DNA of 64,000 nt, taken from a virus. Lineage: Duplodnaviria; Heunggongvirae; Uroviricota; Caudoviricetes. Each line of letters starts with the position of its first letter. Positions within the stretch are counted from its first letter, which is position 1. The DNA lies in IMG/VR virus record IMGVR_UViG_3300032516_002776, positions 51,048 through 115,047 of that record, one strand, 5' to 3'. Below the pieces are notes generated by a model. That model was not told where the DNA came from and did no database searches. It was given only the letters and a program-made list of their open reading frames with translations. Positions 1 through 64,000 of this stretch are shown here, in pieces. Position numbers and translations under genes: made by a program.

Positions 1-2
1 TT

Positions 3-1496
3 AGAGAATCAGATATATCATCTTATAAATATAGAATTATAAACTTAACAAATGAAAACACAGATTTGAATGCTCTTCCTGGATTAAAACAGATATGGGA
101 TGTGATTGATTTAAAAAATATACAACGCCTGTCTACAACTCAAGATAGATTTGATATTGCGTGTAAAATTTCTGAAATCATATTAAACAATATTACTAAT
201 AATGCTATAGCATCGCCAACAAAACAAGATGAATCTGGTGGCGACGAATTATTAAAGCCATTCGATGATATCAGTGGAAACACCCCAATTCCAAACACTT
301 CTTCTCCGCTGCCTTCGACCACAGATGATACAAGCAAACCTTCTGATTTAAAACCATTATCTCCAGCAAAACGGGAGAAAGCAATAAAAGCATTAGAAAA
401 ACAAAAAGATTTTTTGAGTGGAAATGTAAAAAAGAAAAAACTTATAAAGAAAGATAAAAGGCTTTTAGATTTAATTGAAAAAAATAATATAACTATATCT
501 ATTGTTGGTAAAGATTACGATACCAGCGAAGCCTCAGATAAAGTTGGTGGAGTGGATTGCATTTTTGTAAAAAATCTTACAAAAGAATTAATTGCAGATG
601 ATACATTTCCATTATCAGACCATAATGTATTTAAGATAAAGACAGAAGAAGATACAGAAAATACTCTTGCGGTTAAGCGTGGCATCACGCTTGGAACATT
701 ATTGGGCAGCAAATTGCAGATACGAAACGAAGAGAATTACACTAAATTTTTACGGCGCACAACAGGAAAATTAGAAAAAAGAACTTTGTTTGAATTGGGG
801 TGGGATTCAGATTCAATCTTTTCTTCACACTATGTTGATAAATACAAGAATATTAACATTCATTTATCGGTAGATGCTAGTTCATCCATGCGCAATAAAA
901 AGTGGACAACTACAATGACTGCAGTTGTTGCTATTTGCAAAGCTGCATCAATGATAAATAATATTAATGTATCGGTGACTTTTAGAACAACGGCTATTGG
1001 TGGGCATTCTTCAAAAAGTCAATTACCATATGTTGTTTTAGCTTATGATTCTCAAAAAGATAAATTTACAAAAATAGTAAATTTATTTCCATGTTTAATA
1101 CCATCCGGATTTACACCAGAAGGTTTAGCCTTTGAAGCAATTATAGATAACATTCAAAATCCCGACCCTGACAGTTTGTATTATTTTATTAATTTTTCTG
1201 ATGGTGAACCATTTATGCATTATAGCGTTGGTGAGTTATATTATACGTACAGAGATGAAAAGGCCGCGGCTCATACTCACCGGCAAGTAACAAAGATTAA
1301 AAATAAAGGGTATGAAATACTTTCTTATTTTATAAAAGAGAAAAATTATGATTATGACCTATCTTCTGACAATGGTGATAAATTGGTAAGACAATTTAAA
1401 AAAATGTATGGAGAAAATGCAAGTTTTATAAATATTGAAAACGTTGTGGAAATCGCTAAATCTTTAAATATAATGTTTTTAAAAAAGGCTTTATAA
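3..1496 (+). CDS. vWA-domain protein, CobT-like; N-terminus probably outside window
   Basis: The frame is open from nt 3 with no upstream stop, so the gene is probably 5'-truncated. The track start at 66 is a TTG. It has a MIDAS motif D-x-S-x-S (VDASSSM) plus a downstream FSDGEP motif, both typical of von Willebrand A domains. The size and architecture resemble phage CobT-like partners of CobS/MoxR ATPases. Confidence 0.5.
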   Translation, partial: RESDISSYKYRIINLTNENTDLNALPGLKQIWDVIDLKNIQRLSTTQDRFDIACKISEIILNNITNNAIASPTKQDESGGDELLKPFDDISGNTPIPNTSSPLPSTTDDTSKPSDLKPLSPAKREKAIKALEKQKDFLSGNVKKKKLIKKDKRLLDLIEKNNITISIVGKDYDTSEASDKVGGVDCIFVKNLTKELIADDTFPLSDHNVFKIKTEEDTENTLAVKRGITLGTLLGSKLQIRNEENYTKFLRRTTGKLEKRTLFELGWDSDSIFSSHYVDKYKNINIHLSVDASSSMRNKKWTTTMTAVVAICKAASMINNINVSVTFRTTAIGGHSSKSQLPYVVLAYDSQKDKFTKIVNLFPCLIPSGFTPEGLAFEAIIDNIQNPDPDSLYYFINFSDGEPFMHYSVGELYYTYRDEKAAAHTHRQVTKIKNKGYEILSYFIKEKNYDYDLSSDNGDKLVRQFKKMYGENASFINIENVVEIAKSLNIMFLKKAL

Positions 1497-1504
1497 GTAT
1501 TGTG

Positions 1505-1533
1505 TTGACAAAAGTATTGTTTCATAGTATCTT
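1505..1533 (+). promoter_or_regulatory. sigma70-like promoter (TTGACA-N17-TATCTT)
   Basis: Perfect -35, weaker -10. It lies upstream of 1558. Confidence 0.35.
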
Positions 1534-1557
1534 ATAAGAAAGGAAGATAGTATATAG

Positions 1558-1941
1558 ATGAATACAAAAAAGACAAATAGAAAAAATAAGACAAACTTGA
1601 CGGTTAAGTGGCCATCAAGCCATTTTACAATTGACGCACTCAGTAAGTTAAATCCTGAGTTTGTTAATATTACACTCCGCGTGAGATTGAATAACGCCAT
1701 TGAAGCAAAACAAGTGACTTCAATTGGTACATTCCACGTTGGTAAAGGCCGGCCAAAGTTGATATTTGCTAACCTGCCAGTAAGTGAAGCCATTATTAAA
1801 GATGCGCGGACTTCTGGAGTAATGCTTAACGAAGCATATAATTCGGTGGATGTTACAACGGTAACAACTCCAACAAATAATGCACCGACAAAGGTAGTAA
1901 CGACAACCGTAACACCGGTTAAAACTGCCGTAAAGGTTTAA
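1558..1941 (+). CDS. hypothetical protein, Thr/Val-rich C-terminus
   Basis: ATG with an AGGAAG RBS about 8 nt upstream and a TTGACA box at 1505-1510. A strong hairpin terminator follows directly. The 127-aa ORF has a TTPTNNAPTKVVTTTVTPVKT tail. Confidence 0.5.
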   Translation: MNTKKTNRKNKTNLTVKWPSSHFTIDALSKLNPEFVNITLRVRLNNAIEAKQVTSIGTFHVGKGRPKLIFANLPVSEAIIKDARTSGVMLNEAYNSVDVTTVTTPTNNAPTKVVTTTVTPVKTAVKV

Positions 1942-1957
1942 TACCACGGGAAATGAT

Positions 1958-1990
1958 GTGTGCTGAGCGCCCCCAGCACACAATATTTTT
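1958..1990 (+). terminator. rho-independent terminator
   Basis: GTGTGCTG-agcgcccc-CAGCACAC forms a perfect 8-bp stem, followed by AATATTTTTAT. Confidence 0.65.
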
Positions 1991-2257
1991 ATGAAAGAAA
2001 TAGCTAAAAAAATAGTTTTGCATTTACAAAAAGGACAGATTCAAACTCCGTCCATATTATACACTTCCTCCGAAGATTTTTTAGATTTTAAAGAACCCGA
2101 AAAAGTCATTGGAGATAATGTTGAACGGCGAGGTAGAACAAAACTTACAAATCAAGCAAATGCGGATATTTACGAAGTGTGGCAGATTTTAAATTCCTCA
2201 AAATCGAAAAATAAATTGATAATGGAATTCAAACTAATTTATCGCTCCACAAAATAA
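1991..2257 (+). CDS. hypothetical protein
   Basis: ATG ORF of 88 aa immediately after the terminator. Its stop sits 2 nt before the next start. Confidence 0.4.
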   Translation: MKEIAKKIVLHLQKGQIQTPSILYTSSEDFLDFKEPEKVIGDNVERRGRTKLTNQANADIYEVWQILNSSKSKNKLIMEFKLIYRSTK

Positions 2258-2259
2258 TC

Positions 2260-3435
2260 ATGAATATATCATCTAATCAATTCTTTGATGTGATTGATTT
2301 TGATTACGAAAAAGAGAAAAAAAAGTTTGTTGAACACATGTCCTACTTGAAAAAGATGGATGTGTTTGAACAAACTTTTTACAAAAAATGGGTAGAGGTA
2401 AGAGCTTATAAAAAATTCATTGGAAAGTTATCTACTGTTAAAGCAAAGATATGGATGCCTTCTGATATTAATGATGAACAGCAAACTATACAAGAAATAC
2501 AAAATTTAAATCCAATTATTAAATTGGTGGATGATTCCGAAGAAGAAGATTGGTTGATATTGAGACTCTTTGGACACACCATGGAATTTTCTCAAACCCC
2601 CGGCCGCTTTCTAAAGTTTCTAATTACTAGTGATGATAAATATTTAGGTGTGGTATCAATTTCCAGCGATGTTATTTGCATTCAAGATAGGGACAAATAT
2701 CTTGGTTGGACATCTGTAAATAAATTAAAAGGGAATAAAAAGATTAACAATAGTGCAATTGGAAGTTGTATTATGAGCACGCAACCATTTGGATATAATT
2801 TTCTCGGGGGCAAATTGATAGCTTGTTTAATAACCACCGATGTTATTCGAGACAAGTGGAAAGAATTATATGGCAATGTATTGGCCGGAATGACTACAAC
2901 TAGCTTATATGGAAGTTATAGTATGTATAATAGTTTAAAGTGGTGGCATAAATGCGGTTCAAGCGCTGGAAAGGTTGCTTTAAAGCCAGATGATAATTAT
3001 TATAAGATATGGCATGACTATATTAAGATACACCACAAAGTAAAATACGATAAGATGATGACACAAAAAGAAGGGGTGTCAGGGCCGGTTACCGCCGCGA
3101 AGCAACGGGCGTTAGGTGTTATTTTTTCAGAATTGGGGATGAAGCAGAAAGATTTTATTCATGGCTTTTTAAGGGGGACATATTATTCTTGTTTTTATGA
3201 GAATACCAAAGATTTTTTATGCGATAAAATCACAGAGGATAAATTGAAGTTAAAGCCTTTATTTGCTGGTGGTAAGAACGAAATATTAAATTGGTGGAAA
3301 CCAAAAGCAATTGAACGCTATATCAATTTAAAGAAGCAAAATCAGTTAAAGTCTGATATTCTATTTTATGATAAAATGATTGACCTTAACTATGAAGATG
3401 CAAAGACAATGTATTTAGGTGATGTTGGACGGTAA
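2260..3435 (+). CDS. hypothetical protein, family A (paralog of 8345..9088)
   Basis: 391 aa. It shares a conserved core with the 8345..9088 product: KYLGVVSISSDVI...DKYLGWTSVNKL..NNSAIGSC versus NLIGAVGISSAVI...DKYIGWDSKTKM..NNSRFCL. This may be a GNAT-like acyltransferase core, but the family is not recognised with certainty. Confidence 0.5.
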   Translation: MNISSNQFFDVIDFDYEKEKKKFVEHMSYLKKMDVFEQTFYKKWVEVRAYKKFIGKLSTVKAKIWMPSDINDEQQTIQEIQNLNPIIKLVDDSEEEDWLILRLFGHTMEFSQTPGRFLKFLITSDDKYLGVVSISSDVICIQDRDKYLGWTSVNKLKGNKKINNSAIGSCIMSTQPFGYNFLGGKLIACLITTDVIRDKWKELYGNVLAGMTTTSLYGSYSMYNSLKWWHKCGSSAGKVALKPDDNYYKIWHDYIKIHHKVKYDKMMTQKEGVSGPVTAAKQRALGVIFSELGMKQKDFIHGFLRGTYYSCFYENTKDFLCDKITEDKLKLKPLFAGGKNEILNWWKPKAIERYINLKKQNQLKSDILFYDKMIDLNYEDAKTMYLGDVGR

Positions 3436-3451
3436 TTAAGAAATTATTCTT

Positions 3452-3467
3452 ATATAAATAGTTGACA
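3452..3467 (+). promoter_or_regulatory. T4 late-promoter-like TATAAATA box overlapping a TTGACA
   Basis: TATAAATA at 3452-3459 and TTGACA at 3462-3467, about 35 nt upstream of the QueC-like ATG. Confidence 0.3.
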
Positions 3468-3498
3468 ATTTCATTCAAGTTTGTTATTTTTATATGAT

Positions 3499-4239
3499 AT
3501 GAATAACAAAGTTTTACTTGTGTGGTCTGGTGGTTGTGATTCAACATTATCCTTATTACGACTGCTCAAAGAAAAAAAGCGTGTTCGAACTATATCAGTT
3601 ATTCATCCACAAATTTATGCCGTCGCTGAAAATGCTGCAGCCCGTCTTGCTATTCATCGAAGATTGTTTGAAATGGGACATATTCTTGACCATGTTGGTG
3701 AAGTTGTAATTACTACGCCAACCAGACGACACATTGATATTGATGGAGCAAATAATGGTGGATTAATACAGCCAAACATTTGGTTGGGCATAGCCGCCTC
3801 TTATTTAGAGCAGGATGAAGATTTAGCATTCGGTTATATGCGCACCGACGATTTCTGGCATTATAAGACAGAATTTAATGTTGCGTTTAAACATTTTACA
3901 AAAATACTTGCAAAAGAATCCAGTGAATTAATATTTCCGCTTGAATGGAAAAATAAAGCAGAAATTATAAAAGAATTACTTGACAATGATTTGTTGAAGT
4001 ATTGTTGGACATGCGAAACTCCAACACTATATGGATTTAGTTGTGGGAATTGTACTCCATGTAAACATATGATAGATGCGTGTAAAGAAATAAATATAGA
4101 ATTTCCTTTTCATTTACAAGAAGTAAAAATTGATAAAATAATAGAAGATTCTAAGTTGGTGGAAATAATGACAATTTCCGAATCCGAAAAGGTGAAAGAG
4201 TCTGTTAATGTTCTACCATGTGTTAATGTGGCTGTGTAA
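3499..4239 (+). CDS. QueC-like PP-loop ATPase (7-cyano-7-deazaguanine synthase family)
   Basis: N-terminal SGGxDS PP-loop (LLVWSGGCDSTLS). The C-terminal block aligns with E. coli QueC: PLEWKNKAEI against PLMWIDKAET, CWTCETP against TLTCYNG, and the Zn motif CGNCTPC against CGHCAAC. The track start 3481 is TTG, so the first ATG at 3499 is used. A TATAAATA late-promoter-like box lies at 3452-3459 and a TTGACA at 3462. Confidence 0.6.
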   Translation: MNNKVLLVWSGGCDSTLSLLRLLKEKKRVRTISVIHPQIYAVAENAAARLAIHRRLFEMGHILDHVGEVVITTPTRRHIDIDGANNGGLIQPNIWLGIAASYLEQDEDLAFGYMRTDDFWHYKTEFNVAFKHFTKILAKESSELIFPLEWKNKAEIIKELLDNDLLKYCWTCETPTLYGFSCGNCTPCKHMIDACKEINIEFPFHLQEVKIDKIIEDSKLVEIMTISESEKVKESVNVLPCVNVAV

Positions 4240-4240
4240 T

Positions 4241-4636
4241 ATGCGGAATGTAAAATTTTTAATAGCAGAAGGTGGGGGTAAGGATAATTTATATACGAAG
4301 TCTGGAACAATTGTATCTAATGGTTATAATAGAATTGTTAAAGGGCAACGGGGAGCATATGTAGAATTTACGGATAGTCAAATACTTCTTAAATCATTTC
4401 ACATTCCAAAAAATCAATTGTATAGACTTACCGATTTAAGAATCTATTATATAGAAATGAGAAGCACCGACGCTTCCAATGCAAAACTTTATTATCAGAA
4501 AAAAACAGTCGCATATGCTGATTATAAGATTGGTATGTTTTATGTTTCCCCAAATGATTTATACTTAGAAGATAAACGATGTATTTTAGAAAAAATTACA
4601 AAAATCAACGAAAAAAACAGCGAATTCTTTGAATAG
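4241..4636 (+). CDS. hypothetical protein
   Basis: ORF in the track from 4208. The in-frame ATG at 4241, immediately after the QueC-like stop, is preferred as the start. Confidence 0.4.
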   Translation: MRNVKFLIAEGGGKDNLYTKSGTIVSNGYNRIVKGQRGAYVEFTDSQILLKSFHIPKNQLYRLTDLRIYYIEMRSTDASNAKLYYQKKTVAYADYKIGMFYVSPNDLYLEDKRCILEKITKINEKNSEFFE

Positions 4637-4755
4637 GGTCTTTCTATATAAACCTAATAAAGACGCATAGAATCGACTCCCAGAATTAATTAAAGGGGTT
4701 TATTTAAACCTTTAAGACCGCAGGAATATATTTAATATATAATAACCAATAAGAT

Positions 4756-4784
4756 ATTGACTAAAGGGTTGAAAACGCCTATAA
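4756..4784 (+). promoter_or_regulatory. sigma70-type promoter, perfect consensus TTGACT-N17-TATAAT
   Basis: TTGACT at 4756-4761, a 17-nt spacer, TATAAT at 4779-4784. It sits in a 200-bp intergenic gap upstream of the small gene 4835..5047, which has a strong RBS. Confidence 0.6.
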
Positions 4785-4834
4785 TACACAATGGATTCAG
4801 TAAAACGCTGGAAACAATAAAGGAAAAATAGTAT

Positions 4835-5047
4835 ATGGTTATTAAAACAAACAAAAACAATAGAACATACTTTGTGTATGATAAGAATGGTGGTATAGAG
4901 ACATTTATTTCTACGCCATTTGCAGGAGCAAAGAAGGCTACACGCTTGACAATTCGTGATGGCTACGAAAGGCTAGAATTGAATGGTCGTCAAGTCCGTT
5001 CACTGCGAGCCGTCTTGGATAAGGCCGAAGAGCTTTCTTGCAGCTAA
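4835..5047 (+). CDS. hypothetical small protein (70 aa)
   Basis: ATG preceded by AAAGGAAAAA. A consensus promoter lies upstream and a hairpin downstream, so this looks like a self-contained transcription unit. Confidence 0.5.
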   Translation: MVIKTNKNNRTYFVYDKNGGIETFISTPFAGAKKATRLTIRDGYERLELNGRQVRSLRAVLDKAEELSCS

Positions 5048-5062
5048 AAAACTTGGAAAAGG

Positions 5063-5100
5063 GAACGGAAGCAATAAAACTTCCGTTCTCTTCCAGATTA
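5063..5100 (+). terminator. putative hairpin terminator (weak U-tract)
   Basis: GAACGGAAG-caataaaa-CTTCCGTTC forms a perfect 9-bp stem just after the 4835..5047 stop. The trailing tract is tcttcc rather than a clean T-run. Confidence 0.35.
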
Positions 5101-5118
5101 TAAAACAAGAGCAAAATT

Positions 5119-5295
5119 TATGGGTAAAACATACAAAAGAAATTCAGACATTAATCATTTCGGCGGCCGAGCGATTAATACATTTAAAAAGTCGAAGAAA
5201 TTCAAGAAATTGAATAAGGTAAAGAAAAAAAATAAAAAGCCGGTAGTAGATATACCGCCGGTTATAACAGAACTAGATAATTATTTTGACTCATA
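5119..5295 (+). CDS. possible small basic protein (58 aa, Lys-rich); not in ORF track
   Basis: ATG at 5119. The product MGKTYKRNSDINHFGGRAINTFKKSKKFKKLNKVKKKNKKPVVDIPPV... is strongly basic. It falls below the 60-aa track cut-off and has only a weak RBS. Confidence 0.25.
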
Positions 5296-5597
5296 AAATT
5301 AAAATTCTATTAAGTCTTTTGTTTTCAATTATAATGACAATTATAGTTGTTATATTTCCAGCTATTCTTGGCTACATAGTTGGAATAATAGTATTTTTAT
5401 TTCTCTCTATGCGAATCGTGGTGAATGAAAACACCTTATACCAAAATAAAAACAATGAAGATACAGGTAAAAATATAAATACTTTAGATCATAACCATCT
5501 TGTGATACTATCTAGGCTAAACACAGTAGAAAAACAGATAAAGAAATTACAAGGTGATGAAAGCAAAGACAAACAACGCCTCAACCACAAAGGTTAA
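5286..5597 (+). CDS. hypothetical membrane protein
   Basis: The track start is TTG, and an in-frame ATG at 5334 is an alternative. The N-terminus has two hydrophobic helices (LLSLLFSIIMTIIVVIFPAILGYIVGIIVFLFL). Confidence 0.35.
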   Translation: MTHKIKILLSLLFSIIMTIIVVIFPAILGYIVGIIVFLFLSMRIVVNENTLYQNKNNEDTGKNINTLDHNHLVILSRLNTVEKQIKKLQGDESKDKQRLNHKG

Positions 5598-6036
5598 GGG
5601 ATTATTCGACCATATTAGCCATATCAGGCAGGGTAAATCACCTGATTACTTCGATAAACTTACCGACGATGAAAAGAAATCATTTAATCATTATATGATT
5701 TGTCGTGTATTAAGCATGGATAAATCTATTATTGAAGAAGTTTCTTTTATTAGCAAATATTTTAGTGTTATTGATAGTAAAAACTTTTATAAATTGTGTT
5801 GTGAAGTTGTTCCGTATAGTAAGGGATTCTTTCCTTATATAAAAAGAAAGGGAGAAAAGCTTAACAAAGAACTGCTTCAATTAATCGTCAAAAAATTCAA
5901 TGTCAGTCTGAATACTGCTACGGAATATTACTACTTATTATCCGACACCAAGCATGGCATGCATGAATTAAATGAAATTTGTAAGGGGTATGGGCATACC
6001 GAAAAAGAAATTAAGAAATTGATGGAATCCAAATGA
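5557..6036 (+). CDS. hypothetical protein
   Basis: The track start 5554 is GTG, so the adjacent ATG at 5557 is used. 159 aa. The 3' end overlaps the next start in an ATGA. Confidence 0.45.
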   Translation: MKAKTNNASTTKVKGLFDHISHIRQGKSPDYFDKLTDDEKKSFNHYMICRVLSMDKSIIEEVSFISKYFSVIDSKNFYKLCCEVVPYSKGFFPYIKRKGEKLNKELLQLIVKKFNVSLNTATEYYYLLSDTKHGMHELNEICKGYGHTEKEIKKLMESK

Positions 6037-6413
6037 ATAAAAATGAAGAAATAACAATTTCTTGTGTAAACAATCTTATTGAAGAATCTTTGAAGTTAAA
6101 GACTCAAGATTATAAGGTTGATTCTAAAATAATGTGGAATAGTTGGTCGCTATGGAAGAAATTGTTATATAGATCAATCCGTAGATTGTATTGTGCTGAA
6201 TTACAAATGTGGAATTTATATACACAAGAACTGGATAATGCTTTATATTGTGGCAATCACACAACAGAATATGTTGGCAACGCAAAAAATGCACACAGAA
6301 AATGGTGGTATCAAAACAATCCTAAATCCATATTGTTGTGCGATATACTTATTAAACCAATTAAGCCATTGGAATATATTAAAATGGATTTTGTAATCAA
6401 AGGTAAAAAATGA
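6033..6413 (+). CDS. hypothetical protein
   Basis: 126-aa ORF joined to both neighbours by ATGA start/stop overlaps. Confidence 0.45.
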   Translation: MNKNEEITISCVNNLIEESLKLKTQDYKVDSKIMWNSWSLWKKLLYRSIRRLYCAELQMWNLYTQELDNALYCGNHTTEYVGNAKNAHRKWWYQNNPKSILLCDILIKPIKPLEYIKMDFVIKGKK

Positions 6414-7039
6414 ATAAAACAATCATTGGCATATCAGGATTGGCTAGAGCTGGGAAGAATTTATTTGCGGATGTTGCGATTGATATTTTAAAGAAGAAAA
6501 ATATAACCGCAAAGACTTTTGCTCTTGCGTATTATCTTAAAGAGGATTGCGCAGATTTCATTAAAACATATTTGGATTTAAGTGTTTATTCAGAAAAGAA
6601 TGAAGAGAAAGAAATATTTAGACCTCTTTTAGTTTGGTATGGCGATGTTAAGAGAAAACAAACGAAAGGCAGATATTGGATTGAAGCGTTACAAAAGGAT
6701 TTAGAGGCTTCTAAAGCTTCTGTGAATATAATAACTGATATTCGTTATACGACATATGAGCGGGATGAATGTTATTGGTTGCAAAAAGAATTGGGTGGGA
6801 AGCTAGTGCATATTGCTAAATATAATATAGATTCGGGCGGTAACAAAATCTTTGATTTACCGCCGAATGAGCATGAAGAATTTAATGACCCTATATTACA
6901 GAAGTCTGGTGATATTAAAATAGAGTGGGAAGCTATCGGTTATAAATGTAATAATAGCTATATCTGTATGTTGAATGATTCAACCATAAAAGCTGCTGTA
7001 AATGATTCTTTGCTTAAATGTGGCATTGAAGGGTTATAA
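6410..7039 (+). CDS. gp1: deoxynucleoside monophosphate kinase (T4 gp1-like P-loop kinase)
   Basis: The N-terminal Walker A IIGISGLARAGKN matches T4 gp1 LIFLSGVKRSGKD. The later ITDIRYTTYERDE block matches gp1 VPDTRQDHEMD. The length of 209 aa is compatible. Confidence 0.6.
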   Translation: MNKTIIGISGLARAGKNLFADVAIDILKKKNITAKTFALAYYLKEDCADFIKTYLDLSVYSEKNEEKEIFRPLLVWYGDVKRKQTKGRYWIEALQKDLEASKASVNIITDIRYTTYERDECYWLQKELGGKLVHIAKYNIDSGGNKIFDLPPNEHEEFNDPILQKSGDIKIEWEAIGYKCNNSYICMLNDSTIKAAVNDSLLKCGIEGL

Positions 7040-7069
7040 AATTATTATTTTAAATAAAGGAATTATAAT

Positions 7070-7345
7070 ATGAAAACAACCTATTTAGATTACTTAAATA
7101 AGCCAAATGGCAATCCAATTACCGAAATTGGCCAGCTATGCCGTAAGTGTAATACACCTGTCATAGAACAGGTGCATAAGCCAAATTGGAAGCCTAAGCC
7201 AAACCAATCATACTACTTTACAAAGTGGTTATATTGTAGTGGCTGCAAAACTGTTTATTATTTAGATAAATTTAGAGTATTTACTGATAGTAAACATGGT
7301 GATGCAGCGATTGAACGGCTTGAAATGATTGGCCATAAAGGTTAA
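7070..7345 (+). CDS. hypothetical Zn-ribbon protein
   Basis: 91 aa with two Cys pairs, CRKC...CSGC. Confidence 0.45.
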   Translation: MKTTYLDYLNKPNGNPITEIGQLCRKCNTPVIEQVHKPNWKPKPNQSYYFTKWLYCSGCKTVYYLDKFRVFTDSKHGDAAIERLEMIGHKG

Positions 7346-7355
7346 AAGGAATAAT

Positions 7356-7652
7356 ATGAAAATACGCACAGGATTTGTAAGCAATAGTAGTAGCTGTAGT
7401 TTTGTCATTAACAAGGATTGTATTACGGGTATGCAGCGTGATAAAATTTATGATTATTACAATTTTGGTGTAGTCATTGGTCATATTATTCCAGATGATA
7501 TTAGGCCTGAGTGGGAATCTTCATATCGTAATTGGAGTATTCATGAAACTCCTGGCGCTATTAAAGGATTCTCTGTCATTGATAATTTTGATATGCCATC
7601 CTATTTAGATAAGATTGGTATTAATCGAAAAAATATTAAATTTGATGAATAA
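7356..7652 (+). CDS. hypothetical protein
   Basis: The track start 7329 is TTG. The ATG at 7356, with an AAAAGGA RBS directly after the upstream stop, is preferred. Confidence 0.4.
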   Translation: MKIRTGFVSNSSSCSFVINKDCITGMQRDKIYDYYNFGVVIGHIIPDDIRPEWESSYRNWSIHETPGAIKGFSVIDNFDMPSYLDKIGINRKNIKFDE

Positions 7653-8352
7653 TCTTTATATACAAAAGGCATCGAATAGTGAAGCTAAAGATTTAATTGT
7701 TAAAAACCACTACACGCATAAGTGGACTATCGCTGAACTTTGCCTTGGATTATATAAAAAGGAGTTTGTTGAAGGATTCTTTGATACCGATAAGTTATTA
7801 GGAGTAATTATTTTTGGTCCCACGGCCGGCGCAAATGTCGCAAAAAGCATTTCGCCCCTGTTAAATGCTAGCAATACATGGGAATTAAAACGACTTTGGG
7901 TTGATGATTGTCTTGGCAAAAATACGGAGTCATGGTTTATAAGTCAAGCTATTGATTACATTAAAAATTTTCATTCAAACATAAAGTGCATCATAAGTTA
8001 TGCTGACCCAGACGCTGGACACATAGGTACAATATATGCCGCTGCTAATTTCATTTATCAGAATATAGAACGGCCAAAAGGCACAAGTGGTTATGTAGTT
8101 AGTTTTGATGGTGGCAAAAAGTGGGTACATGGTCGAACATTATTTAATAAGTATGGGTCATTTGAATTTAATAAACTTGTGGCAGTATTACCGCGGCCAT
8201 TCTGGATAAAAGAATTATCAGTAAAAGAAAGATATGTTTATCCTCTTGGAAATAAGATAGAACGCAAGGAATTATTAAAGAGCATGAATTATAAATCCTT
8301 GCGGTATCCAAAAAAGAAATTAGATAAGGAAAAAATAACTGAATATGTCTAA
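7645..8352 (+). CDS. Mom-like (GNAT-fold) DNA-modification acyltransferase candidate, family B (paralog of 39434..40237)
   Basis: The track start 7615 is TTG, so the ATG at 7645 is used. It shares motifs with the 39434..40237 product: HY(S/T)...P, KLLGVIIFGP against KLVGVLTLGW, W.LKRL, and YAAANFIYQN against YQAANFLYGG. By recollection this resembles the phage Mu Mom family, but that is not verified. Confidence 0.4.
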   Translation: MNNLYIQKASNSEAKDLIVKNHYTHKWTIAELCLGLYKKEFVEGFFDTDKLLGVIIFGPTAGANVAKSISPLLNASNTWELKRLWVDDCLGKNTESWFISQAIDYIKNFHSNIKCIISYADPDAGHIGTIYAAANFIYQNIERPKGTSGYVVSFDGGKKWVHGRTLFNKYGSFEFNKLVAVLPRPFWIKELSVKERYVYPLGNKIERKELLKSMNYKSLRYPKKKLDKEKITEYV

Positions 8353-9088
8353 TTTCTTTGATTTTACTAATAATGATAATTCTCCCGTGGTATTAGAATC
8401 ATGTAATTCTTCTATAAAAAATAAACTTTTCAAAGATACCATAGACACTTATCATAGTTATGTAAAATTCAAATCCATACCATCCCGCCGATTAAGCTAT
8501 CTTGTCTATGAATCCAAGAGTGGAAATTTGATTGGAGCAGTAGGAATTAGCAGTGCGGTTATAGCTGTAGCCTGTATAGACAAATATATCGGCTGGGATT
8601 CTAAAACAAAAATGCGAAACTTGAATAAAGTCGCCAATAACTCTCGATTCTGTCTTATTCAGTCAAATATAACCATAAAGAATACAGGCAGTATGGCATT
8701 AAAACAATTAAGAATCATTGGAGCTAAGGATTGGAAAGCTCGTTATGGTGATGAATTGATTTTATTGGAAACATTTGTTCAGCCCGAAAGAGACTTAGCA
8801 TATAACACACAAATGACTCGAAATGGTTCGGTATACCTTTCCGACAATTGGATTGAGATTGGTATGACAAGCGGCAGTTCCATACAGAAATCTCCACTTA
8901 AATTGTGGGCAAAAGAAGATGGAGAACGTGGGCGGTTAGCGAGAGAAGATAAAGCGGAATGTTTGAAGCGTTATGCTCAATATATGGATGGGCATAATAA
9001 TAGTGGTTACAAAGTCACAAAGAGTAAGAAGAAGATTGTTTTTATTAAACCATTGGTATACAATTGGAAGATTAAGTTGACAACTTAA
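8345..9088 (+). CDS. hypothetical protein, family A (paralog of 2260..3435)
   Basis: 247 aa with conserved DKYIGW...NNSRFCL and a GxG-like RIIGAKDW segment. It overlaps the upstream stop. Confidence 0.5.
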   Translation: MSNFFDFTNNDNSPVVLESCNSSIKNKLFKDTIDTYHSYVKFKSIPSRRLSYLVYESKSGNLIGAVGISSAVIAVACIDKYIGWDSKTKMRNLNKVANNSRFCLIQSNITIKNTGSMALKQLRIIGAKDWKARYGDELILLETFVQPERDLAYNTQMTRNGSVYLSDNWIEIGMTSGSSIQKSPLKLWAKEDGERGRLAREDKAECLKRYAQYMDGHNNSGYKVTKSKKKIVFIKPLVYNWKIKLTT

Positions 9089-9366
9089 TATGTTTTTATT
9101 AAAACGCCTTCGTTATAGAAGGAGATGGAAGACTCTTTGATTTTATTTTTTATGTGTGGCATATAATTTGGCAAATTATCGGTTACTATTCTAACATATG
9201 TATTATTTGCATTTGTTCTTGCGCTTTCTTTTACTGCTGCTCCTTTACAGCCACACAATGTTTTATAATTTTCTACTAATTCAATGAAATTTGAAAATGG
9301 AGAAATTGATTCAAGGTTGGAATTTCTTATAAGACTACTAAACTCTGTAAAATTGTTAATGTTCAT
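9085..9366 (-). CDS. hypothetical protein
   Basis: Last gene of the minus-strand block. It converges on 8345..9088 with a 4-nt overlap. Confidence 0.4.
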   Translation of the reverse strand: MNINNFTEFSSLIRNSNLESISPFSNFIELVENYKTLCGCKGAAVKESARTNANNTYVRIVTDNLPNYMPHIKNKIKESSISFYNEGVLIKTY

Positions 9367-9697
9367 CTTTTAGTGTTTTCAATAAATAGTAAACAACTAA
9401 AGAGCTTATACAAACAATTGGAATATTAATAAAACAGCTAAATATTATACAAAATATTATAGATAACCACACAGATAAACAGACTGGGCACATTATTAGT
9501 CGAACAAAGAAGCAATCGTGGTATCTTTTTATAAAATGATGATAAGTCAATTCAAAGTTCTTTTTATATGCTTCATCAAATAGGTCTATTTTAAATAATT
9601 TTGATAGATGAAATAGACGGCAATATTCAACAAAAGCGTCGGTATCAAACCATATAATTAGAAGTAGGGTTATTAAAAATATTAGGGTTATAATCAT
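9356..9697 (-). CDS. hypothetical membrane protein
   Basis: 113 aa with at least three hydrophobic helices (ITLIFLITLLLIIWF; CPVCLSVWLSIIFCIIF; IVCISSLVVYYLL). Confidence 0.4.
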   Translation of the reverse strand: MIITLIFLITLLLIIWFDTDAFVEYCRLFHLSKLFKIDLFDEAYKKNFELTYHHFIKRYHDCFFVRLIMCPVCLSVWLSIIFCIIFSCFINIPIVCISSLVVYYLLKTLKDEH

Positions 9698-10929
9698 AAT
9701 AATTGTGAAGTAAAATAAATGTCATCCAATGTTATTAATTTCTTTTCGTAACTTTCCAACGAACCGATATAGAATTTAAATATATCATATTCCATATCTC
9801 CGATTACAGCGGATTCTGATAGAATATCAGGTAACATTTCAGTTATGATAAGAAATCTGTCTTGAGTTAAATTTTTCGCGTCAAAATCAATTAATACATA
9901 ATTTTGTTTATCATTATCATATGGTCTGATTTTGTTAGATAAATCGAATTTAGTATTTGGTTGGGTTTGGTTTATGTAATTATCATAATCACAATCAACA
10001 TATAAAGTTGAGAACCATGGCTCTAAATATTGTAATACATTTTCATTGCAATTTTTGACAATTACACCCACATCATATTTTTTCTTTACAATTGGATGTA
10101 AATATTCATCGTGCTTTACTCCAGACCCCCATTTTCTTATAAATTCCAATGTAGAATTATGCATTAAAATTTGCCAATCTTTTGATTTTTGTGAGTGATC
10201 TTTTGTCAAAACACCATGTTCAAACTGTCCACCTCTGCAAGTTAAGTGATAAACAAATGATTCCCAAGATTGGATTAAAGTATAACCATTTAATATCATT
10301 CGGTTAAATACATCGCTATCTTCTCTTGCTGATTTCATAATTGGATCATGCATTCCGATAATTTCAAAATCTTCTTTATACATCATCCACGGAGCAAAAC
10401 ATCCATTAGTAGTCTTACCTTTAAAATCTAATTTACATTGTTCAACAAATGCGTTGAATTCATTTTCTTTAAAGCCATCTTTTACATCAAGTTCCGGCCA
10501 CATACCGAAATCTTTTACTATTTTCTCTAATCCCTCAGGGTGTAAAGGCGGCTCAATTCTCGTGGAGCAAACAACTTTTCTTCTTTCAAGATATTTGTAG
10601 GCCTCTAAGTCGGCACCTTTCGCTAGCATCATATCTGCGTGAAAAATCATAAAAATATCTGTGGCAGAATTTCTAATACAATAATCATAAGCTTTTCCAA
10701 TTCCATATAAAGAATTATTTAAATCAGGATTGATATGGTAAGTTAAATTATACACATCTTTTACATTTTTTAACCAGTCAACTGTACCATCTGTATCTTT
10801 ATCAACAAAAATTGAAATGTCATGGTCATTTCTGTAAGAATTTTTTCGTATGGATTTTACACACGATTCAAGATAACGCTTGTTATTTTTTGATGGTATA
10901 CAAAATGTGATTTTTGGTATGTCTATCAT
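9694..10929 (-). CDS. glycosyltransferase family 2
   Basis: The N-terminal ITFCIPSKNNKRYLESCVKSI...DISIFVDKDTDGT pattern is typical of the GT-A/GT2 nucleotide-binding region. Confidence 0.5.
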   Translation of the reverse strand: MIDIPKITFCIPSKNNKRYLESCVKSIRKNSYRNDHDISIFVDKDTDGTVDWLKNVKDVYNLTYHINPDLNNSLYGIGKAYDYCIRNSATDIFMIFHADMMLAKGADLEAYKYLERRKVVCSTRIEPPLHPEGLEKIVKDFGMWPELDVKDGFKENEFNAFVEQCKLDFKGKTTNGCFAPWMMYKEDFEIIGMHDPIMKSAREDSDVFNRMILNGYTLIQSWESFVYHLTCRGGQFEHGVLTKDHSQKSKDWQILMHNSTLEFIRKWGSGVKHDEYLHPIVKKKYDVGVIVKNCNENVLQYLEPWFSTLYVDCDYDNYINQTQPNTKFDLSNKIRPYDNDKQNYVLIDFDAKNLTQDRFLIITEMLPDILSESAVIGDMEYDIFKFYIGSLESYEKKLITLDDIYFTSQLL

Positions 10930-11546
10930 ATATACGCCTTTAATGTTTTAGGTCTATCTGCTAAGTATTGATTGGCTTTTCCAATTGTAGGAATGTGTAT
11001 TTCCCAAACATTTAATTTTATATTATTATCATCTAAATACTTATAAATTTTTTTAGAAAGCTCTAGCGTGTGCGCATCAGATATTTTGTTGTCATGCCAT
11101 TCACCATGTAATTCTTTGATTAATTTTATAGAGCCGTCATTTATCATTTTATTTAATACTTCATATTCTGCGCCTTCAATGTCTAATTTTAGAATAACAT
11201 AATCTTGTTCAGTGAAAGTTTCTAATAACCATTTTGATAAATCTACACAAGGCACATTAATATATACAGATTCATCCAAGTTATTAATGGATTTTCCTAA
11301 CAAAGAAGAGCCATCGGTTATATCGGTTGATACATAAATTTTTTTGATATCATCGTTAATCCACACCGCGGCGTTTAGGATTTGTACAGTGTTATTGTTT
11401 TCATGAATTTCTTTTAATTGATTTGCTAAATAAGGAATTGGTTCAAAAGAAATTACATGTGTATTAACACCAAACCTTTGTTTTGCGGTAAGAATTGATT
11501 CTCCACAATGCGCACCACAATCTATAAAATATTTTTCATCGCTCAT
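10926..11546 (-). CDS. FkbM-family methyltransferase
   Basis: A YFIDCGAHCGESI glycine-rich SAM motif at the N-terminus, as in the FkbM family. 206 aa. Confidence 0.55.
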   Translation of the reverse strand: MSDEKYFIDCGAHCGESILTAKQRFGVNTHVISFEPIPYLANQLKEIHENNNTVQILNAAVWINDDIKKIYVSTDITDGSSLLGKSINNLDESVYINVPCVDLSKWLLETFTEQDYVILKLDIEGAEYEVLNKMINDGSIKLIKELHGEWHDNKISDAHTLELSKKIYKYLDDNNIKLNVWEIHIPTIGKANQYLADRPKTLKAYI

Positions 11547-12372
11547 AATTATTTATTTCATTTTTTATCCAATTTTCTATAGAATAATTAGGATTCCAAT
11601 TAAAATTTTGAATGCTATCGGTTATATAAAAATTAAATGATGGAGAATACATACCATCTTCGAAACAAAGTGTTGTGTCAGGCAAATACTTACAAATCAT
11701 ATTTGCCAATTCAATATTTGTAATTGATTTTCCTGATGCAGCTAAAACCATTGAATGATTATTGTTTTTAATAGAAATTTTATAACAAAGTTCGGTTAAA
11801 TCATCAATATGAAGATAATCTTGGCATCTATCTTTGTTTCCTATAATAGTAATTTTTTTATCAGTGATAGCAGCCTTTAATAAAATAGGCAGCAATGATT
11901 TTTTATCCATTCCTGTTCCGTAGATGTATGTTGGTCGAATTATTGTGTAATTTTCTTTTAACATTATTAAAAATTCTTGAGCCAATTTTGCCATTCCATA
12001 TTCTCTTGGATTATTATATGAACTATTAACATGTATAGTATCTTTATGCTCACCATATACCGCAGTGCTAGATATGAAAATAAGTTTTTTGTATCTTAGT
12101 TTAATACCAAAGGTTTGTAATAACGAAAGTTGATTAAGAAAATCTCTGTGGGAAGAATAATAATTTCCCATTGAAACAAACAAACAATCTAAATCAGACA
12201 TATGTGACCATTCCATAGAAGGAAATTTTTGTGTCGGACATAAAACACACTCTTTCGGTATGCTTTCATAATTAGTTTTATAAAATGCATATACTTTATG
12301 TCCTAATTGGATATATTTAAGGCATAGGTTTCTTCCTATGAAACCATTTGCGCCAATAACACCTATATTCAT
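11536..12372 (-). CDS. NAD-dependent sugar epimerase/dehydratase/reductase (SDR)
   Basis: Rossmann motif GVIGANGFIGRNL, SSTAVYG, and a catalytic YGMAK (YxxxK). Confidence 0.6.
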   Translation of the reverse strand: MNIGVIGANGFIGRNLCLKYIQLGHKVYAFYKTNYESIPKECVLCPTQKFPSMEWSHMSDLDCLFVSMGNYYSSHRDFLNQLSLLQTFGIKLRYKKLIFISSTAVYGEHKDTIHVNSSYNNPREYGMAKLAQEFLIMLKENYTIIRPTYIYGTGMDKKSLLPILLKAAITDKKITIIGNKDRCQDYLHIDDLTELCYKISIKNNNHSMVLAASGKSITNIELANMICKYLPDTTLCFEDGMYSPSFNFYITDSIQNFNWNPNYSIENWIKNEINNYER

Positions 12373-13370
12373 AATTGTATTGTGCTTCCTTTTAATTCTC
12401 CCTGCCGTTGTAGAGAACTAATAGCAGTATTACTTACGACAAGCTCATTCCAATATCTTAAAATCGTGAGCGGTTTAATATCAAATTCTGGTTCTTTTCC
12501 TTTTAATATAAAATCCGCTATCATCTTTGGTTCATTAAATCCGCAAAGTGTTCGTGCCGCAGTTGTTCCGGAGCACCTTGCATTTATTTCTATGATGAAT
12601 GGAACACCATTTCTTACTCTTAATTGTATGTTACACGCACCAAATGGCTTAATTGTATCAGCTATATTTTTTACGCACTTTTCTATAACAATATTGTGTT
12701 CCGAAAAGCACTTGTATGTGTCGCCATCTCGAAGAATCCTACGCATAACAATAACACCTTTACATTCATTGTTTAAGTTTATTGTTCCACAAGTATATTC
12801 ATCACCCTCAATGTATTCTTGAAGAATGAAATTGTCGATATTATCACCTATTTTAGCTAATATCAGTTTTAATTCGGTTTTATCCTTTACCAAAAATACA
12901 TTTTGTGATCTAGCTCCACCAACCATTTGTTTAATGATAACAGGAAATTCTACATTTTTTGCCTGACTAAGAGGAAAGGTAAATGGAAATTTTCCCGCAA
13001 CATTTCTATCTAAAGAATCATACATATATTGTTTATCATTAGATAATTTAATTACATTTGGATTACTAACTATTACCGTTGTTCCTATTGCTTTAAATGC
13101 ATCTACATTTAGGGATAATGTTTCTAATTCGGCGTCAAGACCAGGAAATAGTAAAGAAATACCTTCTTTCTTACAAATGCCTAATAAAACTGATATGTAA
13201 TCAGGCTTATTAACAAATGGTATTAAATAAGAATTTGGTACTGCATATAATCCTGTTGCAAGAGTTTCACCATCTAATGCAATAATGTCATAGTCGGTAT
13301 TATACAAAGACTTTATGATGCTTTGACCAACACCGCCACCGGCACCAGTAATCGCAATTTTATGTGCCAT
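12369..13370 (-). CDS. ATP-grasp domain protein (sugar-modifying ligase candidate)
   Basis: The glycine-rich loop and the PVIIKQMVGGARSQNVFLV / IEGDEYTCG segments resemble ATP-grasp enzymes. Confidence 0.5.
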   Translation of the reverse strand: MAHKIAITGAGGGVGQSIIKSLYNTDYDIIALDGETLATGLYAVPNSYLIPFVNKPDYISVLLGICKKEGISLLFPGLDAELETLSLNVDAFKAIGTTVIVSNPNVIKLSNDKQYMYDSLDRNVAGKFPFTFPLSQAKNVEFPVIIKQMVGGARSQNVFLVKDKTELKLILAKIGDNIDNFILQEYIEGDEYTCGTINLNNECKGVIVMRRILRDGDTYKCFSEHNIVIEKCVKNIADTIKPFGACNIQLRVRNGVPFIIEINARCSGTTAARTLCGFNEPKMIADFILKGKEPEFDIKPLTILRYWNELVVSNTAISSLQRQGELKGSTIQL

Positions 13371-13372
13371 AA

Positions 13373-13999
13373 TTATTTATAAACCTCAAATTTGCTTAAA
13401 TCGGGGTATGGCAATTCTAAGTCATCATTACATTTTTTACTTCCGTCAATATTGTAAAATTGCTTTATAAGAAGAAGGCCGCGCGCCGATAACTCAGGCA
13501 TCATATAAAAATTCCAACCTAACATATCAAAATAATCTTCGTGGTAAGAACATTCTCTTCTTCCTGAAAATCTTGCTCGTTTAAACCAAAAGTATGCGGT
13601 TTGACTATCTGTTAAAATAGCACCACCTTTTGATAGTTTAAAATGTTTGTAGGGACCAGTAAAAGACAGGCACATGTAACTTTTTGGTATATACATATCT
13701 GCTGTAAATCTAAGTGCGGAATCCCATACATTTGTCGGCTCTAATTGATATGCTCCTTTTAATGTAGTTCCCACGACAGGTTTAAATTTGACCTTGGCAC
13801 CAGCATGAATAATTTCACAGGGAACAGAAGGATAAGTTCGAGAGGGAATTGTAATTTCTTTACCTTTAACATTTTCATATGTTAGTGCTAAAAATAAAGC
13901 GTTGCTAGCATTATCTATAGTTATAACATAAGGCGCGCCGGTATAATCTGCTAGTTCTTTCTCGAATTCTTCGGTTATTTTATGTACATTATTGGCCAT
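13373..13999 (-). CDS. DegT/DnrJ/EryC1-like aminotransferase, unusually short (208 aa)
   Basis: FEKELADYTGAPYVITIDNASNALFLAL matches the DegT N-terminal block. CLSFTGPYKHFKLSKGGAILTD matches the PLP-lysine block FSFHxTKxxTTGEGGxxxTND. The protein is about half the normal length. Confidence 0.45.
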   Translation of the reverse strand: MANNVHKITEEFEKELADYTGAPYVITIDNASNALFLALTYENVKGKEITIPSRTYPSVPCEIIHAGAKVKFKPVVGTTLKGAYQLEPTNVWDSALRFTADMYIPKSYMCLSFTGPYKHFKLSKGGAILTDSQTAYFWFKRARFSGRRECSYHEDYFDMLGWNFYMMPELSARGLLLIKQFYNIDGSKKCNDDLELPYPDLSKFEVYK

Positions 14000-14002
14000 A
14001 GT

Positions 14003-14224
14003 TTATTCTTCATTAAAAACTTCTATGCATAAAACTTTATTGTCGTTTATCATAAGCATAGAGCCATCTTTTCGTTTCATTTTTGTAAATTGACCCTGTT
14101 TAATTCCTTCTGTACAGATTCCTGTATATGTTCTTTTAATACCACCATCAAAATGTATTATTTGCGTAACATATTTTCCCTGTTCATAGACCGACGAATT
14201 TAAATTGACAATTTTTTTAAGCAT
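14003..14224 (-). CDS. hypothetical protein
   Basis: 73-aa ORF inside the operon. Confidence 0.35.
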   Translation of the reverse strand: MLKKIVNLNSSVYEQGKYVTQIIHFDGGIKRTYTGICTEGIKQGQFTKMKRKDGSMLMINDNKVLCIEVFNEE

Positions 14225-14258
14225 ATATTTAATAATATAACATTTATTTGGTTGTTGG

Positions 14259-15152
14259 TCAAGACATTAAACTATTTTTAATATTATGTAATTCTTCGGA
14301 AACCTTTGCAAAAACATCATTTGTTTTTGATTGTGCTTTGAATGTAATATATTTAGTCCAAAATTGATGTGCATGCCAATACTTTCTATCTTCTTGTATA
14401 ATGCAGTTTTTAATTATATATTGTGGTATATTATACTTTCCAGAAGCATTCATCATTTTAAATTTTTCTTGTTGAAATAGGTCTATATGGCGAAAGTCTC
14501 CTATGCTTTCTGGCAATTTCATAAGTTTTGTTAGCTCCTTTGAATGAAAATTAAACCAACCTCCAGCGAATTTGGTGTCATAGTTTTTTAATAAAGAAAT
14601 TTCCTGTAAATTTATTTTTGTTTCTAATTCAAATACATTAATATCATCGAAGCTAACTGGAGAATTTACATATTCTTCTGAACTTATGACATTCCAAGAT
14701 GCGTCCCAAAATTTGGCGATTTGTGGGGTGATCATATATGTCAATGTTTCTTTTTCTATTGTTGGAATAATGTTTTCTAAAACATGCAAAATTTCTACAG
14801 GAAAATATATGTCTGGGTCTAACCAAATTAAATTATATTCTCCGTTGTTATTGTTTAAAATTCTTCGTTGATGTTCTCCAGAACCTTTTATATCATCATT
14901 GATTTCAAAATTTACTTCTTTACAAAAATCACAATGTTTTTCAATGTATCTAAATTTATCAACAAAAAACTCCTTTGGTAATTTACAATTATCCCAATCA
15001 AGTTTATCATCGGCCATATTAAAAACTATGTCCAGACTCAAATACTTTTTGGTGTCGGAATAATTAGCCGCTCTTTTTAATTGATAAATTGTTCTTTCCA
15101 ATAAATCAATGTGAAATGGGAATATAAAATATACTATTTTTGTTTTATCCAT
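14259..15152 (-). CDS. hypothetical protein (glycan cluster)
   Basis: 297 aa, co-oriented in the cluster, with no motif I can name confidently. Confidence 0.4.
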   Translation of the reverse strand: MDKTKIVYFIFPFHIDLLERTIYQLKRAANYSDTKKYLSLDIVFNMADDKLDWDNCKLPKEFFVDKFRYIEKHCDFCKEVNFEINDDIKGSGEHQRRILNNNNGEYNLIWLDPDIYFPVEILHVLENIIPTIEKETLTYMITPQIAKFWDASWNVISSEEYVNSPVSFDDINVFELETKINLQEISLLKNYDTKFAGGWFNFHSKELTKLMKLPESIGDFRHIDLFQQEKFKMMNASGKYNIPQYIIKNCIIQEDRKYWHAHQFWTKYITFKAQSKTNDVFAKVSEELHNIKNSLMS

Positions 15153-15153
15153 G

Positions 15154-16032
15154 TTAAACCTTTCCTATTTGTAACAATTTATTAATCAAGATGTTTTTCT
15201 TTTCTGGAGTACTTTCCAATTCAGTATAGGAAGCGTCTAAAAACGGAGCATAACTTTTACAAATTTCTCCACCATGCAACAATTTTAATTTGTCTTTCCA
15301 CTTTAAATTATGTACAACGATTGCATGTATTTCTTCATCACTCCATGTAAATGGGATGTCCAACCCGAAAGAGCCACCATCGTCGCCATAACCTACAACA
15401 ATGACTTTTTCAAATCCCATATACCACAATAATTGAAATATAATTCCTGATACGTTTCCTCCAGGATGAAATTTTAGTGGATTTGTTCCATATTCATCCA
15501 CAGAGGATTGAATGTAAGTACTTAAAACAGGATAAGATTGCCCACTGTTTATATCTCTGTGCTCTATACAAAGATAAGTATTTGGAACTTGCCTGCAATA
15601 TTCTTCACCGTGAAATTTATATAACTGTCCCGTTGTGAATATCCAATTATAGCAAGGAAGCTCATTGCATGCTATTATTTTTATTAGATTTGGATTTTGT
15701 AATATTATCTCCCGCTTTCCCTCTATCCAAATAGGAGCATCGTCAAATCTAAAACTAGCTTTGTCTCTTAACATAAAATCTCCACCAATGTATTTATGTA
15801 AAAAAAACGATTTATCTTCAAAATATTCCCGAGCAATACTATTATCAGCGGTAAGATATAAATCACAATTTGGATAGATTTTTATGTTACGATTTACGGT
15901 AACAGTAAAATTATTTTTGATAATTTCTTGAAGATTGTTTACATTTTTTGTGGATGGTCCACCTAAAATACAAAACGCAGTATTACTATTGGCAATATCT
16001 TTCCATTGTGAATTTATATAATAATTTTTCAT
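15154..16032 (-). CDS. hypothetical protein (possibly MAF/DUF115-like)
   Basis: 292 aa. The ILGGPS and VIVVGYGDDGG glycine motifs are loosely reminiscent of motility-accessory-factor glycosyltransferase domains. The assignment is weak. Confidence 0.35.
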   Translation of the reverse strand: MKNYYINSQWKDIANSNTAFCILGGPSTKNVNNLQEIIKNNFTVTVNRNIKIYPNCDLYLTADNSIAREYFEDKSFFLHKYIGGDFMLRDKASFRFDDAPIWIEGKREIILQNPNLIKIIACNELPCYNWIFTTGQLYKFHGEEYCRQVPNTYLCIEHRDINSGQSYPVLSTYIQSSVDEYGTNPLKFHPGGNVSGIIFQLLWYMGFEKVIVVGYGDDGGSFGLDIPFTWSDEEIHAIVVHNLKWKDKLKLLHGGEICKSYAPFLDASYTELESTPEKKNILINKLLQIGKV

Positions 16033-16779
16033 TTAGTTTTTTGAAAGTTTGTCGAGCAAAGCAGATATGTTATTGTCTTGTTCGTTTATTTTGGTTATCA
16101 ATTTTTTTGTTTCTGTTGGTGCGTGGGTGACAGCTATGCGCAGAATATCCATCCAATTAACATTATTTTTCGTTCGAGCGGCTTCAATGTCATTTATAAT
16201 TTCTAAATCTGTTTCATTATTTTTCATATTATTTAAGTATTCTTTTATGTTTATATCCCAATTTTTTATGTTGGATGGTAAATCTACCAATTTGTGATAT
16301 GTCCCAATACCCTCTTGTTTTTTTGGGATGATATTACAATGTAATAACGCCTGATAATTTTCTTTGAATAAATTTTCAATTTCATTTCTTAATCTATTAT
16401 ATGTTTTACGGAAAGTGTTTTCGCTTTCTTCGAATATTATTTTCTTTTGAACTAATATGTCTCCTGTATCTATACCCCTGTCTAAAATATGTATAGTAAC
16501 TCCCGCCGGAGTAGATTCGTAAAATGACCAAAAATTAGGATTCGTGCCTCTATTATATGGTAAATAACTTATATGTAAATTAATTATTTTATTTTTAAAT
16601 TGTGAAATTACATCTTCTTTTATAATATGTTTATATCCATAACTTATAATAAAATCAAAGTTTTTAGATTCTTCTGGGGTTATTTTATCTTTTCGCTGAA
16701 CTATATTGTAATCATGGTCTCGCAAAAACTTTATAAGGCAAGTTTCGGATTCATTGTAACCTAAAAATAATATTTTCAC
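16033..16779 (-). CDS. formyltransferase (sugar N-formyltransferase candidate)
   Basis: NLHISYLPYNRGTNP matches the formyl_transf motif HxSLLPxxRG. It uses a GTG start overlapping the upstream stop (GTGA). Confidence 0.6.
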   Translation of the reverse strand: MKILFLGYNESETCLIKFLRDHDYNIVQRKDKITPEESKNFDFIISYGYKHIIKEDVISQFKNKIINLHISYLPYNRGTNPNFWSFYESTPAGVTIHILDRGIDTGDILVQKKIIFEESENTFRKTYNRLRNEIENLFKENYQALLHCNIIPKKQEGIGTYHKLVDLPSNIKNWDINIKEYLNNMKNNETDLEIINDIEAARTKNNVNWMDILRIAVTHAPTETKKLITKINEQDNNISALLDKLSKN

Positions 16780-17429
16780 AATATTTCTCTTAACAATTTA
16801 AATTTTTCACAATATTTAGCGCCGACCTCAGACCCCCACACTTTCATTAAATTTTTTACATTCGTATAACTTCTAGAATGGGGATATTTTCTCATTTCAT
16901 CATCATATACTTTTAAAGCCTTCATTTTAACCTTTACTTCATTTTCTGTAAGTTTAAAATATACTCCGCCATCAAATGTCATCGTTGGATTATAGTCTGT
17001 TGATGATGGAATAAAATATGAATAAATTTTGATATTATTTCCTGTTTGTGGTCTAAATGCTATTAATCCTGCTTTAGTCACAATTTGATGATCAACGTTT
17101 AAATCCGTCATAGAATGGGTAAAAATAATATCAGGAGAATAATCAACATTAGATTCTATAAATTTACAAACATCTAATAATGAAATTCTGTCCATAGCAT
17201 TATCTGGAAAATTTCCAGAATTGACACTGTGAATCTTTAATATACTTGATATTTTTTCAAGTTTATAATTTCTATTTTTTTTGTTATCATTTCTACTTCC
17301 TACTCCATCTGTAAATGTTATAAGTTGTGTTTTATATCCAAGATTAGATAATTTATAAGCAGTCGCTCCACATCCAAGCGTTTCGTCGTCTGGATGGGCA
17401 GCTAATATAAGTAGTCTTTTGTCTTTCAA
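16776..17429 (-). CDS. PIG-L/LmbE-family deacetylase
   Basis: LILAAHPDDETLGCG is the canonical LmbE AHPDDE motif. It uses a TTG start overlapping the upstream stop. Confidence 0.65.
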   Translation of the reverse strand: MKDKRLLILAAHPDDETLGCGATAYKLSNLGYKTQLITFTDGVGSRNDNKKNRNYKLEKISSILKIHSVNSGNFPDNAMDRISLLDVCKFIESNVDYSPDIIFTHSMTDLNVDHQIVTKAGLIAFRPQTGNNIKIYSYFIPSSTDYNPTMTFDGGVYFKLTENEVKVKMKALKVYDDEMRKYPHSRSYTNVKNLMKVWGSEVGAKYCEKFKLLREIL

Positions 17430-18190
17430 CTTTTTATTCCTTGAAATAACATGATATTTTTATCTACATTAAAAGTATTATTGATTTCAAAATGCTTCTG
17501 TAAATTATATTCAACAATTATTTTTTTAGTTTCGTCAAAAAATGTAGAATTTTTCCAGTAAGAAATAACATCTTCTACAGAATTCCATCGTATTGTATTT
17601 ATAATAGTATTAATTTGTATATCCTTAAAATGTGTTATTCCCGGATAAACAACTTTATCATACATAAAATTTGTACATGAATATAAAACAAATTCGTTTA
17701 TTTTTACACCTGACTCCTCAATTAAATTAAATAAAGTTTTGTTACTGTTTCCGTATGAACCCAAAACTATAAATTTTCCATTTGGATTTAAAGATTCTAC
17801 AATCATAGTTATTAATTTGTCTATATTTGTCGAATAATATAAGCCATAAGAAATAAAAACCACATCATATTTTTTTAAATTTGTATCAAAAAATTCATCC
17901 ATACTTATAACTTTTGTTGATATTTTAGAACTGTCAAAAAATGAAGCCGCTTCTATAGAACAAATAGAATCAGATGATATATCAATTGCTGTTATATGTG
18001 AATTAGAAAAGTGCTTACACAAATATTCTGTTTGTTTTCCTGTTCCACAACACATTTCTAATATATTTATAGGTTCTATTGTAGTGAAAATTTTAGAAAA
18101 TGCCCACGTATTCAAATTGAATGTTTGATTATTTTCATTTTGCTTTATTCTTTCTTTTAAAGATGTTGTGTTTTTAGAGGCAGTATTCAT
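17426..18190 (-). CDS. class I SAM-dependent methyltransferase
   Basis: Motif I ILEMCCGTGKQTEYL and motif-II-like DVVFISYGLYY. Confidence 0.55.
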   Translation of the reverse strand: MNTASKNTTSLKERIKQNENNQTFNLNTWAFSKIFTTIEPINILEMCCGTGKQTEYLCKHFSNSHITAIDISSDSICSIEAASFFDSSKISTKVISMDEFFDTNLKKYDVVFISYGLYYSTNIDKLITMIVESLNPNGKFIVLGSYGNSNKTLFNLIEESGVKINEFVLYSCTNFMYDKVVYPGITHFKDIQINTIINTIRWNSVEDVISYWKNSTFFDETKKIIVEYNLQKHFEINNTFNVDKNIMLFQGIKS

Positions 18191-19158
18191 ATAAAAGAAT
18201 CTTCATCGTAATCTTTTTCTGCTATTTCTCCTAAAATATTTTCAAATTTATAAGCAGGTATAGAATTTTCTAAAAATGGTCTTTTTGTGGTTATATTATT
18301 TACGGTGAATATTTCTCCTTTTTTAATAATACACTTTGACACCACCGACCTCATAGCATTAGAAAAGGGCTTTTCTGATTCAGATAAATCGTTAGATTGG
18401 GGAATCATTGATAATTCAGTCTGCACAATCAAATCCACCATCTCTTTTAATTCAGATGGTTCTAAAGCAAATGGGTGGTCGGGACCTGGCAAATGTTTGC
18501 TTAATGTAAAATGTTTCTCTATTGTTGTTGCTCCTAATGCAACAGCAAGAGATGGCGTCAATGTTGATGTTGTATGGTCAGAAAATCCTGTCTTATATCG
18601 AATATCCGCCGCTAAAGTTTTTATTGTAGTCAATCCAATATCTTTCATTGGTGTAGGATAAGCATTATTACAATGTAATAATGTTACATCATTCGTATAT
18701 TTTGACACTAATTTTAATAATTTGTCTAACCATTCATATTTAAATCCTATGCCAAGAGATATAATAAGAGGCAATTTTGCTGAAGCCACCATTTCTACAA
18801 ATCTAAAGTCTGTGGATTCAAATCCTGCTATTTTAAGTTTTTTAACACCCAAATTAACTAATTCTTCTACCGCTTTTTCATCAAACGGAGTGGACATAAA
18901 TTCTATATCAAGAGAATCACAATAATTTTTTAAATCTTTTTGCCATTCTCTTGGCAATTCTATGTTTTTTATTAATTCATTGATGTTTATATATCCAGCA
19001 AAATTTGGTGTATTTTTAACATATAAAGTTTCTGATGAATATGTTTGAAATTTAACAGCAGTAGCACCAGAATTTTTAGCTACATTTATTAATTGTAATG
19101 CTTGATTATAATTTTTATTGTGATTAGCACCCACTTCAGCTATGATAAATGTTTTCAT
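18187..19158 (-). CDS. nonulosonic acid synthase (NeuB/PseI/LegI family) with C-terminal SAF domain
   Basis: FIIAEVGANHNKNYNQALQLINVAKNSGATAVKFQTY matches the E. coli NeuB N-terminus IVAEIGCNHNGSVDIAREMILKAKEAGVNAVKFQTF. Confidence 0.7.
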   Translation of the reverse strand: MKTFIIAEVGANHNKNYNQALQLINVAKNSGATAVKFQTYSSETLYVKNTPNFAGYININELIKNIELPREWQKDLKNYCDSLDIEFMSTPFDEKAVEELVNLGVKKLKIAGFESTDFRFVEMVASAKLPLIISLGIGFKYEWLDKLLKLVSKYTNDVTLLHCNNAYPTPMKDIGLTTIKTLAADIRYKTGFSDHTTSTLTPSLAVALGATTIEKHFTLSKHLPGPDHPFALEPSELKEMVDLIVQTELSMIPQSNDLSESEKPFSNAMRSVVSKCIIKKGEIFTVNNITTKRPFLENSIPAYKFENILGEIAEKDYDEDSFI

Positions 19159-19970
19159 AATATTTTTTCTAACAAGTAATATGCTTCACTAAAGCTATTC
19201 ATACATTGTTTGTTAATTTTAATACAATTTACAAAATACTCAACTTCTTTTATATACATGTCATTGGTTATTATAAAGTCGGTTTTTATGAGTTTATCAT
19301 CAATCAATTGTTCGTAATACCGCGTGTATTTTTCACTTAAATAATTTAAATGTACATGGGCAAGTGTTCCGTTTTCAAATAATATTTCTGAGAGAGACAC
19401 ATCTTCTGTATCAACGGTTTTATCGGATATTTTATAATTTCTAACGGATATGTCTTTGATTTTTCCAAATTTATAATAAAGATAATCAAGTTCATGTATG
19501 GCATCGAGTAATATTCCTCCACCAAGACTTTTATTTGCGCTATATGATGTCAAATAATTAGTATTAGGATGCCATTGGGCCAAGTCATAACCAAAATATA
19601 CATTGATATATTTTGTAGATGGGTTTATGTTTTCTACTTCTGTTGTAAATCTCATATTACAACCAACCATATTGATTATAGAGTTTCGTTCCGCTGACCA
19701 TATTAAGTGGTCTATATTAACTGATTTTTTATTGCAAAATGGTTTTTCACAAAATGTATGTAGACCATTAGAAATGGATAGTATTGTGTGTTCATAATGA
19801 AGACTCGTCGGACTACACACAAAGCAACCATCAAATTTATTACTATCAATAATTGTTTGTATGTTATCAATTTGATCAATATCAACATTTATTGTTGCAT
19901 GCCCAAGAGATAGCAGATTTTTTTCATGCCTTTTGCCTATTGAACCATAACCTATTATTAGAAACTTCAT
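19155..19970 (-). CDS. Gfo/Idh/MocA-family oxidoreductase
   Basis: N-terminal MKFLIIGYGSIGKRH Rossmann fold plus an EKP motif (FCEKPF). Confidence 0.55.
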   Translation of the reverse strand: MKFLIIGYGSIGKRHEKNLLSLGHATINVDIDQIDNIQTIIDSNKFDGCFVCSPTSLHYEHTILSISNGLHTFCEKPFCNKKSVNIDHLIWSAERNSIINMVGCNMRFTTEVENINPSTKYINVYFGYDLAQWHPNTNYLTSYSANKSLGGGILLDAIHELDYLYYKFGKIKDISVRNYKISDKTVDTEDVSLSEILFENGTLAHVHLNYLSEKYTRYYEQLIDDKLIKTDFIITNDMYIKEVEYFVNCIKINKQCMNSFSEAYYLLEKIL

Positions 19971-20665
19971 GGTGTGTTAAAATGATTATATAAGTGTTCT
20001 GCGACTTCAAATTGCCATAACCAATCTATATCAAAGCATTCAATTTCATTCATAATAAAAAACTCTGGATCATTTTTTTCTTTAAATGAACCCATATGTA
20101 TTCCACTATAAAGATCTTCCATTGTGCCAGCATATAAAGAATGCGCGGCTTCATAGCAGATTTCTGTGAATTTAGTTTCTAATGTTGCTAGATATTTATC
20201 TGCGCCAAAAAATTTATTTAGCATTCTTCCATCATTGCCAAACAAAAATGTTTTCTTTTCAAATACACCAAACATTCCACGAGAATCTGATGCACAAAAT
20301 GTATTTGTAAAATTATTTATAGTATTTGGCTTCAACAAAGGATTACAAGCATTAATGATAACATAATATTTAAATGGAAGAGTCTTGTGCCATTCAAATA
20401 CAGATTGTACTGTTACTGGCTCTTGTGTAGATTCTTCACTGCGTATATACCGATTTAATTTATATTTATTTGCTACATCTACTAATTCTTTGTCCATTAT
20501 TGACAAATAGAAATTATCATGTGGTATTATAGTTTTGTTTATTATTTTATTAATAGCAATTTCAAATAGATTTGAATCACAAAATGGACGCAGCATTTTA
20601 TTTGGAACTCTTGTAGATTGAGTCCGTGCTTGAATAATAAATGCTATATCTTTTATATTTTTCAT
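19967..20665 (-). CDS. acylneuraminate cytidylyltransferase-like (CMP-nonulosonic acid synthetase)
   Basis: IAFIIQARTQSTRVPNKML resembles the NeuA/CMP-Kdo synthetase N-terminus IIPARxGSKRxPxKN. Confidence 0.5.
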   Translation of the reverse strand: MKNIKDIAFIIQARTQSTRVPNKMLRPFCDSNLFEIAINKIINKTIIPHDNFYLSIMDKELVDVANKYKLNRYIRSEESTQEPVTVQSVFEWHKTLPFKYYVIINACNPLLKPNTINNFTNTFCASDSRGMFGVFEKKTFLFGNDGRMLNKFFGADKYLATLETKFTEICYEAAHSLYAGTMEDLYSGIHMGSFKEKNDPEFFIMNEIECFDIDWLWQFEVAEHLYNHFNTP

Positions 20666-21282
20666 TGTAGTGCAGTGTTATCACACTTAAAATTTAATAT
20701 TTCTGTTTTTGTTTTTTCATTAACATCTAAATTTATATGTGCGATTAGTTGAGTTCCAGTTATTTGTCTATAATCCTTTATGATAAACTCATCTTTACAT
20801 TTAACCAACCAAAAACATTCTCCACCATAGTCTCCAGTTAAATATTCATGAAATATAAAATTCTTACAACCAAGAGATTTGCAGTGGTCATAAAATAGTT
20901 CTTGATTTCTTTGGTTTTCATACATCATTGTTCCTTGAGTATAAATTAAAAATGAATGTAAATTTTTAAAGTTTTCGTTAGACTTTGAAAGTTCAATAAA
21001 ATCTATAATGCTAGTTTCTGTATATTTTAGACGTTTAAATTGCCGACACCATTTGATAGTTTCATATGGTGTAATATCACACCCCCACAAATCAAACTTA
21101 TCTTTTTCATCAAATGGTATAAAATCTCTGCCGTTAGCGCAACCAAATATCAAAATATTATTAATATAAGGTGGCAGATAATCTACAAGATGATTTACGC
21201 ATTTTTCGCTTTTTTGCAACCAATCTTCTAAGTTACGGCCGGTATAATAACCAATCCATCGTGGACTTTGTGGGTATTTCAT
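20662..21282 (-). CDS. hypothetical protein (possible methyltransferase)
   Basis: A Gly-rich ILIFGCANGRDF segment. The assignment is weak. Confidence 0.3.
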   Translation of the reverse strand: MKYPQSPRWIGYYTGRNLEDWLQKSEKCVNHLVDYLPPYINNILIFGCANGRDFIPFDEKDKFDLWGCDITPYETIKWCRQFKRLKYTETSIIDFIELSKSNENFKNLHSFLIYTQGTMMYENQRNQELFYDHCKSLGCKNFIFHEYLTGDYGGECFWLVKCKDEFIIKDYRQITGTQLIAHINLDVNEKTKTEILNFKCDNTALQ

Positions 21283-22544
21283 ATATTTTTCCTAAAAATT
21301 GCGATGCTTCTTTTTCCTTGTAATACTTTATCAACATTGTTTTGGTTTTCTTCGACAATTTTAAATGCTTCATCCGCCGCATCAATGGTTTTTTGTATAT
21401 CTTTTGTTGTGTGGGAAAATTGAATATATATCACATTTGGAAATAATATGTTTTTCTTAACCATTTCTTGATAGAACAAATCTTTCATCCCCGCCGCGTC
21501 GGAGTGCGTGGTTTCATCAAAGGTTAAATTGTGGCGGGGAGCACTGCCAGCGAAATTAATGTTTAAATTGTGTTTTTTTGCCATTTCTTTAATGCCTACA
21601 TCCAACATATTTCCAAGCTTCCATATTTTGCTATAATCTTTATCATTTTTTAATATTTTGATTGTTTCTATCGCTGCGGCTAGAGAAAGACATTCGCCAC
21701 CAAATGTCATAGAATAAAATACGACATTTAATTCATTCATATATTCTTTTTTGCCGGCAATAGCACTAATTGGCATACCATTTGCCATTGCTTTACCTAA
21801 ACACGCTAAGTCAGGAATAACATTGAAGTGCCCCTGTGCTCCACCCAATGCCCAACGAAATCCTGTTACAACTTCATCAAATATTAACAAAGCTTTATAA
21901 TCAGTACACAATTTTCTTACACCTTCAAGAAATCCTGGGGTTGGTGCTGTTAAACATTGCGGTTCTAAAATAACTCCTGCTACATCACCTTTTTTAAGAA
22001 TGATTTCTAAACTTTCTAGATTATTATATTCAAATGTATCAATAATATCCTTGAGACAAGATGGGATTCCATATGGCCTAAGTGTTATGCCATGCCAATC
22101 GCCCCAACCATGATATCCACACTTTGCTATTCTTTCTTTTTTTGTATAAGACCGAGCAATTCGAACTGCAGCAAGGGTAGAATCAGAACCATTTTTTGCA
22201 AATCTCACTTGTTCTGCACATGGAACTACCTCAGTTATTAATTGTGCTAATTCTTGCTCTAATAGTGTTGGAAGAGAAAAAATTATACCACTTTTAATTT
22301 GTTTTTTTATTGCAGAATTTACTTTGGGGTTATTATAACCTAATATTATAGGCCCAAGTCCGCACATGTAATCTAAAAATTTATTTCCGTTTAAATCAAA
22401 TAAATATGCTCCTTTCCCACGACTAACAAATTTTGGATATACACCATCTACAAATTGGTCGGGACACTTACTCATGGTTTGAGTTCCCCGAGGCATAAGT
22501 CGAACGGCATTTTCCCACAATTGATTTTCGTCTATGGTTTTCAT
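21279..22544 (-). CDS. class III aminotransferase (glutamate-1-semialdehyde aminomutase-like)
   Basis: GKGAYLFDLNGNKFLDYMCGLGPIILGY and DEVVTGFR are hallmarks of the HemL-like family. The ATG at 22544 (MKT...) with a GGAG 7 nt upstream is preferred over the track start at 22559. Confidence 0.6.
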   Translation of the reverse strand: MKTIDENQLWENAVRLMPRGTQTMSKCPDQFVDGVYPKFVSRGKGAYLFDLNGNKFLDYMCGLGPIILGYNNPKVNSAIKKQIKSGIIFSLPTLLEQELAQLITEVVPCAEQVRFAKNGSDSTLAAVRIARSYTKKERIAKCGYHGWGDWHGITLRPYGIPSCLKDIIDTFEYNNLESLEIILKKGDVAGVILEPQCLTAPTPGFLEGVRKLCTDYKALLIFDEVVTGFRWALGGAQGHFNVIPDLACLGKAMANGMPISAIAGKKEYMNELNVVFYSMTFGGECLSLAAAIETIKILKNDKDYSKIWKLGNMLDVGIKEMAKKHNLNINFAGSAPRHNLTFDETTHSDAAGMKDLFYQEMVKKNILFPNVIYIQFSHTTKDIQKTIDAADEAFKIVEENQNNVDKVLQGKRSIAIFRKNI

Positions 22545-22548
22545 ATTA

Positions 22549-23571
22549 TTACTCCGCATCCTTCAATCCCCGAATTATGAGTTCATTCAAGAATTTTTGG
22601 TCGGTATTTAACAACAATTGAGAATTTAATTCAATTCCTGTGTATTTTTTGAATGCATATGATTTTTGTGTATATTGTGGAAGAATGCACAACAATTCTT
22701 CACAATAAAACGATTTGGCTTCTTCATCAAAAGGAATTGTATATGTAAATGGTAATTCTGAATTTGCTAACATATCTTCGTGGAATTTTTCTCCTGGACG
22801 CATACCTATTTCTATATATTTCAATGGTTTCTTTGTAATAAATTCAATTGAATTCATCACATTTTGCATTGTAAATGAATTTAATTTTGGTACAAATACT
22901 TCACCGCCAACTCCCCACATTAAAGAATTTAAAACAGTATTAACAGAATCTTCTAATGTGAATAAGAATCTTGTGCAATCTAAAGATGTAACTTTTATTG
23001 GTTCATTGTTTTCTAAAGCATCTATCCAGATTGGTATAAATGACCCCCGGCTGGCTATTACATTACCATATCGAACAGAAGTAAAAATTGTGGAATGACC
23101 TGCTTTGGAAGAATAATAATCTTGATTTAAAAACATTCTCTCGGCAATAAATTTTGTCGCCCCATATACATTTATTGGCTGACAAGCTTTATCAGTTGAT
23201 ATTAATATACATTTATCTATTTTGTTTAATAAGCAGGCATTTGTAACATTTATGCTACCAAGAATGTTTGTTTTGACCGCTTCATCAGGATAATATTCCA
23301 CATCATCAATTCTTTTTAAAGCGGCAGTGTGAATTACATAGTTTGGCTTATATATGGATAAAGCGTAATTTAGTTTTTCAAAATCTCTAATGTCGCCAAT
23401 AATTCTGATTATATCTTTGTCTTTTCCAAAATAAAGAGATTGTTTGCCCTCATCTCGGCTGTATATTATAATTTCACATTGGAATTTTTTCAGCTTTTTT
23501 ATTAAAGCTCTGCCCAATGAACCTGTTCCACCTGTTATCAATACCTTTTTGTTTTTAAAGAAATTAATCAT
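22549..23571 (-). CDS. UDP-GlcNAc 4,6-dehydratase, PseB/CapD/FlaA1-like
   Basis: KKVLITGGTGSLGRAL Rossmann fold and VRYGNVIASRGS, matching the CapD/PseB signature RYGNVxGSRGSV. Confidence 0.65.
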   Translation of the reverse strand: MINFFKNKKVLITGGTGSLGRALIKKLKKFQCEIIIYSRDEGKQSLYFGKDKDIIRIIGDIRDFEKLNYALSIYKPNYVIHTAALKRIDDVEYYPDEAVKTNILGSINVTNACLLNKIDKCILISTDKACQPINVYGATKFIAERMFLNQDYYSSKAGHSTIFTSVRYGNVIASRGSFIPIWIDALENNEPIKVTSLDCTRFLFTLEDSVNTVLNSLMWGVGGEVFVPKLNSFTMQNVMNSIEFITKKPLKYIEIGMRPGEKFHEDMLANSELPFTYTIPFDEEAKSFYCEELLCILPQYTQKSYAFKKYTGIELNSQLLLNTDQKFLNELIIRGLKDAE

Positions 23572-24703
23572 ATAAATTTTCTATTTCATCCACAATTCTA
23601 TTTGATGCTTTGCCGTCATTAAATTCATCAAATAATGCCAAAACATTCTTTTGATTTTCATTAAATTTTGAATCTAACCAATATAGTGTATCATCGAAAG
23701 CAATCATATTCAACTTAATATAATCATATAATTTATTTATATTATTATAAAATGCTTTAATTTTATTTGGATCTATTTTTTCACAAAATTCATCCCAAGT
23801 TTTTATCTTTAATATTTTTGACCAAAAATCAAAACGGCCAGCCGTGTTCCACGACTCAAGTGCGAAGTCAGTCATTAATCCAGATTCTTTTGAATCTATA
23901 ATAACTACATTTTTATTCATTATTAATGGGTAGTAAATGACAGAACTAAATATGGAGACATGGAAATCACATTCTTTTATCTTTTTTATCAAATCTTCTT
24001 CTAATAATATCAATTCAACATTTGGAAAATCCTTAAATTTAGCAAACTCACTTGGATGCGGGCGGTAATATATTTTCACATCCGTTTTGCTGTTTACCAG
24101 ATTTAATTTTTCTATTATTTTTGGACGCATATTCGTTTCACATGACCCATAAAAAATTACACTTTTATTTCCCACTGCTGAAGTAATTGGAGAATTTATA
24201 ATGTTGTCATATTTTGGATTTCCGGTGATTTTAGTTTTGTGTTTTATAAACCCACCATCTACTTTTGTTTTAAATGTGTGTTGGCTATGGTCAAAATATG
24301 CATCTATTAAATTTTTAGGAAATTGAAATCTACTTAAAATTTCAAGTCGAGTAGAAATGTTGTTGTAAAGCCAAGATGAGTTCTCCACACAGCATACAAT
24401 ACAATCCTTAATTTTTAATTCTTGGATAATAGATGTTTCTGGTTCCCAGGCATCTCTAGTTGTCAAAAAAATGTCAGGTTTAAATGGTAAATTAAAATTG
24501 AATGTTTTTAGTAAAAATTCTTGTTTGTATTCTACATTTGAATCAAAGTTATAGTTAGAAACATCAAAGCATGGCGAAACAGTATTACTATATAAATAAA
24601 AATAATTAAAAGTGTCTCTTTTTTTTATTTCGAAGACAACATTTACTATCTCTCTATGACTCCGCTCATCGGAGGCAAATATGAATATATTTTTTTTGCT
24701 CAT
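23564..24703 (-). CDS. hypothetical protein (glycan cluster)
   Basis: 379 aa, no secure motif. The size is compatible with a GT-B-fold sugar-processing enzyme. Confidence 0.35.
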   Translation of the reverse strand: MSKKNIFIFASDERSHREIVNVVFEIKKRDTFNYFYLYSNTVSPCFDVSNYNFDSNVEYKQEFLLKTFNFNLPFKPDIFLTTRDAWEPETSIIQELKIKDCIVCCVENSSWLYNNISTRLEILSRFQFPKNLIDAYFDHSQHTFKTKVDGGFIKHKTKITGNPKYDNIINSPITSAVGNKSVIFYGSCETNMRPKIIEKLNLVNSKTDVKIYYRPHPSEFAKFKDFPNVELILLEEDLIKKIKECDFHVSIFSSVIYYPLIMNKNVVIIDSKESGLMTDFALESWNTAGRFDFWSKILKIKTWDEFCEKIDPNKIKAFYNNINKLYDYIKLNMIAFDDTLYWLDSKFNENQKNVLALFDEFNDGKASNRIVDEIENLYD

Positions 24704-25581
24704 TTTAATTTATTTTGAAAATCTATTTGTAAATTTTTTCTGAATATATTATACCATATTTGGATATCATACATTAATTTGTTAAGTATATCAACATTAT
24801 TACAAAGGTCCATCATAATTTTGGGACATTCATTCCATTCGTTTACAACTATAAATGGAATATTATCTCCATAAACATGTTTATAATAGTTAATGCCATC
24901 AAAATTGGGGTATTTTTTTACTATAGGAACACACCCCCATTCCAATGCTTCATTAATTCTAAAACTATCAGGATTAAGCCAACCCATTGGACATGGAACA
25001 AAAAATGTTTTTTTATAGATTTCAATACTTTTCTCTACTGATAATGATGTTGGGCAATCCCATTGTGATGTTGAATGTACAAAATGTGGGCCAATTGTTT
25101 TTAAATGGTCATACATAAATACTCTATCACTTTTTCCAACTTGTCCTATAAATGCCCAAAGGTATTCTTTATTATTTGCATGAAACAATCCTTCTCTATC
25201 TTCATTTAAGAAACCTGTTTTATATCCCAACGGAATTGTTGTGACATTATCAAATGCATCGGTTTTTGGATCATAATATTCTCTAAATACATGTTTTGCA
25301 TTTTTATAATGAGTAAAATCATGCTCATTTCTAGCTTCATTTGAAGTGTGAATTATATAATACTTATACTTTAATTCATCATATTTTTTAAAGTATTCTT
25401 CTAATTTTTTAGGCAAATCATTACAACATGAATATACTATAATAGAATCGTCTAAAAATACTTTACATTCTCCGCCGTCAAAAATTTCTTTGTAATCTAT
25501 TCCTTTTAATAAAAAATCTTTGATATATTGTAATGAAAATTGTTCATCACCAATTTTAGTTTGCCAAATTAAATTTTTCAT
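24700..25581 (-). CDS. hypothetical protein (glycan cluster)
   Basis: 293 aa, overlapping both neighbours. Confidence 0.4.
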   Translation of the reverse strand: MKNLIWQTKIGDEQFSLQYIKDFLLKGIDYKEIFDGGECKVFLDDSIIVYSCCNDLPKKLEEYFKKYDELKYKYYIIHTSNEARNEHDFTHYKNAKHVFREYYDPKTDAFDNVTTIPLGYKTGFLNEDREGLFHANNKEYLWAFIGQVGKSDRVFMYDHLKTIGPHFVHSTSQWDCPTSLSVEKSIEIYKKTFFVPCPMGWLNPDSFRINEALEWGCVPIVKKYPNFDGINYYKHVYGDNIPFIVVNEWNECPKIMMDLCNNVDILNKLMYDIQIWYNIFRKNLQIDFQNKLK

Positions 25582-26450
25582 AAAATATTCCTTTTTGGGG
25601 GGATAACAAAGCCCACTTCATCTCGAATATCTATCTGTCCCCATTTTTGTATAAATCTCTTTCGATTTCTTTGTTCATAGTACATTTGTTTTTTAGATTG
25701 TTCATTTACTGTTTCTTCTGGAAAATGTCCATTTGCAGAGCGACTTCCAAAATGATACACAATAGATTTGGTAGTTAATACAAATTTGTAATCTTTAAGT
25801 TGCATTCTTATGAATAAATCCAAATCGTCAAAGGATAATGGATTAAAAATTGGATCGTTTCCACCAATAAAATCCCAATCTTTTTTGCGTATTAAACCAG
25901 ACACACCTTGTCCAATACGAATTTCTATATCATTTAATTTTTTAAATTCATTAGCATATTCAATAAAATATGATTCATTAAAATTATGATAAAATTCTCC
26001 AAAGGTATCGTTTGGAACAATCAATGTGTCAGGCCTGCTATTTTCTTTAAATACATTTGGTTGTATTCTATAACTTGACACCCACATCGGTATATTTGGG
26101 TATTTTTTAAATATTTTCAGTGCTTCTAAATCCCAATCCGTAGATACAAAAAAGTCTGCATGTAAAAACATAATGAATTCAGTAAGAACCTTTTCTGCGC
26201 AAAAATTCATCCCACCACCAATACCTTTTGTGGTATCTTCAGAATTATCTTCAGTAAATATAGTTAAATTGTACTTGTCTTTATTTTCCTGTAACCATTT
26301 GTAAGTTTCGTCTTTATTACAATTTTCAGCAAATACAATAAAAGGCGCATCCTTGAAATGAGAATAAGTTCGTACAGAGTGAACGGCTAACTTTAGATAG
26401 TTCAAATTATTACTACACCCAATACAAAATGTTAATGGACTATTTTTCAT
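25578..26450 (-). CDS. glycosyltransferase family 2
   Basis: N-terminal LTFCIGCSNNLNYLKLAVHSV GT-A pattern and an acidic FLHADFFV segment. Confidence 0.5.
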   Translation of the reverse strand: MKNSPLTFCIGCSNNLNYLKLAVHSVRTYSHFKDAPFIVFAENCNKDETYKWLQENKDKYNLTIFTEDNSEDTTKGIGGGMNFCAEKVLTEFIMFLHADFFVSTDWDLEALKIFKKYPNIPMWVSSYRIQPNVFKENSRPDTLIVPNDTFGEFYHNFNESYFIEYANEFKKLNDIEIRIGQGVSGLIRKKDWDFIGGNDPIFNPLSFDDLDLFIRMQLKDYKFVLTTKSIVYHFGSRSANGHFPEETVNEQSKKQMYYEQRNRKRFIQKWGQIDIRDEVGFVIPPKRNIL

Positions 26451-27154
26451 ATGTTACTTTTTATTGGCACTAAATCACAACCATAGTTCGGAGTCTGATA
26501 GCTAATCATATCATTTCTTATCCACAAAGAATCACACTGCCATCCCCAATCTACAAAATTTAATAAAGTAAATCCGTTTTGTGATAAAAATATACATGTA
26601 TCTTGAAATACATCTTTTTGACCTTCAAATGATAAGCCTCTTTCATTCTCTACTTGAACACTTTTTATTATAGATATTTTGTTACCAAACCCCTTTAATA
26701 CTTCTAATGTAAATCCCTCTACATCAATTTTACACAAATCAATTGATTCAATTTGATAATGATTTATAAAACTATCCATTCTCATCGTATCTGCTTCAAC
26801 TTCTATAAAATCGGTTGGTGATAAGTTAACTTTCTTTTTGAAAGATGAAGAACCTGGCTCTGTTCGCGAACAATTAAATGTTTGTTTTCCTGTTTTATCA
26901 GATATAGCTATATTAAAATTATTAAATCCACTGTGATTCTTTTCTAAAATAGGAAATATATATGGATTTGGTTCAAAACAGAATACATTTGCGGGATCTA
27001 TATCAAAACATTCTCTTAAATATTCTGCATCATTTCCATTGTTAGCACCAATTTCAAATACATTTTTGGGTTGTATTTTTGTTCTTTGTGTAATGAAATT
27101 TGGATATAAGTCTATTTCAAATCTCATAGGTCCCTTATATTTAAATTCTCCCAT
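26447..27154 (-). CDS. FkbM-family methyltransferase
   Basis: The VFEIGANNGNDAEYL motif. It is a paralog-type repeat of the 10926..11546 product. Confidence 0.5.
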   Translation of the reverse strand: MGEFKYKGPMRFEIDLYPNFITQRTKIQPKNVFEIGANNGNDAEYLRECFDIDPANVFCFEPNPYIFPILEKNHSGFNNFNIAISDKTGKQTFNCSRTEPGSSSFKKKVNLSPTDFIEVEADTMRMDSFINHYQIESIDLCKIDVEGFTLEVLKGFGNKISIIKSVQVENERGLSFEGQKDVFQDTCIFLSQNGFTLLNFVDWGWQCDSLWIRNDMISYQTPNYGCDLVPIKSNI

Positions 27155-27156
27155 GA

Positions 27157-28032
27157 TTATATCTCCTCCATTTTGTTTCTTACTATATCAGCCACATCTA
27201 TTGCTCTTATAGATTCCGCTACGCTTTTGTTGTAACTGGTTTTATAATAGTGTTTATGTAGCAATGGTGATATAACTTTAGTTACGATGCCATAATCTTC
27301 TATTTCCCATGGAGATGTGCAAGTAAACATTGTTATACATGGTATTTTATGTGCGATGCATACATGCATCGGTAAACTATCGCTGCATATTACAAGTTTG
27401 TGGCCTGTTAAATCCGCTATATATTGTTTAATGGTTTTTCTTCGTTTTAAATAGTTGATTTTATATCCATAAACTTCTAATATACTTTCCAATTCTTTCA
27501 TATGTGCCCAATTTTTAGTTGGCCAAACAGAACTATCTGATATTACCATTCCTATATCTCCTGCAAATTTTCTATCAGATACATTATATGTTGGTTTATA
27601 ATACTTTTCACCATTAAATTTCTTTCCAACCATCGTTGCAACAATCTCTTGATAAGATCTTCTATTGGAAAATTTTATTGCATCCGATGTTTCTTTTCCT
27701 AACACGCTAATTCGGCTCATATTAAACCATTCTGATGAATCTAAAGTATATGTCAAAACCTTTTGATTTAATAGATATGGACCTATATAAGAATCGGCTT
27801 TAATACCACTTGTTGCCGATACAAATATATTTTTATCTTCTTCTAAATTAATAACCAAATCATAATGTTTGGAATCATATTGCTTAGGATTAGTATATAC
27901 AATTCCATCAACCAAACAAGCATTTTCTTTAGTGGTAAACCAATGAATTTCATCCTTGCTAAGCAATTTTGATAAAAATGTGGTTCTTAGAACATCCCCT
28001 GATGCTCCCGTCTTTATTATCAATATTTTCAT
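27157..28032 (-). CDS. glycosyltransferase family 9 (heptosyltransferase-like)
   Basis: MKILIIKTGASGDVLRTTFLSKLL matches the GT9 N-terminus MKILVIRxxxLGDVLxTTP. Confidence 0.55.
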   Translation of the reverse strand: MKILIIKTGASGDVLRTTFLSKLLSKDEIHWFTTKENACLVDGIVYTNPKQYDSKHYDLVINLEEDKNIFVSATSGIKADSYIGPYLLNQKVLTYTLDSSEWFNMSRISVLGKETSDAIKFSNRRSYQEIVATMVGKKFNGEKYYKPTYNVSDRKFAGDIGMVISDSSVWPTKNWAHMKELESILEVYGYKINYLKRRKTIKQYIADLTGHKLVICSDSLPMHVCIAHKIPCITMFTCTSPWEIEDYGIVTKVISPLLHKHYYKTSYNKSVAESIRAIDVADIVRNKMEEI

Positions 28033-28724
28033 TATCTTGTAACTTTATAACCCTTGTTCTCTTCAACTGTGAACAATTTATTATAACGCAAATTTGTTTC
28101 CATTTGCTTTTCCATCGTCTTTCGATGATACAACGCAAGTTCTTCTTCTTTCGGAAGATGTGCGAATGTTTTATGCCCAATGATTTTTTCATGTAAGCGC
28201 CCTTCCCATTTTATATTAGGCAAGTTTTTGAAAATTCGTGTTTGATAATCGCCTCCATTCCAATTTACCCATTTACCAGGATTATTTATATCCCACCCCC
28301 ACATTTTTGCATGCTGTTCTGTAACGCCCTCATACATATTTATTCGTGGAATCCAAAACAATTCTGTTGCTGGATTTTCTTTTAATATATCCGGCAAGTC
28401 TTCTAAAAGCGATTCTGCTGGTAATTCATCAGCATCAATTTGAAAGATATATTCTCCCTTACAAAGTGATTTGCCATAATTCTTGTGTTCTCCGTAATTA
28501 TTGTTTAGAGCGTGTTGATGGACTGTAAAATTTGGTTTTAATGTCATTGGATGTACAACAGAACATTTGCTTAATACTTCCTTCGTATTTATATCATCAC
28601 TAAAGTCATCCAATACAATGATTTCACCATCTGTATTATATTTGCATAACAAAGATAGTAAATCTTTTAATTGTTTACTTTCATTGTGACATGTGACCAA
28701 ATAACTTATAAATGGATTATTCAT
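28032..28724 (-). CDS. glycosyltransferase family 2
   Basis: YLVTCHNESKQLKDLLSLL and the DxD-like VLDDFSDD. Its first 29 nt are duplicated 661 bp upstream. Confidence 0.55.
   Translation of the reverse strand: MNNPFISYLVTCHNESKQLKDLLSLLCKYNTDGEIIVLDDFSDDINTKEVLSKCSVVHPMTLKPNFTVHQHALNNNYGEHKNYGKSLCKGEYIFQIDADELPAESLLEDLPDILKENPATELFWIPRINMYEGVTEQHAKMWGWDINNPGKWVNWNGGDYQTRIFKNLPNIKWEGRLHEKIIGHKTFAHLPKEEELALYHRKTMEKQMETNLRYNKLFTVEENKGYKVTR
28696..28724. repeat. 29-bp perfect direct repeat, copy A (ACCAAATAACTTATAAATGGATTATTCAT)
   Basis: Identical to 29359..29387. Copy A is the start codon plus the first 9 codons of the GT2 gene (minus strand). Confidence 0.8.
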
Positions 28725-28726
28725 GA

Positions 28727-29332
28727 TTATTTCTTAAATATAATAAATTTATACATTCCTTTTCCTGCTCCCCAATAAGATTCTAAATTTGTATTGTTGT
28801 TTATTTCAATATACTCTTTAGTTTTTGTGTTATAAACAAATGGTTTGAATTTTTTGTCTAATACATCTGATATCAATTTTTTCCAAAATAATTTTCCCAT
28901 GGGTGTATGAGATTCGTCGGATGATATGAATTCATAATTTTTTAATATATATTCTAATATCCAATATCTAGCCAATCCAAATGTATGTTTTTCTTGCCAT
29001 ATGTTTTTTGAAGATATACCAATTTTATTATCTATTTTTATTTCTTCAAATTCATGAATTAAAGCAATGTGGGATTGTTTTTCAACTAATAAATTCATAA
29101 AAATCATACCATCTTCAATTGTTTTGTATATTCTAAAATTTTGCTCTCCGTTTTTAAATATCCCAATTAATTTATCTCGTTTTTCTATTTTTTCTGCTTC
29201 TCTTCTGTTTAAAACAGGATCTGAATCGAATCGGTTTAAAAATTGTGGGACATCGCTTGGGGATTCTATCATAAGATTTGATATACCATATATTTCTTTT
29301 ATGTATTTTTTATAATTTAATTTATTTTTCAT
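28727..29332 (-). CDS. hypothetical protein (201 aa), flanked by 29-bp direct repeats
   Basis: The whole ORF lies between the two repeat copies, so it looks like an inserted cassette. No recognisable catalytic motif. Confidence 0.45.
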   Translation of the reverse strand: MKNKLNYKKYIKEIYGISNLMIESPSDVPQFLNRFDSDPVLNRREAEKIEKRDKLIGIFKNGEQNFRIYKTIEDGMIFMNLLVEKQSHIALIHEFEEIKIDNKIGISSKNIWQEKHTFGLARYWILEYILKNYEFISSDESHTPMGKLFWKKLISDVLDKKFKPFVYNTKTKEYIEINNNTNLESYWGAGKGMYKFIIFKK

Positions 29333-29358
29333 TTCTTTATTTTATATTTCCAGATATA

Positions 29359-29387
29359 ACCAAATAACTTATAAATGGATTATTCAT
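29359..29387. repeat. 29-bp perfect direct repeat, copy B
   Basis: Identical to 28696..28724. On the minus strand it encodes MNNPFISYLV followed by 6 divergent codons and a stop, which is a gene-start fragment. Confidence 0.8.
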
Positions 29388-29388
29388 A

Positions 29389-29622
29389 TTACTCTTTAAT
29401 CTTTACAAAATGATGCTCGACGGTTAATGGCGCAACACAACTAAACTTTTCTGTGTAGAGATATTCACCGTCGATGGTGACACCATCCCCATATAGACTA
29501 CCCTCACCGGTATCAAGAGCATCTGCTATATGTTTTACAATTCTTTCTTGCTCTTGATTAGTTGGCTGTCTATCCAATTCTATTGTAACAATTATATCTA
29601 ATTTCATGCTCATATTATACAC
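29389..29622 (-). CDS. hypothetical protein
   Basis: 77 aa. It overlaps the upstream gene by 8 nt. Confidence 0.4.
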   Translation of the reverse strand: MYNMSMKLDIIVTIELDRQPTNQEQERIVKHIADALDTGEGSLYGDGVTIDGEYLYTEKFSCVAPLTVEHHFVKIKE

Positions 29623-30937
29623 TGCTACTTATTGGTAACACAATTTGTGGGTTAACTATTTTCTTTAGTTTTGGTAATATGATTTTTTGCTCCGTGGGAA
29701 ATTCTGGTATATATTTGTCCAAGAGAGCATGAAATGCTTTGTCCATTTGTAACAAACTAAACTTTTCCATGTTTTCTACACGAAGATTTTCAGCCTTTTC
29801 GAGCAATTTTTCATAATTATCAATCAAACCCTTCATCTTTCTTCCGGCTTGTTCGTAATTTACATTAAACCATCCGGCTTCTCTTATAAGCCACTCATTT
29901 GCTGATTCTGGTGGAATCTGCTTTATTTCTCCAGTTAATAAATTTGTATATTGTGGATTTAAAAAGTCAAGGTGGCCACTCCAATTTGATGCTAAGATAG
30001 GCTTTCCACTTAATGATGCTAATAGTAATGGATGACCATAACCTTCTCCGTGAGTAAAATTGACATGTGCTTTAATTTTTTTATGATTATACAGATAATT
30101 CATCTCAGCGTCGGTTAGATCGCCATGTAAAAGATATATTTGTGGTAAATTGTCTCCACCCACTTCTTTTTTGATTCTGTCAATCTTATCTAGTATTTCA
30201 TATTTGTCTATTTTAGAAAATGATACACCGCTTGTCTTTAAGACTAGAGCGGGTTTCTTCTTTTCATCTCTAAATGTAGTTAGGAAAGTTTTTATCAGAT
30301 TTCCTATGTCTTTTCTGTCGTTATAAAGACCGGCGTTATGTGTCCATTGACCAACAAAAAGAAAACAAAAATCTTCTTTTATTGCATCTAACACGACATC
30401 AACACTATTAATTTTTTCGTCTACTTTTTTATAAACCTCTGTATTTGCTCCCCAAAATAAAACTTCCATTGGTTTTGTTGATTTTAAATCTTCTGATTGT
30501 CCTGTCTGATTAAATGTTTTCTTATATGATGTCTTTAAAAAAACATCCTTGACAAAATTACTTAACACAAAATTGACATCCATTTTATTAAGTCCTTCAA
30601 TCCATTCTGGCTTAGGAACAGTGGTTTCAATACCTGCCGTCATTCCTATGTTTACTTTACCAACGCCATTAAATTCGTTTGGTATGCTTATTTGTATATA
30701 AACTTCTGGTTGCTTAGGTAATGGTCCCCTTAATATTTGATTAAATAAAAGTTTTTCTTGCTCATCTTCTAAATCATCAATAGAATGCTTTGTTGGACAG
30801 CCACCCCATCGTGTTGGCACTATTTTTAAATCAAATTTATCATAACGCAATAAAGATTTAGCAATAGCCATACTCCAATCACCATAACCACTTCTTGTAA
30901 ACAACGCGGATTGTAAAATGCAAACAGGTTTATTCAT
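29615..30937 (-). CDS. GT-B fold glycosyltransferase (GT4-like)
   Basis: The C-terminal HGEGYGHPLLLASLSGKPILASNWSG matches the GT4 nucleotide-sugar-binding block EGFGxxxlEAMAxGxPVIASxxGG. Confidence 0.5.
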   Translation of the reverse strand: MNKPVCILQSALFTRSGYGDWSMAIAKSLLRYDKFDLKIVPTRWGGCPTKHSIDDLEDEQEKLLFNQILRGPLPKQPEVYIQISIPNEFNGVGKVNIGMTAGIETTVPKPEWIEGLNKMDVNFVLSNFVKDVFLKTSYKKTFNQTGQSEDLKSTKPMEVLFWGANTEVYKKVDEKINSVDVVLDAIKEDFCFLFVGQWTHNAGLYNDRKDIGNLIKTFLTTFRDEKKKPALVLKTSGVSFSKIDKYEILDKIDRIKKEVGGDNLPQIYLLHGDLTDAEMNYLYNHKKIKAHVNFTHGEGYGHPLLLASLSGKPILASNWSGHLDFLNPQYTNLLTGEIKQIPPESANEWLIREAGWFNVNYEQAGRKMKGLIDNYEKLLEKAENLRVENMEKFSLLQMDKAFHALLDKYIPEFPTEQKIILPKLKKIVNPQIVLPISSSV

Positions 30938-30939
30938 AT

Positions 30940-31233
30940 TTATTTTCCAATTTTTTCATCCATAACTCTAACATAAGAGGACTCGACTTTTAAATTTATA
31001 TCTGCTTTATGCTCTGTTATAGGTTCTTTATCAACCATCATATAGAATATCATTCCAATCTTGTGTGGAGATTTAAATTCGTCAAGTTGGTTACTAATTC
31101 CCGCTTTAGAAAAAAGAGAACCTGTAGAATTTGTTGTATCATTTCGAATACTTTCCACTTCTTTTGTTATATTGTAAAAATATTCCACTAATTCTTCTTT
31201 TGTGCCTTCAATTATTTTTTTCTCATTAATCAT
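30940..31233 (-). CDS. hypothetical protein
   Basis: 97 aa, operon-internal. Confidence 0.35.
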   Translation of the reverse strand: MINEKKIIEGTKEELVEYFYNITKEVESIRNDTTNSTGSLFSKAGISNQLDEFKSPHKIGMIFYMMVDKEPITEHKADINLKVESSYVRVMDEKIGK

Positions 31234-32207
31234 ATCTTTATTTCCTTTATTTGTTTTTCTATTTCTTCTGTGTTAATTTTTGGTATATCAAATCCCATAC
31301 TATCAAATGGCATTTTATGACCCACATGTTCAGCGTTAGTATGTAAACTAAAGCGTGTGGTTGGTTCAAAATTCTCAAGAGTATAATCCATGCCCTTTAT
31401 AAATTCTTCACACATATGCGGTGCATTAATATTGCCCTCATTCAATGCCCAGCGTCTGCCTTCTAAACCACATTTTTCTCTCTGTTCCTTAGGCATCAGA
31501 TACCAATACATAATTGCTTCCGCGACATCTTCCCACTTACACACATCATCAAAAATATATGGTGTTGGCGGCGAACCTTGAATATAACGGGTTGAAGGCC
31601 ACACCGGTTTTGCCCAAACTCCACATTTCTTATATTTTCCTACATTATTAGTTCCAAAATTATAATCAAATTCAACGGGCTTACCATCATCATCTATTTG
31701 ACCAATTTGGTCTTGTAAACCGCCAGTAACATTAACAATGACGGGAACGCCAGCCATTATAGATTCTCCGCAGGACAACCCAAATCCTTCATTGGAAGAA
31801 ATATTTGCGGTAACATCGGCTAAATTATACAAAAGATTCATTGCTTCTGGTAAAAACTTATCTTCAGTTACGACAATAGTATAATCGGGTGATAATGCTG
31901 AATGAACAACTGGCAAATCTGTGCCTGCATCCAATATTTTTTCTGTGTGTAATACTAATGCACACTTAGACGCTTGCTCTTTTGTAAGATTATCACAGAA
32001 TGCACGAAATGCTAACATTAATTGGGCCGTTCGTTTTCTGTTAATGTTTCGGCTGTTATAAAATACAACAAAATCATAACTTTTATTCCCAAACATTTTC
32101 TTTTTCATTTCAATAAGTTTTGGGTCGGTTTTATGTATTGGTTTAAAAACCTTCGGATTAATTCCGTGGGGCAAATATTGTAATAAGTGTTTTCCTTTTA
32201 TTGGCAT
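31230..32207 (-). CDS. GT4-like glycosyltransferase, C-terminal domain only
   Basis: It starts with a GT4 inter-domain linker (LPHGINPKVFKP) and contains SNEGFGLSCGESIMAGVPVIVNVTGG. No N-terminal Rossmann domain is present. Confidence 0.5.
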   Translation of the reverse strand: MPIKGKHLLQYLPHGINPKVFKPIHKTDPKLIEMKKKMFGNKSYDFVVFYNSRNINRKRTAQLMLAFRAFCDNLTKEQASKCALVLHTEKILDAGTDLPVVHSALSPDYTIVVTEDKFLPEAMNLLYNLADVTANISSNEGFGLSCGESIMAGVPVIVNVTGGLQDQIGQIDDDGKPVEFDYNFGTNNVGKYKKCGVWAKPVWPSTRYIQGSPPTPYIFDDVCKWEDVAEAIMYWYLMPKEQREKCGLEGRRWALNEGNINAPHMCEEFIKGMDYTLENFEPTTRFSLHTNAEHVGHKMPFDSMGFDIPKINTEEIEKQIKEIKI

Positions 32208-32218
32208 ATATAATTCCT

Positions 32219-32722
32219 TTAATCTAACGGCGCTTGTTCATTTTCAAGCTCTTCTACAAAAAACTCATTGATTGAACTTCTTTCTTCTTTTGTCAATGGA
32301 GTTTGTTTTGGAAATTTATCCAAGACATCTTTGAAATCCTTAGAAATTTCAATAAATGTGGTCTTATCTGTCTCACAAAACATTTTTTCAATTTTTATGT
32401 ATAATTTATCTGGAAACTCCTTCAAATAATAATCGAATGCTGGACAAAACCAAGCAACTAAATTTGTTTTTTCACATACATAATATGCACCAATCTTTAA
32501 TCCTTCAGGATTAACCTTTGTAAAGATAGTATCATAAGCAGGAATTTCTTCGGCTGAAAATAGAAAATTTACAATTGTTATTTTTTGGTCATTAATCATT
32601 TTATCAATTATGACAGGAAATCCAAAAGGCAATGCTTCTTCTTTGACACCCATGTACATGTCATCAAAAGACCAACCTTTATTGTGTCGGTATAACTGAA
32701 TTTTATGTGTGTTGTTATTCAT
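32219..32722 (-). CDS. hypothetical protein
   Basis: 167 aa. It lies between the two halves of the split GT-B. Confidence 0.4.
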   Translation of the reverse strand: MNNNTHKIQLYRHNKGWSFDDMYMGVKEEALPFGFPVIIDKMINDQKITIVNFLFSAEEIPAYDTIFTKVNPEGLKIGAYYVCEKTNLVAWFCPAFDYYLKEFPDKLYIKIEKMFCETDKTTFIEISKDFKDVLDKFPKQTPLTKEERSSINEFFVEELENEQAPLD

Positions 32723-32957
32723 GAATTTTTTTAGGATAAACTTCCCATGTTTTTAGTGTTTTATCTCCTAAAATTATACTTGCTTGTATTTTATTATTGA
32801 TGTCGTCTGTCTCCATAACAAGTTTTAAATCAGGAAGCAGTCGTTCATATTTTTCTTCTTCATATACAATATTAATATCCTTTATATCTACAACTGTATT
32901 TCCACACCGTACAAACGAACCTGCTGCTGGTCCCCATTTATCTATTTTCTTTTTCAT
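32715..32957 (-). CDS. hypothetical protein
   Basis: 80 aa. Confidence 0.35.
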   Translation of the reverse strand: MKKKIDKWGPAAGSFVRCGNTVVDIKDINIVYEEEKYERLLPDLKLVMETDDINNKIQASIILGDKTLKTWEVYPKKIHE

Positions 32958-33493
32958 TTTATAATCTTTCCATGCTCATCGTATTCGCCTTCAATAGTCC
33001 GACAATTTTCAGGTCGCAGAACCCATTTATTAATATTATAAGTTTGCTTACTAATACTAAACAATGTGTCACAGCTCTCATAAAATGGCCGATTCCACAT
33101 CGGATAGGGAATGTCATCCCAAATATTTAAATAAGTAATCGGTATTTTCGTTCTGATTTTTCTCTCTAAAATATATAACCAATGCCAATAACGCGGGTCG
33201 GTAAAATGTAACAAAGCATTCGGCTTTTCAATATTCATTACTGCCATCAATATATCTTCATTGCCATAACCATCCGTAGGATATAGTTTCAAATATGCAT
33301 CACTTACACCGGTTTCCGCTTCAACTGCTTTTGACATATCTATAACTTTGCCTGTTTCTGGATGCTTAACACTTCCGGCAATTTGTACCCAATCATAATG
33401 ATGGATTGTTCCAAATACAAGTTCCTTGCTTTGTGCTGCTATTCCAGAAAAAAAGCGTATGTCATCTGCTAGTAATAGTATTTTCTTTTTCAT
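32954..33493 (-). CDS. GT4-like glycosyltransferase, N-terminal domain only
   Basis: MKKKILLLADDIRFFSGIAAQSKEL... resembles the Glyco_trans_4-like N-terminal domain. 179 aa, with no nucleotide-binding C-domain. Confidence 0.4.
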   Translation of the reverse strand: MKKKILLLADDIRFFSGIAAQSKELVFGTIHHYDWVQIAGSVKHPETGKVIDMSKAVEAETGVSDAYLKLYPTDGYGNEDILMAVMNIEKPNALLHFTDPRYWHWLYILERKIRTKIPITYLNIWDDIPYPMWNRPFYESCDTLFSISKQTYNINKWVLRPENCRTIEGEYDEHGKIIK

Positions 33494-33499
33494 AATTTA

Positions 33500-33694
33500 T
33501 CAGTCCAATAAAAGTTTTTTTGTTTCTTGTTTTTCTTCGACTTTCTTGCTGCCAGAAATGAATTCATTAATACTTTTTTCAACAACCCAAGTCAGTTTTT
33601 GCCCAGATTGCCCACAAAAAGCTTTTAATATTTCATGTAAATCCAATGATATTTGAACGGATGTTTTTGGTGTTTCTTTTTTGTTATTATTCAT
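33500..33694 (-). CDS. hypothetical protein (first gene of the minus-strand block)
   Basis: 64 aa with an AGGAA RBS. A divergent regulatory region lies upstream. Confidence 0.35.
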   Translation of the reverse strand: MNNNKKETPKTSVQISLDLHEILKAFCGQSGQKLTWVVEKSINEFISGSKKVEEKQETKKLLLD

Positions 33695-33708
33695 TTCCTA
33701 ACATATAT

Positions 33709-33738
33709 ATTAGAAAAAATTAGAAAAGATTAGAAAAA
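33709..33738. repeat. 3 tandem 10-bp repeats ATTAGAAAAN in divergent promoter region
   Basis: attagaaaaa / attagaaaag / attagaaaaa, lying between the divergent start codons at 33694 (-) and 33774 (+). Confidence 0.7.
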
Positions 33739-33773
33739 TAATATTTATAAAATTTGATTTTGTATATATTATT

Positions 33774-34076
33774 GTGAAATCTGGGTATCTGTATATAATA
33801 ACCAACGAATCGTGGCCTAATTGGGTTAAAATTGGAACGACATTGGACCTAAAGAAGCGTTTACATACTTATCAAACGGGCTCTCCATTCCGAGATTACA
33901 AGATTATTTATTCAATCCATCATCCTGATTATTTGGAAGCGGAAAAAAAGATTAAAGCTATTATGAAGCCATTTGCTTCTAAAATAAAGAACGAATGGTA
34001 TTGTGTAGATTTAAATATGGCAAAGTCTAAATTAGATGAAATTCTTGAGCATTACGGAGAATATAAAGATAAATAA
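33774..34076 (+). CDS. T5orf172/GIY-YIG-like domain protein
   Basis: GYLYIITNESWPNWVKIGTT...RLHTYQTGSPF matches the T5orf172 (MUG113-like) motif GxVYIlxN....YKIGxT....Rl..l.tg.P. It has a GTG start. Confidence 0.5.
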   Translation: MKSGYLYIITNESWPNWVKIGTTLDLKKRLHTYQTGSPFRDYKIIYSIHHPDYLEAEKKIKAIMKPFASKIKNEWYCVDLNMAKSKLDEILEHYGEYKDK

Positions 34077-34093
34077 TACTATTTATATTCAAT

Positions 34094-34294
34094 ATGAATA
34101 AAATACAATTGGCACAGCTAATTAATGAGCAAAATATAAATCCCCTTGTGACAATAGACCAAATAGTAAGCGCAATAGTAAAATATGCCGGTCAAGTCAG
34201 AGACAGGGAAAACATATCATATAAAAAAGCCCGTAGTATGGTCATTAAATGGATTGTAGAAGATTTAAAGATTGCTTCTGAGCCAACCGAGTAA
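34094..34294 (+). CDS. hypothetical protein
   Basis: 66 aa. It converges on the nuclease gene. Confidence 0.35.
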   Translation: MNKIQLAQLINEQNINPLVTIDQIVSAIVKYAGQVRDRENISYKKARSMVIKWIVEDLKIASEPTE

Positions 34295-35203
34295 TTAATC
34301 TTCTTTTCCGTCGCAACGCACTTTATAGTGTGAGCAATATTTGCAATTCTTTCGATTCTTGCCAGGATTCTTATGATAAGTTTCATCAAGTTTATATGTC
34401 CCATCAAGATTAAAGCACTTATCTAAGAAACCAACAAAATTATTTATAGTCTTACTTATAAATTTTTTGTTTTGAATAGGTATAATTCTTTGAATTCTAC
34501 TTTGTGGGAATGCTACATTCTCATACAACTTGCGTTTTAGAATGAAAAACTCAACATCTATTTTTTCAAGAGGCACATTAAATGCTTTGGAGTAAAAGGC
34601 TTTATATAGCAATAATTGTGAAAGTTTGGTTTCATCTTCACGCTCGTATTTATTCCAGCCCATCGTTGAAGTTTTAAAATCAAAAATTTTGTATATGCCT
34701 GTGGTTTTTTCTCTTAAAATCAAATCAATATATGCTATAAATGAAACATTATTTTTGATATCCATTTCCACGGGTATTTCAATTCCAACCAATTCATACT
34801 TTTGGCGTGGGAAGTGTTTCAATCGGTTTGTGGAATTTAAAAATGCTTTGAGAATGTCATCGCCATCATACGAAAATTCTTTGTAGTCATCCTCGGTGTA
34901 AGTTGGTTTACCATCCTGTGTCATCTTTTGAAGCTCAACATCAAACGCTTTTTTGAATATGGCATTTACATCAATGCTATCAGATACTTCAAGACCATCA
35001 GTATATAAACTTTTAAGATATGTTTGTATTGCTTTATGTATTGCTGTTCCAAAGCAAGTATTAAGGCTGTCTTCAAATTGTCGCAGGCCTTTCGCATAAT
35101 CCAAAAACCATTTGTATTCACATTTGTCCCAATTAGAATATTGAGAAAAGCTTACTCTATTTTTTCGTTTTATATCATTCATTCCAATACTTTTACCACA
35201 CAA
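34295..35203 (-). CDS. PD-(D/E)xK nuclease, RecB/Cas4-like with C-terminal Cys cluster
   Basis: Motifs IAYIDLILREK and IFDFKTS (the D...E.K / DYK triad), plus the C-terminal CKYCSHYKVRC. Confidence 0.55.
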   Translation of the reverse strand: MCGKSIGMNDIKRKNRVSFSQYSNWDKCEYKWFLDYAKGLRQFEDSLNTCFGTAIHKAIQTYLKSLYTDGLEVSDSIDVNAIFKKAFDVELQKMTQDGKPTYTEDDYKEFSYDGDDILKAFLNSTNRLKHFPRQKYELVGIEIPVEMDIKNNVSFIAYIDLILREKTTGIYKIFDFKTSTMGWNKYEREDETKLSQLLLYKAFYSKAFNVPLEKIDVEFFILKRKLYENVAFPQSRIQRIIPIQNKKFISKTINNFVGFLDKCFNLDGTYKLDETYHKNPGKNRKNCKYCSHYKVRCDGKED

Positions 35204-35252
35204 CTAAGAATATATCAATTTTTTTCAATACAAATTTTCTATTTATATTCAT

Positions 35253-36008
35253 ATGAAAATTCCCATGAAAATTATTGCTATTATTATACTATTTTTGTTG
35301 GCATCATGCATGTTATTTGGAGCTGAACGGCTAACAAGTTTTTATATCCAAGATTACACGAATGTATTAAAAACGATTGCGGTGCAAAGTTTAGTTGCAG
35401 GAAAAACTTACAAGTTAGCTCCAGAGCAAGTAAATTTTTGGACAGAAACAAATTCAACAGGAATTATTGCTTATCCAAATAAAGCATTGGTGAAGCTGTA
35501 TGAAAATACTAAATTTTCAATGCATAATTGCCTTATTGAATTTGTACCGGTTAAAACACCATCGCTATTAAAATTAACAAAGAGTAATTATACATTTTCA
35601 TTAATGGATGGTATTATAGATATTCTTAATGATAACACAGAGTCTTTAAATAGTGTGTTGGCAATTCACACCCCGCGTGTAAATTTGTTATTAAAACCGG
35701 GAATGTTTAGAATAATTGTACAGGATAAAACGACTGTGGTTATAGTTAATAAAGGTTCGCTTTATGCATTAAATTTATACGATGATAGGAGACATGAAGT
35801 AAAGCAAAATACCATTGGTATAATAACAACATACATACCGATAGACGGAAATGCATATTATATTAACAAAGCAGCTATAACAGAAAATATTATGCCTGAA
35901 ACAGATATTGCAAAAATGGACTTAGTTTATCAGAGCTTGACAAATGCCAATAATGGTGTATCATTTGCAGTGGTAGATGATGAAATTATTGGTATCAAGA
36001 CAAAATGA
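35253..36008 (+). CDS. putative lipoprotein
   Basis: Signal peptide with a lipobox: MKIPMKIIAIIILFLLASC. Confidence 0.5.
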   Translation: MKIPMKIIAIIILFLLASCMLFGAERLTSFYIQDYTNVLKTIAVQSLVAGKTYKLAPEQVNFWTETNSTGIIAYPNKALVKLYENTKFSMHNCLIEFVPVKTPSLLKLTKSNYTFSLMDGIIDILNDNTESLNSVLAIHTPRVNLLLKPGMFRIIVQDKTTVVIVNKGSLYALNLYDDRRHEVKQNTIGIITTYIPIDGNAYYINKAAITENIMPETDIAKMDLVYQSLTNANNGVSFAVVDDEIIGIKTK

Positions 36009-36232
36009 AAAAAATAGATTTTTCAGAATTAAAAGATGATGAAATAGAGTTGTTGCTTGGAATTGTAAATGTACTATATCCGACTCCAGAAATAGAATAC
36101 ACCTCTGACAACTTGCATTGGTTAAAAGAAGAAGCCTTTGTTAAAAAAATTGTGACTGCACAGGAAAGCGTTATTGAAGAGCACAAACCCATTTATATTT
36201 CGCTCAAAGAAAAACTTCAAATAAAATCTTGA
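36005..36232 (+). CDS. hypothetical acidic protein
   Basis: 75 aa with an ATGA overlap. Confidence 0.35.
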   Translation: MKKIDFSELKDDEIELLLGIVNVLYPTPEIEYTSDNLHWLKEEAFVKKIVTAQESVIEEHKPIYISLKEKLQIKS

Positions 36233-36256
36233 TGTTAACTTTATTTTCGGTATAAT
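36229..36256 (+). promoter_or_regulatory. sigma70-type promoter TTGATG-N16-TATAAT
   Basis: It lies 10 nt upstream of the DNA polymerase ATG. Confidence 0.45.
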
Positions 36257-36266
36257 AGGTTATACA

Positions 36267-38789
36267 ATGTATCAAAATGTATTTCATGACAAAAGAAATG
36301 AAGTTGTCCATATCTTTGATGATGTAGCTGGCCATGTTAAAATACCAACATCACAATTAAACTTTGCTTATAAAAGAAAAAGCGGTGGTAAGTATCGTTC
36401 AATCTATGGTGACGAACTTGAAAGAGTTACCAATTTTAATCCCAGTGACCAAAGCTTATTTGAAGCAGATGTACCTATAACAACCCGAGCGTTAATTGAG
36501 GGTTATTATGATTGTGATGAAATTTCTATTGGCCATACCGTTCTTATATTAGACATTGAAACAAATAGTGAAGGTGGTTTTCCTGATTTAGAAACCGCTG
36601 ACCAAGCCATTACCGCCATTTCATTCTATGATAAAACTACACAAAAATATTCTTGCTTTGTCATAGATGCAGAAAACAAAGTCAAAGATAGAACCGATAT
36701 TGAATTGCGAACATTTTCCGACGAAGAATCTCTATTAGAAGCATTTTTGAATGCATGGGAAAGCATAAGACCTTCAATAGTAACAGGTTGGAACTCTTCT
36801 GGCTTTGATATGGTTTATCTTTATACAAGAATTAAAAGAGTATTAGGTAATCAATGTGCAAGATTGTCACCAATAGGAATTGCGTATGTTAATCCCCATT
36901 ATAAAGAATTGACTTGTGCTGGAGTTTGTATAGCGTTAGATTATATTGATTTATACAAAAGATATAGTGGTGTTAGAAAAGCATCATATACACTTGGAAA
37001 TGTTGGAAAAGAAGAAGTAAAGATAAACAAAGTCCAATATGAAGGAAATTTGAGTACTCTGTATAAACTAGACATTAATAAATTTATTGAATACAACTTA
37101 ACCGATGTTGAAATTGTTGTTGAGTTAGACAAGAAATTCAATTACATTGACCAAGCCCGTGAAATTTGTCATTTCTGTCATGTCCCTTATGAATACTATG
37201 CGGTCCCATCGCGATTCTTAGAAGGTGCGGTATTAACCTATCTCAAGAGGAATAAATTGGTTGCTTCAAATAAGCCAATTAACGGCAGAGAAGAATATGA
37301 GACTAGAATAAAAGAAAACGAAGAGGGTTTTACGGGTGCTTATGTAAAAGACCCTATTCCGGGAAAATACAATTGGGTTTATGATTTAGATATGCAATCT
37401 CTATATCCAAGTATTATTCAAAGCTTGAATATTTCGCCGGAAACGCTTGTTGGTACAATTGAAAATTGGGATGGCAATGCGTATGTTAAAAATGAAATCA
37501 GAACGATAAAGTTAAACAAAGTAGAATTTTCCGTTGATGAATTTAAAAAGATGTTAGAAGAAAAAAATTGTTCGGTTGGTTCTAACGGGTCGGTTTATAC
37601 GCTTAGTAAGCGGGGGATAATGCCTATTATCATTGAAAAGTGGATTAAAGAACGAATTGAGACAAGAAAAGAAGCAAAGCGTGAATCAGATAGTGGTAAT
37701 AAAGACAGATATGAAGTATTAAATCGAAAGCAAGTTACTCTTAAAATTTTAGCTAATTCAATATACGGCTGTTTGGGTTTGCCTATCTGGCGATGGTATA
37801 ATAAGGATAATGCGGAAGCGACAACGATTACTGGTCAAGTATTGATTCAATCCGCTGGTAAAATTGTCAATCAATATTATAGAAATATAACAAAAGATGA
37901 TAAAGATTATGTCATCTATTGTGATACCGACTCATTATTTGCTTCAGTATTACCCATTATAGATTTATTAAGACCCCATATTAATAAAGCTGACACAACG
38001 GAAATGATAAAAGCTACATCAGAAATTGCGGGGGATGTCCAAAATTATATTAATGGGATATTAAATGTACTCTCAAAGAAAATGTTTAATGTAACCGAGC
38101 ATACATTCTTCATAAAGAAAGAAATGATTGCGGAGACGGCAATATGGCTTGCTAAAAAACGATATGTCCAATGGATTGTTAATAGGGGTGGAATTACCTG
38201 TGATGAAATGGCAGTCACGGGAATTGATACAGTCCGGACAAGCTTTCCACCGAAATTTAGTTCATTTATGATTGGTGTTATGGAACAAATATTGAAAAAT
38301 AAAACAGAACATGATATCAATGAAATGATTTTGAATTTTGAAGAGAATTTGAATTCGCTTTCGATTTTCGATGGTGCAAAATCAACTTCGGTAAAATTTA
38401 CATCCATGGACCAATTAAAAGAATATACATCGAAAAATAGAAAACCATTTGAAATTATAAAAGGCTCTCCCGCTCAAGTTAAAGCTGCTCTATATTATAA
38501 CGATTTGCTTAAACATTGGAAATTAGATAAGATGGTTGAACCGATTTATAATGGACAGAAAATAAGATACATTTATTTGAAAGACAATGAATTTGGAGTG
38601 GATAATATTGCACTTAAAGCGGATGGAACAGACCCAAAGCAAATGTTGGATTTCTGTAACAAATATATTGACCGCCGCAAAATGTATGAAGCAGAATTAA
38701 AAAGTAAATTAAAGGATTTTTATAGTGTTCTTTCTTGGAGTTATCCAAGTTTAGAAACAAGAAAAGCAGAGGAGTTTTTTGAACTCTAA
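36267..38789 (+). CDS. gp43: DNA polymerase, family B, T4 gp43-like
   Basis: Exo I LILDIETNS. Pol motif A DLDMQSLYPSIIQSLNISPETL is nearly identical to T4 gp43 DLTSLYPSIIRQVNISPETI. Motif B KILANSIYGCLG. Motif C YCDTDS. Confidence 0.85.
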   Translation: MYQNVFHDKRNEVVHIFDDVAGHVKIPTSQLNFAYKRKSGGKYRSIYGDELERVTNFNPSDQSLFEADVPITTRALIEGYYDCDEISIGHTVLILDIETNSEGGFPDLETADQAITAISFYDKTTQKYSCFVIDAENKVKDRTDIELRTFSDEESLLEAFLNAWESIRPSIVTGWNSSGFDMVYLYTRIKRVLGNQCARLSPIGIAYVNPHYKELTCAGVCIALDYIDLYKRYSGVRKASYTLGNVGKEEVKINKVQYEGNLSTLYKLDINKFIEYNLTDVEIVVELDKKFNYIDQAREICHFCHVPYEYYAVPSRFLEGAVLTYLKRNKLVASNKPINGREEYETRIKENEEGFTGAYVKDPIPGKYNWVYDLDMQSLYPSIIQSLNISPETLVGTIENWDGNAYVKNEIRTIKLNKVEFSVDEFKKMLEEKNCSVGSNGSVYTLSKRGIMPIIIEKWIKERIETRKEAKRESDSGNKDRYEVLNRKQVTLKILANSIYGCLGLPIWRWYNKDNAEATTITGQVLIQSAGKIVNQYYRNITKDDKDYVIYCDTDSLFASVLPIIDLLRPHINKADTTEMIKATSEIAGDVQNYINGILNVLSKKMFNVTEHTFFIKKEMIAETAIWLAKKRYVQWIVNRGGITCDEMAVTGIDTVRTSFPPKFSSFMIGVMEQILKNKTEHDINEMILNFEENLNSLSIFDGAKSTSVKFTSMDQLKEYTSKNRKPFEIIKGSPAQVKAALYYNDLLKHWKLDKMVEPIYNGQKIRYIYLKDNEFGVDNIALKADGTDPKQMLDFCNKYIDRRKMYEAELKSKLKDFYSVLSWSYPSLETRKAEEFFEL

Positions 38790-38796
38790 AAAAGAC

Positions 38797-38824
38797 TTGA
38801 CAAATATAAAAAAGTAAGTATAAT
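38797..38824 (+). promoter_or_regulatory. sigma70-type promoter TTGACA-N16-TATAAT
   Basis: Consensus boxes upstream of the 38843 gene, which has an AAAAGGAAAAA RBS. Confidence 0.5.
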
Positions 38825-38842
38825 AATAAAAAGGAAAAATAT

Positions 38843-39037
38843 ATGTCAAACGAAAATAGAAAATTGGGAAATTCCAGTGCAATTAAGAAGATGGCGTTAG
38901 GTTTAAGTGAAGCAACAAGAAACGGAAAGTTTACTAGAGTTGGTAATAGCTTCTTGGATAGAATTGCAGATAGACTAGCAGCAGTTATTCGAGAGGAAGT
39001 TGCAGCGCACCCATCAGTGGGAAAGACATTGAAATAA
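38843..39037 (+). CDS. hypothetical protein
   Basis: 64 aa with its own promoter and RBS. Confidence 0.4.
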   Translation: MSNENRKLGNSSAIKKMALGLSEATRNGKFTRVGNSFLDRIADRLAAVIREEVAAHPSVGKTLK

Positions 39038-39038
39038 T

Positions 39039-39431
39039 ATGCCTATAATAGATTCAGTTGCAGTGATGATTACACGAGATGATGATGTATCTTTATCATG
39101 CAGATTAGATACAAAGACATTTCCTTATGTGTGGGCTTTCGCTGGTGGTTCTATTGAAGCAAACGAAACTCATAGAGATGCAGCTAAACGAGAAGTTTTA
39201 GAAGAAACTGGATTAAATATTGCCATTGAGCGTTTTAATTTTATTTCTTATGCTTTTGAAGGCGGTCAACATTGTGCAGTATATAATGTCCAATTGTATA
39301 ATAGAGAAGAGCCGCAACATATAGAAACAGAGAAACACACACAATGGGTGTGGGTAAACAAGAATAATGTCCACTCTTTGATTATGATGCCTGGCGTTGA
39401 AAGAATAATCAATGGTATTTACATCGAATAA
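39039..39431 (+). CDS. Nudix hydrolase
   Basis: Nudix box GGSIEANETHRDAAKREVLEETGL (Gx5Ex7REUxEExGU). Confidence 0.65.
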   Translation: MPIIDSVAVMITRDDDVSLSCRLDTKTFPYVWAFAGGSIEANETHRDAAKREVLEETGLNIAIERFNFISYAFEGGQHCAVYNVQLYNREEPQHIETEKHTQWVWVNKNNVHSLIMMPGVERIINGIYIE

Positions 39432-39433
39432 AT

Positions 39434-40237
39434 ATGATTGTCAAATCCACCGACAATTTATTGGGACTTGAGTTAATCTTTAATACTCATTATAGCAAAA
39501 TAATGCCAAGATTGACTAAGTATTATCTTGGTGCTTATGAAAACAATAAATTAGTGGGGGTTTTAACTTTGGGGTGGGGTACTCGACCAATTCATACGAT
39601 TAAAAAGCTATTTCCATCACTGCGGACAAAAGATTATCTGGAAATTGGCAAGATGTGTATGTTAGAGGAAATGCCTAAAAATTCTGAATCCCAATTTCTT
39701 TCTTCTGCGATAGAATGGCTAAAGAAAAATGACCCCGCCCCAAAAATACTTTTCACTTGGGCCGATGGAATATTAGGAAAGCCTGGTTATGTATATCAAG
39801 CAGCAAATTTTCTATATGGCGGATTTATATGGACAGACCTGTATATTACTGACAAGGGCGAAAAAGTACACCCTCGAACAAGTCAAGGTTTAACGGATAA
39901 GGGCGATAAAATTTGTGGCCACAGACCTACAAAGTCCTATTTAATTAAAAACGGATGGAGTCATTACAAAGGAAAGCAATTTCGGTATATTTATTTTTTG
40001 TGCAATAAGATAGAAAAGAAAAAATTATTAAAAGAATCAGTAGAAATATGGGGCAATAATTATCCAAAAAATAAAGATATAGAGTGGCAAAAGCAAGATT
40101 TGACAACGGGCGACTGGGTATCAGTGCCGAAGATGTTTTATGACCCAGCAATAACTACAATGGCTAATAAGAAAGCAATGTCTAATAAAAATAAAATGGT
40201 AGGATTGAAAACCTCCAGACAATTCTTCGACATATGA
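39434..40237 (+). CDS. Mom-like (GNAT-fold) DNA-modification acyltransferase candidate, family B paralog 2
   Basis: It shares HYS...P, YYLGAYENNKLVGVLTLGWGTRP, W.L...E.S.F.S and YVYQAANFLYGG with the 7645..8352 product. Confidence 0.4.
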   Translation: MIVKSTDNLLGLELIFNTHYSKIMPRLTKYYLGAYENNKLVGVLTLGWGTRPIHTIKKLFPSLRTKDYLEIGKMCMLEEMPKNSESQFLSSAIEWLKKNDPAPKILFTWADGILGKPGYVYQAANFLYGGFIWTDLYITDKGEKVHPRTSQGLTDKGDKICGHRPTKSYLIKNGWSHYKGKQFRYIYFLCNKIEKKKLLKESVEIWGNNYPKNKDIEWQKQDLTTGDWVSVPKMFYDPAITTMANKKAMSNKNKMVGLKTSRQFFDI

Positions 40238-40239
40238 CC

Positions 40240-40268
40240 TTGACAAAGTTTTATTGATTGTGTATAAT
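40240..40268 (+). promoter_or_regulatory. sigma70-type promoter, perfect TTGACA-N17-TATAAT
   Basis: TTGACA at 40240-40245, TATAAT at 40263-40268. The ATG of the YopX gene is only 7 nt downstream, implying a leaderless or very short leader. Confidence 0.55.
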
Positions 40269-40274
40269 CATTAT

Positions 40275-40685
40275 ATGAAGAGAGATATTAAATTTAGAGT
40301 GTGGGATAAGGTAACTGAAAAATTTGTAAAAAGTGCCGTAGGCGGTTTTGGTTGGCCGGATTACTGCGAAATCCGATTAACTCTTGAAGGTAACTTGAAA
40401 ATTGAAGCGGAATATGGTGAAGCGACATTAGACCCAGACCGATATATCATTCAACAATACATAGGCATCGAAGATGATACCGGCAAAGAAATTTATGAAG
40501 GCGATATTGTTGAATTGGAAACGGGTAATTCTGCCCAAAGTTGGATAGAAAAAATATTACCTTCTTATAATGATTTAATGACAATTTTTAAAATATATTC
40601 ACAGCGTAATCCTCATCAACATCAAATGATTCAAAGTATTAAAGTCGTCGGTAATATATTTGAAAAGAGGGGGACATTGAAATGA
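40275..40685 (+). CDS. YopX-family protein
   Basis: MKRDIKFRVWDK... is the YopX N-terminal signature. The track start 40254 is TTG, so the ATG at 40275 is used, consistent with paralog 40974. Confidence 0.55.
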   Translation: MKRDIKFRVWDKVTEKFVKSAVGGFGWPDYCEIRLTLEGNLKIEAEYGEATLDPDRYIIQQYIGIEDDTGKEIYEGDIVELETGNSAQSWIEKILPSYNDLMTIFKIYSQRNPHQHQMIQSIKVVGNIFEKRGTLK

Positions 40686-40972
40686 AAAAACTTTCAAAAA
40701 ATCAAGAGCAATTAGGAATTTTATTGGGATGGCTAGATGGTGCTCCAAAATTTGTCCGATTAGTACACGCATCTTATTGTCGAGAATTTTGTTTGGAGAA
40801 TGACGAAACAAATTTCTGTTATAATTTTGATATAACCGACACTAAAAGAATTAAAGGATTAAATAAGTTACTTTGTTTATGGGCAAATAAAGGTTGGAAA
40901 AGCAAGACGGATTATAACGATAAAGATATTCTGGATTTTGATGATTATTTTACGGGATTAGCAGAAGCTTAA
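40682..40972 (+). CDS. hypothetical protein
   Basis: 96 aa between the two YopX genes, with an ATGA overlap. Confidence 0.4.
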   Translation: MKKLSKNQEQLGILLGWLDGAPKFVRLVHASYCREFCLENDETNFCYNFDITDTKRIKGLNKLLCLWANKGWKSKTDYNDKDILDFDDYFTGLAEA

Positions 40973-40973
40973 T

Positions 40974-41480
40974 ATGAATAGAGAATTTAAATTTAGAGTG
41001 TGGTATCCAAAAGAGAAAAAATTTTATTATACATCTTTTGAGCAAGCATACGGAATATTAGGGAAAGATGCCTGGAAAGAAGAATATATCATTCAACAAT
41101 ATACAGGTCTTATAGATAAAAATGCTAAAGATATATATGAAGGTGACCTTATAACAATTACAGGTGATGTTGAAGGTCGTGAGCCATGTTCACCGACACA
41201 CAAAGAAACAAGCTGTCCTCTAGAAGTATTTTGGGATGAAAATTGGAATGGCTGGCGTGCTCGCTTCATTCCTAGTTATAACACAGACATTTATGAAAGG
41301 CATGATTTACCACGAAGTTATGAATCACATCATTTAGAAGTGGTTGGTAATATGTTTGAAAATTTGGAGACACTAAAATGGGCAAAATATATAAAGACAA
41401 AAGAGGCTCTTCCTGCAAAATGTGCAAACCGCATAAAAACAAGTGGGCAGACAAGAAAAAAGTCAAAGAAAGAGATTTAA
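40974..41480 (+). CDS. YopX-family protein (paralog)
   Basis: MNREFKFRVWYPKEKKFYY... plus shared YEGD(I/L) and VVGN(I/M)FE motifs with the 40275..40685 product. Confidence 0.55.
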   Translation: MNREFKFRVWYPKEKKFYYTSFEQAYGILGKDAWKEEYIIQQYTGLIDKNAKDIYEGDLITITGDVEGREPCSPTHKETSCPLEVFWDENWNGWRARFIPSYNTDIYERHDLPRSYESHHLEVVGNMFENLETLKWAKYIKTKEALPAKCANRIKTSGQTRKKSKKEI

Positions 41481-41526
41481 TCACAAGAACCGACAAAGAA
41501 ATGAAGGAATATAAGAAGAATTGCTC

Positions 41527-41554
41527 TTGACTTTATTCTTATAAAAGATATAAT
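41527..41554 (+). promoter_or_regulatory. sigma70-type promoter TTGACT-N16-TATAAT
   Basis: Upstream of 41564. Confidence 0.45.
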
Positions 41555-41563
41555 AGATAAAGT

Positions 41564-41827
41564 ATGAAAACTAAAACAAGAGTAGTATCGTCTGTGGTGA
41601 TAGCCTTTTTATATGTTGCTTTAAATCAACTATATAAGTTTGTCTATTCACCAATAACAGCAAAAGCAACGGCTAATTCTCTAAGTGATAATCCGCCAGA
41701 TTATTTTTTGGCAAAATTCATTCGAGATGGTGGCGTTGAACATGCATTATCCTATGTTGCCCTATTTTTATTGATTGTAATATGGACGGGATATTTCTGT
41801 AAGTGTGACAGCCAAACAAAGAAGTAA
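41564..41827 (+). CDS. hypothetical membrane protein
   Basis: 87 aa with two hydrophobic segments. Confidence 0.4.
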   Translation: MKTKTRVVSSVVIAFLYVALNQLYKFVYSPITAKATANSLSDNPPDYFLAKFIRDGGVEHALSYVALFLLIVIWTGYFCKCDSQTKK

Positions 41828-41848
41828 AACAACCAAAAGAAAGAAAAT

Positions 41849-42835
41849 ATGAAAACAAAACAAGTTATACTTAGTATGTTAGTATTAGCCGCAGTCGGCT
41901 GTGGACCTGTAAAGGTTCTAGACCCAAAAGAAATCAAGCCAAATGAAACCGCGTGGGTAATTCCGCTTGATACATCGTCACAATCCGGACAAGCGAAGTT
42001 TAATAGCGTTGATTTTCTTAATCAAAGAAAGGTAGCTGCAAAGCGAATCATGATTGATAAGGTGGTTCGTAAAACAGGTCGTTATTGGTGTGATTATGAA
42101 TGGATTAATGCTGTGCGCGTTGTTACCGTTGACCGCTCTCTAGTAACACGAGAGTGGACAGACACAGAGAATAAAGGTACATCAATGAAGGATGAAGGCA
42201 TTCAAGTTAATACAAAGGATAATATTGGACTTACGGTTGGCCTGACCATTACCGTTAATATTGATGAAGAAGATGCCTCAACATATCTTTATTATCATGG
42301 TGAGAAAAGTTTAGCCGCTGTTACCGACGAAAATATTCGTAGTTATGCCGTCGCAGAGCTTAATAGAAAAATCAGTTCGTTGACTCTAATTGAATTCCAA
42401 CAACAACAAGCTCAAATCTATGTCGATTTGTTTAAGGATGCTGCGGAATACTATAAAACGAAGGGTGTAACAATTCAATACTTGGGTAATGCAGAAGGTT
42501 GGAAGTTTACTAACGCAAGTATTCAAGATAGTATCAATAAGAGTTTTATTGCTCAACAAGATAATAAAACAGCGAAGATGGAGCAAGATGCACAAAGAAC
42601 GCGTAATGCAACATTGATTTTGAACGCGGAAACACAAAAGGAAGCCGCTCAAACTCTATTTGCTGCTAAGGAAGCATCGGAGTTTCAAAATGAATTGGCC
42701 ATTAACAAAATGAAGGCTCAAGCCTCTCTGGAAATGGCACAGAAATGGAATGGTGCGTTGCCTGCCAATATTTTGCCAAGCAATTCTCCATTGTTATTGA
42801 ATCTTGGTCAGCAAGAAGCAGCCAAAACTAAGTAA
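41849..42835 (+). CDS. putative lipoprotein with Gln-rich coiled-coil (SPFH-like?)
   Basis: Signal peptide MKTKQVILSMLVLAAVGC. The C-terminal half is helical and Q/A/K-rich. A strong terminator follows. Confidence 0.45.
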   Translation: MKTKQVILSMLVLAAVGCGPVKVLDPKEIKPNETAWVIPLDTSSQSGQAKFNSVDFLNQRKVAAKRIMIDKVVRKTGRYWCDYEWINAVRVVTVDRSLVTREWTDTENKGTSMKDEGIQVNTKDNIGLTVGLTITVNIDEEDASTYLYYHGEKSLAAVTDENIRSYAVAELNRKISSLTLIEFQQQQAQIYVDLFKDAAEYYKTKGVTIQYLGNAEGWKFTNASIQDSINKSFIAQQDNKTAKMEQDAQRTRNATLILNAETQKEAAQTLFAAKEASEFQNELAINKMKAQASLEMAQKWNGALPANILPSNSPLLLNLGQQEAAKTK

Positions 42836-42850
42836 GAATTAATACTAAGG

Positions 42851-42896
42851 ATGGCCGCTTCACCAAAATGGAGCGGCCATTTTTTATGAATAAAAA
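42851..42896 (+). terminator. rho-independent terminator
   Basis: ATGGCCGCT...AGCGGCCAT forms a 9-bp GC-rich stem, followed by TTTTTT. Confidence 0.65.
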
Positions 42897-43014
42897 TATG
42901 AAATTGTCAAAAGAAAAAGAAAAGATACTCCACAAACAATTCTCTGCTCTTAAAGAGAGAGTAAAAAAACAAGACCGCTTGATTTATGATGTTAGACAAG
43001 GATATATGTAACAA

Positions 43015-43251
43015 ATGATATTTCATCCAACATTTCCTGTAGAAGAAAGATTTGCAAAACAACTTGAAAATGGAGAAAATTTTTCATGGATGTTTGAGGA
43101 TTTGAGAATAAACGAACACTGCTCTGTGTGTAAAGAATATTGTTTTGTTTCCAATTCACTTACATTTGATAACGCAATAAAATGTAAAAATGGACATATA
43201 TGTTTCCACTCTGTTCCTTATGCTTACAAATATAGAAGGTTAAAAGAATGA
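43015..43251 (+). CDS. hypothetical Cys/His-rich protein
   Basis: 78 aa with CSVC...C...H...C. Confidence 0.35.
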   Translation: MIFHPTFPVEERFAKQLENGENFSWMFEDLRINEHCSVCKEYCFVSNSLTFDNAIKCKNGHICFHSVPYAYKYRRLKE

Positions 43252-43267
43252 AAACAATTACATTAGA

Positions 43268-43585
43268 ATGAATATAAAATATAAAAGTCTTTTTTTAGGC
43301 GGCCCACTCCACAGAAAAAAGAGAGTAGCTAATGGAGCTATTCATGTTGAATATTCTAGAAAAAAGTGTTTTGAATTTCCACCGAATGAAAACTTCTATA
43401 TTCCAGATAAATATGAGTATAGATTGATGAATATTTGTGATGCATGTACTGGCAAATCCGAAAGTGTTTATGTATATACGAATTCCAGATTAAAACCGGA
43501 AGTGTTGTGGTATAATTATAATCGAAGGCGTATGAGATTTAAAATGTCATATAAATTGCCAGAGTGGGAGCTGGGGGCTATATAA
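43268..43585 (+). CDS. hypothetical protein
   Basis: 105 aa. Confidence 0.35.
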   Translation: MNIKYKSLFLGGPLHRKKRVANGAIHVEYSRKKCFEFPPNENFYIPDKYEYRLMNICDACTGKSESVYVYTNSRLKPEVLWYNYNRRRMRFKMSYKLPEWELGAI

Positions 43586-43851
43586 TGGATACGGAAGAAA
43601 CAACAGATAAAAAAATTATAAACTGTGATCATCAAAAGGTAATGTTTATTGGTGAGAATAGTTTGATTGGATATTATCGTTGTCAGGCTTGTGGGGAAAA
43701 AATAGATCCCGTCGAGCAAGCAAAAAATGAAGGTCATTTGAATGTTAAATTAATAGATTACTATACACAATATCCCAACAGATTAAATATGATGTGGAGA
43801 GCACACGCTTTTGTAAGACATTTGTATAATGAAAATTTAGAGCCTATATGA
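43585..43851 (+). CDS. hypothetical Zn-ribbon protein
   Basis: The track start 43564 is GTG, so the ATG at 43585 (TAATG overlap) is used. It carries CDHQ...CQACGEK. Confidence 0.35.
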   Translation: MDTEETTDKKIINCDHQKVMFIGENSLIGYYRCQACGEKIDPVEQAKNEGHLNVKLIDYYTQYPNRLNMMWRAHAFVRHLYNENLEPI

Positions 43852-44129
43852 ATTGCGTATTTTGTAAAATAGACCCAAATACACGGGAACATCATATTGT
43901 TCCGAAAGCAAAGGGCGGTAAAGAAACTGTATCGGCCTGTGCAACATGTGAAAATTTCTTACATAAGTCTTGGAGTCACAATGAGTTACGGGATATCTAT
44001 AATAATGTCGATACGATTTTAAATGACGAAAAATTCCAAAAGTTTTTGAAGTGGAGATTAAAACAACCGATTGGTGTTGTTTTTAAAAGTAAAAGTGGTA
44101 GATTTAGAGACAAGAGGAAGTATAGTTAA
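43848..44129 (+). CDS. HNH endonuclease
   Basis: CVFCKIDPNTREHHIVPKAKGGKETVSACATCENFLHKSW contains the complete HNH motif. Confidence 0.55.
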   Translation: MNCVFCKIDPNTREHHIVPKAKGGKETVSACATCENFLHKSWSHNELRDIYNNVDTILNDEKFQKFLKWRLKQPIGVVFKSKSGRFRDKRKYS

Positions 44130-44130
44130 A

Positions 44131-44253
44131 ATGAAATCACCGATTAGAATTTGTTTAGCAGGATTTATATTTGCTGTTATTCTTTCTTTTTTTATTGGAA
44201 ACGCAGTAGGATTTGCCTGTGGTTATCATATTTGTAAACAGGAGCAACACTAA
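44131..44253 (+). CDS. possible small membrane protein (40 aa)
   Basis: ATG directly after the HNH stop. A single TM helix, ICLAGFIFAVILSFFIGNAVGFA. Confidence 0.3.
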   Translation: MKSPIRICLAGFIFAVILSFFIGNAVGFACGYHICKQEQH

Positions 44254-44264
44254 ATAAAGGAATT

Positions 44265-44459
44265 ATGAATTTAACTTTTAAAAATATAAAGCATGAGTTT
44301 AACCTGAAAGGCTTTAAGGTTGGAGACACTTTTGTTGGGTGTACTAAATGCTGGTATCAATTTGCTCCAGAGCCGCAGTCTTTATATTGTAATCAATGTA
44401 ATTGTGGCGAAACATTTAAAATACTGACGGTAACAATAGATGATATAAAGGATTTATGA
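44265..44459 (+). CDS. hypothetical Cys-rich protein
   Basis: 64 aa with CTKC...CNQCNC. Confidence 0.3.
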   Translation: MNLTFKNIKHEFNLKGFKVGDTFVGCTKCWYQFAPEPQSLYCNQCNCGETFKILTVTIDDIKDL

Positions 44460-44830
44460 AAAATGTATTTAAACCAGATAAACCATTAAGGCGTATTAAG
44501 GATGTTGCGTGGCGTGTATGTAGATGGCATTTTACAGAAGAAAGATTCAATGAAAAATTTGATTTACAAAAATCATTTCCGTGTTATAAGTGCGCAGGAA
44601 AAGGACATTTGAGGGATTATTCAGGCGTCGGAAATGACTATTCTGAAGAAACATGTACATTTTGTTTAGATGGAAGAATTTCAAAAGAAGAATTTCAAAA
44701 ATATCATAATGAATTGATAAAATCCTATGAATCTAGTCTTAAAGAATATAACGATGTAAAGGATAGATTGAGTGCTATCTTAAAAAAGATTACAAAAAAA
44801 GAAGCAGAGTTTATTAGTAGGTATTATTAA
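44456..44830 (+). CDS. hypothetical Zn-finger protein
   Basis: CYKCAGKGH...CTFC. Confidence 0.4.
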   Translation: MKNVFKPDKPLRRIKDVAWRVCRWHFTEERFNEKFDLQKSFPCYKCAGKGHLRDYSGVGNDYSEETCTFCLDGRISKEEFQKYHNELIKSYESSLKEYNDVKDRLSAILKKITKKEAEFISRYY

Positions 44831-44842
44831 TGGAGAAATGAT

Positions 44843-45130
44843 ATGAAAATAGAAGTCACAGCAAACCTAGATTTGGATGAAATTGGTTATCAATTGGTAG
44901 AACAACTATCAGAAAAACAATTTGTCGATTGGATATTTGAAACCATTGATAGAATGACAGAGCAAGAAGAAGTAATTGCTAGAATGAGAAAAACTTTAAA
45001 GCAATATGATGAACCAGAATCAAGCAAACAAGAATATAGCAAACCAGAGACAAAAAAGGAAAGAATGAAAAAGTGTCCGGGCAAAAGTGAATCATTTTGT
45101 GATGAAATGTTGAGGATAAGTGGACGCTAA
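44843..45130 (+). CDS. hypothetical protein
   Basis: 95 aa with an acidic N-terminus. Confidence 0.4.
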   Translation: MKIEVTANLDLDEIGYQLVEQLSEKQFVDWIFETIDRMTEQEEVIARMRKTLKQYDEPESSKQEYSKPETKKERMKKCPGKSESFCDEMLRISGR

Positions 45131-45326
45131 ATTCTATAAAATACTTGTAAATTTTTTAACTAATGACTTACAAGGATTGTGTAAAAAGCATAAAATTAAA
45201 ATGGAAGATTGTTTTACACCCGAAGAATTTGGTTCATTAATTTGGTTATTTCATAAAGAGTGGTATAACCGAAATGAAGTAAGAGACATAATAAAGAAAA
45301 GAGTTGAGGAAAGAGCAAAAATATGA
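45120..45326 (+). CDS. hypothetical protein (start uncertain: GTG 45120 or ATG 45201)
   Basis: Small ORF. Confidence 0.3.
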   Translation: MDAKFYKILVNFLTNDLQGLCKKHKIKMEDCFTPEEFGSLIWLFHKEWYNRNEVRDIIKKRVEERAKI

Positions 45327-45679
45327 ATTTTAATAATTTAGCAGGTTTAATTATTCAAGGAGAATTGGCCAACAGTTCGTTAGACTACGAATTAACAAAA
45401 TATTTTTGGGGGGAAGAATATGAATTTATAAAGATTGGCGACCCGCTTATTCTGAGAATTTTTTGTGATAGTTATGATAATTCCATTGAAATAGATGTTT
45501 CTAACATATTGGACATAGAAGAATTTGTAGAAGATAAAATTACAAAAGAATTCATTGATAGTATACTTCAAAGCGGTTGTAGTCGTTTTTGGGTTAACTT
45601 CTATGACTCATACCGCGAAGAAAAAATAGCAGAAGTTTATTGTAATGCAGATGGGAAATCGTTTAAATACAAAGATTAA
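45323..45679 (+). CDS. hypothetical protein
   Basis: 118 aa. Confidence 0.4.
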   Translation: MNFNNLAGLIIQGELANSSLDYELTKYFWGEEYEFIKIGDPLILRIFCDSYDNSIEIDVSNILDIEEFVEDKITKEFIDSILQSGCSRFWVNFYDSYREEKIAEVYCNADGKSFKYKD

Positions 45680-45716
45680 ATAGAGTTGAAGCAAATATCG
45701 CTTACTATATAAAAAG

Positions 45717-45744
45717 TAGACAATCACAATAAAAGAGGTATACT
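45717..45744 (+). promoter_or_regulatory. sigma70-like promoter TAGACA-N16-TATACT
   Basis: Upstream of the clamp gene. It is followed by an AAAAGAGG-type RBS. Confidence 0.35.
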
Positions 45745-45754
45745 ATAAGAATAT

Positions 45755-46495
45755 ATGAAAAAAGAAATCCTAGAAAAATTCATCCGAAAATACTCAATGA
45801 ACGGCTTGATAGATTCCGTTAAATTTGTAATCAAAGCGGCCGATAAGAAATTATCCACCAATACGATTACAGGAGAAAAGAATGTATTGGTTAATGTAGC
45901 ATTAGCAGAATTTGACGCAATAACAGAAGATTGTGAATTTGGTGTTTATGAAACAGCAAAGTTAAATAAAATGTTAAGCGTTCTTGGTGAGGAAGTGTCA
46001 CTTTCTTTAAATAAAGTTGACGATAGAATTACTTCATTAAGCGTTGAAGATGGAAAGACTGAAATACAATTTATAACTGCAGATTTAAGTGTTATTCCAA
46101 CCGCTCCAAATCTAAAGAAAATGCCGGAGTTTAATGTAGAAATTGAATTGGATGATGATTTTATTACACGCTTCATCAAAGCAAAAAATGCCCTTCCTGA
46201 TGTAGATATATTCACACTATTAATGAATAAAAAGAAGAAACTAGATATGGTTATCGGTTATTCTATGTTAAATAGCAATCGAATTACTCTTGGGGTAACG
46301 GCAAAGGCTGGTAAAGACGCGGTTACTAAGAATATTAACTTTAGCGCTAAGTATTTGAAAGAAATATTAACGGCTAATGGTGAGTGTGATAGTGCTATCT
46401 TAAAGGTTAGTGATGCAGGATTGGCAACGATAGCATTTAGTAAAGATAATTTTACTTCAAACTATTATATGGTTGAAGTTAAGACAGCAGAGTAA
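45755..46495 (+). CDS. gp45: sliding clamp, T4 gp45-like
   Basis: VDDRITSLSVEDGKTEIQFITADLSVIPTAP aligns with T4 gp45 NDDAEISQSEDGNIKIADARSTIFWPAADPSTVVAP. The size (246 aa) and the position upstream of the clamp loader fit T4 gene order. Confidence 0.55.
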   Translation: MKKEILEKFIRKYSMNGLIDSVKFVIKAADKKLSTNTITGEKNVLVNVALAEFDAITEDCEFGVYETAKLNKMLSVLGEEVSLSLNKVDDRITSLSVEDGKTEIQFITADLSVIPTAPNLKKMPEFNVEIELDDDFITRFIKAKNALPDVDIFTLLMNKKKKLDMVIGYSMLNSNRITLGVTAKAGKDAVTKNINFSAKYLKEILTANGECDSAILKVSDAGLATIAFSKDNFTSNYYMVEVKTAE

Positions 46496-46610
46496 ATATG
46501 GATTATACACCTTGGAAATGGTATCAAAAACCATTCAATAAATACTATTGGAAAATGTGGTGGTGGGATTTTAAAGTAAAAATCGGATTAGAATCTGATA
46601 TGGACTAACT

Positions 46611-47030
46611 ATGATATACTATTCAAATGAAATGTTACCGAATAAATTAAGTAGCGATGGGAATATAATTCCTTATACAGGATTATATCAAATCTGTGGA
46701 TTCATTGATAGTAAAATACTTATAACGACAAGAGATAAACAAATGGCAGATAGAATAGTTTATCTTTTATCAGAGGATGATAGAGTTAAAGAGGAGAGTT
46801 GGAAAAAGGAACGAGAGCGTGAGGAAAAGAAAAAATACAATTTAATCATAGACCAACATTACGATGAATATGGCGTTGGCTGGCAAATATCAGATAAACT
46901 TAAACATTGGAAGAAATATTATACCGACATGTTTTATTATACATTGCAATGTAAAACTGACGAAGACTTTGTAAAAGCATATGAATCTATTTGGTGGGAT
47001 GAAAATAAAGACAAAAATGAAAGAGACTGA
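46611..47030 (+). CDS. hypothetical protein
   Basis: 139 aa. Confidence 0.4.
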   Translation: MIYYSNEMLPNKLSSDGNIIPYTGLYQICGFIDSKILITTRDKQMADRIVYLLSEDDRVKEESWKKEREREEKKKYNLIIDQHYDEYGVGWQISDKLKHWKKYYTDMFYYTLQCKTDEDFVKAYESIWWDENKDKNERD

Positions 47031-47166
47031 TTATAAAGGGTTTTGTGAACATTACGATGCAATGGTTGAAGTGGGTTGTCCAATGGACAGAAAAGAATTA
47101 GTAAGACTTGCTAAAATATATAATACACCAATTCCCGAAGAATGGAATTATGTAGGGTATAGATAA
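47017..47166 (+). CDS. hypothetical small protein
   Basis: The track ORF is 46981..47166. The ATG at 47017, overlapping the upstream stop, is preferred. Confidence 0.3.
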   Translation: MKETDYKGFCEHYDAMVEVGCPMDRKELVRLAKIYNTPIPEEWNYVGYR

Positions 47167-47167
47167 T

Positions 47168-47464
47168 ATGGATACAAGAACAGGAGAAATTTATACGCCC
47201 GAACAGATGAAACTGATAGAAGAACTTGCTGAGAAAAAAGCTTTATATAAGACTCTCACGGAAAAGTTGGAAGCAATGGGCGCTAAAGACCTTCTTTCAC
47301 ATTTAAAACAAGTAAATATACCTCTTACAGAAACTCAAATAAAAAATATGAAGATTGAACCATATGATCCATGTCCGTGTGGAAGTGGAAATAAATTTAA
47401 ATTTTGTTGTAATGGAAAAGAAAACGATTATAATAAAGCTATGGCAAAGTTAATAAAAAATTAA
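47168..47464 (+). CDS. SEC-C motif protein
   Basis: The C-terminal CPCGSGNKFKFCC is the SecA-C-terminal metal-binding motif. Confidence 0.45.
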   Translation: MDTRTGEIYTPEQMKLIEELAEKKALYKTLTEKLEAMGAKDLLSHLKQVNIPLTETQIKNMKIEPYDPCPCGSGNKFKFCCNGKENDYNKAMAKLIKN

Positions 47465-47466
47465 TT

Positions 47467-47712
47467 ATGTTATCAAAAAAATTAAACACAAACTATACTT
47501 TTTTCAACAAAAATGTGGATAATTCGTGGGATGGATATGTTTTGGTATTTGTTGGACAAGAAAAAATGGGGCCGATGATGTCAACTAACATTAAAAAGAT
47601 GAGTGCAACATTAGTATTTTTAACACCCGCAGAAGCAGAATTATCCAAGAAAAATTATAGTAAAGTACTTCGAGAATTTTTAAAAGTAGTTAAATGTAAG
47701 GTAAGTATATAA
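47467..47712 (+). CDS. hypothetical protein
   Basis: 81 aa. Confidence 0.35.
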   Translation: MLSKKLNTNYTFFNKNVDNSWDGYVLVFVGQEKMGPMMSTNIKKMSATLVFLTPAEAELSKKNYSKVLREFLKVVKCKVSI

Positions 47713-47713
47713 T

Positions 47714-47902
47714 ATGCCATATGGTCCATGTATTCTGTGCGGAGCAACTAATTACCCATCCTCCTTTGGCGGCCCGCTGATTTGTCCTTCTTGTGATTGT
47801 GGAAATCCTCCACAGCAAAAACAAGAATATTTTTCCTTGTTTCCTGAAGCGAAATCAGATAGAATAATAGAGTTATTAGAGCAAATTAAAGATAAACTAT
47901 GA
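47714..47902 (+). CDS. hypothetical Zn-ribbon protein
   Basis: CILCG...CPSCDCG. Confidence 0.35.
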   Translation: MPYGPCILCGATNYPSSFGGPLICPSCDCGNPPQQKQEYFSLFPEAKSDRIIELLEQIKDKL

Positions 47903-48858
47903 ATCATTTTGAGATAGAAGAACATGCAGAGGCAGAAAGTCAACACACTATATTTGTAGAAAAATATCGTCCATCTAAATTGGAAGATTATGTTGGAGAC
48001 AAGGTATTTAAAGCAACATTACAATCTTTTATTGATAAGAAAGACATACCACACTTATTGTTTTATAATTCAAGTCCGGGCACAGGTAAGACTGCTGCTG
48101 CAAAGATACTTGTAAAGAATATTCCTTGTGATTATTTGTATCTTAATGCATCCGATGAAAATGGAATTGAAACAGTACGAACAAAAATTAAAGGTTTTGC
48201 TTCATCTGCTGGTTTTTATCCTCTTAAAATTGTTATATTAGACGAATGTGACCAGATTACGCCAGAAGGGCAGGGGGCACTTCGTAATTTGATTGAAACA
48301 TTCTCTTTACATACAAGATTTATTTTAACTTGTAATTATATGGAGAAAATGATACCGCCGATTGTTTCAAGGTGTCAGACGCATAAAGTTGAATCACCAA
48401 CAAAGAAAGAAGTAGCATTATTAGTTAAAAGTATATTGGATAAGGAAAGTATTAAGTATACCGCAGAAGATTTAGCATACATTGTAAACACTTATTATCC
48501 TGATATGCGAAAGGTTATTAATTTTGCTCAACAAAGTGTTGTTGAAAGTCAATTGATTATTAATCGACATAATATTGTTGAAACCGACACCAAATTGAAA
48601 GTCTTGGAATTGTTAAAGACAGCAATTAGCAATCCAACAACATTTAATACAATTCGACAATTGATTGCTGATGCTGATATAAGGTTTTATGATGAATATT
48701 ATAAATTCTTATACGATAAGGTTGGAGAATTTGCGAAAGGTAAAGATGTCTTAGCAATTTTGACTATTGCTGAATATTTGTATCAATCATCGTTGGTAGT
48801 TGATAAAGAGATTACATTTATGGCTTGCATAGCAAGACTTATTAAGGAATTAAAATGA
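47899..48858 (+). CDS. gp44: clamp loader ATPase subunit, T4 gp44/RFC-like
   Basis: Walker A SPGTGKT, Walker B ILDECD, and an SRC motif (VSRCQT). Confidence 0.75.
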   Translation: MNHFEIEEHAEAESQHTIFVEKYRPSKLEDYVGDKVFKATLQSFIDKKDIPHLLFYNSSPGTGKTAAAKILVKNIPCDYLYLNASDENGIETVRTKIKGFASSAGFYPLKIVILDECDQITPEGQGALRNLIETFSLHTRFILTCNYMEKMIPPIVSRCQTHKVESPTKKEVALLVKSILDKESIKYTAEDLAYIVNTYYPDMRKVINFAQQSVVESQLIINRHNIVETDTKLKVLELLKTAISNPTTFNTIRQLIADADIRFYDEYYKFLYDKVGEFAKGKDVLAILTIAEYLYQSSLVVDKEITFMACIARLIKELK

Positions 48859-49004
48859 ATTGGAAAGAAATACAACGATTATTAGAAATTGACAACGACA
48901 AACAAACTCTATTAATAGAATTAATGACATTTGTAAAAGCAAAAGGCCTTTGGGAAGAATTTGAAAAATGCTCGACCATTAAAATTGTGAAGGAATTAAA
49001 ATGA
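48855..49004 (+). CDS. tiny ORF 1 of a 4-member array (49 aa, ends ...VKELK)
   Basis: ATGA overlap with the gp44 stop. The 15-nt motif AAGGAATTAAAATGA sits at its start and again at its end. Confidence 0.35.
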   Translation: MNWKEIQRLLEIDNDKQTLLIELMTFVKAKGLWEEFEKCSTIKIVKELK

Positions 49005-49138
49005 TAACCCGTGAAGAATTAAAAAATGTAATAGAAATTTTAACACGCCGATGCAATTTGATATGTACTGAAGACAATGCTACAGATATCATGACATATG
49101 ATGAATGGATTGATAACATATTAGGGGAATTAAAATGA
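49001..49138 (+). CDS. tiny ORF 2 (45 aa, ends ...LGELK)
   Basis: Same junction motif at both ends. It contains CNLIC. Confidence 0.35.
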   Translation: MITREELKNVIEILTRRCNLICTEDNATDIMTYDEWIDNILGELK

Positions 49139-49308
49139 TTTTTTGTTTTCATAACTGGGATTATTTTCTATATGGAAATCGGAAATGTATTAAATGCAAT
49201 AAAAACCAATATTGGAAAGCAACAGCAAACCTGTCCGGCGGATTTGTTAATGGAAAGAGAAATCCCCGACCGGCCGTTCAGAAACTTATCATGAAGGAAT
49301 TAAAATGA
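49135..49308 (+). CDS. tiny ORF 3 (57 aa, ends ...MKELK)
   Basis: A CIKCNK Zn-ribbon-like pair. Same junction motif. Confidence 0.35.
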   Translation: MIFCFHNWDYFLYGNRKCIKCNKNQYWKATANLSGGFVNGKRNPRPAVQKLIMKELK

Positions 49309-49409
49309 TTAAAGGCATTGAAAAAATAACAAAGAAAGATTTGTTCGATTTGACATTGCAATACAAGCAGTCGAAGATTATTTACGGCGGAAATAAATTA
49401 TGGCATTAA
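49305..49409 (+). CDS. tiny ORF 4 (34 aa)
   Basis: It starts in the junction motif and ends overlapping the next gene's start. Confidence 0.3.
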   Translation: MIKGIEKITKKDLFDLTLQYKQSKIIYGGNKLWH

Positions 49410-49726
49410 GCAATGTAGATCCAAATACTGGTATGGAATATGATTTCAGAGATTATTCTTCTATATCTAGTCCATATTCTTGTAATTCATGTTATTCTAC
49501 ACAATTTCATTGTGCAACGATGCCTGTAAATTATACATGTTATCCGATACCACCGAAGAAAGAAGAATTAAGTAAATTTCTTGGTAGAATGGTAATGTAT
49601 AAAAATAAGACTTGGAAATGTATTGCAACAGCAAATGGTCGAATCTCTTTAGAAAGGAAAACTTTCTTTCTCCGACGAATGAAATATGATACTGCTTCGG
49701 TCTATGAATTGAGGATATTAATATGA
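49400..49726 (+). CDS. hypothetical Cys-rich protein
   Basis: 108 aa. Confidence 0.4.
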   Translation: MALSNVDPNTGMEYDFRDYSSISSPYSCNSCYSTQFHCATMPVNYTCYPIPPKKEELSKFLGRMVMYKNKTWKCIATANGRISLERKTFFLRRMKYDTASVYELRILI

Positions 49727-50265
49727 AATTAAATCTTAAGCAATTAATAAATGAATTGAATATAGATCGGTCTATTGATCGAACGGCCAAATTTAAAAAA
49801 ACCACACAAAAAGTTACAAAATATAATTTTGACATATCGGGAATAAACTATGTTATAGACTTTGTAGAGGCAGAAATGCCAAGTGGGCAATCCGTATTAG
49901 AGGTAAGTTTTAAAAATTTAACAGCCATAGAAAAATTAAAAAGTAAAAAACAACGAAACACAGAAAAGTTTTATCAAGACTTGGATAGGGCTAAATATGG
50001 ACTGACGAATACAGGCAAATCAATGTTAATATTCAATGAAATTTACAATGCCGTTATAAGTTATATCGAAAAATACAAACCAGCATATTTTAAATACGAA
50101 GCGATTGAAGACAACAGAAAAAAATTGTATAATACTCTCTTGAAGCGTGCCGAAAAACAAACAGCATTGAAATTTAAAAGACTATATGTTGACCCCGAAA
50201 CGGATTACAGACTTCCTTTTTCCCTGCTTGAAAGCCAACGATTTATCTATAAAATAGAATATTAA
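49723..50265 (+). CDS. hypothetical protein
   Basis: 180 aa, joined by ATGA overlaps. Confidence 0.4.
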   Translation: MKLNLKQLINELNIDRSIDRTAKFKKTTQKVTKYNFDISGINYVIDFVEAEMPSGQSVLEVSFKNLTAIEKLKSKKQRNTEKFYQDLDRAKYGLTNTGKSMLIFNEIYNAVISYIEKYKPAYFKYEAIEDNRKKLYNTLLKRAEKQTALKFKRLYVDPETDYRLPFSLLESQRFIYKIEY

Positions 50266-50266
50266 A

Positions 50267-50500
50267 ATGAAACCTATAGACTTTAAAGATAGCAATCATA
50301 AATTTGCAGAGAAGCAAAAGGAATATATAACTTTACCCGGTTATATGGATGAAAATGGGATATTTATTTCTTGTTGGAAATTAACATTTTTTGAAAGAAT
50401 AATAGTATTACTAAAAGGTAAAATATTTTTGTCCACGATGACATTTTTTAAACCACTACAACCACAAAGAATGTCTGTAAAATTTGAGGAGGAAATATGA
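50267..50500 (+). CDS. hypothetical protein
   Basis: 77 aa. Confidence 0.35.
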   Translation: MKPIDFKDSNHKFAEKQKEYITLPGYMDENGIFISCWKLTFFERIIVLLKGKIFLSTMTFFKPLQPQRMSVKFEEEI

Positions 50501-51486
50501 ATTTTAACCAAGGATTAAATTATAATAATATTGTTTTGACGCCAAATTTTTCGACATTACCGAGCAGAAGTCTTGCGGGTACATCTTTAATTTTTGGTAA
50601 TAAAGTATTTGAATTACCTATTTGTCCGGCCAATATGGTTTGTTGTATCAGCACAGAACTTGCCTATTGGTTGAGCGAGCATAATTATTTTTATGTAATG
50701 CACCGTTTTGATGGTGAAACTAATAAGAAAGATTTGCGTTGGTTCATTGAAAAGGCTAATACGGAAATGTGGCATTGTATTAGTATTAGTATTGGAGTTC
50801 AAGAAGAAGATTATGAATTATTGTGGTGGATTAATGTACGAAACCTTCGAGTGGATTTTATTACGATAGATATTTCTCATGGCCACTGTTTAAAAATGAA
50901 GGAAATGTTAGAGTTTCTTAATAAAGAAATTAAATTTAAAAATAAAACATTTGTTATAGCTGGCAATATTGGCACGCGAGAAGCGGTTAGTGATTTAGAA
51001 ATTTGGGGCGCAGACGCAACTAAAGTAGGATTAGCCTTTGGAAAAGCTTGTATAACTAAGAACAAAACGGGATTTGCTTCTCCAATGTTTTCTACTATTT
51101 TATTATGCTCTCAAAATTCTAAAAAACCCATTATCGCTGATGGTTCAATTAGTGAAAATGGGGATATAACAAAGGCATTAGTGGCTGGGGCAACAATGGT
51201 TATGGCGGGGAATATATTTGCGGCTTGTGTTGATAGTCCCGCCGAAAGTATTTATTCTGAAAATGGCAAACACATTGTTTCTAAAAAATATTTTGGTTCG
51301 GCATCTAAACGCAGTGGAAAAACTAAAAATATTGAAGGAACAGAAGTTATAATTGAATGTAATGATATGACTTACAATGAAAAATTAGAAGAAATTAAGC
51401 AAGATTTACAATCAAGCTTATCGTTTACTGGCCATAGTAATAAACTTGAAGACTTAAAAAGAGTGGAATGGAAAATTTTACAATGA
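50497..51486 (+). CDS. guaC: GMP reductase (IMPDH/GuaC family)
   Basis: It aligns along its length with E. coli GuaC: LNYNNIVLTPNFSTLPSRS against FKDVLIRPKRSTLKSRS, IDISHGH against IDVANGY, and the catalytic-Cys block GLAFGKACITKNKTGFASP against GIGPGSVCTTRVKTGVGYP. Confidence 0.7.
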   Translation: MNFNQGLNYNNIVLTPNFSTLPSRSLAGTSLIFGNKVFELPICPANMVCCISTELAYWLSEHNYFYVMHRFDGETNKKDLRWFIEKANTEMWHCISISIGVQEEDYELLWWINVRNLRVDFITIDISHGHCLKMKEMLEFLNKEIKFKNKTFVIAGNIGTREAVSDLEIWGADATKVGLAFGKACITKNKTGFASPMFSTILLCSQNSKKPIIADGSISENGDITKALVAGATMVMAGNIFAACVDSPAESIYSENGKHIVSKKYFGSASKRSGKTKNIEGTEVIIECNDMTYNEKLEEIKQDLQSSLSFTGHSNKLEDLKRVEWKILQ

Positions 51487-52025
51487 AAAACATTTTAAAC
51501 AGAAATAGAGTATACCTTGTCGGTCAAATGCAATACATCAAAGATGGTTCTGTTTGGCGTGATTATGTCGAAGCAGAATTAAAAAAGATGGGTGTAATTG
51601 TATTTAATCCATATAATCATCCATTTATCAATTCCGTGACGGAGGATAACAATGCAACGGCAACATTAAAGAGTCTTATCGCTGAAGGGAAATATGATGA
51701 ATGTGCTGAAATTATGCGAAAGATTCGTGGCGAAGATTTACGTGTCGTTGACATTGCTGATTTTATATTTTGCTATATAGACCCGCTTAAACCGACCTGT
51801 GGGGCGTGGGAAGAAGTTTTCACGGCGAATCGCGCTAAAAAGCCTATATTTTTTGTAGCCGAAGGCGGAAAGGATGTTTGTCCTCTCTGGCTTTATGGTA
51901 CAATTCCCCATAAATATATGTATAATTCCATAGATGATGCTTTGCAAATGCTTTGGGATATTAACAGCGGTGCAAAGCCTATTGATTCTTCCCGTTGGCG
52001 CATTCTCCGACCAGAATTCCTATAA
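51483..52025 (+). CDS. nucleoside 2-deoxyribosyltransferase/DNPH1-like protein
   Basis: VYLVGQM and the DIADFIFCYID...CGAWEEVFTANRAKKPIF block resemble the NDT/Rcl family (GxAWExG). The track start is 51468, and the ATG at 51483 (ATGA overlap) is preferred. Confidence 0.4.
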   Translation: MKNILNRNRVYLVGQMQYIKDGSVWRDYVEAELKKMGVIVFNPYNHPFINSVTEDNNATATLKSLIAEGKYDECAEIMRKIRGEDLRVVDIADFIFCYIDPLKPTCGAWEEVFTANRAKKPIFFVAEGGKDVCPLWLYGTIPHKYMYNSIDDALQMLWDINSGAKPIDSSRWRILRPEFL

Positions 52026-52242
52026 ATTAACCTACATAATCAATTTATTTCTGATATATATAGCTATAAAATATTAGCTGAACAAATTATTAAAGAATAT
52101 GAATCCATATTCTGATGACATCATGCTATAGGCCTATTTGGCAGCAATTTTATATGTTATAATAATAATTTTCCAAATGATATACAAAGGCCTGTTGGAA
52201 TAAAAGGAGAATTTTTAAAATAGTATCATAGAAGAATGTAGA

Positions 52243-52368
52243 ACAATTCCACACAAATATATGTATGATTCCATTGATGATGTTTTGAATGTGCTTTGTG
52301 ATATTAATAACGGAACGCGTGAAATAGATTCTTCTAGATGGCGCCTTCTCCGAGAAGAATTTAGATAA
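52243..52368 (+). pseudogene. diverged duplicate of the 3' end of 51483..52025 (gene fragment)
   Basis: It translates to TIPHKYMYDSIDDVLNVLCDINNGTREIDSSRWRLLREEFR*. The gene tail reads TIPHKYMYNSIDDALQMLWDINSGAKPIDSSRWRILRPEFL*. The frame is closed upstream by TAA at 52216, and there is no start codon. Confidence 0.6.
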
Positions 52369-52411
52369 AATAAGTCATTATAATCATAAAATTTGTGATA
52401 TTTATGATTAT

Positions 52412-53050
52412 ATGGCAAAACATGACTATAAAAAAATAGCTAAAAGACAATTTTTAAAAGAATATGGTGATATTGGTGGCGGAATGTATGGCGGTGGTGC
52501 TGCCGTTTCTGCTGGTTTTGTAAATCCTGGAATGGGTACTTTTAGCTCTCCTGATGCACGACAAAATCTGTCGGCTTTTGCAAATAACCATCCAACCATG
52601 CAATATCCTGTTGGACAACATAAAGTTGATTGGTTTAATAGTGATAAAGCTACAGGTCCATCCGAAGAAGATGTCCAAGAATTAAAAAACAAAGTTACTC
52701 CCGATGAGATTCTTTTAGGGATAGAATACGAACTTAAAAGACAATTTCATAAGAATAAAAGTAACGCAAAAGAAATCGTTGTACAGAATTTAAAAAAAGA
52801 TCCGAAATATTATTCTAGTTTACATATGATGCAGATGAGCGATGAAAGAGTTAATGAGGAGAAAAAAATTGAAGATATGAAAGATAAAGCAAATATTAAC
52901 GATAAAGGTGTAAATGTTGATGAGGTTAAGAAAATTGTAGAAGAAATGCTTTCAAAAAGAAAGAAAACACAAGTACCAATTGATGTAAAAATCGTAACTG
53001 CTTATAATGATAGCATTGATAGAAAAACCAAAAAGCGTTGGACAGTTTAA
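52412..53050 (+). CDS. hypothetical protein with Gly-rich N-terminus
   Basis: 212 aa. It carries the motif ILLGIEYELK...AKEIVVQNLKKDPKYY, which recurs in the next gene. Confidence 0.4.
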   Translation: MAKHDYKKIAKRQFLKEYGDIGGGMYGGGAAVSAGFVNPGMGTFSSPDARQNLSAFANNHPTMQYPVGQHKVDWFNSDKATGPSEEDVQELKNKVTPDEILLGIEYELKRQFHKNKSNAKEIVVQNLKKDPKYYSSLHMMQMSDERVNEEKKIEDMKDKANINDKGVNVDEVKKIVEEMLSKRKKTQVPIDVKIVTAYNDSIDRKTKKRWTV

Positions 53051-53063
53051 TAAACAGATTAAT

Positions 53064-54773
53064 ATGAATAAGTCGAAATATCATGTTGAGCTTTTACCAG
53101 CAGAAGAATATTATAAAAATAAAGAAAAGGTAGGTGCTCATGCTATTGGTTGGGTTGTTTTAGTCAATGGTCAACCTCATCATGAAACTACGGACGGATT
53201 AAGGGGGAAAAAATTAGCAATGGATTTTGCTGAACAATTCGGATGGTCGGAAAAATTAAATGAATCAGACTGGAAACAAGTTGGAATTGGTGAACCAAGT
53301 GATCCCATTATTGGTAATCCTGCTATGAAAGGCCGCCGTTGGCAAATAGACCCATACGGCAGTGGTAAATCTTTTCCAAAGATAAATAAATCCGCGAAAG
53401 CGTCCAAATCACTTACTTATGACAAATTTTATAGTAAACTTAAAGAAGTTATAGGGTCTGACACCGAAGATGTATTTTCTAGTCAAAGCAAAGCGGCAGG
53501 TATAGAAGAATTTACTACATTTTTTCAGGTTGCTAATAAAACTGACATCGAAAAATTTAATTTGTTGTGGGATAATGGTCACACAAGAAAAGCGTGGAGA
53601 TTTATTTTATCTATTTTAAAAGCAGCTGGCAAATTAAACCTTCATGAAATTGTAGAGCCAGCAAAAGAAGAAGATGTGGATCCAAAAGAATTGAAAATGG
53701 GAATCGAATCGGAAATGGAGCATACTAATAGTGAAGGAGAAGCTAAAAACATCGCATTAACACATTTGGCTGAGCATCCTGATTATTATTCTAGAATAAA
53801 ATCCGTTGGAATTCTTGAACTTATAACAGAAGATGTAAAAAGTGAGGACAATATGAAATTTAAAGACTATTACAGAGAAGAACTCAAGGAAGCCATTGAA
53901 AATGATAAGATTAAAAATCAATGCCCCTGTGGTTGTACACCAGAAGACATGTGTGATAACGCAGATGAATGTTTGTGTGAATGCTCAACATGTGGTTGTG
54001 GAAAGCGCAATACCGAACATAGTCTTGATGAAAAGAAGTGGATTCAAGCCGCTGTCCATCCTTCCCGAAAAGGTATGCTCTCGGGAAAATCAGTCGCTGA
54101 CCTTGAAAAGATGAAAGGAAATTTAAAAAAGAGAAATACTCCGAAGAAAGAAAAGGGCGAAAAAGTTCCTCACAAGAATAAAGTAGCAATGTCGCAGATT
54201 AATTTTGCTTTGCGCGCTAAAAAGCACAAACTAACTGAAGCGGATAATTCCAACCTCTTTATGAAAAAAGGTCAAAAACTTTTTGCTTACTTTACAAGAG
54301 TCAAGAAGTTTCTTGAAGTAACATTACTCAGGGACAGTGATAAAGAAGGTTGGGCATTAGCTGAATTTATAAATCATAGGTCTGTTGTGGTAAATGTTCG
54401 AACTAAAATAGGCTATGTAGAAGATCCAGGCCGTGATACATTGCCATATGGTGTCGCAGAAGCTCTTGCTGAAGCGAATCGTGATAGTAAATTTGGCGCA
54501 CCAGCAAAAAAGGGTTCAACAATAAAGGGTAAATCGGGGCCTGGTCAAGTTGCTGAAGATAGACAAGAAACGCCTGATGAAAAGGAGATTTGTCCAGAAT
54601 GTGGGAAAAAGGAAGTCACAGTGACCTTTGAACAGGGTTATCAGGAATATCCAGGCGCATCACCTCAGGCACCTACTACGTTCCGTGAATGTGGCGCGTG
54701 TGGTTGGGATGAACTCACTAAGGGAAAATTCGATATGGACAACGCAATCGGCTTGGACGGTCAGCGGGCATAA
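53064..54773 (+). CDS. hypothetical large protein with Cys cluster
   Basis: ATG 53064 is preferred over the track start 53007. It carries LKMGIESEMEHT...ALTHLAEHPDYY, the same motif as the upstream gene, plus CPCGCTPEDMCDNADECLCECSTCGCG and a C-terminal Zn ribbon. Confidence 0.45.
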   Translation: MNKSKYHVELLPAEEYYKNKEKVGAHAIGWVVLVNGQPHHETTDGLRGKKLAMDFAEQFGWSEKLNESDWKQVGIGEPSDPIIGNPAMKGRRWQIDPYGSGKSFPKINKSAKASKSLTYDKFYSKLKEVIGSDTEDVFSSQSKAAGIEEFTTFFQVANKTDIEKFNLLWDNGHTRKAWRFILSILKAAGKLNLHEIVEPAKEEDVDPKELKMGIESEMEHTNSEGEAKNIALTHLAEHPDYYSRIKSVGILELITEDVKSEDNMKFKDYYREELKEAIENDKIKNQCPCGCTPEDMCDNADECLCECSTCGCGKRNTEHSLDEKKWIQAAVHPSRKGMLSGKSVADLEKMKGNLKKRNTPKKEKGEKVPHKNKVAMSQINFALRAKKHKLTEADNSNLFMKKGQKLFAYFTRVKKFLEVTLLRDSDKEGWALAEFINHRSVVVNVRTKIGYVEDPGRDTLPYGVAEALAEANRDSKFGAPAKKGSTIKGKSGPGQVAEDRQETPDEKEICPECGKKEVTVTFEQGYQEYPGASPQAPTTFRECGACGWDELTKGKFDMDNAIGLDGQRA

Positions 54774-54776
54774 TAA

Positions 54777-57023
54777 ATGAAATATTCAGATTTTTACAAT
54801 TTAAAAGAAGCGCCGATTGATGATAATTCCGATGACTTACGGAAGCCTACTGGTGCTCCTCTAGCCATTGGTGAGCATGAGTCTGGAGGTCCCATAAGTT
54901 TAGATGTAAACGATCCAATTCCATGTGAATCTACCTATGATGAAAAAGTTCCTGGAAAAGTTCTTTGGCCTGACGATCCAACTCTTGATGAATCTGAATT
55001 TCCTGCTAGAAGTTTATATCCAAATGCTAAAGGCGACGAAAAAATTCGCGTTAATAATTTAAAACTAGCAAAAGAGTTAATTACTATTCTTGATCAATTT
55101 AAAGGTATTCGTGGCGCAAAGACAAAATTATATCAGTTGAAATTAAATGGTATGCCAATAACATCCACTGTAATTAAATCTATATATTTTGGTCTTAGAC
55201 AATTTTCCGATGCAGAAACCATTGCAGTAAAGAAACAACTATTATCTAATCTTAAAAAGATATATAATAAATCAATAAGTGATTGTTATTCTAAGGATGA
55301 TCTTTTAGAAACTTTAACATTAAAGAAATATGAGAATGATTTGGTTGTAGTATCTGATTTAGAAGGCAGAAAAGAACAATCTGCAGAAACATTTAGACAT
55401 AAGAATGAATTAAAGAAGGCGGGGTTTAGATGGGATGGAAAACTAAATTCGTGGGTTGTATCGACAGAAAGATTTCAAGATGCACAAAAAACCATTGCCA
55501 AAATAAACAAAAAGCCTCTTGAAGTAATTATAAGCACTCTTGATGATCTTCCAGAATTTGTATTAAATGCTGATAATATATCAAAAAAACAAGAATTGGC
55601 TGGACAAATTGAATCATTTGTGACCGATTTAAGTAATGAAGTAGATGAAGCTGCCGCCTCTGAGAAAGTTCGAGCATTTTTTGAGTTTAATCGAAGATTT
55701 AGAAATTATAGTATAGTTAATACCTTTTTAATTTATTTACAAAAGAATAATGCTACAAGAGTTGCTGGTTTTCATGCCTGGCGCGTAAAATTTCATAGAA
55801 ATGTAAAGAAGGGTGCAAAAGCAATATCAATTTTTGCTCCACAAACATATAAAGAGCGTGATGATAAAGTTGAAGATGGCGATCTTGACGCAGAAGTTAG
55901 ACAACGCCGTGTCACGCGCTTTATAGCAGTAAATGTTTTTGATGTATCCGACACAGAACCGATTGATGCAAGCGGTGAGCTTCCCGTAGAACCACAATGG
56001 TATGGAGAAAACACTCCGAGTGACATTGCGGAAAAAATATACACTTATAGTGAAGAATTATCAAAGGTATTGGGTATTAATATAACAAGAGATGTATCGC
56101 ATCGAGGAGAACGAGGATTTTCAGCTGGTGACCATATTAATATAACAAGTGGTGTTGAGGGGGTTGGTAAAGCTGCAACGATGGTTCATGAAATCGCACA
56201 CGAATTGATGCATAAGAGTGAAACTTCATTATTTTATGTGGGAACAGATACAACACGGGAACAAAAAGAATTACAAGCAGAATCTATATCTTATGTAGTA
56301 TTAAGGCATTACAATTTACCTGTACAACACCAATCTACTTATTTGGCATTATGGAAGGCTGATAAAAGTGCGGTGCAATCCAATCTCGAATTGATTAAAA
56401 AGGTATCCAATTTTATTATTGATGAAATTGACAAAATAGCTGAAAAGGATGAAAAGGCTGCTATTAATAAACCAATTGGCACTAAACCGATTGATGTTGA
56501 TAAGCAGACTTTAACGGAAGGAGCAAGGGGAATGGCTCTTGCTGGATTAGTTGGTGCTAGTTCTATGATTTCTTATCCACAAACAATGTTTGCTAGTGGA
56601 AATGTTCCAACTTCCATGGCATCTAATGAAACGCGTGGTATACGAAATAACAATCCTGGAAATATAAAAACATCAAAAGATAAATGGCAAGGCCAGACTG
56701 GAAACGATGCGGTATTTGTTAAATTTGATTCTCCTGAGAGTGGTATAAGAGCTATTGCAAAGATTTTAAAAACATATCAAGCAAAATATAATATTCATAG
56801 TATTGTTGATATAATTGCTCGATGGGCACCACAAAAAGAAAATAGAACAGATAAATATACTAATTTTGTGGCTCATAAAGTAGGTTTAGATAAAAATGTA
56901 GGAATTGATATTCTTAAAGACAAAGATATGCTAAAAAAGATTGTAAAAGCAATCATTGAATTTGAAAATGGTAAAAACCCTTATTCAGATTCTATTATTA
57001 CCTCTGGAATCAATAAATCTTAA
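54777..57023 (+). CDS. polyvalent-like protein: ArdC-N-like ssDNA-binding domain + HExxH metallopeptidase + C-terminal NNPGN-motif domain
   Basis: YSIVNTFLIYLQKNNATRVAGFHAWRV...KGAKAISIFAP resembles the ArdC N-terminal domain. MVHEIAHELMH is an HExxH metallopeptidase motif. The C-terminal GIRNNNPGNIK...W.GQ block is unidentified. Confidence 0.4.
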   Translation: MKYSDFYNLKEAPIDDNSDDLRKPTGAPLAIGEHESGGPISLDVNDPIPCESTYDEKVPGKVLWPDDPTLDESEFPARSLYPNAKGDEKIRVNNLKLAKELITILDQFKGIRGAKTKLYQLKLNGMPITSTVIKSIYFGLRQFSDAETIAVKKQLLSNLKKIYNKSISDCYSKDDLLETLTLKKYENDLVVVSDLEGRKEQSAETFRHKNELKKAGFRWDGKLNSWVVSTERFQDAQKTIAKINKKPLEVIISTLDDLPEFVLNADNISKKQELAGQIESFVTDLSNEVDEAAASEKVRAFFEFNRRFRNYSIVNTFLIYLQKNNATRVAGFHAWRVKFHRNVKKGAKAISIFAPQTYKERDDKVEDGDLDAEVRQRRVTRFIAVNVFDVSDTEPIDASGELPVEPQWYGENTPSDIAEKIYTYSEELSKVLGINITRDVSHRGERGFSAGDHINITSGVEGVGKAATMVHEIAHELMHKSETSLFYVGTDTTREQKELQAESISYVVLRHYNLPVQHQSTYLALWKADKSAVQSNLELIKKVSNFIIDEIDKIAEKDEKAAINKPIGTKPIDVDKQTLTEGARGMALAGLVGASSMISYPQTMFASGNVPTSMASNETRGIRNNNPGNIKTSKDKWQGQTGNDAVFVKFDSPESGIRAIAKILKTYQAKYNIHSIVDIIARWAPQKENRTDKYTNFVAHKVGLDKNVGIDILKDKDMLKKIVKAIIEFENGKNPYSDSIITSGINKS

Positions 57024-57098
57024 AAAAATCCTTCTTAAAGGATAAATAATGATTATAATAAGTTGTTAATGTTGTGTAAGTGTTATATATTACTACAT

Positions 57099-57398
57099 AT
57101 GAAATATTATTTAGTAGATACAACACAATCAACAGACCCACAGTTTTTTAATAATGTGGCAGACCTCGTTAAACATCTCGAAGGTACAGTTCAACGAAAG
57201 TTTAGACTAACACGAAAACAATACATGCAAAATCTAATTGATTTAGGTTATGGCTATGATGATCCCGAAGGCGCTACATTTGCTTCAAGCATGGGTGAAA
57301 CTTTCTCTATGGGTTCTTATCAAGACGGAAGATTAATCCGTTCAAACATACATGAAACCAGTAGAAACACCAAGTATCAGAATGAATATGGAAATTAA
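57099..57398 (+). CDS. hypothetical protein
   Basis: The track start 57063 is TTG, so the ATG at 57099 (MKYYLVD...) is used. TTGTTA-N17-TATATA boxes lie just upstream. Confidence 0.35.
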   Translation: MKYYLVDTTQSTDPQFFNNVADLVKHLEGTVQRKFRLTRKQYMQNLIDLGYGYDDPEGATFASSMGETFSMGSYQDGRLIRSNIHETSRNTKYQNEYGN

Positions 57399-57414
57399 TT
57401 AATTAGTTGTTAAT

Positions 57415-59019
57415 ATGATTAATTTAAATGTTAAATGGAGCGAGCCATGCAAAATAAAAACAAAGTATGGTGAGCAATATCGAAGAGAATGGTTAATACC
57501 TGCGGGGTATCGTTCTATTTTTTTTGATTATTGGCGTTTCAATTCTTTTAAATTAAAAGATAAGGGTTATGGGGTTTATAAGAAAGATAAAGATTGGTTT
57601 TTGACAGAAAGCAAAGTTGCACTGCATCATTTTGAAGAATATAAAGATACGGCACCATCCTTAGAAGAATCTGATTTTATCTTGTTACCAAAAGATGTTA
57701 AAGATGTAACGGGATTAAGACCTTGGCAAATTAATTCAGTTGGTAAAATATGTGCTGCATTAGAAAAGTGGGATTGTGCTATAGATGGTTCTGATTTAGG
57801 AATTGGCAAGACATATATTGCTTGTGCAGTTGCGCGTGAGCTAAATATGGATATTCTTGTGGTTTGTCCCAAAGCGGTAATGGAAACATGGCGCAGAGTA
57901 GTTTGTAATCATTTTAAAATGAAGAGTAAGTTGAAAGGAATTATTAACTATGAAATGCTTCGAATAGGCAAAGCAGAATCGGATATTGCCTCTTACATTA
58001 AAAACAAAAAGACCCATAAAGAAGAATTTATTTGGAAAATACCCAAAGAGACATTAATTATTTGGGATGAAAGCCAAAAATTAAAAGGTAGTAATACTCA
58101 GAATAGTAAAACTTGTTTGCATGCTTTAAAACAAGAATATAAAATGTTATTTTGTAGTGCAACTAATGCCACAAATCCTTTGGAACTAAGAACGGTGGGA
58201 ATGTGTTTACAATTGTTTAAAAATGGAAAGCAATACTATCAATGGTTATATTCTCATGGAGTTGATCGGGGTAGATTTGGATTACAATTTAACAATAGCA
58301 AAGATGTATTGAAAAAATTACATAAAGATATATTTATTGATAGGGGTGTTCGACTTACAAGAGATACCATTCCTAATTTTCCCGAAAGTGAAATTATTGC
58401 CGAATGTTATAATATGGAAGAAGAATCCACCAAACAAATTAATGCTCACTATGATGAAATGTATAAAGAGCTTGCGAAGCTTAAAAGAAAAGAAAAATCC
58501 GATAAGGCAAGTGAATTAACTGCAATTTTGCGGGCACGACAGAAGATAGAATTGGTTAAAGTACCATTATTTATAGATATGATAGAAGAAGGTTTAGAAA
58601 ATGGTATGAGTGTAGTAGTATTTGTTAATTTTACAGAAACCATCAATGCACTTGCAAAAAGATTGAATACAAATTGTATAGTTAATGGTTTAGTGTCAGA
58701 TGTTAAACGCATACAAAATGTTGATAATTTTCAAGATGACAAAGAACGCGTTATTCTTGTAAATATACAGGCCGGCGGTTCTGGACTTAGTTTACATGAT
58801 ATTAATGGAAAATATCCACGCCTTAGTTTGTTATCACCCAGCTATAGTGCAATATGTATGCGGCAAGCAACAGGTAGAGTTTGGCGTGACAGTGCAAAAA
58901 GTAAAAGTGTTCAAAAAATTGTATTTGTTGCTGATACTGTTGAGGAAAAAGTTTGTGAATCTGTAAATGCTAAATTAAAAAATTTAGATTTGTTAAATGA
59001 CGGAGATTTATCTTTATGA
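57415..59019 (+). CDS. SF2 helicase (UvsW/SNF2-like)
   Basis: LRPWQ, Walker A GIGKT, DExx box IIWDESQ, and motif VI QATGRVWR. Confidence 0.6.
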   Translation: MINLNVKWSEPCKIKTKYGEQYRREWLIPAGYRSIFFDYWRFNSFKLKDKGYGVYKKDKDWFLTESKVALHHFEEYKDTAPSLEESDFILLPKDVKDVTGLRPWQINSVGKICAALEKWDCAIDGSDLGIGKTYIACAVARELNMDILVVCPKAVMETWRRVVCNHFKMKSKLKGIINYEMLRIGKAESDIASYIKNKKTHKEEFIWKIPKETLIIWDESQKLKGSNTQNSKTCLHALKQEYKMLFCSATNATNPLELRTVGMCLQLFKNGKQYYQWLYSHGVDRGRFGLQFNNSKDVLKKLHKDIFIDRGVRLTRDTIPNFPESEIIAECYNMEEESTKQINAHYDEMYKELAKLKRKEKSDKASELTAILRARQKIELVKVPLFIDMIEEGLENGMSVVVFVNFTETINALAKRLNTNCIVNGLVSDVKRIQNVDNFQDDKERVILVNIQAGGSGLSLHDINGKYPRLSLLSPSYSAICMRQATGRVWRDSAKSKSVQKIVFVADTVEEKVCESVNAKLKNLDLLNDGDLSL

Positions 59020-59393
59020 AGAAAAACCCAATAAAAAAGATTGATAAAGTAGCCACTAACATAGCGGTTATTAAATTAATGAATGATACATATGAAGTAG
59101 AATTGAATGTATTGCAGCCAGATGATGATATTCTATTAGAAGCGTGTACTAGACTATTAGAAAACCATATAAAAAATAATAATTTAAATGTATCTCCGTT
59201 TATGGAAGCTAAATTAAAAAACGAAGAAGAAACGCATTTATACAATACATATAAAGTATTAATAAATGGCGCATTCCACAAATATGCTGAAAATTTGCGT
59301 ACGTCATTTTTGCATGTATGGAATGTTGATTTAAGTCAAGAACCAATTAGATCAAAAGAAATATGGAAAACGAAAACCAAGACGCTTTATTAA
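59016..59393 (+). CDS. hypothetical protein
   Basis: 125 aa with an ATGA overlap. Confidence 0.4.
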   Translation: MKKNPIKKIDKVATNIAVIKLMNDTYEVELNVLQPDDDILLEACTRLLENHIKNNNLNVSPFMEAKLKNEEETHLYNTYKVLINGAFHKYAENLRTSFLHVWNVDLSQEPIRSKEIWKTKTKTLY

Positions 59394-60082
59394 AACAATT
59401 ATTAAAGCAGGTATCAGAATTATCAGGAAAAGTGCAAGAATTGGAAACTCTGAAAAGAGATTTACCAACATCTGCCCAACTGTACCAACAACTTAATCCT
59501 CAATCTGGTTCTTTATTTAACATTTCACCATTTCCAGAAAAGCTAAAACGGGGAAGAGGTTCAAGGCCGCCATTAGAATCGGATATTTTAGCTGCTCAAG
59601 ATAAATCCCGAAGTGCTTCGGAAACTGCTAGAACTTTAAATATTTGTTATACAACATATAAAAAGTATGCGAAACTATATGGGGTCTTTGAGAAGAAAAT
59701 CAACAAAACAGCTAAAGGAATACCAAAGACACCAAATCCAAATAAAGGAAAATATCCTTTAAATGACATACTTGCTGGAAAATACCCAGATTATCCCATT
59801 TTTCGTCTAAAAGATAAATTAATAAGAGCAAAAACAAAACCAATGGCTTGTGAGCAATGTGGATTCTGTGAACGAAGAATAACCGATGGGAAAATACCAT
59901 TATTATTAGTATTTGAGGATGGAAACAGCAAAAACCACAAATTAGAGAATATGAAATTGTTTTGTTATAATTGTTCATTTACTTCGGGTAAAATTTGGTC
60001 TAGATTTACTGATAGAAGCAAATGGTTGAACAATCCTGATAGAATTTTAGGAGCATCAAGAGACACGAAACAGATTTGTTAA
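59363..60082 (+). CDS. putative HNH-like Zn-finger DNA-binding protein / homing-endonuclease-like
   Basis: An HTH-like central region, then a C-terminal CEQCGFC...DGNSKNHKLENMKLFCYNC. Confidence 0.35.
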   Translation: MENENQDALLKQLLKQVSELSGKVQELETLKRDLPTSAQLYQQLNPQSGSLFNISPFPEKLKRGRGSRPPLESDILAAQDKSRSASETARTLNICYTTYKKYAKLYGVFEKKINKTAKGIPKTPNPNKGKYPLNDILAGKYPDYPIFRLKDKLIRAKTKPMACEQCGFCERRITDGKIPLLLVFEDGNSKNHKLENMKLFCYNCSFTSGKIWSRFTDRSKWLNNPDRILGASRDTKQIC

Positions 60083-60098
60083 TGATATTTATTGCATC

Positions 60099-60608
60099 AT
60101 GAATAACAAAATAACACATTTATTAAATTCAATGGAAATCTTGGATACATTCAATATTTCAAAAAAGGTTTCCAATACGGACATAACCAAATTGAAAAAT
60201 AAAATGATTGGTGATTGTTCTACACGATTTGAGTTGCAAGAATTATTAAAAGAAGAATTGATTAATGAAACAGATAAATATCTGCAAACGCATTACATTC
60301 CTGGTTTATTAACACCTAATAAAGGTCCAAATCGACCAAATAATCAGCCATCAAGGCCTACACAAAAGCCAAAGAAGCGGATTAATGTAAAAAGTGAAAA
60401 ATTTGTAAGAGTTAAATTCAATGCTGAAAACTTAGCAAAAACATTAAATGAAAATAAATTAGATAAAGAAGAAATGTTGTTTTTTGTTATATCTTTGGTG
60501 AATATGTTAGAATTAAGTGAGGATGATTTTGATGCGTTTCATAAAAAAATGGAGAGCGACGACGACTTTGAAGAAATGGACGACGACGACTCTCAACAAA
60601 TTAAATAA
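60099..60608 (+). CDS. hypothetical protein with acidic C-terminus
   Basis: 169 aa. Confidence 0.4.
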   Translation: MNNKITHLLNSMEILDTFNISKKVSNTDITKLKNKMIGDCSTRFELQELLKEELINETDKYLQTHYIPGLLTPNKGPNRPNNQPSRPTQKPKKRINVKSEKFVRVKFNAENLAKTLNENKLDKEEMLFFVISLVNMLELSEDDFDAFHKKMESDDDFEEMDDDDSQQIK

Positions 60609-60624
60609 AAACAAAAGAGGTTAT

Positions 60625-61788
60625 ATGAAAAATGTGTTACTTACACAGCAAATTATTTCTGTGTGCAAAAAACAAAATAAACCTGTTGTATTCATAACAG
60701 GCGTAACAGGTCAGGATGGTAGTTATATGGTAGATTACTTATTAAAGAATTATCCAGACAGATTCTTAATAGTTTGTGGAGTAAGGCGTAATAGTTCTTT
60801 AAATGATATAAACATAAAGCATGTTTCTGATAAAGATTATTTTTTGACATATTTTGACCTAACTGATTCTGGTAATATAAATTCGCTAATAGAAAATATT
60901 AAACCTGCTTATTTTATAAATTTTGGCGGCCAAAGTTTTGTCGGAACCAGTTGGGATTTAGCAAAGCAAACATTTGAAACAAACGCAATTTCAATGATTT
61001 CCATATTGGATGCAATAAGAAAATATTCACCGACTACAAAATTTTATCAGGCGGGAAGTTCAGAAGAATTTGGAAATGTAGAATATAGTCCACAAGATGA
61101 AAAACACCCATTAAAACCACGCAGTCCTTATGGAGCAAGTAAAGCCGCAGCACGATTATTGCTAAAAACTTACAGAGAAAGTTACAATTTATATGCGGTT
61201 GCTGGTTGGTTGTTTAATCACGAATCGGAACGGCGTGGACCTGAATTTGTTACTAGAAAAATAACAATAGGTGTAGCAAAAATTGATAAAGATATAAAAG
61301 CGGGCAATACCATCACCACCATTAAACTTGGAAATATAAACACCCAAAGAGACTGGTCACACGCTGAAGATATGGTAGATGGTGTCTGGAGAATGTTAAA
61401 TCAAGAAGTATATAATAAAGAACTGGGTTGGATTGGAGAATTTGATGGAATTGAAACTTTAATTTATGATGCATCTAAACACATCAAAGATTATGTTCTT
61501 GGTAGTGGTGAAACACATACAATTAAAGAATTTGTAAAATTAGCATTTCAAGCAGCAGGTTATCTTGGAAATTGGCATGAATTTACAGAGGGAGAAGAAG
61601 TATTTGTGTTAGCAAGTAATGATATGATTGTAGTGGAAGTTGATAAAAAATTATATCGTCCTGCCGAAGTAAATCATCTAATTGCTGATAACACTTTAGC
61701 AAAAGAAGAATTGAGATGGAAGCCACAAGTTTCATTTAAAGAATTAGTAAGTAGAATGGTTATTAACGATATAAACCTTATAAAATAA
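60625..61788 (+). CDS. gmd: GDP-mannose 4,6-dehydratase
   Basis: ITGVTGQDGSYMVDYLL and NHESERRGPEFVTRKIT are near-identical to the bacterial GMD signatures. The ATG at 60625 with an AAGAGG RBS is preferred over the track start 60517. Confidence 0.75.
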   Translation: MKNVLLTQQIISVCKKQNKPVVFITGVTGQDGSYMVDYLLKNYPDRFLIVCGVRRNSSLNDINIKHVSDKDYFLTYFDLTDSGNINSLIENIKPAYFINFGGQSFVGTSWDLAKQTFETNAISMISILDAIRKYSPTTKFYQAGSSEEFGNVEYSPQDEKHPLKPRSPYGASKAAARLLLKTYRESYNLYAVAGWLFNHESERRGPEFVTRKITIGVAKIDKDIKAGNTITTIKLGNINTQRDWSHAEDMVDGVWRMLNQEVYNKELGWIGEFDGIETLIYDASKHIKDYVLGSGETHTIKEFVKLAFQAAGYLGNWHEFTEGEEVFVLASNDMIVVEVDKKLYRPAEVNHLIADNTLAKEELRWKPQVSFKELVSRMVINDINLIK

Positions 61789-61841
61789 GGAAAATTTACC
61801 ACAACCATAATATATATTTGTAGAAAGATAAGGAAAAAATT

Positions 61842-62420
61842 ATGAAAAAAATGATGTTACTAGTTGCAATTTGTATAATAATGTTTTCAAGTGTTATTAT
61901 GGCCGATACAAATTCTCCAGAAGTTGTTGCAAGTACCAATACCACCGATACTGCCAAAATAGCTGTGCCAGGCCTTGGTGATTTATTTAAGATATATTTT
62001 GATTTGGCTTTAGACTACATCGCAACAAATGGAGTTATGAGCGTTGGTTATGGTATAAGTGCGGATTCACACATACACGGTACATTAGTATCTACATCTT
62101 TAAAGCTTGATCAACTATCATTTAATATACATAAAACATTAGTAACGCCTGGAATAGAAAACGGTGTATTATTTAATAGTAAGCCGGGTGGAGTTGATTA
62201 TCATTTAGTGGGTGTTAATGTGTTAATACATTGGTTTCGAGCACCACCATGGGTTGAAACTCTTCAAAGTAAACCGGTTCTTAAATCTGTAATATTTCCT
62301 AAATTTAGTGAATGGTATTTTCAACCAAGTGCTGACTATCCTTCCGATAAATTTGTAAATGGACAATTTTATTCTAAATATATTATTATTGGTATAAAAG
62401 GCGGGTGGAAATTTAACTAA
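61842..62420 (+). CDS. secreted protein (signal peptide)
   Basis: MKKMMLLVAICIIMFSSVIMA with a probable cleavage site before DTN. Confidence 0.45.
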   Translation: MKKMMLLVAICIIMFSSVIMADTNSPEVVASTNTTDTAKIAVPGLGDLFKIYFDLALDYIATNGVMSVGYGISADSHIHGTLVSTSLKLDQLSFNIHKTLVTPGIENGVLFNSKPGGVDYHLVGVNVLIHWFRAPPWVETLQSKPVLKSVIFPKFSEWYFQPSADYPSDKFVNGQFYSKYIIIGIKGGWKFN

Positions 62421-62421
62421 A

Positions 62422-62916
62422 ATGTTATTATCTGAAATACATCCGAGACAATGCGATATAGTGTTTGTGCATTCTTACCACATACCAAGCGCGACAGTTC
62501 GGTGGTGGACAAATAGTTTATTTGACCATGTTGAGATTGTCGTGGATGATGCTACATCAATTGGTTCAAGGCCAAGGGGAGGCGTACAAATACATCCTTT
62601 TTCTGTTTTTGATAATAGAAAAATATGCGATTGGACTTTAATGCGTTATAGTGGAAATTTGAGTAAAAATACAAAGAATGGTATTATTAATTTTGCAAAA
62701 TCTCAGATTGGTAAACCCTATGATTGGTATGGAATTTTAGGCATTGCTATTAAGAAAAACATAGAAAAAGAAAGCGAATGGTTTTGTAGTGAATTTGTAA
62801 ATACTGCATTTTTCAAGAATAATGTAACTCTAATACCAAGAAAATCATCAGGCTTTGTTGTACCAGAATTATTATATCAATCCCTTGCTTTAGACCTAAT
62901 ATACACTACATTTTAA
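62422..62916 (+). CDS. putative permuted papain-fold (YiiX/NlpC-like) peptidase
   Basis: His (HVEIVVDD) precedes Cys (EWFCSEFV), with PYDWYGILGIA between. The assignment is weak. Confidence 0.3.
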   Translation: MLLSEIHPRQCDIVFVHSYHIPSATVRWWTNSLFDHVEIVVDDATSIGSRPRGGVQIHPFSVFDNRKICDWTLMRYSGNLSKNTKNGIINFAKSQIGKPYDWYGILGIAIKKNIEKESEWFCSEFVNTAFFKNNVTLIPRKSSGFVVPELLYQSLALDLIYTTF

Positions 62917-62976
62917 TAGGCATCTTACAAATAAAATGTTATATTCAAAAATATTAACTATTTATATGTATAACAT

Positions 62977-64000
62977 ATGTCATTAAAAATAAGCGAGTTT
63001 ACCGACCAAGATATTTCAGGAAGTTCCGACTATATTCCATTTGTGCGTTACGATAGTGGTTCTTCTTGCTTTCAAAGTTCAAACTACAGAACATTAGTAT
63101 CAAAAATTACTGCTTCTTATGCTTTAACTAGTTCGTTTTCGATAAGCGGAGGCGATATAGATGTAATAATAGATGGACAAGGCATCTGCTCAACTCTGCG
63201 TACTGGTAGCGGAAATTCTTCTATAGGCGATTATTCAGCAGTACTCGCCGGACAAGGAAATACCAGTGATGGAATGAATTCATCAGTATTAGGCGGCCGA
63301 GACAATCATGCTGATGGTTGTTATTCTACATTAGGTGGTGGATGGAATAATAGTGTTGTTGGTTGTTTTTCAACAGTAAGCGGTGGTTATCAAAACACAG
63401 GTAGTTCCGATTTTTCAACAATAAGTGGTGGTTATTGTAATCGCATTTGTGCTGGTGCAAATCTATCAACATTGGGCGGCGGCTATAATAATGTTATTAA
63501 TGGTCAATATTCAACGATAGCTGGTGGGCGCCAAAATGTTATTTCAAATCAGGATGGAACAATTGGCGGCGGTAAAAGTAATACTGTCAGCAATTTTTAT
63601 GGAACGATAGGTGGTGGAACGGGTAATACAGTTTCCAATCGTTATTCTGTAATTGCTGGAGGTTGTAATAATAATACCGATGGGCAATTAAACTTTATTG
63701 GTGGAGGATTTAATAATCTCATACTAACTTCTAGTCTTTCCGTTATCGGCACAGGATGTAATAATGTTATAGATGCGGATACTGGTTGTTATAATGGAAT
63801 TTTGGGTGGTTTTAATAATTGTATTCTTAATAGTTGCAATACATTCATTATTGGAAGTGGTATAACCGCAAATGCTATCAGTGATTTTACTCTCTTCAAT
63901 AATATATGTGTTTGTGGTATAGCATGTGGCTCAGGTTTTAATGCGGTAACTGTAAATTGTGGTAGTAACAGTATTATGATGCCCGGTTCAGGCACCAATT
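62977..64000 (+). CDS. tail-fibre-like protein with Gly/Asn-rich 14-residue repeats (3' partial)
   Basis: ATG at 62977 with an open frame to the window end. It has at least 15 repeats of the form S-T-(I/L)-(A/G/S)-G-G-x-x-N-x-(V/I)-x-x-x, like the left-handed beta-roll repeats of phage fibres and trimeric adhesin heads. Confidence 0.5.
   Translation, partial: MSLKISEFTDQDISGSSDYIPFVRYDSGSSCFQSSNYRTLVSKITASYALTSSFSISGGDIDVIIDGQGICSTLRTGSGNSSIGDYSAVLAGQGNTSDGMNSSVLGGRDNHADGCYSTLGGGWNNSVVGCFSTVSGGYQNTGSSDFSTISGGYCNRICAGANLSTLGGGYNNVINGQYSTIAGGRQNVISNQDGTIGGGKSNTVSNFYGTIGGGTGNTVSNRYSVIAGGCNNNTDGQLNFIGGGFNNLILTSSLSVIGTGCNNVIDADTGCYNGILGGFNNCILNSCNTFIIGSGITANAISDFTLFNNICVCGIACGSGFNAVTVNCGSNSIMMPGSGTN
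63229..63880 (+). repeat. 42-bp periodic coding repeats within tail-fibre gene
   Basis: Periodic ggtggtgg / aataat codon pattern underlying the 14-aa protein repeat. Confidence 0.5.

What the first reader, a model, noticed from the sequence alone, without database searches (positions are those of the whole stretch)
2260..9088. Candidate DNA base-hypermodification module: QueC-like PP-loop ATPase without its usual partners, two novel paralog pairs and Mom-like proteins
All these genes run on the + strand.

- 3499..4239 has the QueC PP-loop and the C-terminal CxxC-x-C zinc site. No QueD, QueE, FolE or TGT/DpdA-type protein is recognisable in 64 kb.
- It sits between a 391-aa protein (2260..3435) and, 4 kb downstream, that protein's paralog (8345..9088).
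- It is also close to a protein (7645..8352) whose motifs recur in 39434..40237.
- By memory, family B resembles phage Mu Mom (a GNAT-fold adenine-N6 acyl/carbamoylmethyl transferase).
- Family A shares a similar LGV..S / (D)KY(L)G / CL spacing and could be a distant relative.
- A gp1-type dNMP kinase (6410..7039) and Zn-ribbon ORFs lie between them.

An amidotransferase-type PP-loop enzyme plus multiple acyltransferase-like paralogs inside a T4-like replication module is the kind of arrangement seen for post-replicative base modifications (7-deazaguanines, Mom, thymidine hypermodification). This exact combination does not match a system I know. It is either a new variant of deazaguanine or acyl-type DNA modification, or the QueC fold has been recruited for a different amidation.
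Basis: partly seen in the sequence, partly recalled or inferred. Interest (0 to 1): 0.8.

Follow-up and report, generated by a model that had tools for sequence, protein, structure and literature searches.

The report
Phage Mom/DruA enzymes plus orphan QueC-like
An uncultured T4-like aquatic phage carries two Mom-type DNA-adenine-modifying enzymes, two Mom-related DruA proteins and a lone QueC-like ATP enzyme in its replication gene block; all are real and belong to known families, but they are not one co-inherited pathway, and the lead worth following is the repeated pairing of Mom with DruA genes.

Summary
All genes lie at the stated coordinates, both paralog pairs are real, and no QueD, QueE, FolE or TGT/DpdA is found in the 64 kb.

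The families are not novel. Family A is DruA/DUF4338 (PF14236) and family B is Mom (PF25680).

- **QueC-like protein.** It keeps the PP-loop and the zinc cysteines but lacks the residues essential for preQ0 synthesis. It belongs to the "singleton phage QueC-like" group that Hutinet et al. flagged in 2019.
- **No single module.** None of 80 DruA-long loci and none of 80 Mom loci carry a QueC-like gene. None of 27 QueC-like loci carry DruA. Mu Mom needs only Gly-tRNA, not an amidotransferase.
- **What is linked.** Mom and DruA genes recur together: 26 of 80 Mom loci have a DruA gene nearby, in several distinct arrangements, some with overlapping reading frames.

Best reading: Mom-type adenine modification of phage DNA, plus Mom-related DruA transferases of unknown substrate, plus an unrelated orphan PP-loop enzyme.

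The parts
2260..3435 (+). DruA-long: a 391-aa DruA/DUF4338-family protein. It has a GNAT core (about residues 105-320, with a helical insertion at about 245-291 between two long strands) plus N- and C-terminal helical regions. It is a core gene of this phage group.
3499..4239 (+). Orphan QueC-family PP-loop ATP pyrophosphatase. The ATP loop and zinc site are intact and the substrate pocket is remodelled. It is an accessory insertion directly downstream of DruA-long.
   Evidence: Pfam QueC 1.3e-12. PHROG 1550 2.5e-30. TIGR00364 scores 32 bits against a cut-off of 150. Motif table. AF2 pLDDT 81. Foldseek hits: Cap9 9nto 1.5e-8, QueC 3bl5 2.3e-7.
5554..6036 (+). Small clamp-loader subunit (gp62-like). 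This is conserved replication-module context, not a modification gene.
   Evidence: PHROG 225 5.5e-15. Pfam Phage_clamp_A 0.005. Cyanophages have the DUF4338 gene directly upstream of gp62.
6410..7039 (+). dNMP-kinase-like P-loop kinase. It is conserved in relatives and marks the upstream edge of a variable gene slot.
   Evidence: PHROG 139 7.4e-14. Pfam P-mevalo_kinase 5.1e-10. DNMK 20 bits, below its cut-off. Synteny.
7070..7345 (+). Small zinc-ribbon ORF (91 aa) of unknown role.
   Evidence: CxxC...CxxC is visible in the translation. Only weak Pfam and PHROG hits.
7645..8352 (+). Mom-family GNAT, copy B1 (235 aa). It is predicted to be active. Its stop overlaps the start of DruA-short by 8 nt.
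   Evidence: Pfam Mom 3e-39 over the whole profile. PDB 8bv8 1.4e-8. Key-residue signature HYRSDDHYW matches the pattern of 149 aquatic-phage Moms, which is constant except at the R151 position.
8345..9088 (+). DruA-short: a 247-aa accessory DruA/DUF4338 paralog consisting of a minimal GNAT core.
   Evidence: Pfam DruA 6.9e-22. BLASTP to DruA-long 6e-9. The same overlapping Mom-then-DruA-short pair occurs in L133/L134. Under a non-significant hhalign alignment, 17 of 19 clade members carry the equivalents of Mom R111, S124 and Y159.
39434..40237 (+). Mom-family GNAT, copy B2 (267 aa). It is divergent and lies directly after a NUDIX gene (39039-39431) and near the DNA polymerase.
   Evidence: Pfam Mom 1.5e-46. 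PDB 8bv8 1.8e-16 over chain residues 42-220. Signature HYKSDIKYK has K at R111, K at position 154 and K at W181, an outlier among 149 sequences.

Best explanation
The stretch is part of the early/replication gene block of an uncultured T4-like (Kyanoviridae-related) aquatic phage. Contigs reach about 205 kb for this phage and about 270-296 kb for relatives. The block holds three kinds of enzyme genes that are inherited independently.

1. **Two Mom-family GNATs.** By analogy with Mu Mom (shown for Mu, inferred here), they take an aminoacyl group, glycine in Mu, from a charged host tRNA. They transfer it to N6 of adenine in duplex phage DNA. The adduct rearranges to N6-carbamoylmethyl-adenine and blocks host restriction. 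No partner enzyme is needed.
2. **Two DruA/DUF4338 proteins.** One is a core 391-aa gene at its ancestral position beside the clamp-loader gene. The other is a 247-aa accessory paralog translationally coupled to Mom. Both are GNAT-fold relatives of Mom. I infer that they are Mom-like transferases, or Mom partners (Mu Mom works as a dimer), acting on nucleic acid with a different donor or target.
3. **A stand-alone QueC-family PP-loop enzyme.** It should still bind ATP and zinc and adenylate a carboxyl or carbonyl group. It has lost the residues that recognise 7-carboxy-7-deazaguanine. It is a rare insertion next to DruA-long, is not a preQ0 synthase, and is functionally unconnected to the GNATs. 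Its substrate is unknown.
For: **Family assignments.**

**Mom.** The mechanism and essential residues come from PMC13219725. B1 keeps H58, Y59, R111, S124, D149, Y159 and W181. R151 is variable in all 148 aquatic homologs analysed.

**DruA-long is a core gene.**
- More than 2400 homologs.
- Fixed synteny CobS/CobT - DruA - ... - gp62 - dNMP kinase.
- In the cyanophages S-SM2 and S-PRM1 it lies between gp44 and gp62.

**Independence of the QueC-like gene.**
- 0 of 80 DruA loci and 0 of 80 Mom loci carry one.
- Of 27 QueC-like viral loci, 0 have DruA and 1 has Mom, and there is no recurrent neighbour.
- Its relatives in phages SP-15, Noxifer and phiMAM1 are singletons.

**QueC signature.** Y35->H, R99->Q (113 of 120), YPDC->DDxWHY, Y189->E (110 of 120), judged against the residues shown essential in PMC13329287.

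**Mom-DruA linkage.**
- 26 of 80 Mom loci have a DruA gene within 8 kb.
- Immediate Mom-Mom-DruA arrays occur in L190, L205 and L211.
- Overlapping Mom/DruA-short pairs occur in the window, L133/L134, L197 and L210.
Against: - No chemistry was measured. Nothing shows that this phage's DNA is modified.
- DruA-long has G at the positions aligned with Mom R111 and S124, so it cannot use Mom's exact catalytic set.
- B2 has R111K, a change that drastically reduces activity in Mu Mom.
- Part of the Mom-DruA proximity may be inherited synteny within one phage supergroup rather than functional coupling.
- DruA-long and QueC-like stay adjacent in four related lineages, so a lineage-specific partnership is not excluded.
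- Only 64 kb of this genome was visible.
Confidence: 0.6

Rival explanations
1. One reading: one integrated hypermodification pathway. DruA and Mom GNATs install an acyl or carboxymethyl group on a DNA base, and the QueC-like PP-loop enzyme amidates it or ligates an amine to it.
For: All genes are co-directional with no + strand terminator-like site between 1991 and 9088. DruA-long and QueC-like are adjacent in the window and in L002, L007 and L008, where the QueC-like proteins are 48-68% identical. PP-loop adenylation followed by amidation of a carboxylate is chemically plausible (established QueC chemistry).
Against: 0 of 80 DruA-long loci and 0 of 80 Mom loci carry a QueC-like gene. 0 of 27 QueC-like loci carry DruA. 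DruA-short plus Mom arrays exist without any QueC-like gene. Mu Mom needs no amidotransferase (PMC13219725). The four lineages that share the adjacency are close relatives, so they count as roughly one event.
Confidence: 0.1
2. An ordinary 7-deazaguanine system: the QueC-like protein is a working preQ0 (or ADG) synthase, and queD, queE, folE and dpdA lie outside the 64 kb window or are supplied by the host.
For: Pfam QueC is above its gathering score. The PP-loop, K165 equivalent and zinc cysteines are kept. QueC 3bl5 and 2pg3 are among the top structural hits. The rest of the genome was not visible.
Against: TIGR00364 scores 32 bits against a cut-off of 150. Three of the four residues shown essential for preQ0 synthesis are replaced across the family (Y35->H, R99->Q, Y189->E). 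The fourth, Y131, lies in a YPDC motif replaced by a shorter DDxWHY segment. No partner gene is present in the window. No recurrent neighbour appears in 27 viral loci. Hutinet et al. 2019 found that singleton phage QueC-like proteins do not connect to QueC in similarity networks.
Confidence: 0.05
3. The QueC-like protein works like Cap9 or QatC. It would be an ATP-dependent ligase that conjugates a nucleobase-type carboxylate to a protein, or a phage counter-defence that interferes with such host systems (type IV CBASS, Qat).
For: Its best structural match is Cap9 in the Cap9-CdnD complex (9nto_B, E 1.5e-8); QatC is also hit. It has the minimal size of about 200 aa and a 'CE' at the first zinc cysteine, as in the Cap9 motif CE(x)6CxxCxxC. 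There is a weak PADLOC 'QueC' hit (1e-5).
Against: The Cap9 substrate motifs RN and YxDC are absent, as are the QatC-specific motifs. No CD-NTase, Cap10/TGT or QatABD-like neighbour is found in the window or in the 27 loci. No candidate target protein is conserved next to it.
Confidence: 0.12
4. The DruA-family proteins do not act on DNA. They would be protein or small-molecule acetyltransferases, or decoys or antagonists of host Druantia type I, and their nearness to Mom would be inherited gene order.
For: Homology to defence DruA runs over almost the full length (PADLOC 1.8e-16). DruA-long has a Q-x-x-G-x-N stretch at the position of the acyl-CoA-binding motif A of classical GNATs (seen in the sequence; inference). 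hhalign against Mom is not significant. In the pelagiphages and cyanophages examined, no Mom is annotated next to the DUF4338 gene.
Against: Mom is the top structural neighbour by two independent methods. At least four different Mom/DruA juxtapositions exist, some with overlapping reading frames. In L133 the same slot also holds Eco57I-type, ResIII and PD-(D/E)XK genes. The gene sits in the replication module across Kyanoviridae.
Confidence: 0.15

Closest known systems
Phage Mu Mom (PF25680; PDB 8bv8): tRNA-Gly-dependent N6-adenine modification giving 6-NcmdA
   Same: B1 and B2 are full-length Mom-family members. They carry H58, Y59, S124, D149 and Y159, and B1 also carries R111 and W181. They are phage-encoded and stand-alone. 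Mom is also the nearest solved structure to DruA-long.
   Different: R151, essential in Mu, is D in B1 and I in B2, and it varies in all aquatic homologs. B2 has R111K. There are two divergent copies per genome, and tandem Mom-Mom pairs are common in relatives (43 of 80 loci). No Com-type regulator was looked for. The donor, target motif and product are untested.
DruA (DUF4338, PF14236) of the Druantia type I defence system
   Same: Both window proteins pass the Pfam and PADLOC DruA models. DruA-long matches almost the whole 407-position model. The Aravind laboratory already called DUF4338 a GNAT domain (PMC10853773). DruA-like proteins in Synechococcus phages were noted by structure search (Phold preprint, 10.1101/2025.08.05.668817).
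   Different: There is no DruB-E and no YprA-type helicase here. The gene is phage-encoded, a core gene of the replication module, duplicated, and repeatedly placed beside Mom genes. The function of DruA is unknown in either setting.
Singleton phage QueC-like proteins (PHROG 1550; Bacillus phage SP-15 gp114, Salmonella phage SFP10 and others; Hutinet et al. 2019)
   Same: Stand-alone proteins of about 200-250 aa with no FolE, QueD, QueE or DpdA. A profile built from the window protein and its 11 closest homologs hits the SP-15 protein at 5.6e-65 (locus L040). They lie among nucleotide and replication genes. Hutinet et al. already suspected a functionally unrelated subgroup of N-type ATP pyrophosphatases.
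   Different: Nothing material; the window protein is a member. New here are the family signature (WSGGCDST, GLxQPxxW, GYIRGDDxWHY, CExP...CGxCxPC), its size (427 clusters at 50% identity with E<=1e-30) and the absence of any conserved neighbour.
Canonical QueC, Cap9 and QatC (PF06508 clusters 1, 9 and 2 of Libby et al. 2026)
   Same: The fold, the SGGxDS PP-loop, the conserved Lys (K165 equivalent) and the four-cysteine zinc site.
   Different: It lacks YxQxHxxE, VPxRN, YPDC and Y189 of QueC and Cap9, lacks the QatC-specific motifs and extensions, and has none of their genomic partners.

Membership tests
Canonical QueC (preQ0 synthase) | SGGxDS PP-loop | tested here: met
   SGGCDS at residues 10-15. 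S10, G12, D14 and S15 are invariant in 120 family representatives.
Canonical QueC (preQ0 synthase) | C(x)8CxxCxxC zinc site | tested here: met
   C172, C182, C185 and C188 give C(x)9CxxCxxC. C172, C185 and C188 are invariant and C182 is present in 119 of 120.
Canonical QueC (preQ0 synthase) | YxQxHxxE motif with essential Y35 | tested here: not met
   The window has HPQIYAVAE. The Y35 position is H in 90 of 120; Q is kept in 66 of 120; H39 is not kept (definition).
Canonical QueC (preQ0 synthase) | VPxRN motif with essential R99 | tested here: not met
   The aligned segment is GLxQPxxW. Q replaces R in 113 of 120 and P replaces N.
Canonical QueC (preQ0 synthase) | YPDC motif (Y131) and Y189 after the first zinc cysteine | tested here: not met
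   The segment is DDxWHY, two residues shorter. E173 replaces Y189 in 110 of 120.
Canonical QueC (preQ0 synthase) | Equivalog-level HMM score (TIGR00364 / NF008317) | tested here: not met
   32.4 bits against a cut-off of 150.3, and 23.5 against 378.
Canonical QueC (preQ0 synthase) | Linkage to queD/queE/folE and a TGT/DpdA | tested here: not met
   None in the 64 kb. No recurrent neighbour in 27 viral loci. The rest of the genome was not visible.
Canonical QueC (preQ0 synthase) | Converts CDG to preQ0 (complements a queC deletion) | not testable with these tools
   Needs a complementation or enzyme assay.
Cap9 / QatC protein-deazaguanylating ligases | Operon with CD-NTase and Cap10 (Cap9) or with QatA/B/D (QatC) | tested here: not met
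   No such Pfam families in the window and no conserved neighbour in 27 loci.
Cap9 / QatC protein-deazaguanylating ligases | Cap9 motifs RN and H(x)4YxDCxxxF, or the QatC-specific motifs and extensions | tested here: not met
   QP replaces RN, and W-H-Y-K replaces Y-x-D-C. The protein has no QatC-type extensions (246 aa). Only the 'CE' at the first cysteine matches Cap9.
Singleton phage QueC-like subgroup (Hutinet 2019; PHROG 1550) | Sequence membership with SP-15-type singleton proteins | tested here: met
   PHROG 1550 2.5e-30. tblastn to SP-15 gp114 3e-15. The A1 profile (12 sequences, window protein included) hits the SP-15 locus L040 at 5.6e-65.
Mom family (PF25680) | Profile score above the gathering threshold over the full domain, including the insertion region | tested here: met
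   B1 scores 135 bits over profile positions 1-202 of 202. B2 scores 159 bits over positions 3-192. B2 aligns with 8bv8 chain residues 42-220.
Mom family (PF25680) | Catalytic residues R111 and S124 (essential) plus D149, H58, Y59 and Y159 | tested here: met
   B1 has all of them. B2 has all except R111, which is K.
Mom family (PF25680) | R151 (essential in Mu Mom) | tested here: not met
   D in B1 and I in B2. The position is not R in any of 148 aquatic-phage homologs, which instead conserve H at Mu position 154.
Mom family (PF25680) | Gly-tRNA-dependent formation of 6-NcmdA in dsDNA | not testable with these tools
   Needs LC-MS or an in vitro assay as in PMC13219725.
DruA / DUF4338 (PF14236) | Profile score above the gathering threshold | tested here: met
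   69.7 and 78.4 bits against a cut-off of 27. PADLOC DruA 1.8e-16 and 1.7e-7.
Druantia type I system | druA in an operon with druB-druE (YprA-type helicase DruE) | tested here: not met
   No DUF1998/YprA helicase and no DruB-D in the window. The context is a phage replication module.
GNAT superfamily (for DruA-long) | GNAT fold | tested here: met
Mom-like mechanism (for the DruA proteins) | Equivalents of Mom R111, S124 and Y159 | tested here: inconclusive
   Under a collinear but non-significant hhalign alignment, 17 of 19 DruA-short proteins have R, S/T and Y at these positions. DruA-long has G, G and Y.

The most novel reading that the evidence does not exclude
DruA/DUF4338 proteins are a sister family of Mom that also modify nucleic-acid bases, using acyl-CoA or aminoacyl-tRNA, alone or as heteromers with Mom. 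If so, abundant T4-like cyanophages, pelagiphages and their large freshwater relatives would carry an unrecognised DNA base modification made by a core replication-module gene. DruA of Druantia type I would be a DNA-marking or mark-sensing enzyme, which would give that unexplained defence system a testable self/non-self mechanism.
Probability: 0.25. Interest if true: 0.8.

Novelty: new variant of a known kind. Interest (0 to 1): 0.5.

Why it matters
- **Mom.** Its chemistry was solved only in 2026. The window shows that aquatic T4-like phages often carry several divergent Moms, which may differ in sequence motif or in amino-acid donor.
- **DruA.** It has no known function, either in Druantia type I or in the thousands of phage genomes that encode it. 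A structural tie to Mom, plus repeated gene-level pairing with Mom, gives a concrete hypothesis that is cheap to test.
- **Orphan QueC-like family.** It adds a fourth, uncharacterised branch to the QueC scaffold, beside QueC, Cap9 and QatC. It has at least 427 clusters at 50% identity.
- **Negative result.** A QueC Pfam hit in a phage without DpdA should not be annotated as deazaguanine DNA modification.

Tried and rejected
- **blastn against phages.** The region found nothing in 50,697 phage records, so no close cultured relative exists.
- **DruA sequence searches against the PDB.** phmmer and hmmsearch found nothing real; the armadillo-repeat hits are low-complexity artefacts.
- **hhalign of DruA against Mom.** Not significant with small or larger alignments (probability 1-10%). 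I use the alignment only as an inference about residue positions.
- **The search for related loci with the 120-sequence QueC-like alignment.** It failed because no conserved stretch was found. The 12-sequence alignment worked.
- **Neighbour clustering around 27 QueC-like loci.** It looked for a partner gene and found none. The commonest neighbours occur in at most 4 loci: a possible terminase, an SHMT-like protein and an AAA protein.
- **Proteins next to QueC-like genes in distant loci.** The unknown proteins in L003, L010 and L011 have no Pfam hit and are not DruA or Mom.
- **A phage-encoded tRNA-Gly to feed Mom.** The window has no tRNA gene.
- **Promoter-like sites.** They are not enriched (42 found, 45.9 expected). 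The TTGACA-17-TATTTT site before the QueC-like gene is therefore not evidence of a separate transcription unit.
- **QueC-like working with the GMP reductase at 50.5 kb in purine remodelling.** Considered and dropped: there is no linkage, and the GMP-synthase motifs are absent.

Full report
**1. Checking the observation.** The minus-strand ORFs inside 2260-9088 are short and nested in the + strand genes.

Profile searches assign the genes as follows.
- 2260-3435 (391 aa) and 8345-9088 (247 aa) are DruA/DUF4338 (PF14236; E 3e-19 and 7e-22).
- 3499-4239 is QueC (PF06508; E 1.3e-12), and matches PHROG 1550 'QueC-like' better (2.5e-30).
- 7645-8352 and 39434-40237 are Mom (PF25680; 3e-39 and 1.5e-46).
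- 6410-7039 is dNMP-kinase-like.
- 5554-6036 is the small clamp-loader subunit.

Direct BLASTP confirms both paralog pairs (6e-9 and 8e-14). I scanned every ORF of 90 aa or more in the window against Pfam. No PTPS/QueD, radical-SAM QueE, GTP cyclohydrolase or TGT/DpdA appeared. The one correction is that the two 'novel' families are curated Pfam families.

**2. The genome.** The window is about 31% G+C. It encodes a family B DNA polymerase, clamp-loader subunits, a PD-(D/E)XK nuclease, an SNF2 helicase and YopX proteins. It has no close DNA relative among 50,697 phage records. The DruA-long protein occurs on metagenomic contigs up to 205 kb. Its 60%-identical homologs occur on contigs of 270-296 kb. 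Relatives of that protein in cultured phages are all Kyanoviridae: Pelagibacter phages Mosig and HTVC008M and many Synechococcus T4-like phages. I read this as an uncultured T4-like aquatic phage related to Kyanoviridae.

**3. The QueC-like protein.**
- **Fold.** An AlphaFold2 model (pLDDT 81) has the QueC-family fold. The best PDB matches are Cap9 (9nto_B, 1.5e-8), QueC (3bl5, 2pg3), YcfA and QatC.
- **Family size.** A profile of the protein and its 11 closest homologs finds 427 clusters at 50% identity with E<=1e-30, and 1525 with E<=1e-10, among 1.8 billion representatives. Of the 120 representatives I scanned (the best-scoring ones, chosen for alignment A2), 118 give only a weak QueC Pfam hit (best E 4e-17).
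- **Signature.** Libby et al. 2026 define canonical QueC by SGGxDS, YxQxHxxE, VPxRN, YPDC, K165 and C(x)8CxxCxxC. They showed that Y35, R99, Y131 and Y189 are essential. Aligning 120 family members with the two crystallised QueCs gives this picture:
  - the PP-loop, the Lys and the four cysteines are kept;
  - Y35 is H (90 of 120);
  - R99 is Q (113 of 120);
  - YPDC is replaced by a shorter DDxWHY;
  - Y189 is E (110 of 120).
- **Equivalog score.** The NCBIfam QueC equivalog scores 32 bits against a cut-off of 150.
- **Other QueC branches.** The Cap9 motifs RN and YxDC and the QatC-specific motifs are also absent, although 'CE' at the first cysteine resembles Cap9.
- **Prior notice.** Hutinet et al. 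[quoted passage not shown] The window protein belongs to that group (tblastn to SP-15 gp114 3e-15; profile hit to the SP-15 locus 5.6e-65).
- **Conclusion.** It is an ATP- and zinc-binding adenylating enzyme with a different, unknown substrate. It is not a preQ0 synthase.

**4. Testing for a single module.** I used phyletic patterns.
- **DruA-long is abundant and constrained.** It has more than 2400 homologs, and the best 120 are all at least 59% identical.
- **It has a fixed place.** The order is CobS-like AAA, a 680-690-aa partner, two small ORFs, DruA-long, a variable slot, gp62, dNMP kinase, a second variable slot, then a minus-strand glycan cluster. In S-SM2 and S-PRM1 the DUF4338 gene lies between gp44 and gp62. 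In the pelagiphages it lies beside the peptidase and CobS genes.
- **80 viral contigs with a DruA-long homolog (±10 kb):** none has a QueC-like gene, 21 have a Mom gene about 5 kb upstream, and 12 have a DruA-short paralog downstream.
- **27 viral contigs with a QueC-like family member (±6 kb):** none has DruA, one has Mom, and no neighbour family recurs in more than 4 loci. The relatives in SP-15, Noxifer and phiMAM1 are also singletons, set among replication or nucleotide-metabolism genes.
- **Conclusion.** The QueC-like gene is a rare accessory insertion into the slot after DruA-long. It is shared only by four closely related lineages. This argues against a PP-loop plus acyltransferase pathway.

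**5. Mom.**
- **Known mechanism.** Silva et al. 2026 showed that Mu Mom alone transfers glycine from Gly-tRNA-Gly to N6 of adenine in dsDNA. The adduct then rearranges on the base to 6-NcmdA. R111, S124 and R151 are essential. H58, Y59, D149, Y159, W48 and W181 are important, and so is an HTH-like insertion. No amidotransferase is involved.
- **Match to the structure.** Both window proteins match the Mom crystal structure sequence 8bv8 (1.4e-8 and 1.8e-16).
- **Key residues.** I aligned 149 Mom sequences and read nine positions: H58, Y59, R111, S124, D149, R151, R154, Y159 and W181.
  - Mu Mom reads HYRSDRRYW.
  - B1 reads HYRSDDHYW, the common aquatic-phage pattern. R151 is variable there and H is fixed at position 154.
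  - B2 reads HYKSDIKYK, an outlier that includes R111K.
- **Conclusion.** B1 is very likely an active Mom-type enzyme. B2 is less certain.
- **Tandem copies.** Mom-Mom pairs in which both copies keep the catalytic set occur in 43 of 80 Mom loci.

**6. DruA and its relation to Mom.**
- **Sequence methods do not link them.** phmmer and hmmsearch against the PDB found nothing. hhalign gives a probability of 1-10%.
- **Literature agrees in part.** The Aravind laboratory called DUF4338 a GNAT domain. The Phold preprint noted DruA-like proteins in Synechococcus phages.
- **Residue mapping (inference).** The collinear hhalign alignment places the following opposite Mom residues. In DruA-short proteins (17 of 19): H opposite H58, R opposite R111, N opposite N121, S/T opposite S124, Y opposite Y159, and N-W opposite N163-F164. 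DruA-long has G at the R111 and S124 positions and keeps the Tyr.

**7. Gene-level link between Mom and DruA.**
- In the window, Mom B1 and DruA-short overlap by 8 nt.
- The same overlapping pair occurs in L133/L134. There the slot after the dNMP kinase holds ResIII, an Eco57I-type gene, Mom, Mom, DruA-short, a PD-(D/E)XK gene and another DruA.
- Among 80 Mom loci, 26 carry a DruA gene within 8 kb. This includes immediate Mom-Mom-DruA-long arrays (L190, L205, L211) and overlapping Mom/DruA-short pairs in either order (L197, L210).
- These are at least four different arrangements, which is hard to explain by one inherited gene order alone. Shared ancestry of these phages still inflates the counts.
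- Mu Mom is active only as a dimer, so heteromers are a reasonable but untested idea.

**8. Verdict.**
- The components are real.
- The unifying model is not supported. The region is a mosaic of a core DruA gene, accessory Mom and DruA-short genes that do associate with each other, and an unrelated orphan QueC-like enzyme.
- The best-supported function is Mom-type adenine modification of phage DNA (inferred by homology). The DruA proteins are probably related transferases. The substrate of the QueC-like enzyme remains unknown.
- Nothing here is categorically new, but the Mom-DruA link and the uncharacterised QueC branch are useful, testable leads.

Noticed in passing
window 9694-32207, minus strand: A gene cluster of about 22 kb for nonulosonic-acid-type sugar synthesis and glycosyl transfer. 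It includes NeuB (2e-67), a CMP-sugar cytidylyltransferase, a PseB-like dehydratase (Polysacc_synt_2, 4e-73), two aminotransferases, a formyltransferase, a PIG-L deacetylase, an ATP-grasp enzyme, several methyltransferases and at least five glycosyltransferases. Relatives carry different sugar genes in the same position.
   Followed up: partly
window 50497-51486 (+): A GMP-reductase-like gene (NCBIfam NF003966, 319 bits against a cut-off of 344; Pfam IMPDH 4.9e-39). The next gene, 51468-52025, looks like a nucleoside deoxyribosyltransferase by eye but had no HMM hit.
   Followed up: partly
window 66-1496 (+) and upstream (L020 2518-5550): A MoxR/CobS-like AAA gene and a partner of about 684 aa lie just upstream of DruA-long; the window holds only the C-terminal 476 aa of the partner. 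The same CobS + large 'peptidase' + DUF4338 neighbourhood occurs in the pelagiphages Mosig and HTVC008M and in the cyanophage S-SM2; in S-PRM1 only CobS is annotated.
   Followed up: partly
L133 4760-13212 (relative; 81-kb contig): In a relative, the slot after the dNMP kinase holds a ResIII helicase, an Eco57I-type gene, two Mom genes, a DruA-short, a PD-(D/E)XK nuclease and another DruA. This is an island of DNA-modification and restriction-type genes.
   Followed up: partly
viral loci L143-L214: Tandem Mom-Mom gene pairs (a copy of about 252 aa followed by one of about 267 aa, often overlapping) occur in 43 of 80 aquatic viral contigs. Both copies keep the Mom catalytic residues. Two specificities per phage seem likely.
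   Followed up: partly
window 39039-39431 (+): A NUDIX hydrolase gene ends 2 nt before the start of Mom copy B2. Two YopX-domain genes follow, at 40254-40685 and 40974-41480.
   Followed up: no
window 54777-57023 and 57415-59019 (+): A 748-aa protein with an ArdC N-terminal (anti-restriction) domain lies upstream of an SNF2-type helicase, with a 111-aa ORF between them.
   Followed up: no
L003 10001-10591; L014 (SP-15) 6956-7693: In two unrelated large phages the QueC-like gene lies downstream of the replicative DNA polymerase gene: overlapping its end in L003 (Pol III alpha), and separated from it by two small ORFs in SP-15 (Pol I-type). This may be a hint about function, or it may be chance.
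   Followed up: no
window 3462-3490 (+): A TTGACA-17-(TG)TATTTT promoter-like site lies 9 nt before the QueC-like start codon. Such sites are not enriched in the region, so it is not evidence on its own.
   Followed up: no

Follow-up and report, generated by a model that had tools for sequence, protein, structure and literature searches.

A putative phage-borne Pse/Leg-class nonulosonic acid pathway nested in a conserved glycosyltransferase frame

The HRPV-1 virion protein VP4 is capped with N-formyl-legionaminic acid made by the host (PMC6137143), and a phage neuABC cluster is already known from a mention in a Lake Biwa virome. Among bacterial nonulosonic acid (NulO) clusters, that of Legionella pneumophila Sg6/12 carries a HemL-like gene alongside DegT and PseG (PMC3694923). 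The predicted NulO genes considered here are encoded by the phage itself. In the 64,000-nucleotide stretch analysed (hereafter the window), the evidence supports what the first-pass annotation had proposed, namely a Pse/Leg-class NulO pathway with transferases, predicted from sequence within a glycan island: the relevant Pfam thresholds are passed and the contig is a phage.

Phage backbone and outer frame

The ORFs of 9694..33493 form an unbroken minus-strand run from 33493 down to 9694, and all genes given below lie on that strand. Most neighbours overlap by 1-11 bases, as in the series 18187..19158 / 19155..19970 / 19967..20665 / 20662..21282 / 21279..22559 / 22549..23571 / 23564..24703, and the sign of the GC skew flips exactly with the block. 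The single tightly packed block first described is thus real, but it holds 31 ORFs (non-nested, 70 aa or longer) rather than about 45 genes; the entire run (9085..33694) has 34 ORFs, the first being a called ORF of 64 aa (33500..33694). The motif TATAAATA occurs about 45 nt upstream of this ORF (33742..33749) and is not enriched in the window.

The backbone is that of a phage and not a bacterial chromosome fragment. It encodes a T4-type clamp loader and family-B DNA polymerase (phrog_262, 543 bits), together with a helicase and a virion protein that has a lysozyme domain. Among isolates, Microcystis phage Mel-JY01 and Flavobacterium phage immuto are nearest. This large environmental phage probably infects Flavobacteria, given one cultured relative (roughly 36-75% protein identity) and related viral contigs binned into Flavobacteriaceae MAGs.

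Sequence comparison points to an outer frame, comprising GT480, GT436, a GT2, a short DegT-family protein and a terminal GT2, conserved as a locus across this phage group. The frame is common to immuto, and its upstream part to Mel-JY01; neither cultured phage has a NeuB homologue, and this sharing with NeuB-less phages is newly reported here. GT480 is a GT-B glycosyltransferase in two pieces: the N-terminal half (32954..33493) aligns with residues 13-185 of ~479-aa single proteins in relatives (52% identity to residues 13-170 of immuto gp181), and the C-terminal half (31230..32207), a Glycos_transf_1/GT4-type donor domain (Pfam PF00534, 37.4 bits), with residues 174-473 of the intact relatives (44% identity to gp181). 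Between them lies a ~0.75-kb insert (32219..32957) carrying small ORFs of 80 and 167 aa; it has no homologue among 160 loci and only a sub-threshold DUF6717 match in Pfam. Alignment to intact relatives indicates that the split costs no glycosyltransferase sequence, and the Mel-JY01 homologue is likewise two ORFs. Hence the three GT4-like genes first counted come to two, as the halves belong to one ~480-aa enzyme. GT436 (29615..30937), a GT4-like GT-B protein assigned to the phrog_2170 glycosyltransferases, shares 43% identity with immuto gp180 and 39% with its Mel-JY01 counterpart, and occurs in 36 related viral loci; its Glycos_transf_1 score (23.0) lies under the gathering score. The frame GT2 genes are 28032..28724 (Pfam PF00535, 52.8 bits; 36% identity to immuto gp178) and, at the end, 9694..10929 (Pfam 45.1 bits; 41% identity to gp169).

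The short DegT-derived protein (13373..13999; Pfam DegT, 56.4 bits, residues 9-73 and profile positions 26-91 only) belongs to a conserved family of ~205 aa (415 representatives in the library at E <= 1e-10, most of them 196-230 aa long) and is 74.5% identical to immuto gp172. Next to it are a PRK12767.1-1-type ATP-grasp ligase (12369..13370; NCBIfam 280.3 bits, above the cut-off of 218; Pfam PylC-like_N and ATP-grasp) and a short SDR epimerase/dehydratase (11536..12372; Pfam Epimerase, 69.8 bits) that weakly matches dTDP-glucose 4,6-dehydratase and LegB. Since this end of the island has its short DegT and terminal GT2 in common with immuto, which lacks NeuB, these three genes may constitute a separate amino-sugar sub-module, although the ATP-grasp and SDR have no immuto homologue. 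The enzyme classes first given to the short DegT and ATP-grasp proteins hold, but a NulO role for the former and a NulO-tailoring role for the latter may not.

The predicted NulO cassette

The variable interior (~14.2-28 kb) would hold the NulO cassette, which is also present in no fewer than 60 contigs of uncultured viruses. Among 60 related loci, defined as viral loci with a NeuB 50-76% identical to that of the window, the core is nearly constant (NeuB 60/60, cytidylyltransferase 56/60, PseB-like 54/60). The pathway would convert UDP-GlcNAc to a CMP-activated 5,7-diamino-3,5,7,9-tetradeoxy-nonulosonic acid of the Pse/Leg class. Its three core classes, as first called, pass the curated Pfam gathering scores. 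The PseB-like UDP-GlcNAc 4,6-dehydratase (22549..23571; Polysacc_synt_2, 252.5 bits) would act first; it scores 255 bits with NCBIfam PseB, under the cut-off of 407.75, and its nearest solved structure is H. pylori FlaA1/PseB (2gn4, 213.5 bits). The NeuB-family synthase (18187..19158; Pfam 231.9 bits), which would join the free hexose to PEP, retains the invariant histidines H195 and H216, 21 residues apart, and matches NeuB_NnaB (293.3 bits, cut-off 399.65) and PseI (254.5 bits, cut-off 340.25) in NCBIfam, and PseI, SpsE and NmNeuB in the PDB (165.6, 160.6 and 135.7 bits). CMP activation would fall to a very divergent CMP-nonulosonate synthetase (19967..20665; CTP_transf_3, 43.8 bits), which aligns over its full length with NCBIfam PseF (37.8 bits, cut-off 205.7) and has no PDB match by sequence. 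As no enzyme reaches an NCBIfam equivalog cut-off, the substrates and the stereochemistry (Pse versus Leg) are predictions.

The 4-keto sugar would be aminated by a HemL-like class-III aminotransferase (21279..22559; Pfam Aminotran_3, 180.4 bits), whose nearest structures are glutamate-1-semialdehyde aminomutases, with a Gfo/Idh/MocA oxidoreductase (19155..19970; Pfam GFO_IDH_MocA, 46.5 bits); both had been called correctly. We infer that the class-III enzyme replaces the PseC/LegC sugar 4-aminotransferase, usually a DegT protein, although class-III enzymes are not known to have that activity. A finding new to this work is that the class-III and oxidoreductase pair never occurs with the usual DegT: across the 60 loci, 40 have DegT only, 17 class-III only, none both and three neither (Fisher p = 3e-12, a value that ignores the relatedness of the loci), and the two types interleave at ~8 positions of the NeuB tree. 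The oxidoreductase accompanies the class-III gene in 17/17 loci and thus appears to be its obligate partner. Alternatively, the HemL-like enzyme could be a tailoring enzyme, a role with which the Legionella cluster agrees better than with replacement.

N-acylation would be carried out by a formyltransferase (16033..16779; Pfam Formyl_trans_N, 66.5 bits; NCBIfam dTDP-4-amino-4,6-dideoxyglucose formyltransferase, 62.3 bits), conserved beside NeuB in 28/60 loci; its identity to immuto DpdN is only 28%, across 78 aa. We infer a sugar N-formyltransferase that stands in for the absent PseH/LegH N-acetyltransferase: as first noted, no N-acetyltransferase is recognisable by Pfam or NCBIfam and the window has no GNAT, and 43/60 loci have a formyltransferase or a GNAT. 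The PIG-L/LmbE N-deacetylase (16776..17429; Pfam PIG-L, 66.1 bits), accompanied by a formyltransferase in 17/17 related loci, would let the original N-acetyl be exchanged. Methylation possibly follows. There are two FkbM-type methyltransferases (26447..27154, Pfam PF05050, 62.9 bits; 10926..11546, Pfam 56.4 bits), a class-I SAM enzyme (17426..18190; Pfam Methyltransf_25/12/11) weakly matching the Pse-associated methylase TIGR03587 (24.3 bits), and a probable fourth (20662..21282) that has no Pfam match, contains the motif 'FGCANGRD...GFDI' and, as a family profile, matches SAM methyltransferases alone in the PDB (E 0.003-0.04). Pfam thus upholds the earlier formyltransferase, LmbE, ATP-grasp and methyltransferase calls.

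Nucleotide release and candidate transferases

Between acylation and condensation the free hexose would have to be released, and no PseG/NeuC-type hydrolase is recognised by Pfam or NCBIfam in the window, as previously stated, nor among the annotated gene clusters of relatives, an absence newly recognised here. The pathway as written therefore has a gap, and its description as complete does not hold: this step has no assigned enzyme and equivalog level is reached by none. A candidate UDP-sugar hydrolase is the 291-aa GT9-like GT-B protein 27157..28032 (Pfam PF01075, Glyco_transf_9, 30.3 bits, a match confined to the C-terminal 55 residues), which weakly matches heptosyltransferases and, having no homologue in related loci, is unique to the window phage. 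Two genes suggested earlier for the missing hydrolase or acetyltransferase, 23564..24703 and 15154..16032, are rather candidate CMP-nonulosonate transferases.

The first is a GT-B protein of BFO_1060/TIGR04396 type whose stop overlaps the start of the dehydratase gene. Its AF2 model (pLDDT 92.6) is closest in Foldseek to UDP-GlcNAc 2-epimerases and TagF/TarL, and it has an HP motif, 'YYRPHPSE', at residues 213-220. We rejected it for the missing step: among 40 family members, BFO_1060_trans is matched by 16/40 (best E 5.8e-12), TIGR04396 by 10/40 and NeuC by 1/40, and TIGR04396 is the sole family match of the window's own protein (E 0.0017). The transferase reading also draws on Tanf_01245, whose function is genetically proven (PMC5420450). 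The second has a Maf/sialyltransferase fold and, unlike real Maf proteins, no flanking domains (292 vs 632 aa). A Maf-like or BFO-like gene is found in 45/60 loci. The 297-aa protein 14259..15152 has no match in Pfam, NCBIfam or the PDB; its gene adjoins the Maf-like gene in 7/8 loci that carry it, and its DxD-like family consensus 'WLDxDxIF' suggests a GT-A transferase. Curated HMMs give ~10 island glycosyltransferases, with GT2 found three times by Pfam, including 25578..26450 (PF00535, 36.2 bits; in 26 related loci); an RXYLT1_C-like putative glycosyltransferase (24700..25581; PF24785, 41.9 bits) has no homologue in related loci and is unique to the window phage.

Cellular location and acceptor

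The best explanation, to which we give a probability of about 55%, is that the island gives the phage its own glycosylation toolkit, one confined to the cytoplasm, in which a NulO cassette is nested in a conserved frame. In 9694..33493 there is neither a predicted membrane protein nor a flippase, polymerase, ligase or initiating phosphoglycosyltransferase; that none of the island enzymes is predicted to be membrane-bound is a new observation. The Maf-like and/or BFO_1060-like protein would transfer the NulO to an acceptor built or primed by the remaining glycosyltransferases.

A close second for that acceptor is the host's lipid-linked surface glycans, which the NulO would cap. The island's neighbours are replication and DNA-modification genes and not structural genes, which counts against the best explanation. 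Nevertheless, our committed guess, from sequence and by analogy, is that the acceptor is a phage-encoded protein and that virion glycosylation would take place in the cytoplasm. An acceptor carried along with the phage is favoured because phages of Bacteroidota and of Cyanobacteria hosts alike conserve the frame glycosyltransferases, and because in other viral contigs the frame glycosyltransferase pair adjoins unrelated NeuB genes (33-35% identical).

A nonulosonate cassette within a conserved phage glycan locus

The glycan island occupies the minus strand from 33493 to 9694 as an uninterrupted series of 31 ORFs (70 aa or longer), mostly with overlaps of 1-11 bases; with three small ORFs at its ends the minus-strand run extends over 9085..33694, and the sign of the GC skew flips exactly over this run. 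The estimate of about 45 genes in the first-pass annotation was thus too high, while the other features that it described were all recovered in place. The G+C content of the island is 0.30, versus 0.33 in the remaining window. T4-type replication genes on the flanks, together with the viral relatives of the island, identify the sequence as that of a phage, as had been proposed, rather than a fragment of a bacterial chromosome: among the flanking genes are those for a T4-type family-B DNA polymerase (36267..38789; phrog_262, 543 bits), 40.5% identical to that of the Microcystis phage Mel-JY01, a clamp loader (phrog_168, 245 bits), a helicase (phrog_62, 160 bits) and a 748-aa protein with a lysozyme/transglycosylase domain. 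The NeuB protein of the island (18187..19158) recurs in identical form on a contig of 204,840 bases, and PhoH and UvsX/RecA genes adjoin related cassettes on IMG/VR viral contigs. No DNA-level similarity to the window was detected among cultured phages, and no tRNA genes were found in it. The T4 late-promoter motif TATAAATA occurs at chance level (18 found, 18 expected), as do the matches from sigma-70 and terminator scans, and these scans are therefore silent on the timing of expression.

The outer genes of the island form a frame that is shared with cultured phages. In the Flavobacterium phage vB_FspM_immuto (hereafter immuto), a PD-(D/E)XK nuclease is followed by a glycosyltransferase (GT) of 480 aa (GT480), one of 436 aa (GT436), a small ORF and a GT2 and, further along, by a 214-aa 'transaminase', a PglD-like acetyltransferase, an epimerase and a GT of 396 aa. 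The order nuclease-GT480-GT436-GT2, then short DegT, then GT2 is the same in the window at 36-75% amino-acid identity: 37% for the nuclease (34295..35203), 44-52% for GT480 (31230..33493), 43% for GT436, 36% for GT2, 74.5% for the short DegT (13373..13999) and 41% for the terminal GT (9694..10929). The glycan locus of Mel-JY01 starts as that of the window does, with GT480, GT436 and GT2 after the nuclease, and immuto alone also has the short DegT and the terminal GT2 in common with it. What sets the window apart from both isolates is ~14 kb of additional genes in the middle of this frame: NeuB has no homologue in either isolate, and in immuto homologues of the PseB-like dehydratase, the cytidylyltransferase and the Maf-like gene are absent as well. 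The shared frame and the absence of NeuB from the isolates together indicate that the island is a conserved phage glycan locus into which a nonulosonic acid (NulO) cassette with extra transferases has been inserted at about 14.2-28 kb. The nuclease-GT480-GT436 trio also adjoins an unrelated NeuB (33-35% identical) in five other viral contigs.

Several genes of the frame and its surroundings have peculiarities of their own. GT480, a single ~480-aa protein in immuto and many viral contigs, is cut in the window at a domain boundary into ORFs of 179 and 325 aa, separated by a 0.75-kb insert with two orphan ORFs; its Mel-JY01 homologue is likewise divided (190 and 302 aa), but there the two ORFs are adjacent. 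The split version may constitute a two-subunit GT-B enzyme. Between the nuclease and the island, a 100-aa ORF on the plus strand (33774..34076) has an N-terminus ('GYLYIITN...KIGTT') that looks, by eye, like a GIY-YIG/T5orf172 homing-endonuclease-type domain. The short DegT is by far the best-conserved island gene relative to immuto (74.5% versus 36-52%) and belongs to a large family whose members are ~205 aa long; given this family and the intact immuto gene, we rejected its reading as a broken DegT gene continued by 14003..14224. It is followed by an ATP-grasp ligase (12369..13370) and an SDR (11536..12372) in the window, and by the PglD-like acetyltransferase and the epimerase in immuto, with no detectable homology between these two sets of neighbors. 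The family and its differing neighbors lead us to suspect a second amino-sugar sub-module at this end of the island instead of genes for NulO tailoring. In the window phage, Mel-JY01 and immuto, only a few kb (~9 kb in immuto) separate the glycan locus from a DNA polymerase gene. This polymerase is of family A in immuto (NC_055915 37898..40231) and of family B in the window and Mel-JY01, a difference consistent with the papers on polymerase swapping that cite immuto. A GMP reductase gene (50497..51486) in the window also has a counterpart adjoining the Mel-JY01 glycan locus.

Core enzymes and a probable aminotransferase substitution

The first-pass annotation had recognized a NeuB-family synthase, a PseB-like dehydratase and a CMP-sugar synthetase in the island, and these calls withstand comparison with curated HMMs, all the core calls exceeding their Pfam gathering scores. 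On these matches, the enzyme classes of the core are secure. The dehydratase (22549..23571) scores 252.5 bits with Pfam Polysacc_synt_2, 255 bits with NCBIfam PseB (equivalog cut-off 407.75) and only 41.5 bits with LegB; the nearest solved structure is H. pylori FlaA1/PseB (213.5 bits), followed by the FnlA/CapE group and, much farther off, PglF. The synthase satisfies Pfam NeuB, scores 293.3 bits with NeuB_NnaB (TIGR03569; cut-off 399.65) and 254.5 bits with NCBIfam PseI (cut-off 340.25), and is labeled a legionaminate synthase by JGI; among solved structures, PseI (165.6 bits) and SpsE of B. subtilis (160.6 bits) are about equally near to it. The cytidylyltransferase (19967..20665) satisfies Pfam CTP_transf_3 and has PseF as its best NCBIfam match, at 37.8 bits (cut-off 205.7); a sequence search found no PDB relative for it. 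The nearest structures to the class-III aminotransferase (21279..22559) are glutamate-1-semialdehyde aminomutases, and the ATP-grasp ligase surpasses the equivalog cut-off of NCBIfam PRK12767.1-1 (280 bits versus 218).

Like the PseB-C-H-G-I-F pathway of Helicobacter and Campylobacter, the cassette begins with a dehydratase nearest to FlaA1/PseB and has a NeuB-family synthase and a CTP_transf_3 enzyme for its final steps. Unlike that pathway, it is devoid of a DegT-type PseC, a GNAT PseH and PseG, possesses a class-III aminotransferase with an oxidoreductase (19155..19970), has a formyltransferase (16033..16779) as its acyl-donor enzyme and falls short of all the equivalog cut-offs. By tblastn there is no full-length DegT in the window, whose sole DegT-like gene encodes a 208-aa protein of the short family, aligned to profile positions 26-91; neither Pfam nor NCBIfam detects a GNAT in the island, and the GNAT of 25 related loci has no homologue in the window. 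The likeness to the LegB-C-H-G-I-F pathway, including the B. subtilis sps version, lies in the synthase, which scores slightly higher on TIGR03569 than on PseI and resembles SpsE almost as much as it does PseI, whereas the window lacks both a LegG/NeuC 2-epimerase and a nucleotidyltransferase for GDP-GlcNAc. A Pse-like (inverting) entry step is thus mildly preferred, with the identity of the sugar not fixed by sequence.

A profile search for the NeuB subfamily recovered 78 viral loci, ~58 of them with a NeuB 50-76% identical to that of the window. In 185,579 species genomes, identity to it is 55% or more at only nine loci, and 42% or less at all others. Two of these nine, the top 'bacterial' matches, from Flavobacteriaceae-labeled MAGs (L009 and L010), correspond to an IMG/VR viral contig at 99-100% identity (compare L105 and L106) and so do not testify to a bacterial origin; such contigs are binned phage DNA, which calls for caution in counting 'bacterial' homologues and provides a weak clue to the host. 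A third is from a Bacteroidia MAG, on a contig of 7 kb, and the remaining cellular relatives come from MAGs of Oligoflexales, Alphaproteobacteria (including Hyphomicrobiales) and Parachlamydiales. NeuB homologues are nearly absent from cultured phages (three records, each at most 30% identical), and PHROGs has no family for NeuB, the cytidylyltransferase, the oxidoreductase, the Maf-like or the BFO-like protein.

When the ORFs of 60 viral loci were clustered for gene-content counts, NeuB was present in all 60, accompanied by the cytidylyltransferase in 56 of them and by the PseB-like dehydratase in 54. The aminotransferase is a full-length DegT (Pfam 125 bits) in 40 loci and a class-III enzyme in 17, with none having both (Fisher p = 3e-12, computed without correction for relatedness), and a neighbor-joining tree of NeuB shows the two types interleaved at about eight positions. 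A Gfo/Idh/MocA oxidoreductase is co-present with the class-III enzyme in 17/17 loci. Of the 60 loci, 43 encode a formyltransferase (found in 28) or a GNAT (in 25), and a PIG-L deacetylase occurs in 17, always with the formyltransferase; the window represents the type that combines class-III aminotransferase, oxidoreductase, formyltransferase and PIG-L without a GNAT. We read the mutual exclusion of DegT and class-III enzymes as non-orthologous replacement, with the latter probably substituting at the PseC/LegC step. Just downstream of the cassette in 20 related viral loci is a ~215-aa ORF (cluster c14, e.g., L099:11582-12226), one representative of which has sub-threshold, homing-endonuclease-like HNH/NUMOD1 matches; it could be part of the cause of the shuffling of these modules. 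Several related IMG/VR contigs (L088, L116, L124 and L127) have two NeuB-family genes, one of them a shorter copy of ~276 aa, often with a second cytidylyltransferase, which suggests two different nonulosonic acids per phage.

In cellular genomes, the oxidoreductase-aminotransferase pair adjoins NeuB in a Massilia MAG, and Syntrophomonas wolfei has a PIG-L-NeuB-formyltransferase array plus a class-III aminotransferase. The O-antigen NulO cluster of Legionella pneumophila Sg6/Sg12 likewise contains a glutamate-1-semialdehyde-aminomutase-like (HemL-like) class-III gene, beside its cytidylyltransferase, but retains DegT and PseG, and differs further as a bacterial surface-polymer system with ABC export (PMC3694923). 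This retention is the chief argument against simple replacement. It bears on the rival explanation that the cassette alone makes no 5,7-diamino sugar, being either an incomplete route that enhances or redirects NulO synthesis by the host and uses the host hydrolase, or one in which the 4-keto group is reduced by the oxidoreductase or SDR, with the class-III enzyme only tailoring and another 9-deoxy acid as the product. This rival draws on the lack of a recognizable PseG/NeuC-like enzyme in the window and in the annotated gene clusters of the 60 relatives, on the HemL-like genes alongside DegT in Legionella and on the use of aldehydes and amino acids by the nearest structural relatives of the aminotransferase. 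A tailoring-only role fits poorly with the strict exclusion of DegT and the interleaving on the NeuB tree, and with the presence of one aminotransferase type per locus, never both, adjoining the dehydratase. We regard this rival as quite unlikely and retain substitution at the PseC/LegC step as the preferred reading.

The nucleotide-release step remains a gap. As the first-pass annotation noted, no NeuC/PseG-type enzyme is recognizable: the island ORFs have no match to PseG, Glyco_tran_28, Epimerase_2 or NeuC. Candidates for the hydrolase are the small GT-B proteins of 27157..28032 and 24700..25581, both peculiar to this phage. Of the other interior ORFs, 20662..21282 is probably a fourth SAM methyltransferase, and 14259..15152 has a DxD-like motif and received no assignment from profile searches. 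The formyltransferase gene is placed between those for PIG-L (16776..17429) and the Maf-like protein, two genes from NeuB; this context and a mere 28% identity over 78 aa led us to reject it as an equivalent of DpdN, the DNA preQ1 formyltransferase of immuto.

Candidate transferases and the acceptor of the sugar

Two cassette proteins, the BFO-like product of 23564..24703 and the Maf-like product of 15154..16032, are best read as candidate nonulosonate transferases, and a gene of one or the other kind is present in 45 of the 60 related loci. The former has a predicted GT-B fold (pLDDT 92.6) and an HP motif ('PHP' at residues 215-217). In its family, 16/40 relatives match NCBIfam BFO_1060, 10/40 match TIGR04396 and 1/40 matches NeuC (E 0.012), every BFO_1060 match being far below the cut-off of 200 bits (best relative E 5.8e-12). 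The Tannerella forsythia prototype, BFO_1060/Tanf_01245, is a genetically proven transferase of a Pse/Leg derivative, soluble, with a GT-B/TagB-like fold and an HP motif, and caps the general, lipid-linked protein O-glycan of this Bacteroidota bacterium (PMC5420450). The window protein shares the traits of that family, namely a GT-B/TagB-like fold, the HP motif, no membrane segment and NulO genes beside it; it differs in matching only TIGR04396, weakly, with no match to BFO_1060 itself and with the scores of its relatives so far under the cut-off. Our first idea was that this protein might be the missing NeuC/LegG, as its top Foldseek neighbors are UDP-GlcNAc 2-epimerases, and it has three conserved carboxylates that we take to be spaced like the epimerase catalytic residues. 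This was dropped because of the 16/40 matches to BFO_1060, the single one to NeuC and the HP motif.

The Maf-like protein has an MptE-like/DUF115 catalytic domain with a sialyltransferase-like fold, with a Pfam MptE-like score under the gathering score. It departs from the Maf flagellin NulO O-glycosyltransferases (5mu5) in its size, 292 aa versus 632 aa, and in lacking their flanking N- and C-terminal domains. There is no flagellin gene in the window, and a Flavobacterium host, if such is the host, would to our knowledge have no flagellin.

No membrane segment is predicted in any island protein, the sole predicted membrane protein nearby being a 113-aa ORF (9356..9697) just beyond the left edge, and no flippase, polymerase, ligase or initiating phosphoglycosyltransferase is encoded in the island. 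These absences indicate that its chemistry is wholly cytoplasmic. The first-pass annotation had offered virion proteins and the host surface as alternative acceptors, and we place virion proteins at somewhat less than even odds. A phage-encoded acceptor is favored by the retention of the frame transferases across phages with hosts of different phyla, and by the direct glycosylation of proteins in the known cases of Maf-fold enzymes. It is also favored by a virion precedent, the VP4 spike of HRPV-1, whose glycan is capped by 5-N-formyl-legionaminic acid with a role in adsorption, although this N-formylated sugar comes from the archaeal host and is not virus-made (PMC6137143).

Alternatively, soluble phage transferases could act at the cytoplasmic face and cap the host's lipid-linked precursors of O-glycan, LPS or capsule for export by host flippases and ligases, so that receptors are re-painted and superinfection is blocked, or progeny are kept off debris. 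The characterized BFO_1060/Tanf_01245 relatives do cap a lipid-linked O-glycan in Bacteroidota (PMC5420450). The island also encodes a GT9/heptosyltransferase-like protein and is set apart from structural genes, adjoining DNA-modification genes (two Mom-family ORFs and a DruA-like ORF), and this is the explanation given for the neuABC cluster of a Lake Biwa phage. However, in the absence of a flippase, polymerase, ligase and initiating transferase all would hang on host export; the frame glycosyltransferases are common to phages of different-phylum hosts with differing envelopes; and the direct action of Maf-fold enzymes on proteins also counts against this explanation, which we consider possible though on balance improbable. 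That the glycosyltransferases and the sugar pathway hypermodify phage bases is far less credible. DNA-modification genes do flank the island (QueC, 3481..4239; Mom-family, 7615..8352 and 39434..40237; the PD-(D/E)XK nuclease), and immuto formylates preQ1 in its DNA via a PF00551 enzyme. Yet, despite the same frame glycosyltransferases, immuto DNA consists of dA, dC, dT and fdPreQ1 only, with no glycosylated nucleoside, making DNA glycosylation unlikely; the formyltransferase has only the short, 28% match to DpdN and a PIG-L/Maf-like context; and we know of no nonulosonic acids on DNA.

With virion proteins as the acceptor, a bolder reading, which we rate at a probability of roughly 0.25, is that a widespread aquatic phage lineage makes its own N-formylated sialic-acid-like sugar, which a miniature Maf-type enzyme would put directly on its own virion proteins. 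Three of the six canonical enzymes would be bypassed: PseC by the class-III aminotransferase and oxidoreductase, PseH by the formyltransferase, and PseG by a non-GT-B activity.

Host, flanking genes and significance

Kinship with immuto, the Bacteroidota-type transferase, the viral contigs in Flavobacteriaceae MAGs and a G+C content of ~31%, each a weak clue alone, lead us to infer a member of Flavobacteriia as the host; the nearest polymerase is that of a cyanophage (Mel-JY01). On the flanks, QueC, to the left of the island, belongs to the 7-deazaguanine pathway, and a DruA-like protein (8345..9088) to a DNA-modification/anti-defense group. In immuto all G is replaced by formyl-preQ1, and the 64-kb window has no homologue of its DpdA, QueD, QueE, QueF or FolE. 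A GDP-mannose 4,6-dehydratase (60517..61788), 27 kb from the island and matched in two stretches as if insertion-bearing, may signal an additional deoxy-sugar pathway at the right end of the window.

Glycan and LPS gene islands are known in large phages. The Lake Biwa viral genome LBVG_26, an uncultured freshwater phage genome with a reported NulO biosynthesis cluster, has been listed, without analysis, as having neuA, neuB, neuC, capD, pseA, pglC and pglD (bioRxiv 10.1101/655167); by this published gene list, rather than by sequence, it is set apart in having NeuC plus DegT/PglD-type enzymes. In the literature we found only this passing mention of phage-encoded NulO pathways, with neither a cassette analysis nor biochemical work, and no earlier description of phage transferases of the Maf-like or BFO_1060-like kind. 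Three features lend themselves to testing: the swap of aminotransferases, a hydrolase that is absent throughout, and the nonulosonate transferases borne by the phage.

Nonulosonic acids are the outermost charge-bearing sugars on many bacterial surfaces, and are common phage receptors and immune decoys. The presence of the machinery for their activation and transfer in at least 60 viral contigs and in nearly no cultured phage points to viruses as a sizeable reservoir and vector of it in aquatic systems. The swap between DegT and the class-III enzyme with its oxidoreductase provides a testable function for the HemL-like genes that lack an explanation in the NulO clusters of bacteria such as Legionella. 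The consistent lack of the hydrolase suggests that an enzyme awaits discovery. Being small, the Maf-like and BFO_1060-like proteins could serve as compact tools in glyco-engineering with Pse/Leg-type sugars. Virion glycosylation encoded by the virus itself is so far known from mycobacteriophages and giant viruses; a virion target would extend it to acidic nine-carbon sugars, and, with Maf-type attachment, no earlier case of phage-encoded virion 'sialylation' would precede it, whereas a host-envelope target would amount to seroconversion in lytic-phage form.

Follow-up and report, generated by a model that had tools for sequence, protein, structure and literature searches.

What kind of process leaves four very short open reading frames, strung behind the gene of a phage sliding-clamp loader, joined to that gene and to one another by what is almost the same 15 nt of DNA? 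The question bears on how phages acquire their smallest genes, and it is addressed here for an array located in a window of 64,000 nt (the whole stretch of DNA analyzed), which belongs to a viral genome of at least 205 kb, its longest contig measuring 204,840 bp.

The repeated junction and its setting

The array begins at the end of a clamp-loader large-subunit gene of the gp44/RFC type (47899–48858, 319 aa; this and all features described below lie on the plus strand), which matches phage sliding-clamp-loader genes by tblastn, carries the Pfam domains AAA and DNA_pol3_delta2 in the precomputed record and ends in IKELK. Its last 15 nt, AAGGAATTAAAATGA (J1, 48844–48858), comprise an SD-like AAGGA, a 6-nt spacer and the ATG of ORF1, which overlaps the clamp-loader TGA. 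ORF1 (48855–49004, 49 aa), an ORFan, ends in IVKELK at a second exact copy (J2, 48990–49004), where its stop meets the start of ORF2 (49001–49138, 45 aa). ORF2 ends in GELK at a GG variant, GGGGAATTAAAATGA, present once (J3, 49124–49138); ORF3 (49135–49308, 57 aa) follows and closes at the third exact copy (J4, 49294–49308), which provides the start of ORF4 (49305–49409, 34 aa). The latter lacks the KELK end and overlaps by 10 nt the start of a 108-aa backbone gene (49400–49726), the first conserved gene past the array and the right edge of a variable slot, which is joined to a 180-aa gene by an ATGA overlap too. The clamp-loader gene and ORF1–ORF4 are thus chained by ATGA overlaps at all four junctions, which have the core GGAATTAAAATGA in common and whose start-to-start distances are 146, 134 and 170 nt.

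The repeat is peculiar to this array. No other copy of the 15-mer with up to one mismatch is found in the 64 kb, and the junction repeat is the sole 11–13-mer of the window with at least three copies inside 800 nt, Markov-random sequence yielding a mean of 0.13 such clusters. When gene-start contexts were compared in 4950 pairs, the six pairs formed by the four array starts were alike over 13–18 nt in register (18 nt for J2 and J4), only three unrelated pairs reached 13–14 nt and the remainder stayed at or below 12 nt. ATGA overlaps occur at 28 of the 98 junctions in the window; the bases upstream are common only to the four array junctions, and the other 24 are preceded by unrelated sequences. 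The 15-mer is not, therefore, a general gene junction of this phage within the 64-kb window. The initial annotation had reported ORFs of 49, 45 and 57 aa ending in [KG]ELK, a 34-aa ORF behind them and a recurrent 15-nt junction that might prove to be a house arrangement of the phage; coordinates and ATGA overlaps were confirmed, the junction recurs as three exact copies and one GG variant in the array alone, and no copy lies beyond it in these 64 kb of the at least 205-kb genome. The spacing of 131–170 bp given there was only approximate.

At the junctions, the ATG follows AAGGA, replaced by GGGGA in J3, after 6 nt. Of 89 genes, 28 have an SD-like 4-mer upstream, where 6.5 would be expected, which makes a built-in RBS at the junctions plausible. 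The four ORFs are open and probably translated as mini-ORFs, and their arrangement suggests that they are probably translationally coupled. A related phage (L011) has a 20-codon bridge ORF that leads from the clamp-loader ATGA to the TAATG of the next gene. At the level of transcription, the array contains no terminator-like site and its promoter-like sites do not exceed shuffle expectation, no repeat copy holding a complete promoter-like match. There is no inverted repeat inside the 13–18-nt junction repeat, and RNA-based explanations were rejected on the grounds that Rfam gave no matches and that no significant fold was obtained (z=-1.1 for the 116-nt stretch of ORF3 3' half plus J4, its GC-richer part). 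A ribosome relay to a gp62-like subunit was likewise discarded: no gp62 or clamp-loader small subunit was matched among the downstream proteins, and other genes follow the clamp loader in relatives. The array ORFs are shorter than the usual annotation length cut-offs, and pipelines disagree in their calls on identical DNA.

Origin of the junction and of the ORF bodies

The clamp-loader gene itself accounts for the motif. Its C-terminus, ARL[IL]KEL[KR] before the stop, is conserved in relatives, and the DNA ends of the gene in L011 (AAGGAATTgAAATGA) and L015 (AAGGAATTgAAATAA) are near-identical to the 15-mer. Judging by these sequences, the clamp-loader gene ancestrally ended in the 15-mer, that is, in its last four codons (K-E-L-K) plus TGA, and J1, at the end of that gene, is the source copy of the junction. 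Likeness to the clamp loader past the 13–15-nt core is not significant at J2–J4 (right-anchored extension, P=0.10–0.59), and longer remnants proposed there, such as KLIMKELK against RLIKELK, were dropped because of these extension scores.

The bodies of the small ORFs have no such common origin. Every pairwise comparison of these bodies is compatible with unrelated sequences (Smith-Waterman against 2000 shuffles, p=0.37–0.93), which bears out the earlier impression that they are not alike, and a clamp-loader family HMM built from 120 sequences scores about 0 bits on the array ORFs. A by-eye likeness of NATDIMTYDEW to ADADIRFYDEY had prompted the idea of clamp-loader duplicates; the reading of the ORFs as partial, degenerated copies of the clamp-loader C-terminal domain was rejected on that HMM result and on shuffle tests (p=0.07–0.66). 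By codon-usage score, ORF1 (0.21) and ORF2 (0.31) are gene-like when set beside the in-frame mean of 0.30, ORF3 (0.04) is atypical and ORF4 scores about 0; a patch of 43–45% GC at 49210–49299 falls in ORF3. Among 5.8 billion proteins ORF1 has a single relative, which is a strain variant, and our searches found no homologue of ORF4.

ORF2 indicates how a unit may have arisen. The N-terminus of a 114-aa protein encoded by the related phage L016 (JGI 3300037264) matches ORF2, with an identity of 95% in 127 nt of DNA, as compared with 59–64% for the adjacent backbone genes. This homology stops inside J3, at G.GAAT, where the window has ATATTAGGGGAATTAAAATGA and L016 has ATATTGTGTGAATATGGTACA. A crossover at this G.GAAT microhomology would also explain the GG variant of J3. 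ORF2 hence appears to be a 5' fragment that retains about the first 41 of the 114 codons present in L016 and has the junction as its cap. The polarity of the event rests on parsimony, and the L016 gene could itself be the recombinant; J3 is the one joint mapped against an outgroup, namely L016.

ORF3 points in the same direction. Its zinc-ribbon-like core, residues 2–48, matches P0130, a stand-alone phage protein of 74 aa (phmmer, E=3.9e-9, 45% identity), and its last nine or so residues, which include the KELK tail (VQKLIMKELK before the stop), lie outside the match. With this one homologue at 45% identity as support, ORF3 would seem to be a truncated gene as well. Matches of ORF3 to P0129, P0131 and P0132 were set aside as spurious, since these are long repetitive proteins with short matched stretches. 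The suggestion that tiny genes had been fused in frame to one KELK terminus is supported: that terminus is clamp-loader C-terminal coding sequence, ORF2 has a breakpoint at it and the tail of ORF3 is non-homologous.

Probable recombination in a plastic slot

Comparison with related phages, which the initial annotation had proposed as a check, reveals that the content of the slot behind the clamp loader is different in every relative. Homologues of the 108-aa gene at its right edge measure 101 aa in L011, 98 aa in L015 and 99 aa in L016, the last with 59% identity. In L021 and L023 (ERZ18628054, ERZ18628513) an exact 15-mer stands as an orphan 50 nt past a clamp-loader allele whose own end differs, immediately before a slot gene, and L022 has the same clamp-loader protein as these two without the orphan 15-mer. 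In L014, whose own clamp loader ends in AAAGAACTTCGTTAG, a 14/15 copy closes a 59-aa ORF and opens a 62-aa ORF. Together with the L016 breakpoint in J3, these copies place the junction at sites of rearrangement in several genomes. A strain contig (L009, ERR12814457) has lost J2 through a 58-nt deletion between AAAAATG microhomologies, and an unbroken coupling chain is hence not essential. The strain contigs L003–L007 show zero or one difference from the window over their whole length and are uninformative on selection; where their gene calls differ, this reflects noise of the callers. Within the window, a mosaic breakpoint lies near 48412, and a deoxyribosyltransferase-like orphan 3' end of 41 codons (52246–52368), with its intact copy at 51468–52025, is the same type of scar as those of the array on a larger scale, further downstream in the variable region. 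Genes resembling homing endonucleases are also among the neighbors of the array.

Searches for other instances of the arrangement were negative within the material covered. In 2.9 million viral contigs, no second array was found that has two similarly spaced copies, and the collections searched yielded no donor genome in which the clamp loader and a junction precede an intact ORF1, ORF3 or 114-aa gene. In collections that did not return L016 itself, the 114-aa protein had no match in metagenome or viral contigs, an exact 31-mer none in metagenome contigs and the ORF3/P0130 profile none in viral contigs. Megablast against GenBank phages gave no match.

We take the array to be, with a probability of about 0.6, a set of recombination scars in a plastic slot, in which small genes at least partly truncated have been capped by the clamp-loader terminus and are probably coupled. 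The 15-mer doubles as clamp-loader end, SD-like element and ATG of the next gene, making it a stop-restart junction, and the gene that carries it stands before a highly plastic slot. At each of the three extra copies, a small accessory gene behind a clamp loader may have been severed and fused in frame with a further copy of the clamp-loader terminus, the sequence 3' of that copy being brought along at the joint. The likeliest route would be a crossover, unequal or illegitimate, at microhomologies of short length, and the partners might be related co-infecting genomes carrying different slot genes. Repeated rounds could then build a stack of small genes, at least partly 3'-truncated, in which each unit would inherit the same stop, RBS and start, and ribosomes ending the clamp loader could pass from ORF to ORF toward the conserved downstream genes without separate promoters. 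Direction and order of the events are conjectural in this scheme. Moreover, the three remnants are uniformly short, and selection for in-frame joints with short remnants, or guidance by short homology, is thus needed as an extra assumption.

The same breakpoints could be read as the work of an active short-homology cassette system, a translational analogue of the PeSL elements discussed below, in which junction-flanked ORFs are excised, perhaps as circles, and reinserted at other copies by the general recombination machinery of the phage, making the array a gene-capture site behind the clamp loader. ORF1, ORF2 and ORF3 are each flanked by direct repeats; exact or near copies sit at small-ORF borders of the same slot in L021/L023 and L014, where the clamp-loader ends differ; the L016 breakpoint falls on a junction; and ORFans flanked by PeSL in hyperplastic regions behave in this way (PMC2839356). 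Nonetheless, ORF2 is a truncated gene and not a whole cassette, the crossover at J3 involved a stretch of some 5 nt on the border of the motif instead of all its 15 nt, and 15 nt is in any case very short for homologous recombination. The absence of a second two-copy array from the 2.9 million viral contigs and of a recombinase within 6 kb (precomputed Pfam, called genes) also weighs against such a system, which we consider unlikely. The cassette with a splice-like linker that had been suggested from the sequence survives in part: recombination boundaries do fall at the junction, which is met again at small-ORF borders of relatives, but nothing about it is splice-like, and neither recombinase nor structured site accompanies it, with at least one of the units being a truncated gene.

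A related and likewise improbable notion is that the terminus operates as a recombinase-free gene-capture site at the level of translation, its copies serving as short-homology crossover points at which micro-genes are swapped, stacked and pruned among related phages. If true, DNA of whatever kind, once fused in frame with the 15-mer, would be expressed at once through ribosome hand-off from a replication gene that is essential and well translated, and the locus would represent an integron- or PeSL-like system working through a stop-restart signal in place of a promoter or attC, as well as a birthplace of microproteins from gene fragments.

Convergence or gene conversion, whereby ORFs acquired separately had their ends driven to the optimal stop-restart signal of phage and host, would account for a motif that unites SD, good spacer and ATGA overlap in a phage enriched in SD use. 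It is nevertheless very improbable, given the unrelated sequences before the other 24 ATGA junctions, an identity that extends to synonymous and spacer positions and a homology to L016 that is lost abruptly at the junction, not gradually. Alternatively, a single small gene, or the 3' end of the clamp-loader gene, might have been duplicated in tandem, its copies then diverging in their bodies while the junction was retained; the similar unit lengths (134–170 nt) and a weak, sub-threshold Pfam match of ORF2 to the clamp-loader C-terminal domain PF22227 (E=0.016) speak for this. This possibility is largely refuted by the near-zero HMM scores on all ORFs, by pairwise shuffle tests that all gave p>0.07 and by the different homologues that ORF2 and ORF3 have elsewhere. 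Finally, a programmed -1 slip of tRNA-Lys on A_AAA before UGA, extending the clamp loader C-terminally by ORF1, ORF2 and so on, is scarcely credible even though the next ORF is always in the -1 frame and an AAAA run with an SD-like element upstream precedes the stop, for a canonical X_XXY_YYZ heptamer is lacking (in the zero frame the codons are GAA TTA AAA TGA, with only a P-site A_AAA slip conceivable), as is a downstream structure common to the junctions, an ordinary SD-spacer-ATG accounts for the same bases, and in relatives with TAA-N-ATG junctions the next gene would be out of frame and no fusion would result.

Relation to known systems

The locus is a variant of known phage mosaicism. 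In the Hendrix/Hatfull model, illegitimate recombination makes mosaic junctions and selection filters them to gene boundaries. The array agrees with it in the abrupt loss of homology at a short microhomology and in the contrast between neighboring segments (95% versus about 60% identity); it differs in that the last 13–15 nt of one gene are reused at successive joints, generating direct repeats and in-frame chimeric ORFs.

The junction itself has a counterpart in the clamp-loader genes 44 and 62 of T4, which are translationally coupled via an ATGA stop/start overlap. In both cases the clamp-loader stop overlaps the next start and the RBS lies within the upstream coding sequence, and the array presents the corresponding features: ATGA overlap, an SD-like element 6 nt upstream and no independent transcription signals between the genes. 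Unlike in T4, however, what lies downstream here is not the small clamp-loader subunit but a string of tiny, unrelated ORFs, and the junction has been duplicated several times.

Stacking of fragments beside a main gene is also known from CDI/Rhs loci, where displaced orphan 3' modules lie downstream of polymorphic toxin genes. As proposed for the array, the stacking there results from repeated recombination at a short coding motif that is conserved; in CDI/Rhs, though, the motif is the 5' edge of displaced C-terminal modules that form functional toxin/immunity pairs, whereas in the array it closes the fragments at their 3' end, and these derive from the 5' portions of small genes unrelated to one another. 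Integron arrays, for their part, resemble this one in their unrelated small ORFs of one orientation, with a repeated site between them and expression signals upstream. Their attC sites are roughly 60–140 bp long, whereas the repeat described here has 15 nt and lies inside reading frames, with no integrase (IntI) within 6 kb (precomputed Pfam, all called genes) and no attC-type inverted repeat.

The closest parallel in genomic setting is found in the promoter-early stem-loop (PeSL) elements, mobile regulatory cassettes that T4-type phages carry in hyperplastic regions (Arbiol et al. 2010, PMC2839356; Comeau et al. 2014, PMC4122927). Both systems place a short repeat between small ORFans in a plastic region adjoining core replication genes, both have copies at the boundaries of insertions, deletions and replacements between related phages, and neither has a dedicated recombinase. 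A PeSL combines a sigma70-like promoter with a terminator stem-loop and works at the level of transcription (PMC2839356, PMC4122927), whereas the array repeat, of 13–15 nt, has neither promoter nor hairpin, is coding in the upstream gene and would act on translation; and the array, in contrast to PeSL-borne cassettes, holds at least one truncated gene in place of a whole cassette. For annotation this carries a warning, in that at least one array ORF appears to be a truncated gene and not an independent small gene family. Tiny ORFans crowd the hyperplastic regions of phages, and the present locus appears to show their making in progress. If the interpretation as recombination scars is correct, it outlines a testable route from gene fragments to expressed microproteins, with a core replication gene lending its expression to accessory genes.

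A junction repeated behind the clamp-loader gene

The gene at 47899-48858 (+) encodes a 319-aa clamp-loader large subunit of the gp44/RFC type ending in ...IKELK*. Pfam AAA and DNA_pol3_delta2 are recorded for this protein and tblastn returns about 2700 phage records, many labelled sliding-clamp loader; the 246-aa protein encoded upstream has weak similarity to DNA polymerase processivity-factor families. Reading of positions 48400-49900 and a pattern search located the exact 15-mer AAGGAATTAAAATGA at 48844 (J1), 48990 (J2) and 49294 (J4), and the variant GGGGAATTAAAATGA at 49124 (J3), with start-to-start spacings of 146, 134 and 170 nt and a 13-nt core, GGAATTAAAATGA, common to all four. The clamp-loader gene is followed on the same strand by ORF1 (48855-49004, 49 aa, ...VKELK*), ORF2 (49001-49138, 45 aa, ...GELK*), ORF3 (49135-49308, 57 aa, ...MKELK*) and ORF4 (49305-49409, 34 aa), linked throughout by ATGA overlaps, and ORF4 overlaps by 10 nt the start of a 108-aa gene at 49400. 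The array of coupled small ORFs reported in the initial annotation is thereby confirmed, as three exact copies and one variant.

The further claim that the junction alone is repeated, and not the ORF bodies, also holds. A weak Pfam match and by-eye similarity had raised the idea that the clamp-loader C-terminus had been copied and had then decayed into the ORFs, which was rejected when a 120-member clamp-loader HMM scored about 0 bits for each. Smith-Waterman scores of the ORFs against the clamp loader and against each other were unremarkable relative to 2000 shuffles, and on the two results together we rejected tandem duplication as an unlikely origin. Codon-usage scores of ORF1 (0.21) and ORF2 (0.31) are gene-like (in-frame mean 0.30, sd 0.09); those of ORF3 (0.04) and ORF4 (0.00) are atypical, yet far above the off-frame value of -0.46. 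Within the 3' half of ORF3, GC rises locally to 43-45% (49210-49299) over a background of about 30%, which, together with the atypical codon usage of ORF3 and ORF4, may denote recently acquired foreign DNA. For ORF1 no relatives were found beyond one strain variant, and ORF4 is absent from a collection of 15 billion proteins.

The window has a GC content of 31.7% and a phage-like layout, with a plus-strand gene block followed by a minus-strand and a second plus-strand block. In a simple gene chain, 28 of its 98 junctions are ATGA overlaps, and the 20 nt upstream of these all differ, except at the four array junctions. Among 4950 gene-start pairs compared, the six pairs formed by the array's four starts all have 13-18 nt in register in common; of the unrelated pairs, only three attain 13-14 nt and all others have at most 12. 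Convergence is an unlikely source of the likeness. The array repeat is also the sole 11-, 12- or 13-mer with at least three copies inside 800 nt, Markov-random sequences yielding a mean of 0.13 such clusters. Given these differing upstream contexts and a clustering beyond random, the 15-mer is not the frequent gene junction that the initial annotation had envisaged as a trivial explanation, at least in the 64 kb covered by the junction check (the longest contig with these proteins spans 204,840 bp).

Origin of the 15-mer and of its extra copies

Clamp loaders of the relatives examined terminate in ...ARL[IL]KEL[KR]* or a close variant, encoded by AAGGAATTgAAATGA in L011, AAGGAATTgAAATAA in L015 and AAaGAATTgAAATAA in L013. 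It follows from these endings that the 15-mer is ancestrally the 3' coding end of this gene and that J2-J4 are secondary. A clamp-loader end repeated downstream of its own gene was not found in any relative.

An indication of how a secondary copy arose comes from contig L016 of a related phage, which carries TTAAAATGA, then a 114-aa gene and homologues of the 108-aa, 77-aa and deoxyribosyltransferase-like genes. Window ORF2 corresponds to the first ~41 codons of the 114-aa gene, with DNA 95% identical over 127 nt, whereas the adjacent backbone genes are just 59-64% identical. The homology is lost within J3, where the window reads ATATTA-GGGGAAT-TAAAATGA and L016 reads ATATTG-TGTGAAT-ATGGTACA, so that ORF2 appears to be the 5' piece of a gene, linked at a G.GAAT microhomology to the right-hand portion of the junction; the GG bases of J3 would then come from the side of the truncated gene. 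The 3' part of the 114-aa gene has left no trace in the window and has a homologue in the L014 slot, the slot being the variable stretch between the clamp-loader gene and the 108-aa backbone gene (49400..49726, +). ORF3 presents a comparable picture: its residues 2-48 align with P0130, a phage protein of 74 aa that stands alone (phmmer E=3.9e-9, exhaustive search of 1.84 billion representatives) and runs on for 25 residues where ORF3 changes to VQKLIMKELK*.

Copies of the 15-mer also occur behind clamp loaders with different ends. In L021 and L023, the clamp loader shares 73% identity with that of the window and ends AAAGAGTT[AG]AAATAA, and an exact 15-mer, extended as ATTA(A)AGGAATTAAAATGA, lies 50 nt beyond its stop; this copy closes no ORF, and a 54-aa slot gene takes its RBS and ATG from it. 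L022 encodes the same clamp-loader protein without the copy. We estimate from nucleotide frequencies (0.34^11 x 0.16^4 per position) that an exact 15-mer would occur by chance in the ~85 kb of non-redundant relative loci with a probability of about 4 in 10,000. The L014 clamp loader ends AAAGAACTTCGTTAG, and in its slot AAGAAATTAAAATGA (14/15) marks the end of a 59-aa ORF (...EKKLK*) and the start of a 62-aa one. Since these copies coexist with different resident ends, window-type clamp-loader termini move together with slot genes among these phages.

Recombination in the slot and its surroundings

The relatives, whose clamp loaders are 56-83% identical to the window's, keep a backbone of clamp-loader, 108-aa-like, 77-aa-like, deoxyribosyltransferase-like (185 aa) and 212-aa-like genes, separated by variable inserts that differ in each relative. 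The slot occupied here by the array holds an unrelated 180-aa gene in L011 and a 64-aa gene in L015, and in L017, L019 and L001 a backbone gene lies directly behind the clamp loader. Further along the window's variable region there are two nucleotide-metabolism genes, an IMP dehydrogenase/GMP reductase-family gene (50497-51486; Pfam IMPDH, E=8e-41) and a nucleoside 2-deoxyribosyltransferase-like gene (51468-52025); the place of the former is empty in L011 and L016, the two relatives with both flanks identified.

The window genotype is present in several metagenomes, and contigs L003-L007, comparable over their whole lengths, differ from it at 0-1 positions. Over identical array DNA (L003-L008), pipelines call the 57-aa ORF3, another 40-aa frame (49172-49294) or nothing; as the DNA of L003-L007 is virtually invariant, their differing gene calls are pipeline noise. 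In strain L009 (positions 1-1331 compared), DNA identity to the window is 40-77% up to ~48411 and 93-100% from ~48412 through ORF1, a sharp mosaic boundary inside the clamp-loader gene. This strain has moreover lost 58 nt between two AAAAATG microhomologies (window about 48965-49022), a deletion that takes out J2 and fuses ORF1 to out-of-frame ORF2 DNA, which shows that an unbroken ORF chain is dispensable. Its ORF1 carries three non-synonymous changes and one synonymous change.

At 52246-52368 (+), ~220 nt downstream of the intact 185-aa copy, lies an orphan 41-codon 3' end (TIPHKYMYDSIDDVLNVLCDINNGTREIDSSRWRLLREEFR*) of a nucleoside-deoxyribosyltransferase-like gene, by eye closer to the L011 allele than to the resident copy, including ...REEFR*. 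It looks like a gene end displaced by allele replacement or insertion, and is the same kind of scar as the array on a larger scale. Inserted ORFs divide the L002 clamp-loader gene into three matching pieces. NUMOD3, GIY-YIG (homing-endonuclease-type) and DUF723 (unassigned) genes are its immediate neighbours in L013, L014 and L022 (flanking or interrupting genes at L002:676-4573, L013:1553-2143, L014:2584-3714 (-) and L022:2370-2555), and we infer that endonuclease-induced breaks may add to the plasticity.

Function and assembly of the array

The junction AAGGA-ATTAAA-ATG-A brings together an SD-like element and, after a spacer of 6 nt, a start codon that the stop overlaps. Of 89 genes, 28 are preceded by an SD-like 4-mer, where random expectation is 6.5, and no terminator, excess of promoter-like sites, Rfam family or significant fold was found in or around the array, the GC-rich ORF3 patch (49210-49299) included. 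In L011, a 20-codon bridge ORF (5960-6022; MSRRIKFQVIPKPGKIIKVI*) opens in the clamp-loader ATGA overlap and, read by eye, ends exactly on the start of the next 180-aa gene (TAATG overlap), which suggests a ribosome relay across a short spacer. From these observations we infer that the 15-mer functions as a stop-restart junction; programmed -1 slippage at A_AAA_TGA is an unlikely alternative use of the same bases.

The array was probably assembled by recombination events that each placed a gene fragment behind the clamp loader. Starting from genomes X (clamp loader-J-A) and Y (clamp loader-J-B), a crossover that connects an internal position of A to the very 3' end of the Y clamp loader would yield clamp loader-J-A'-J-B, and repeated crossovers would stack A', B' and so on, the oldest unit being rightmost. 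Such recombinants presumably survived because the fragment runs in frame into a junction copy, preserving ribosome hand-off to downstream genes. This scheme of serial crossovers fits the data. More speculatively, the remnants might be so short through selection against longer clamp-loader fragments, which might disturb the clamp-loader complex.

Phage mosaicism is generally understood as illegitimate recombination filtered by selection, and the array fits this model; its presumed ATGA coupling is of the ordinary kind known for T4 genes 44/62. PeSL-mediated modular shuffling, described for T4-type hyperplastic regions (PMC2839356; PMC4122927), is the closest concept available. As in that system, a regulatory element is repeated between ORFans and marks exchange boundaries without a recombinase, but the array lacks the promoter and terminator hairpin that define PeSLs. 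An active PeSL-like cassette system with the 15-mer serving as short homology is a less probable alternative; it overlaps with the formation of copies as recombination scars, because copies, once present, may serve as crossover points. What sets the array apart is the reuse of one gene's terminal 13-15 nt at several successive joints, resulting in a direct-repeat array of in-frame chimeric mini-ORFs.
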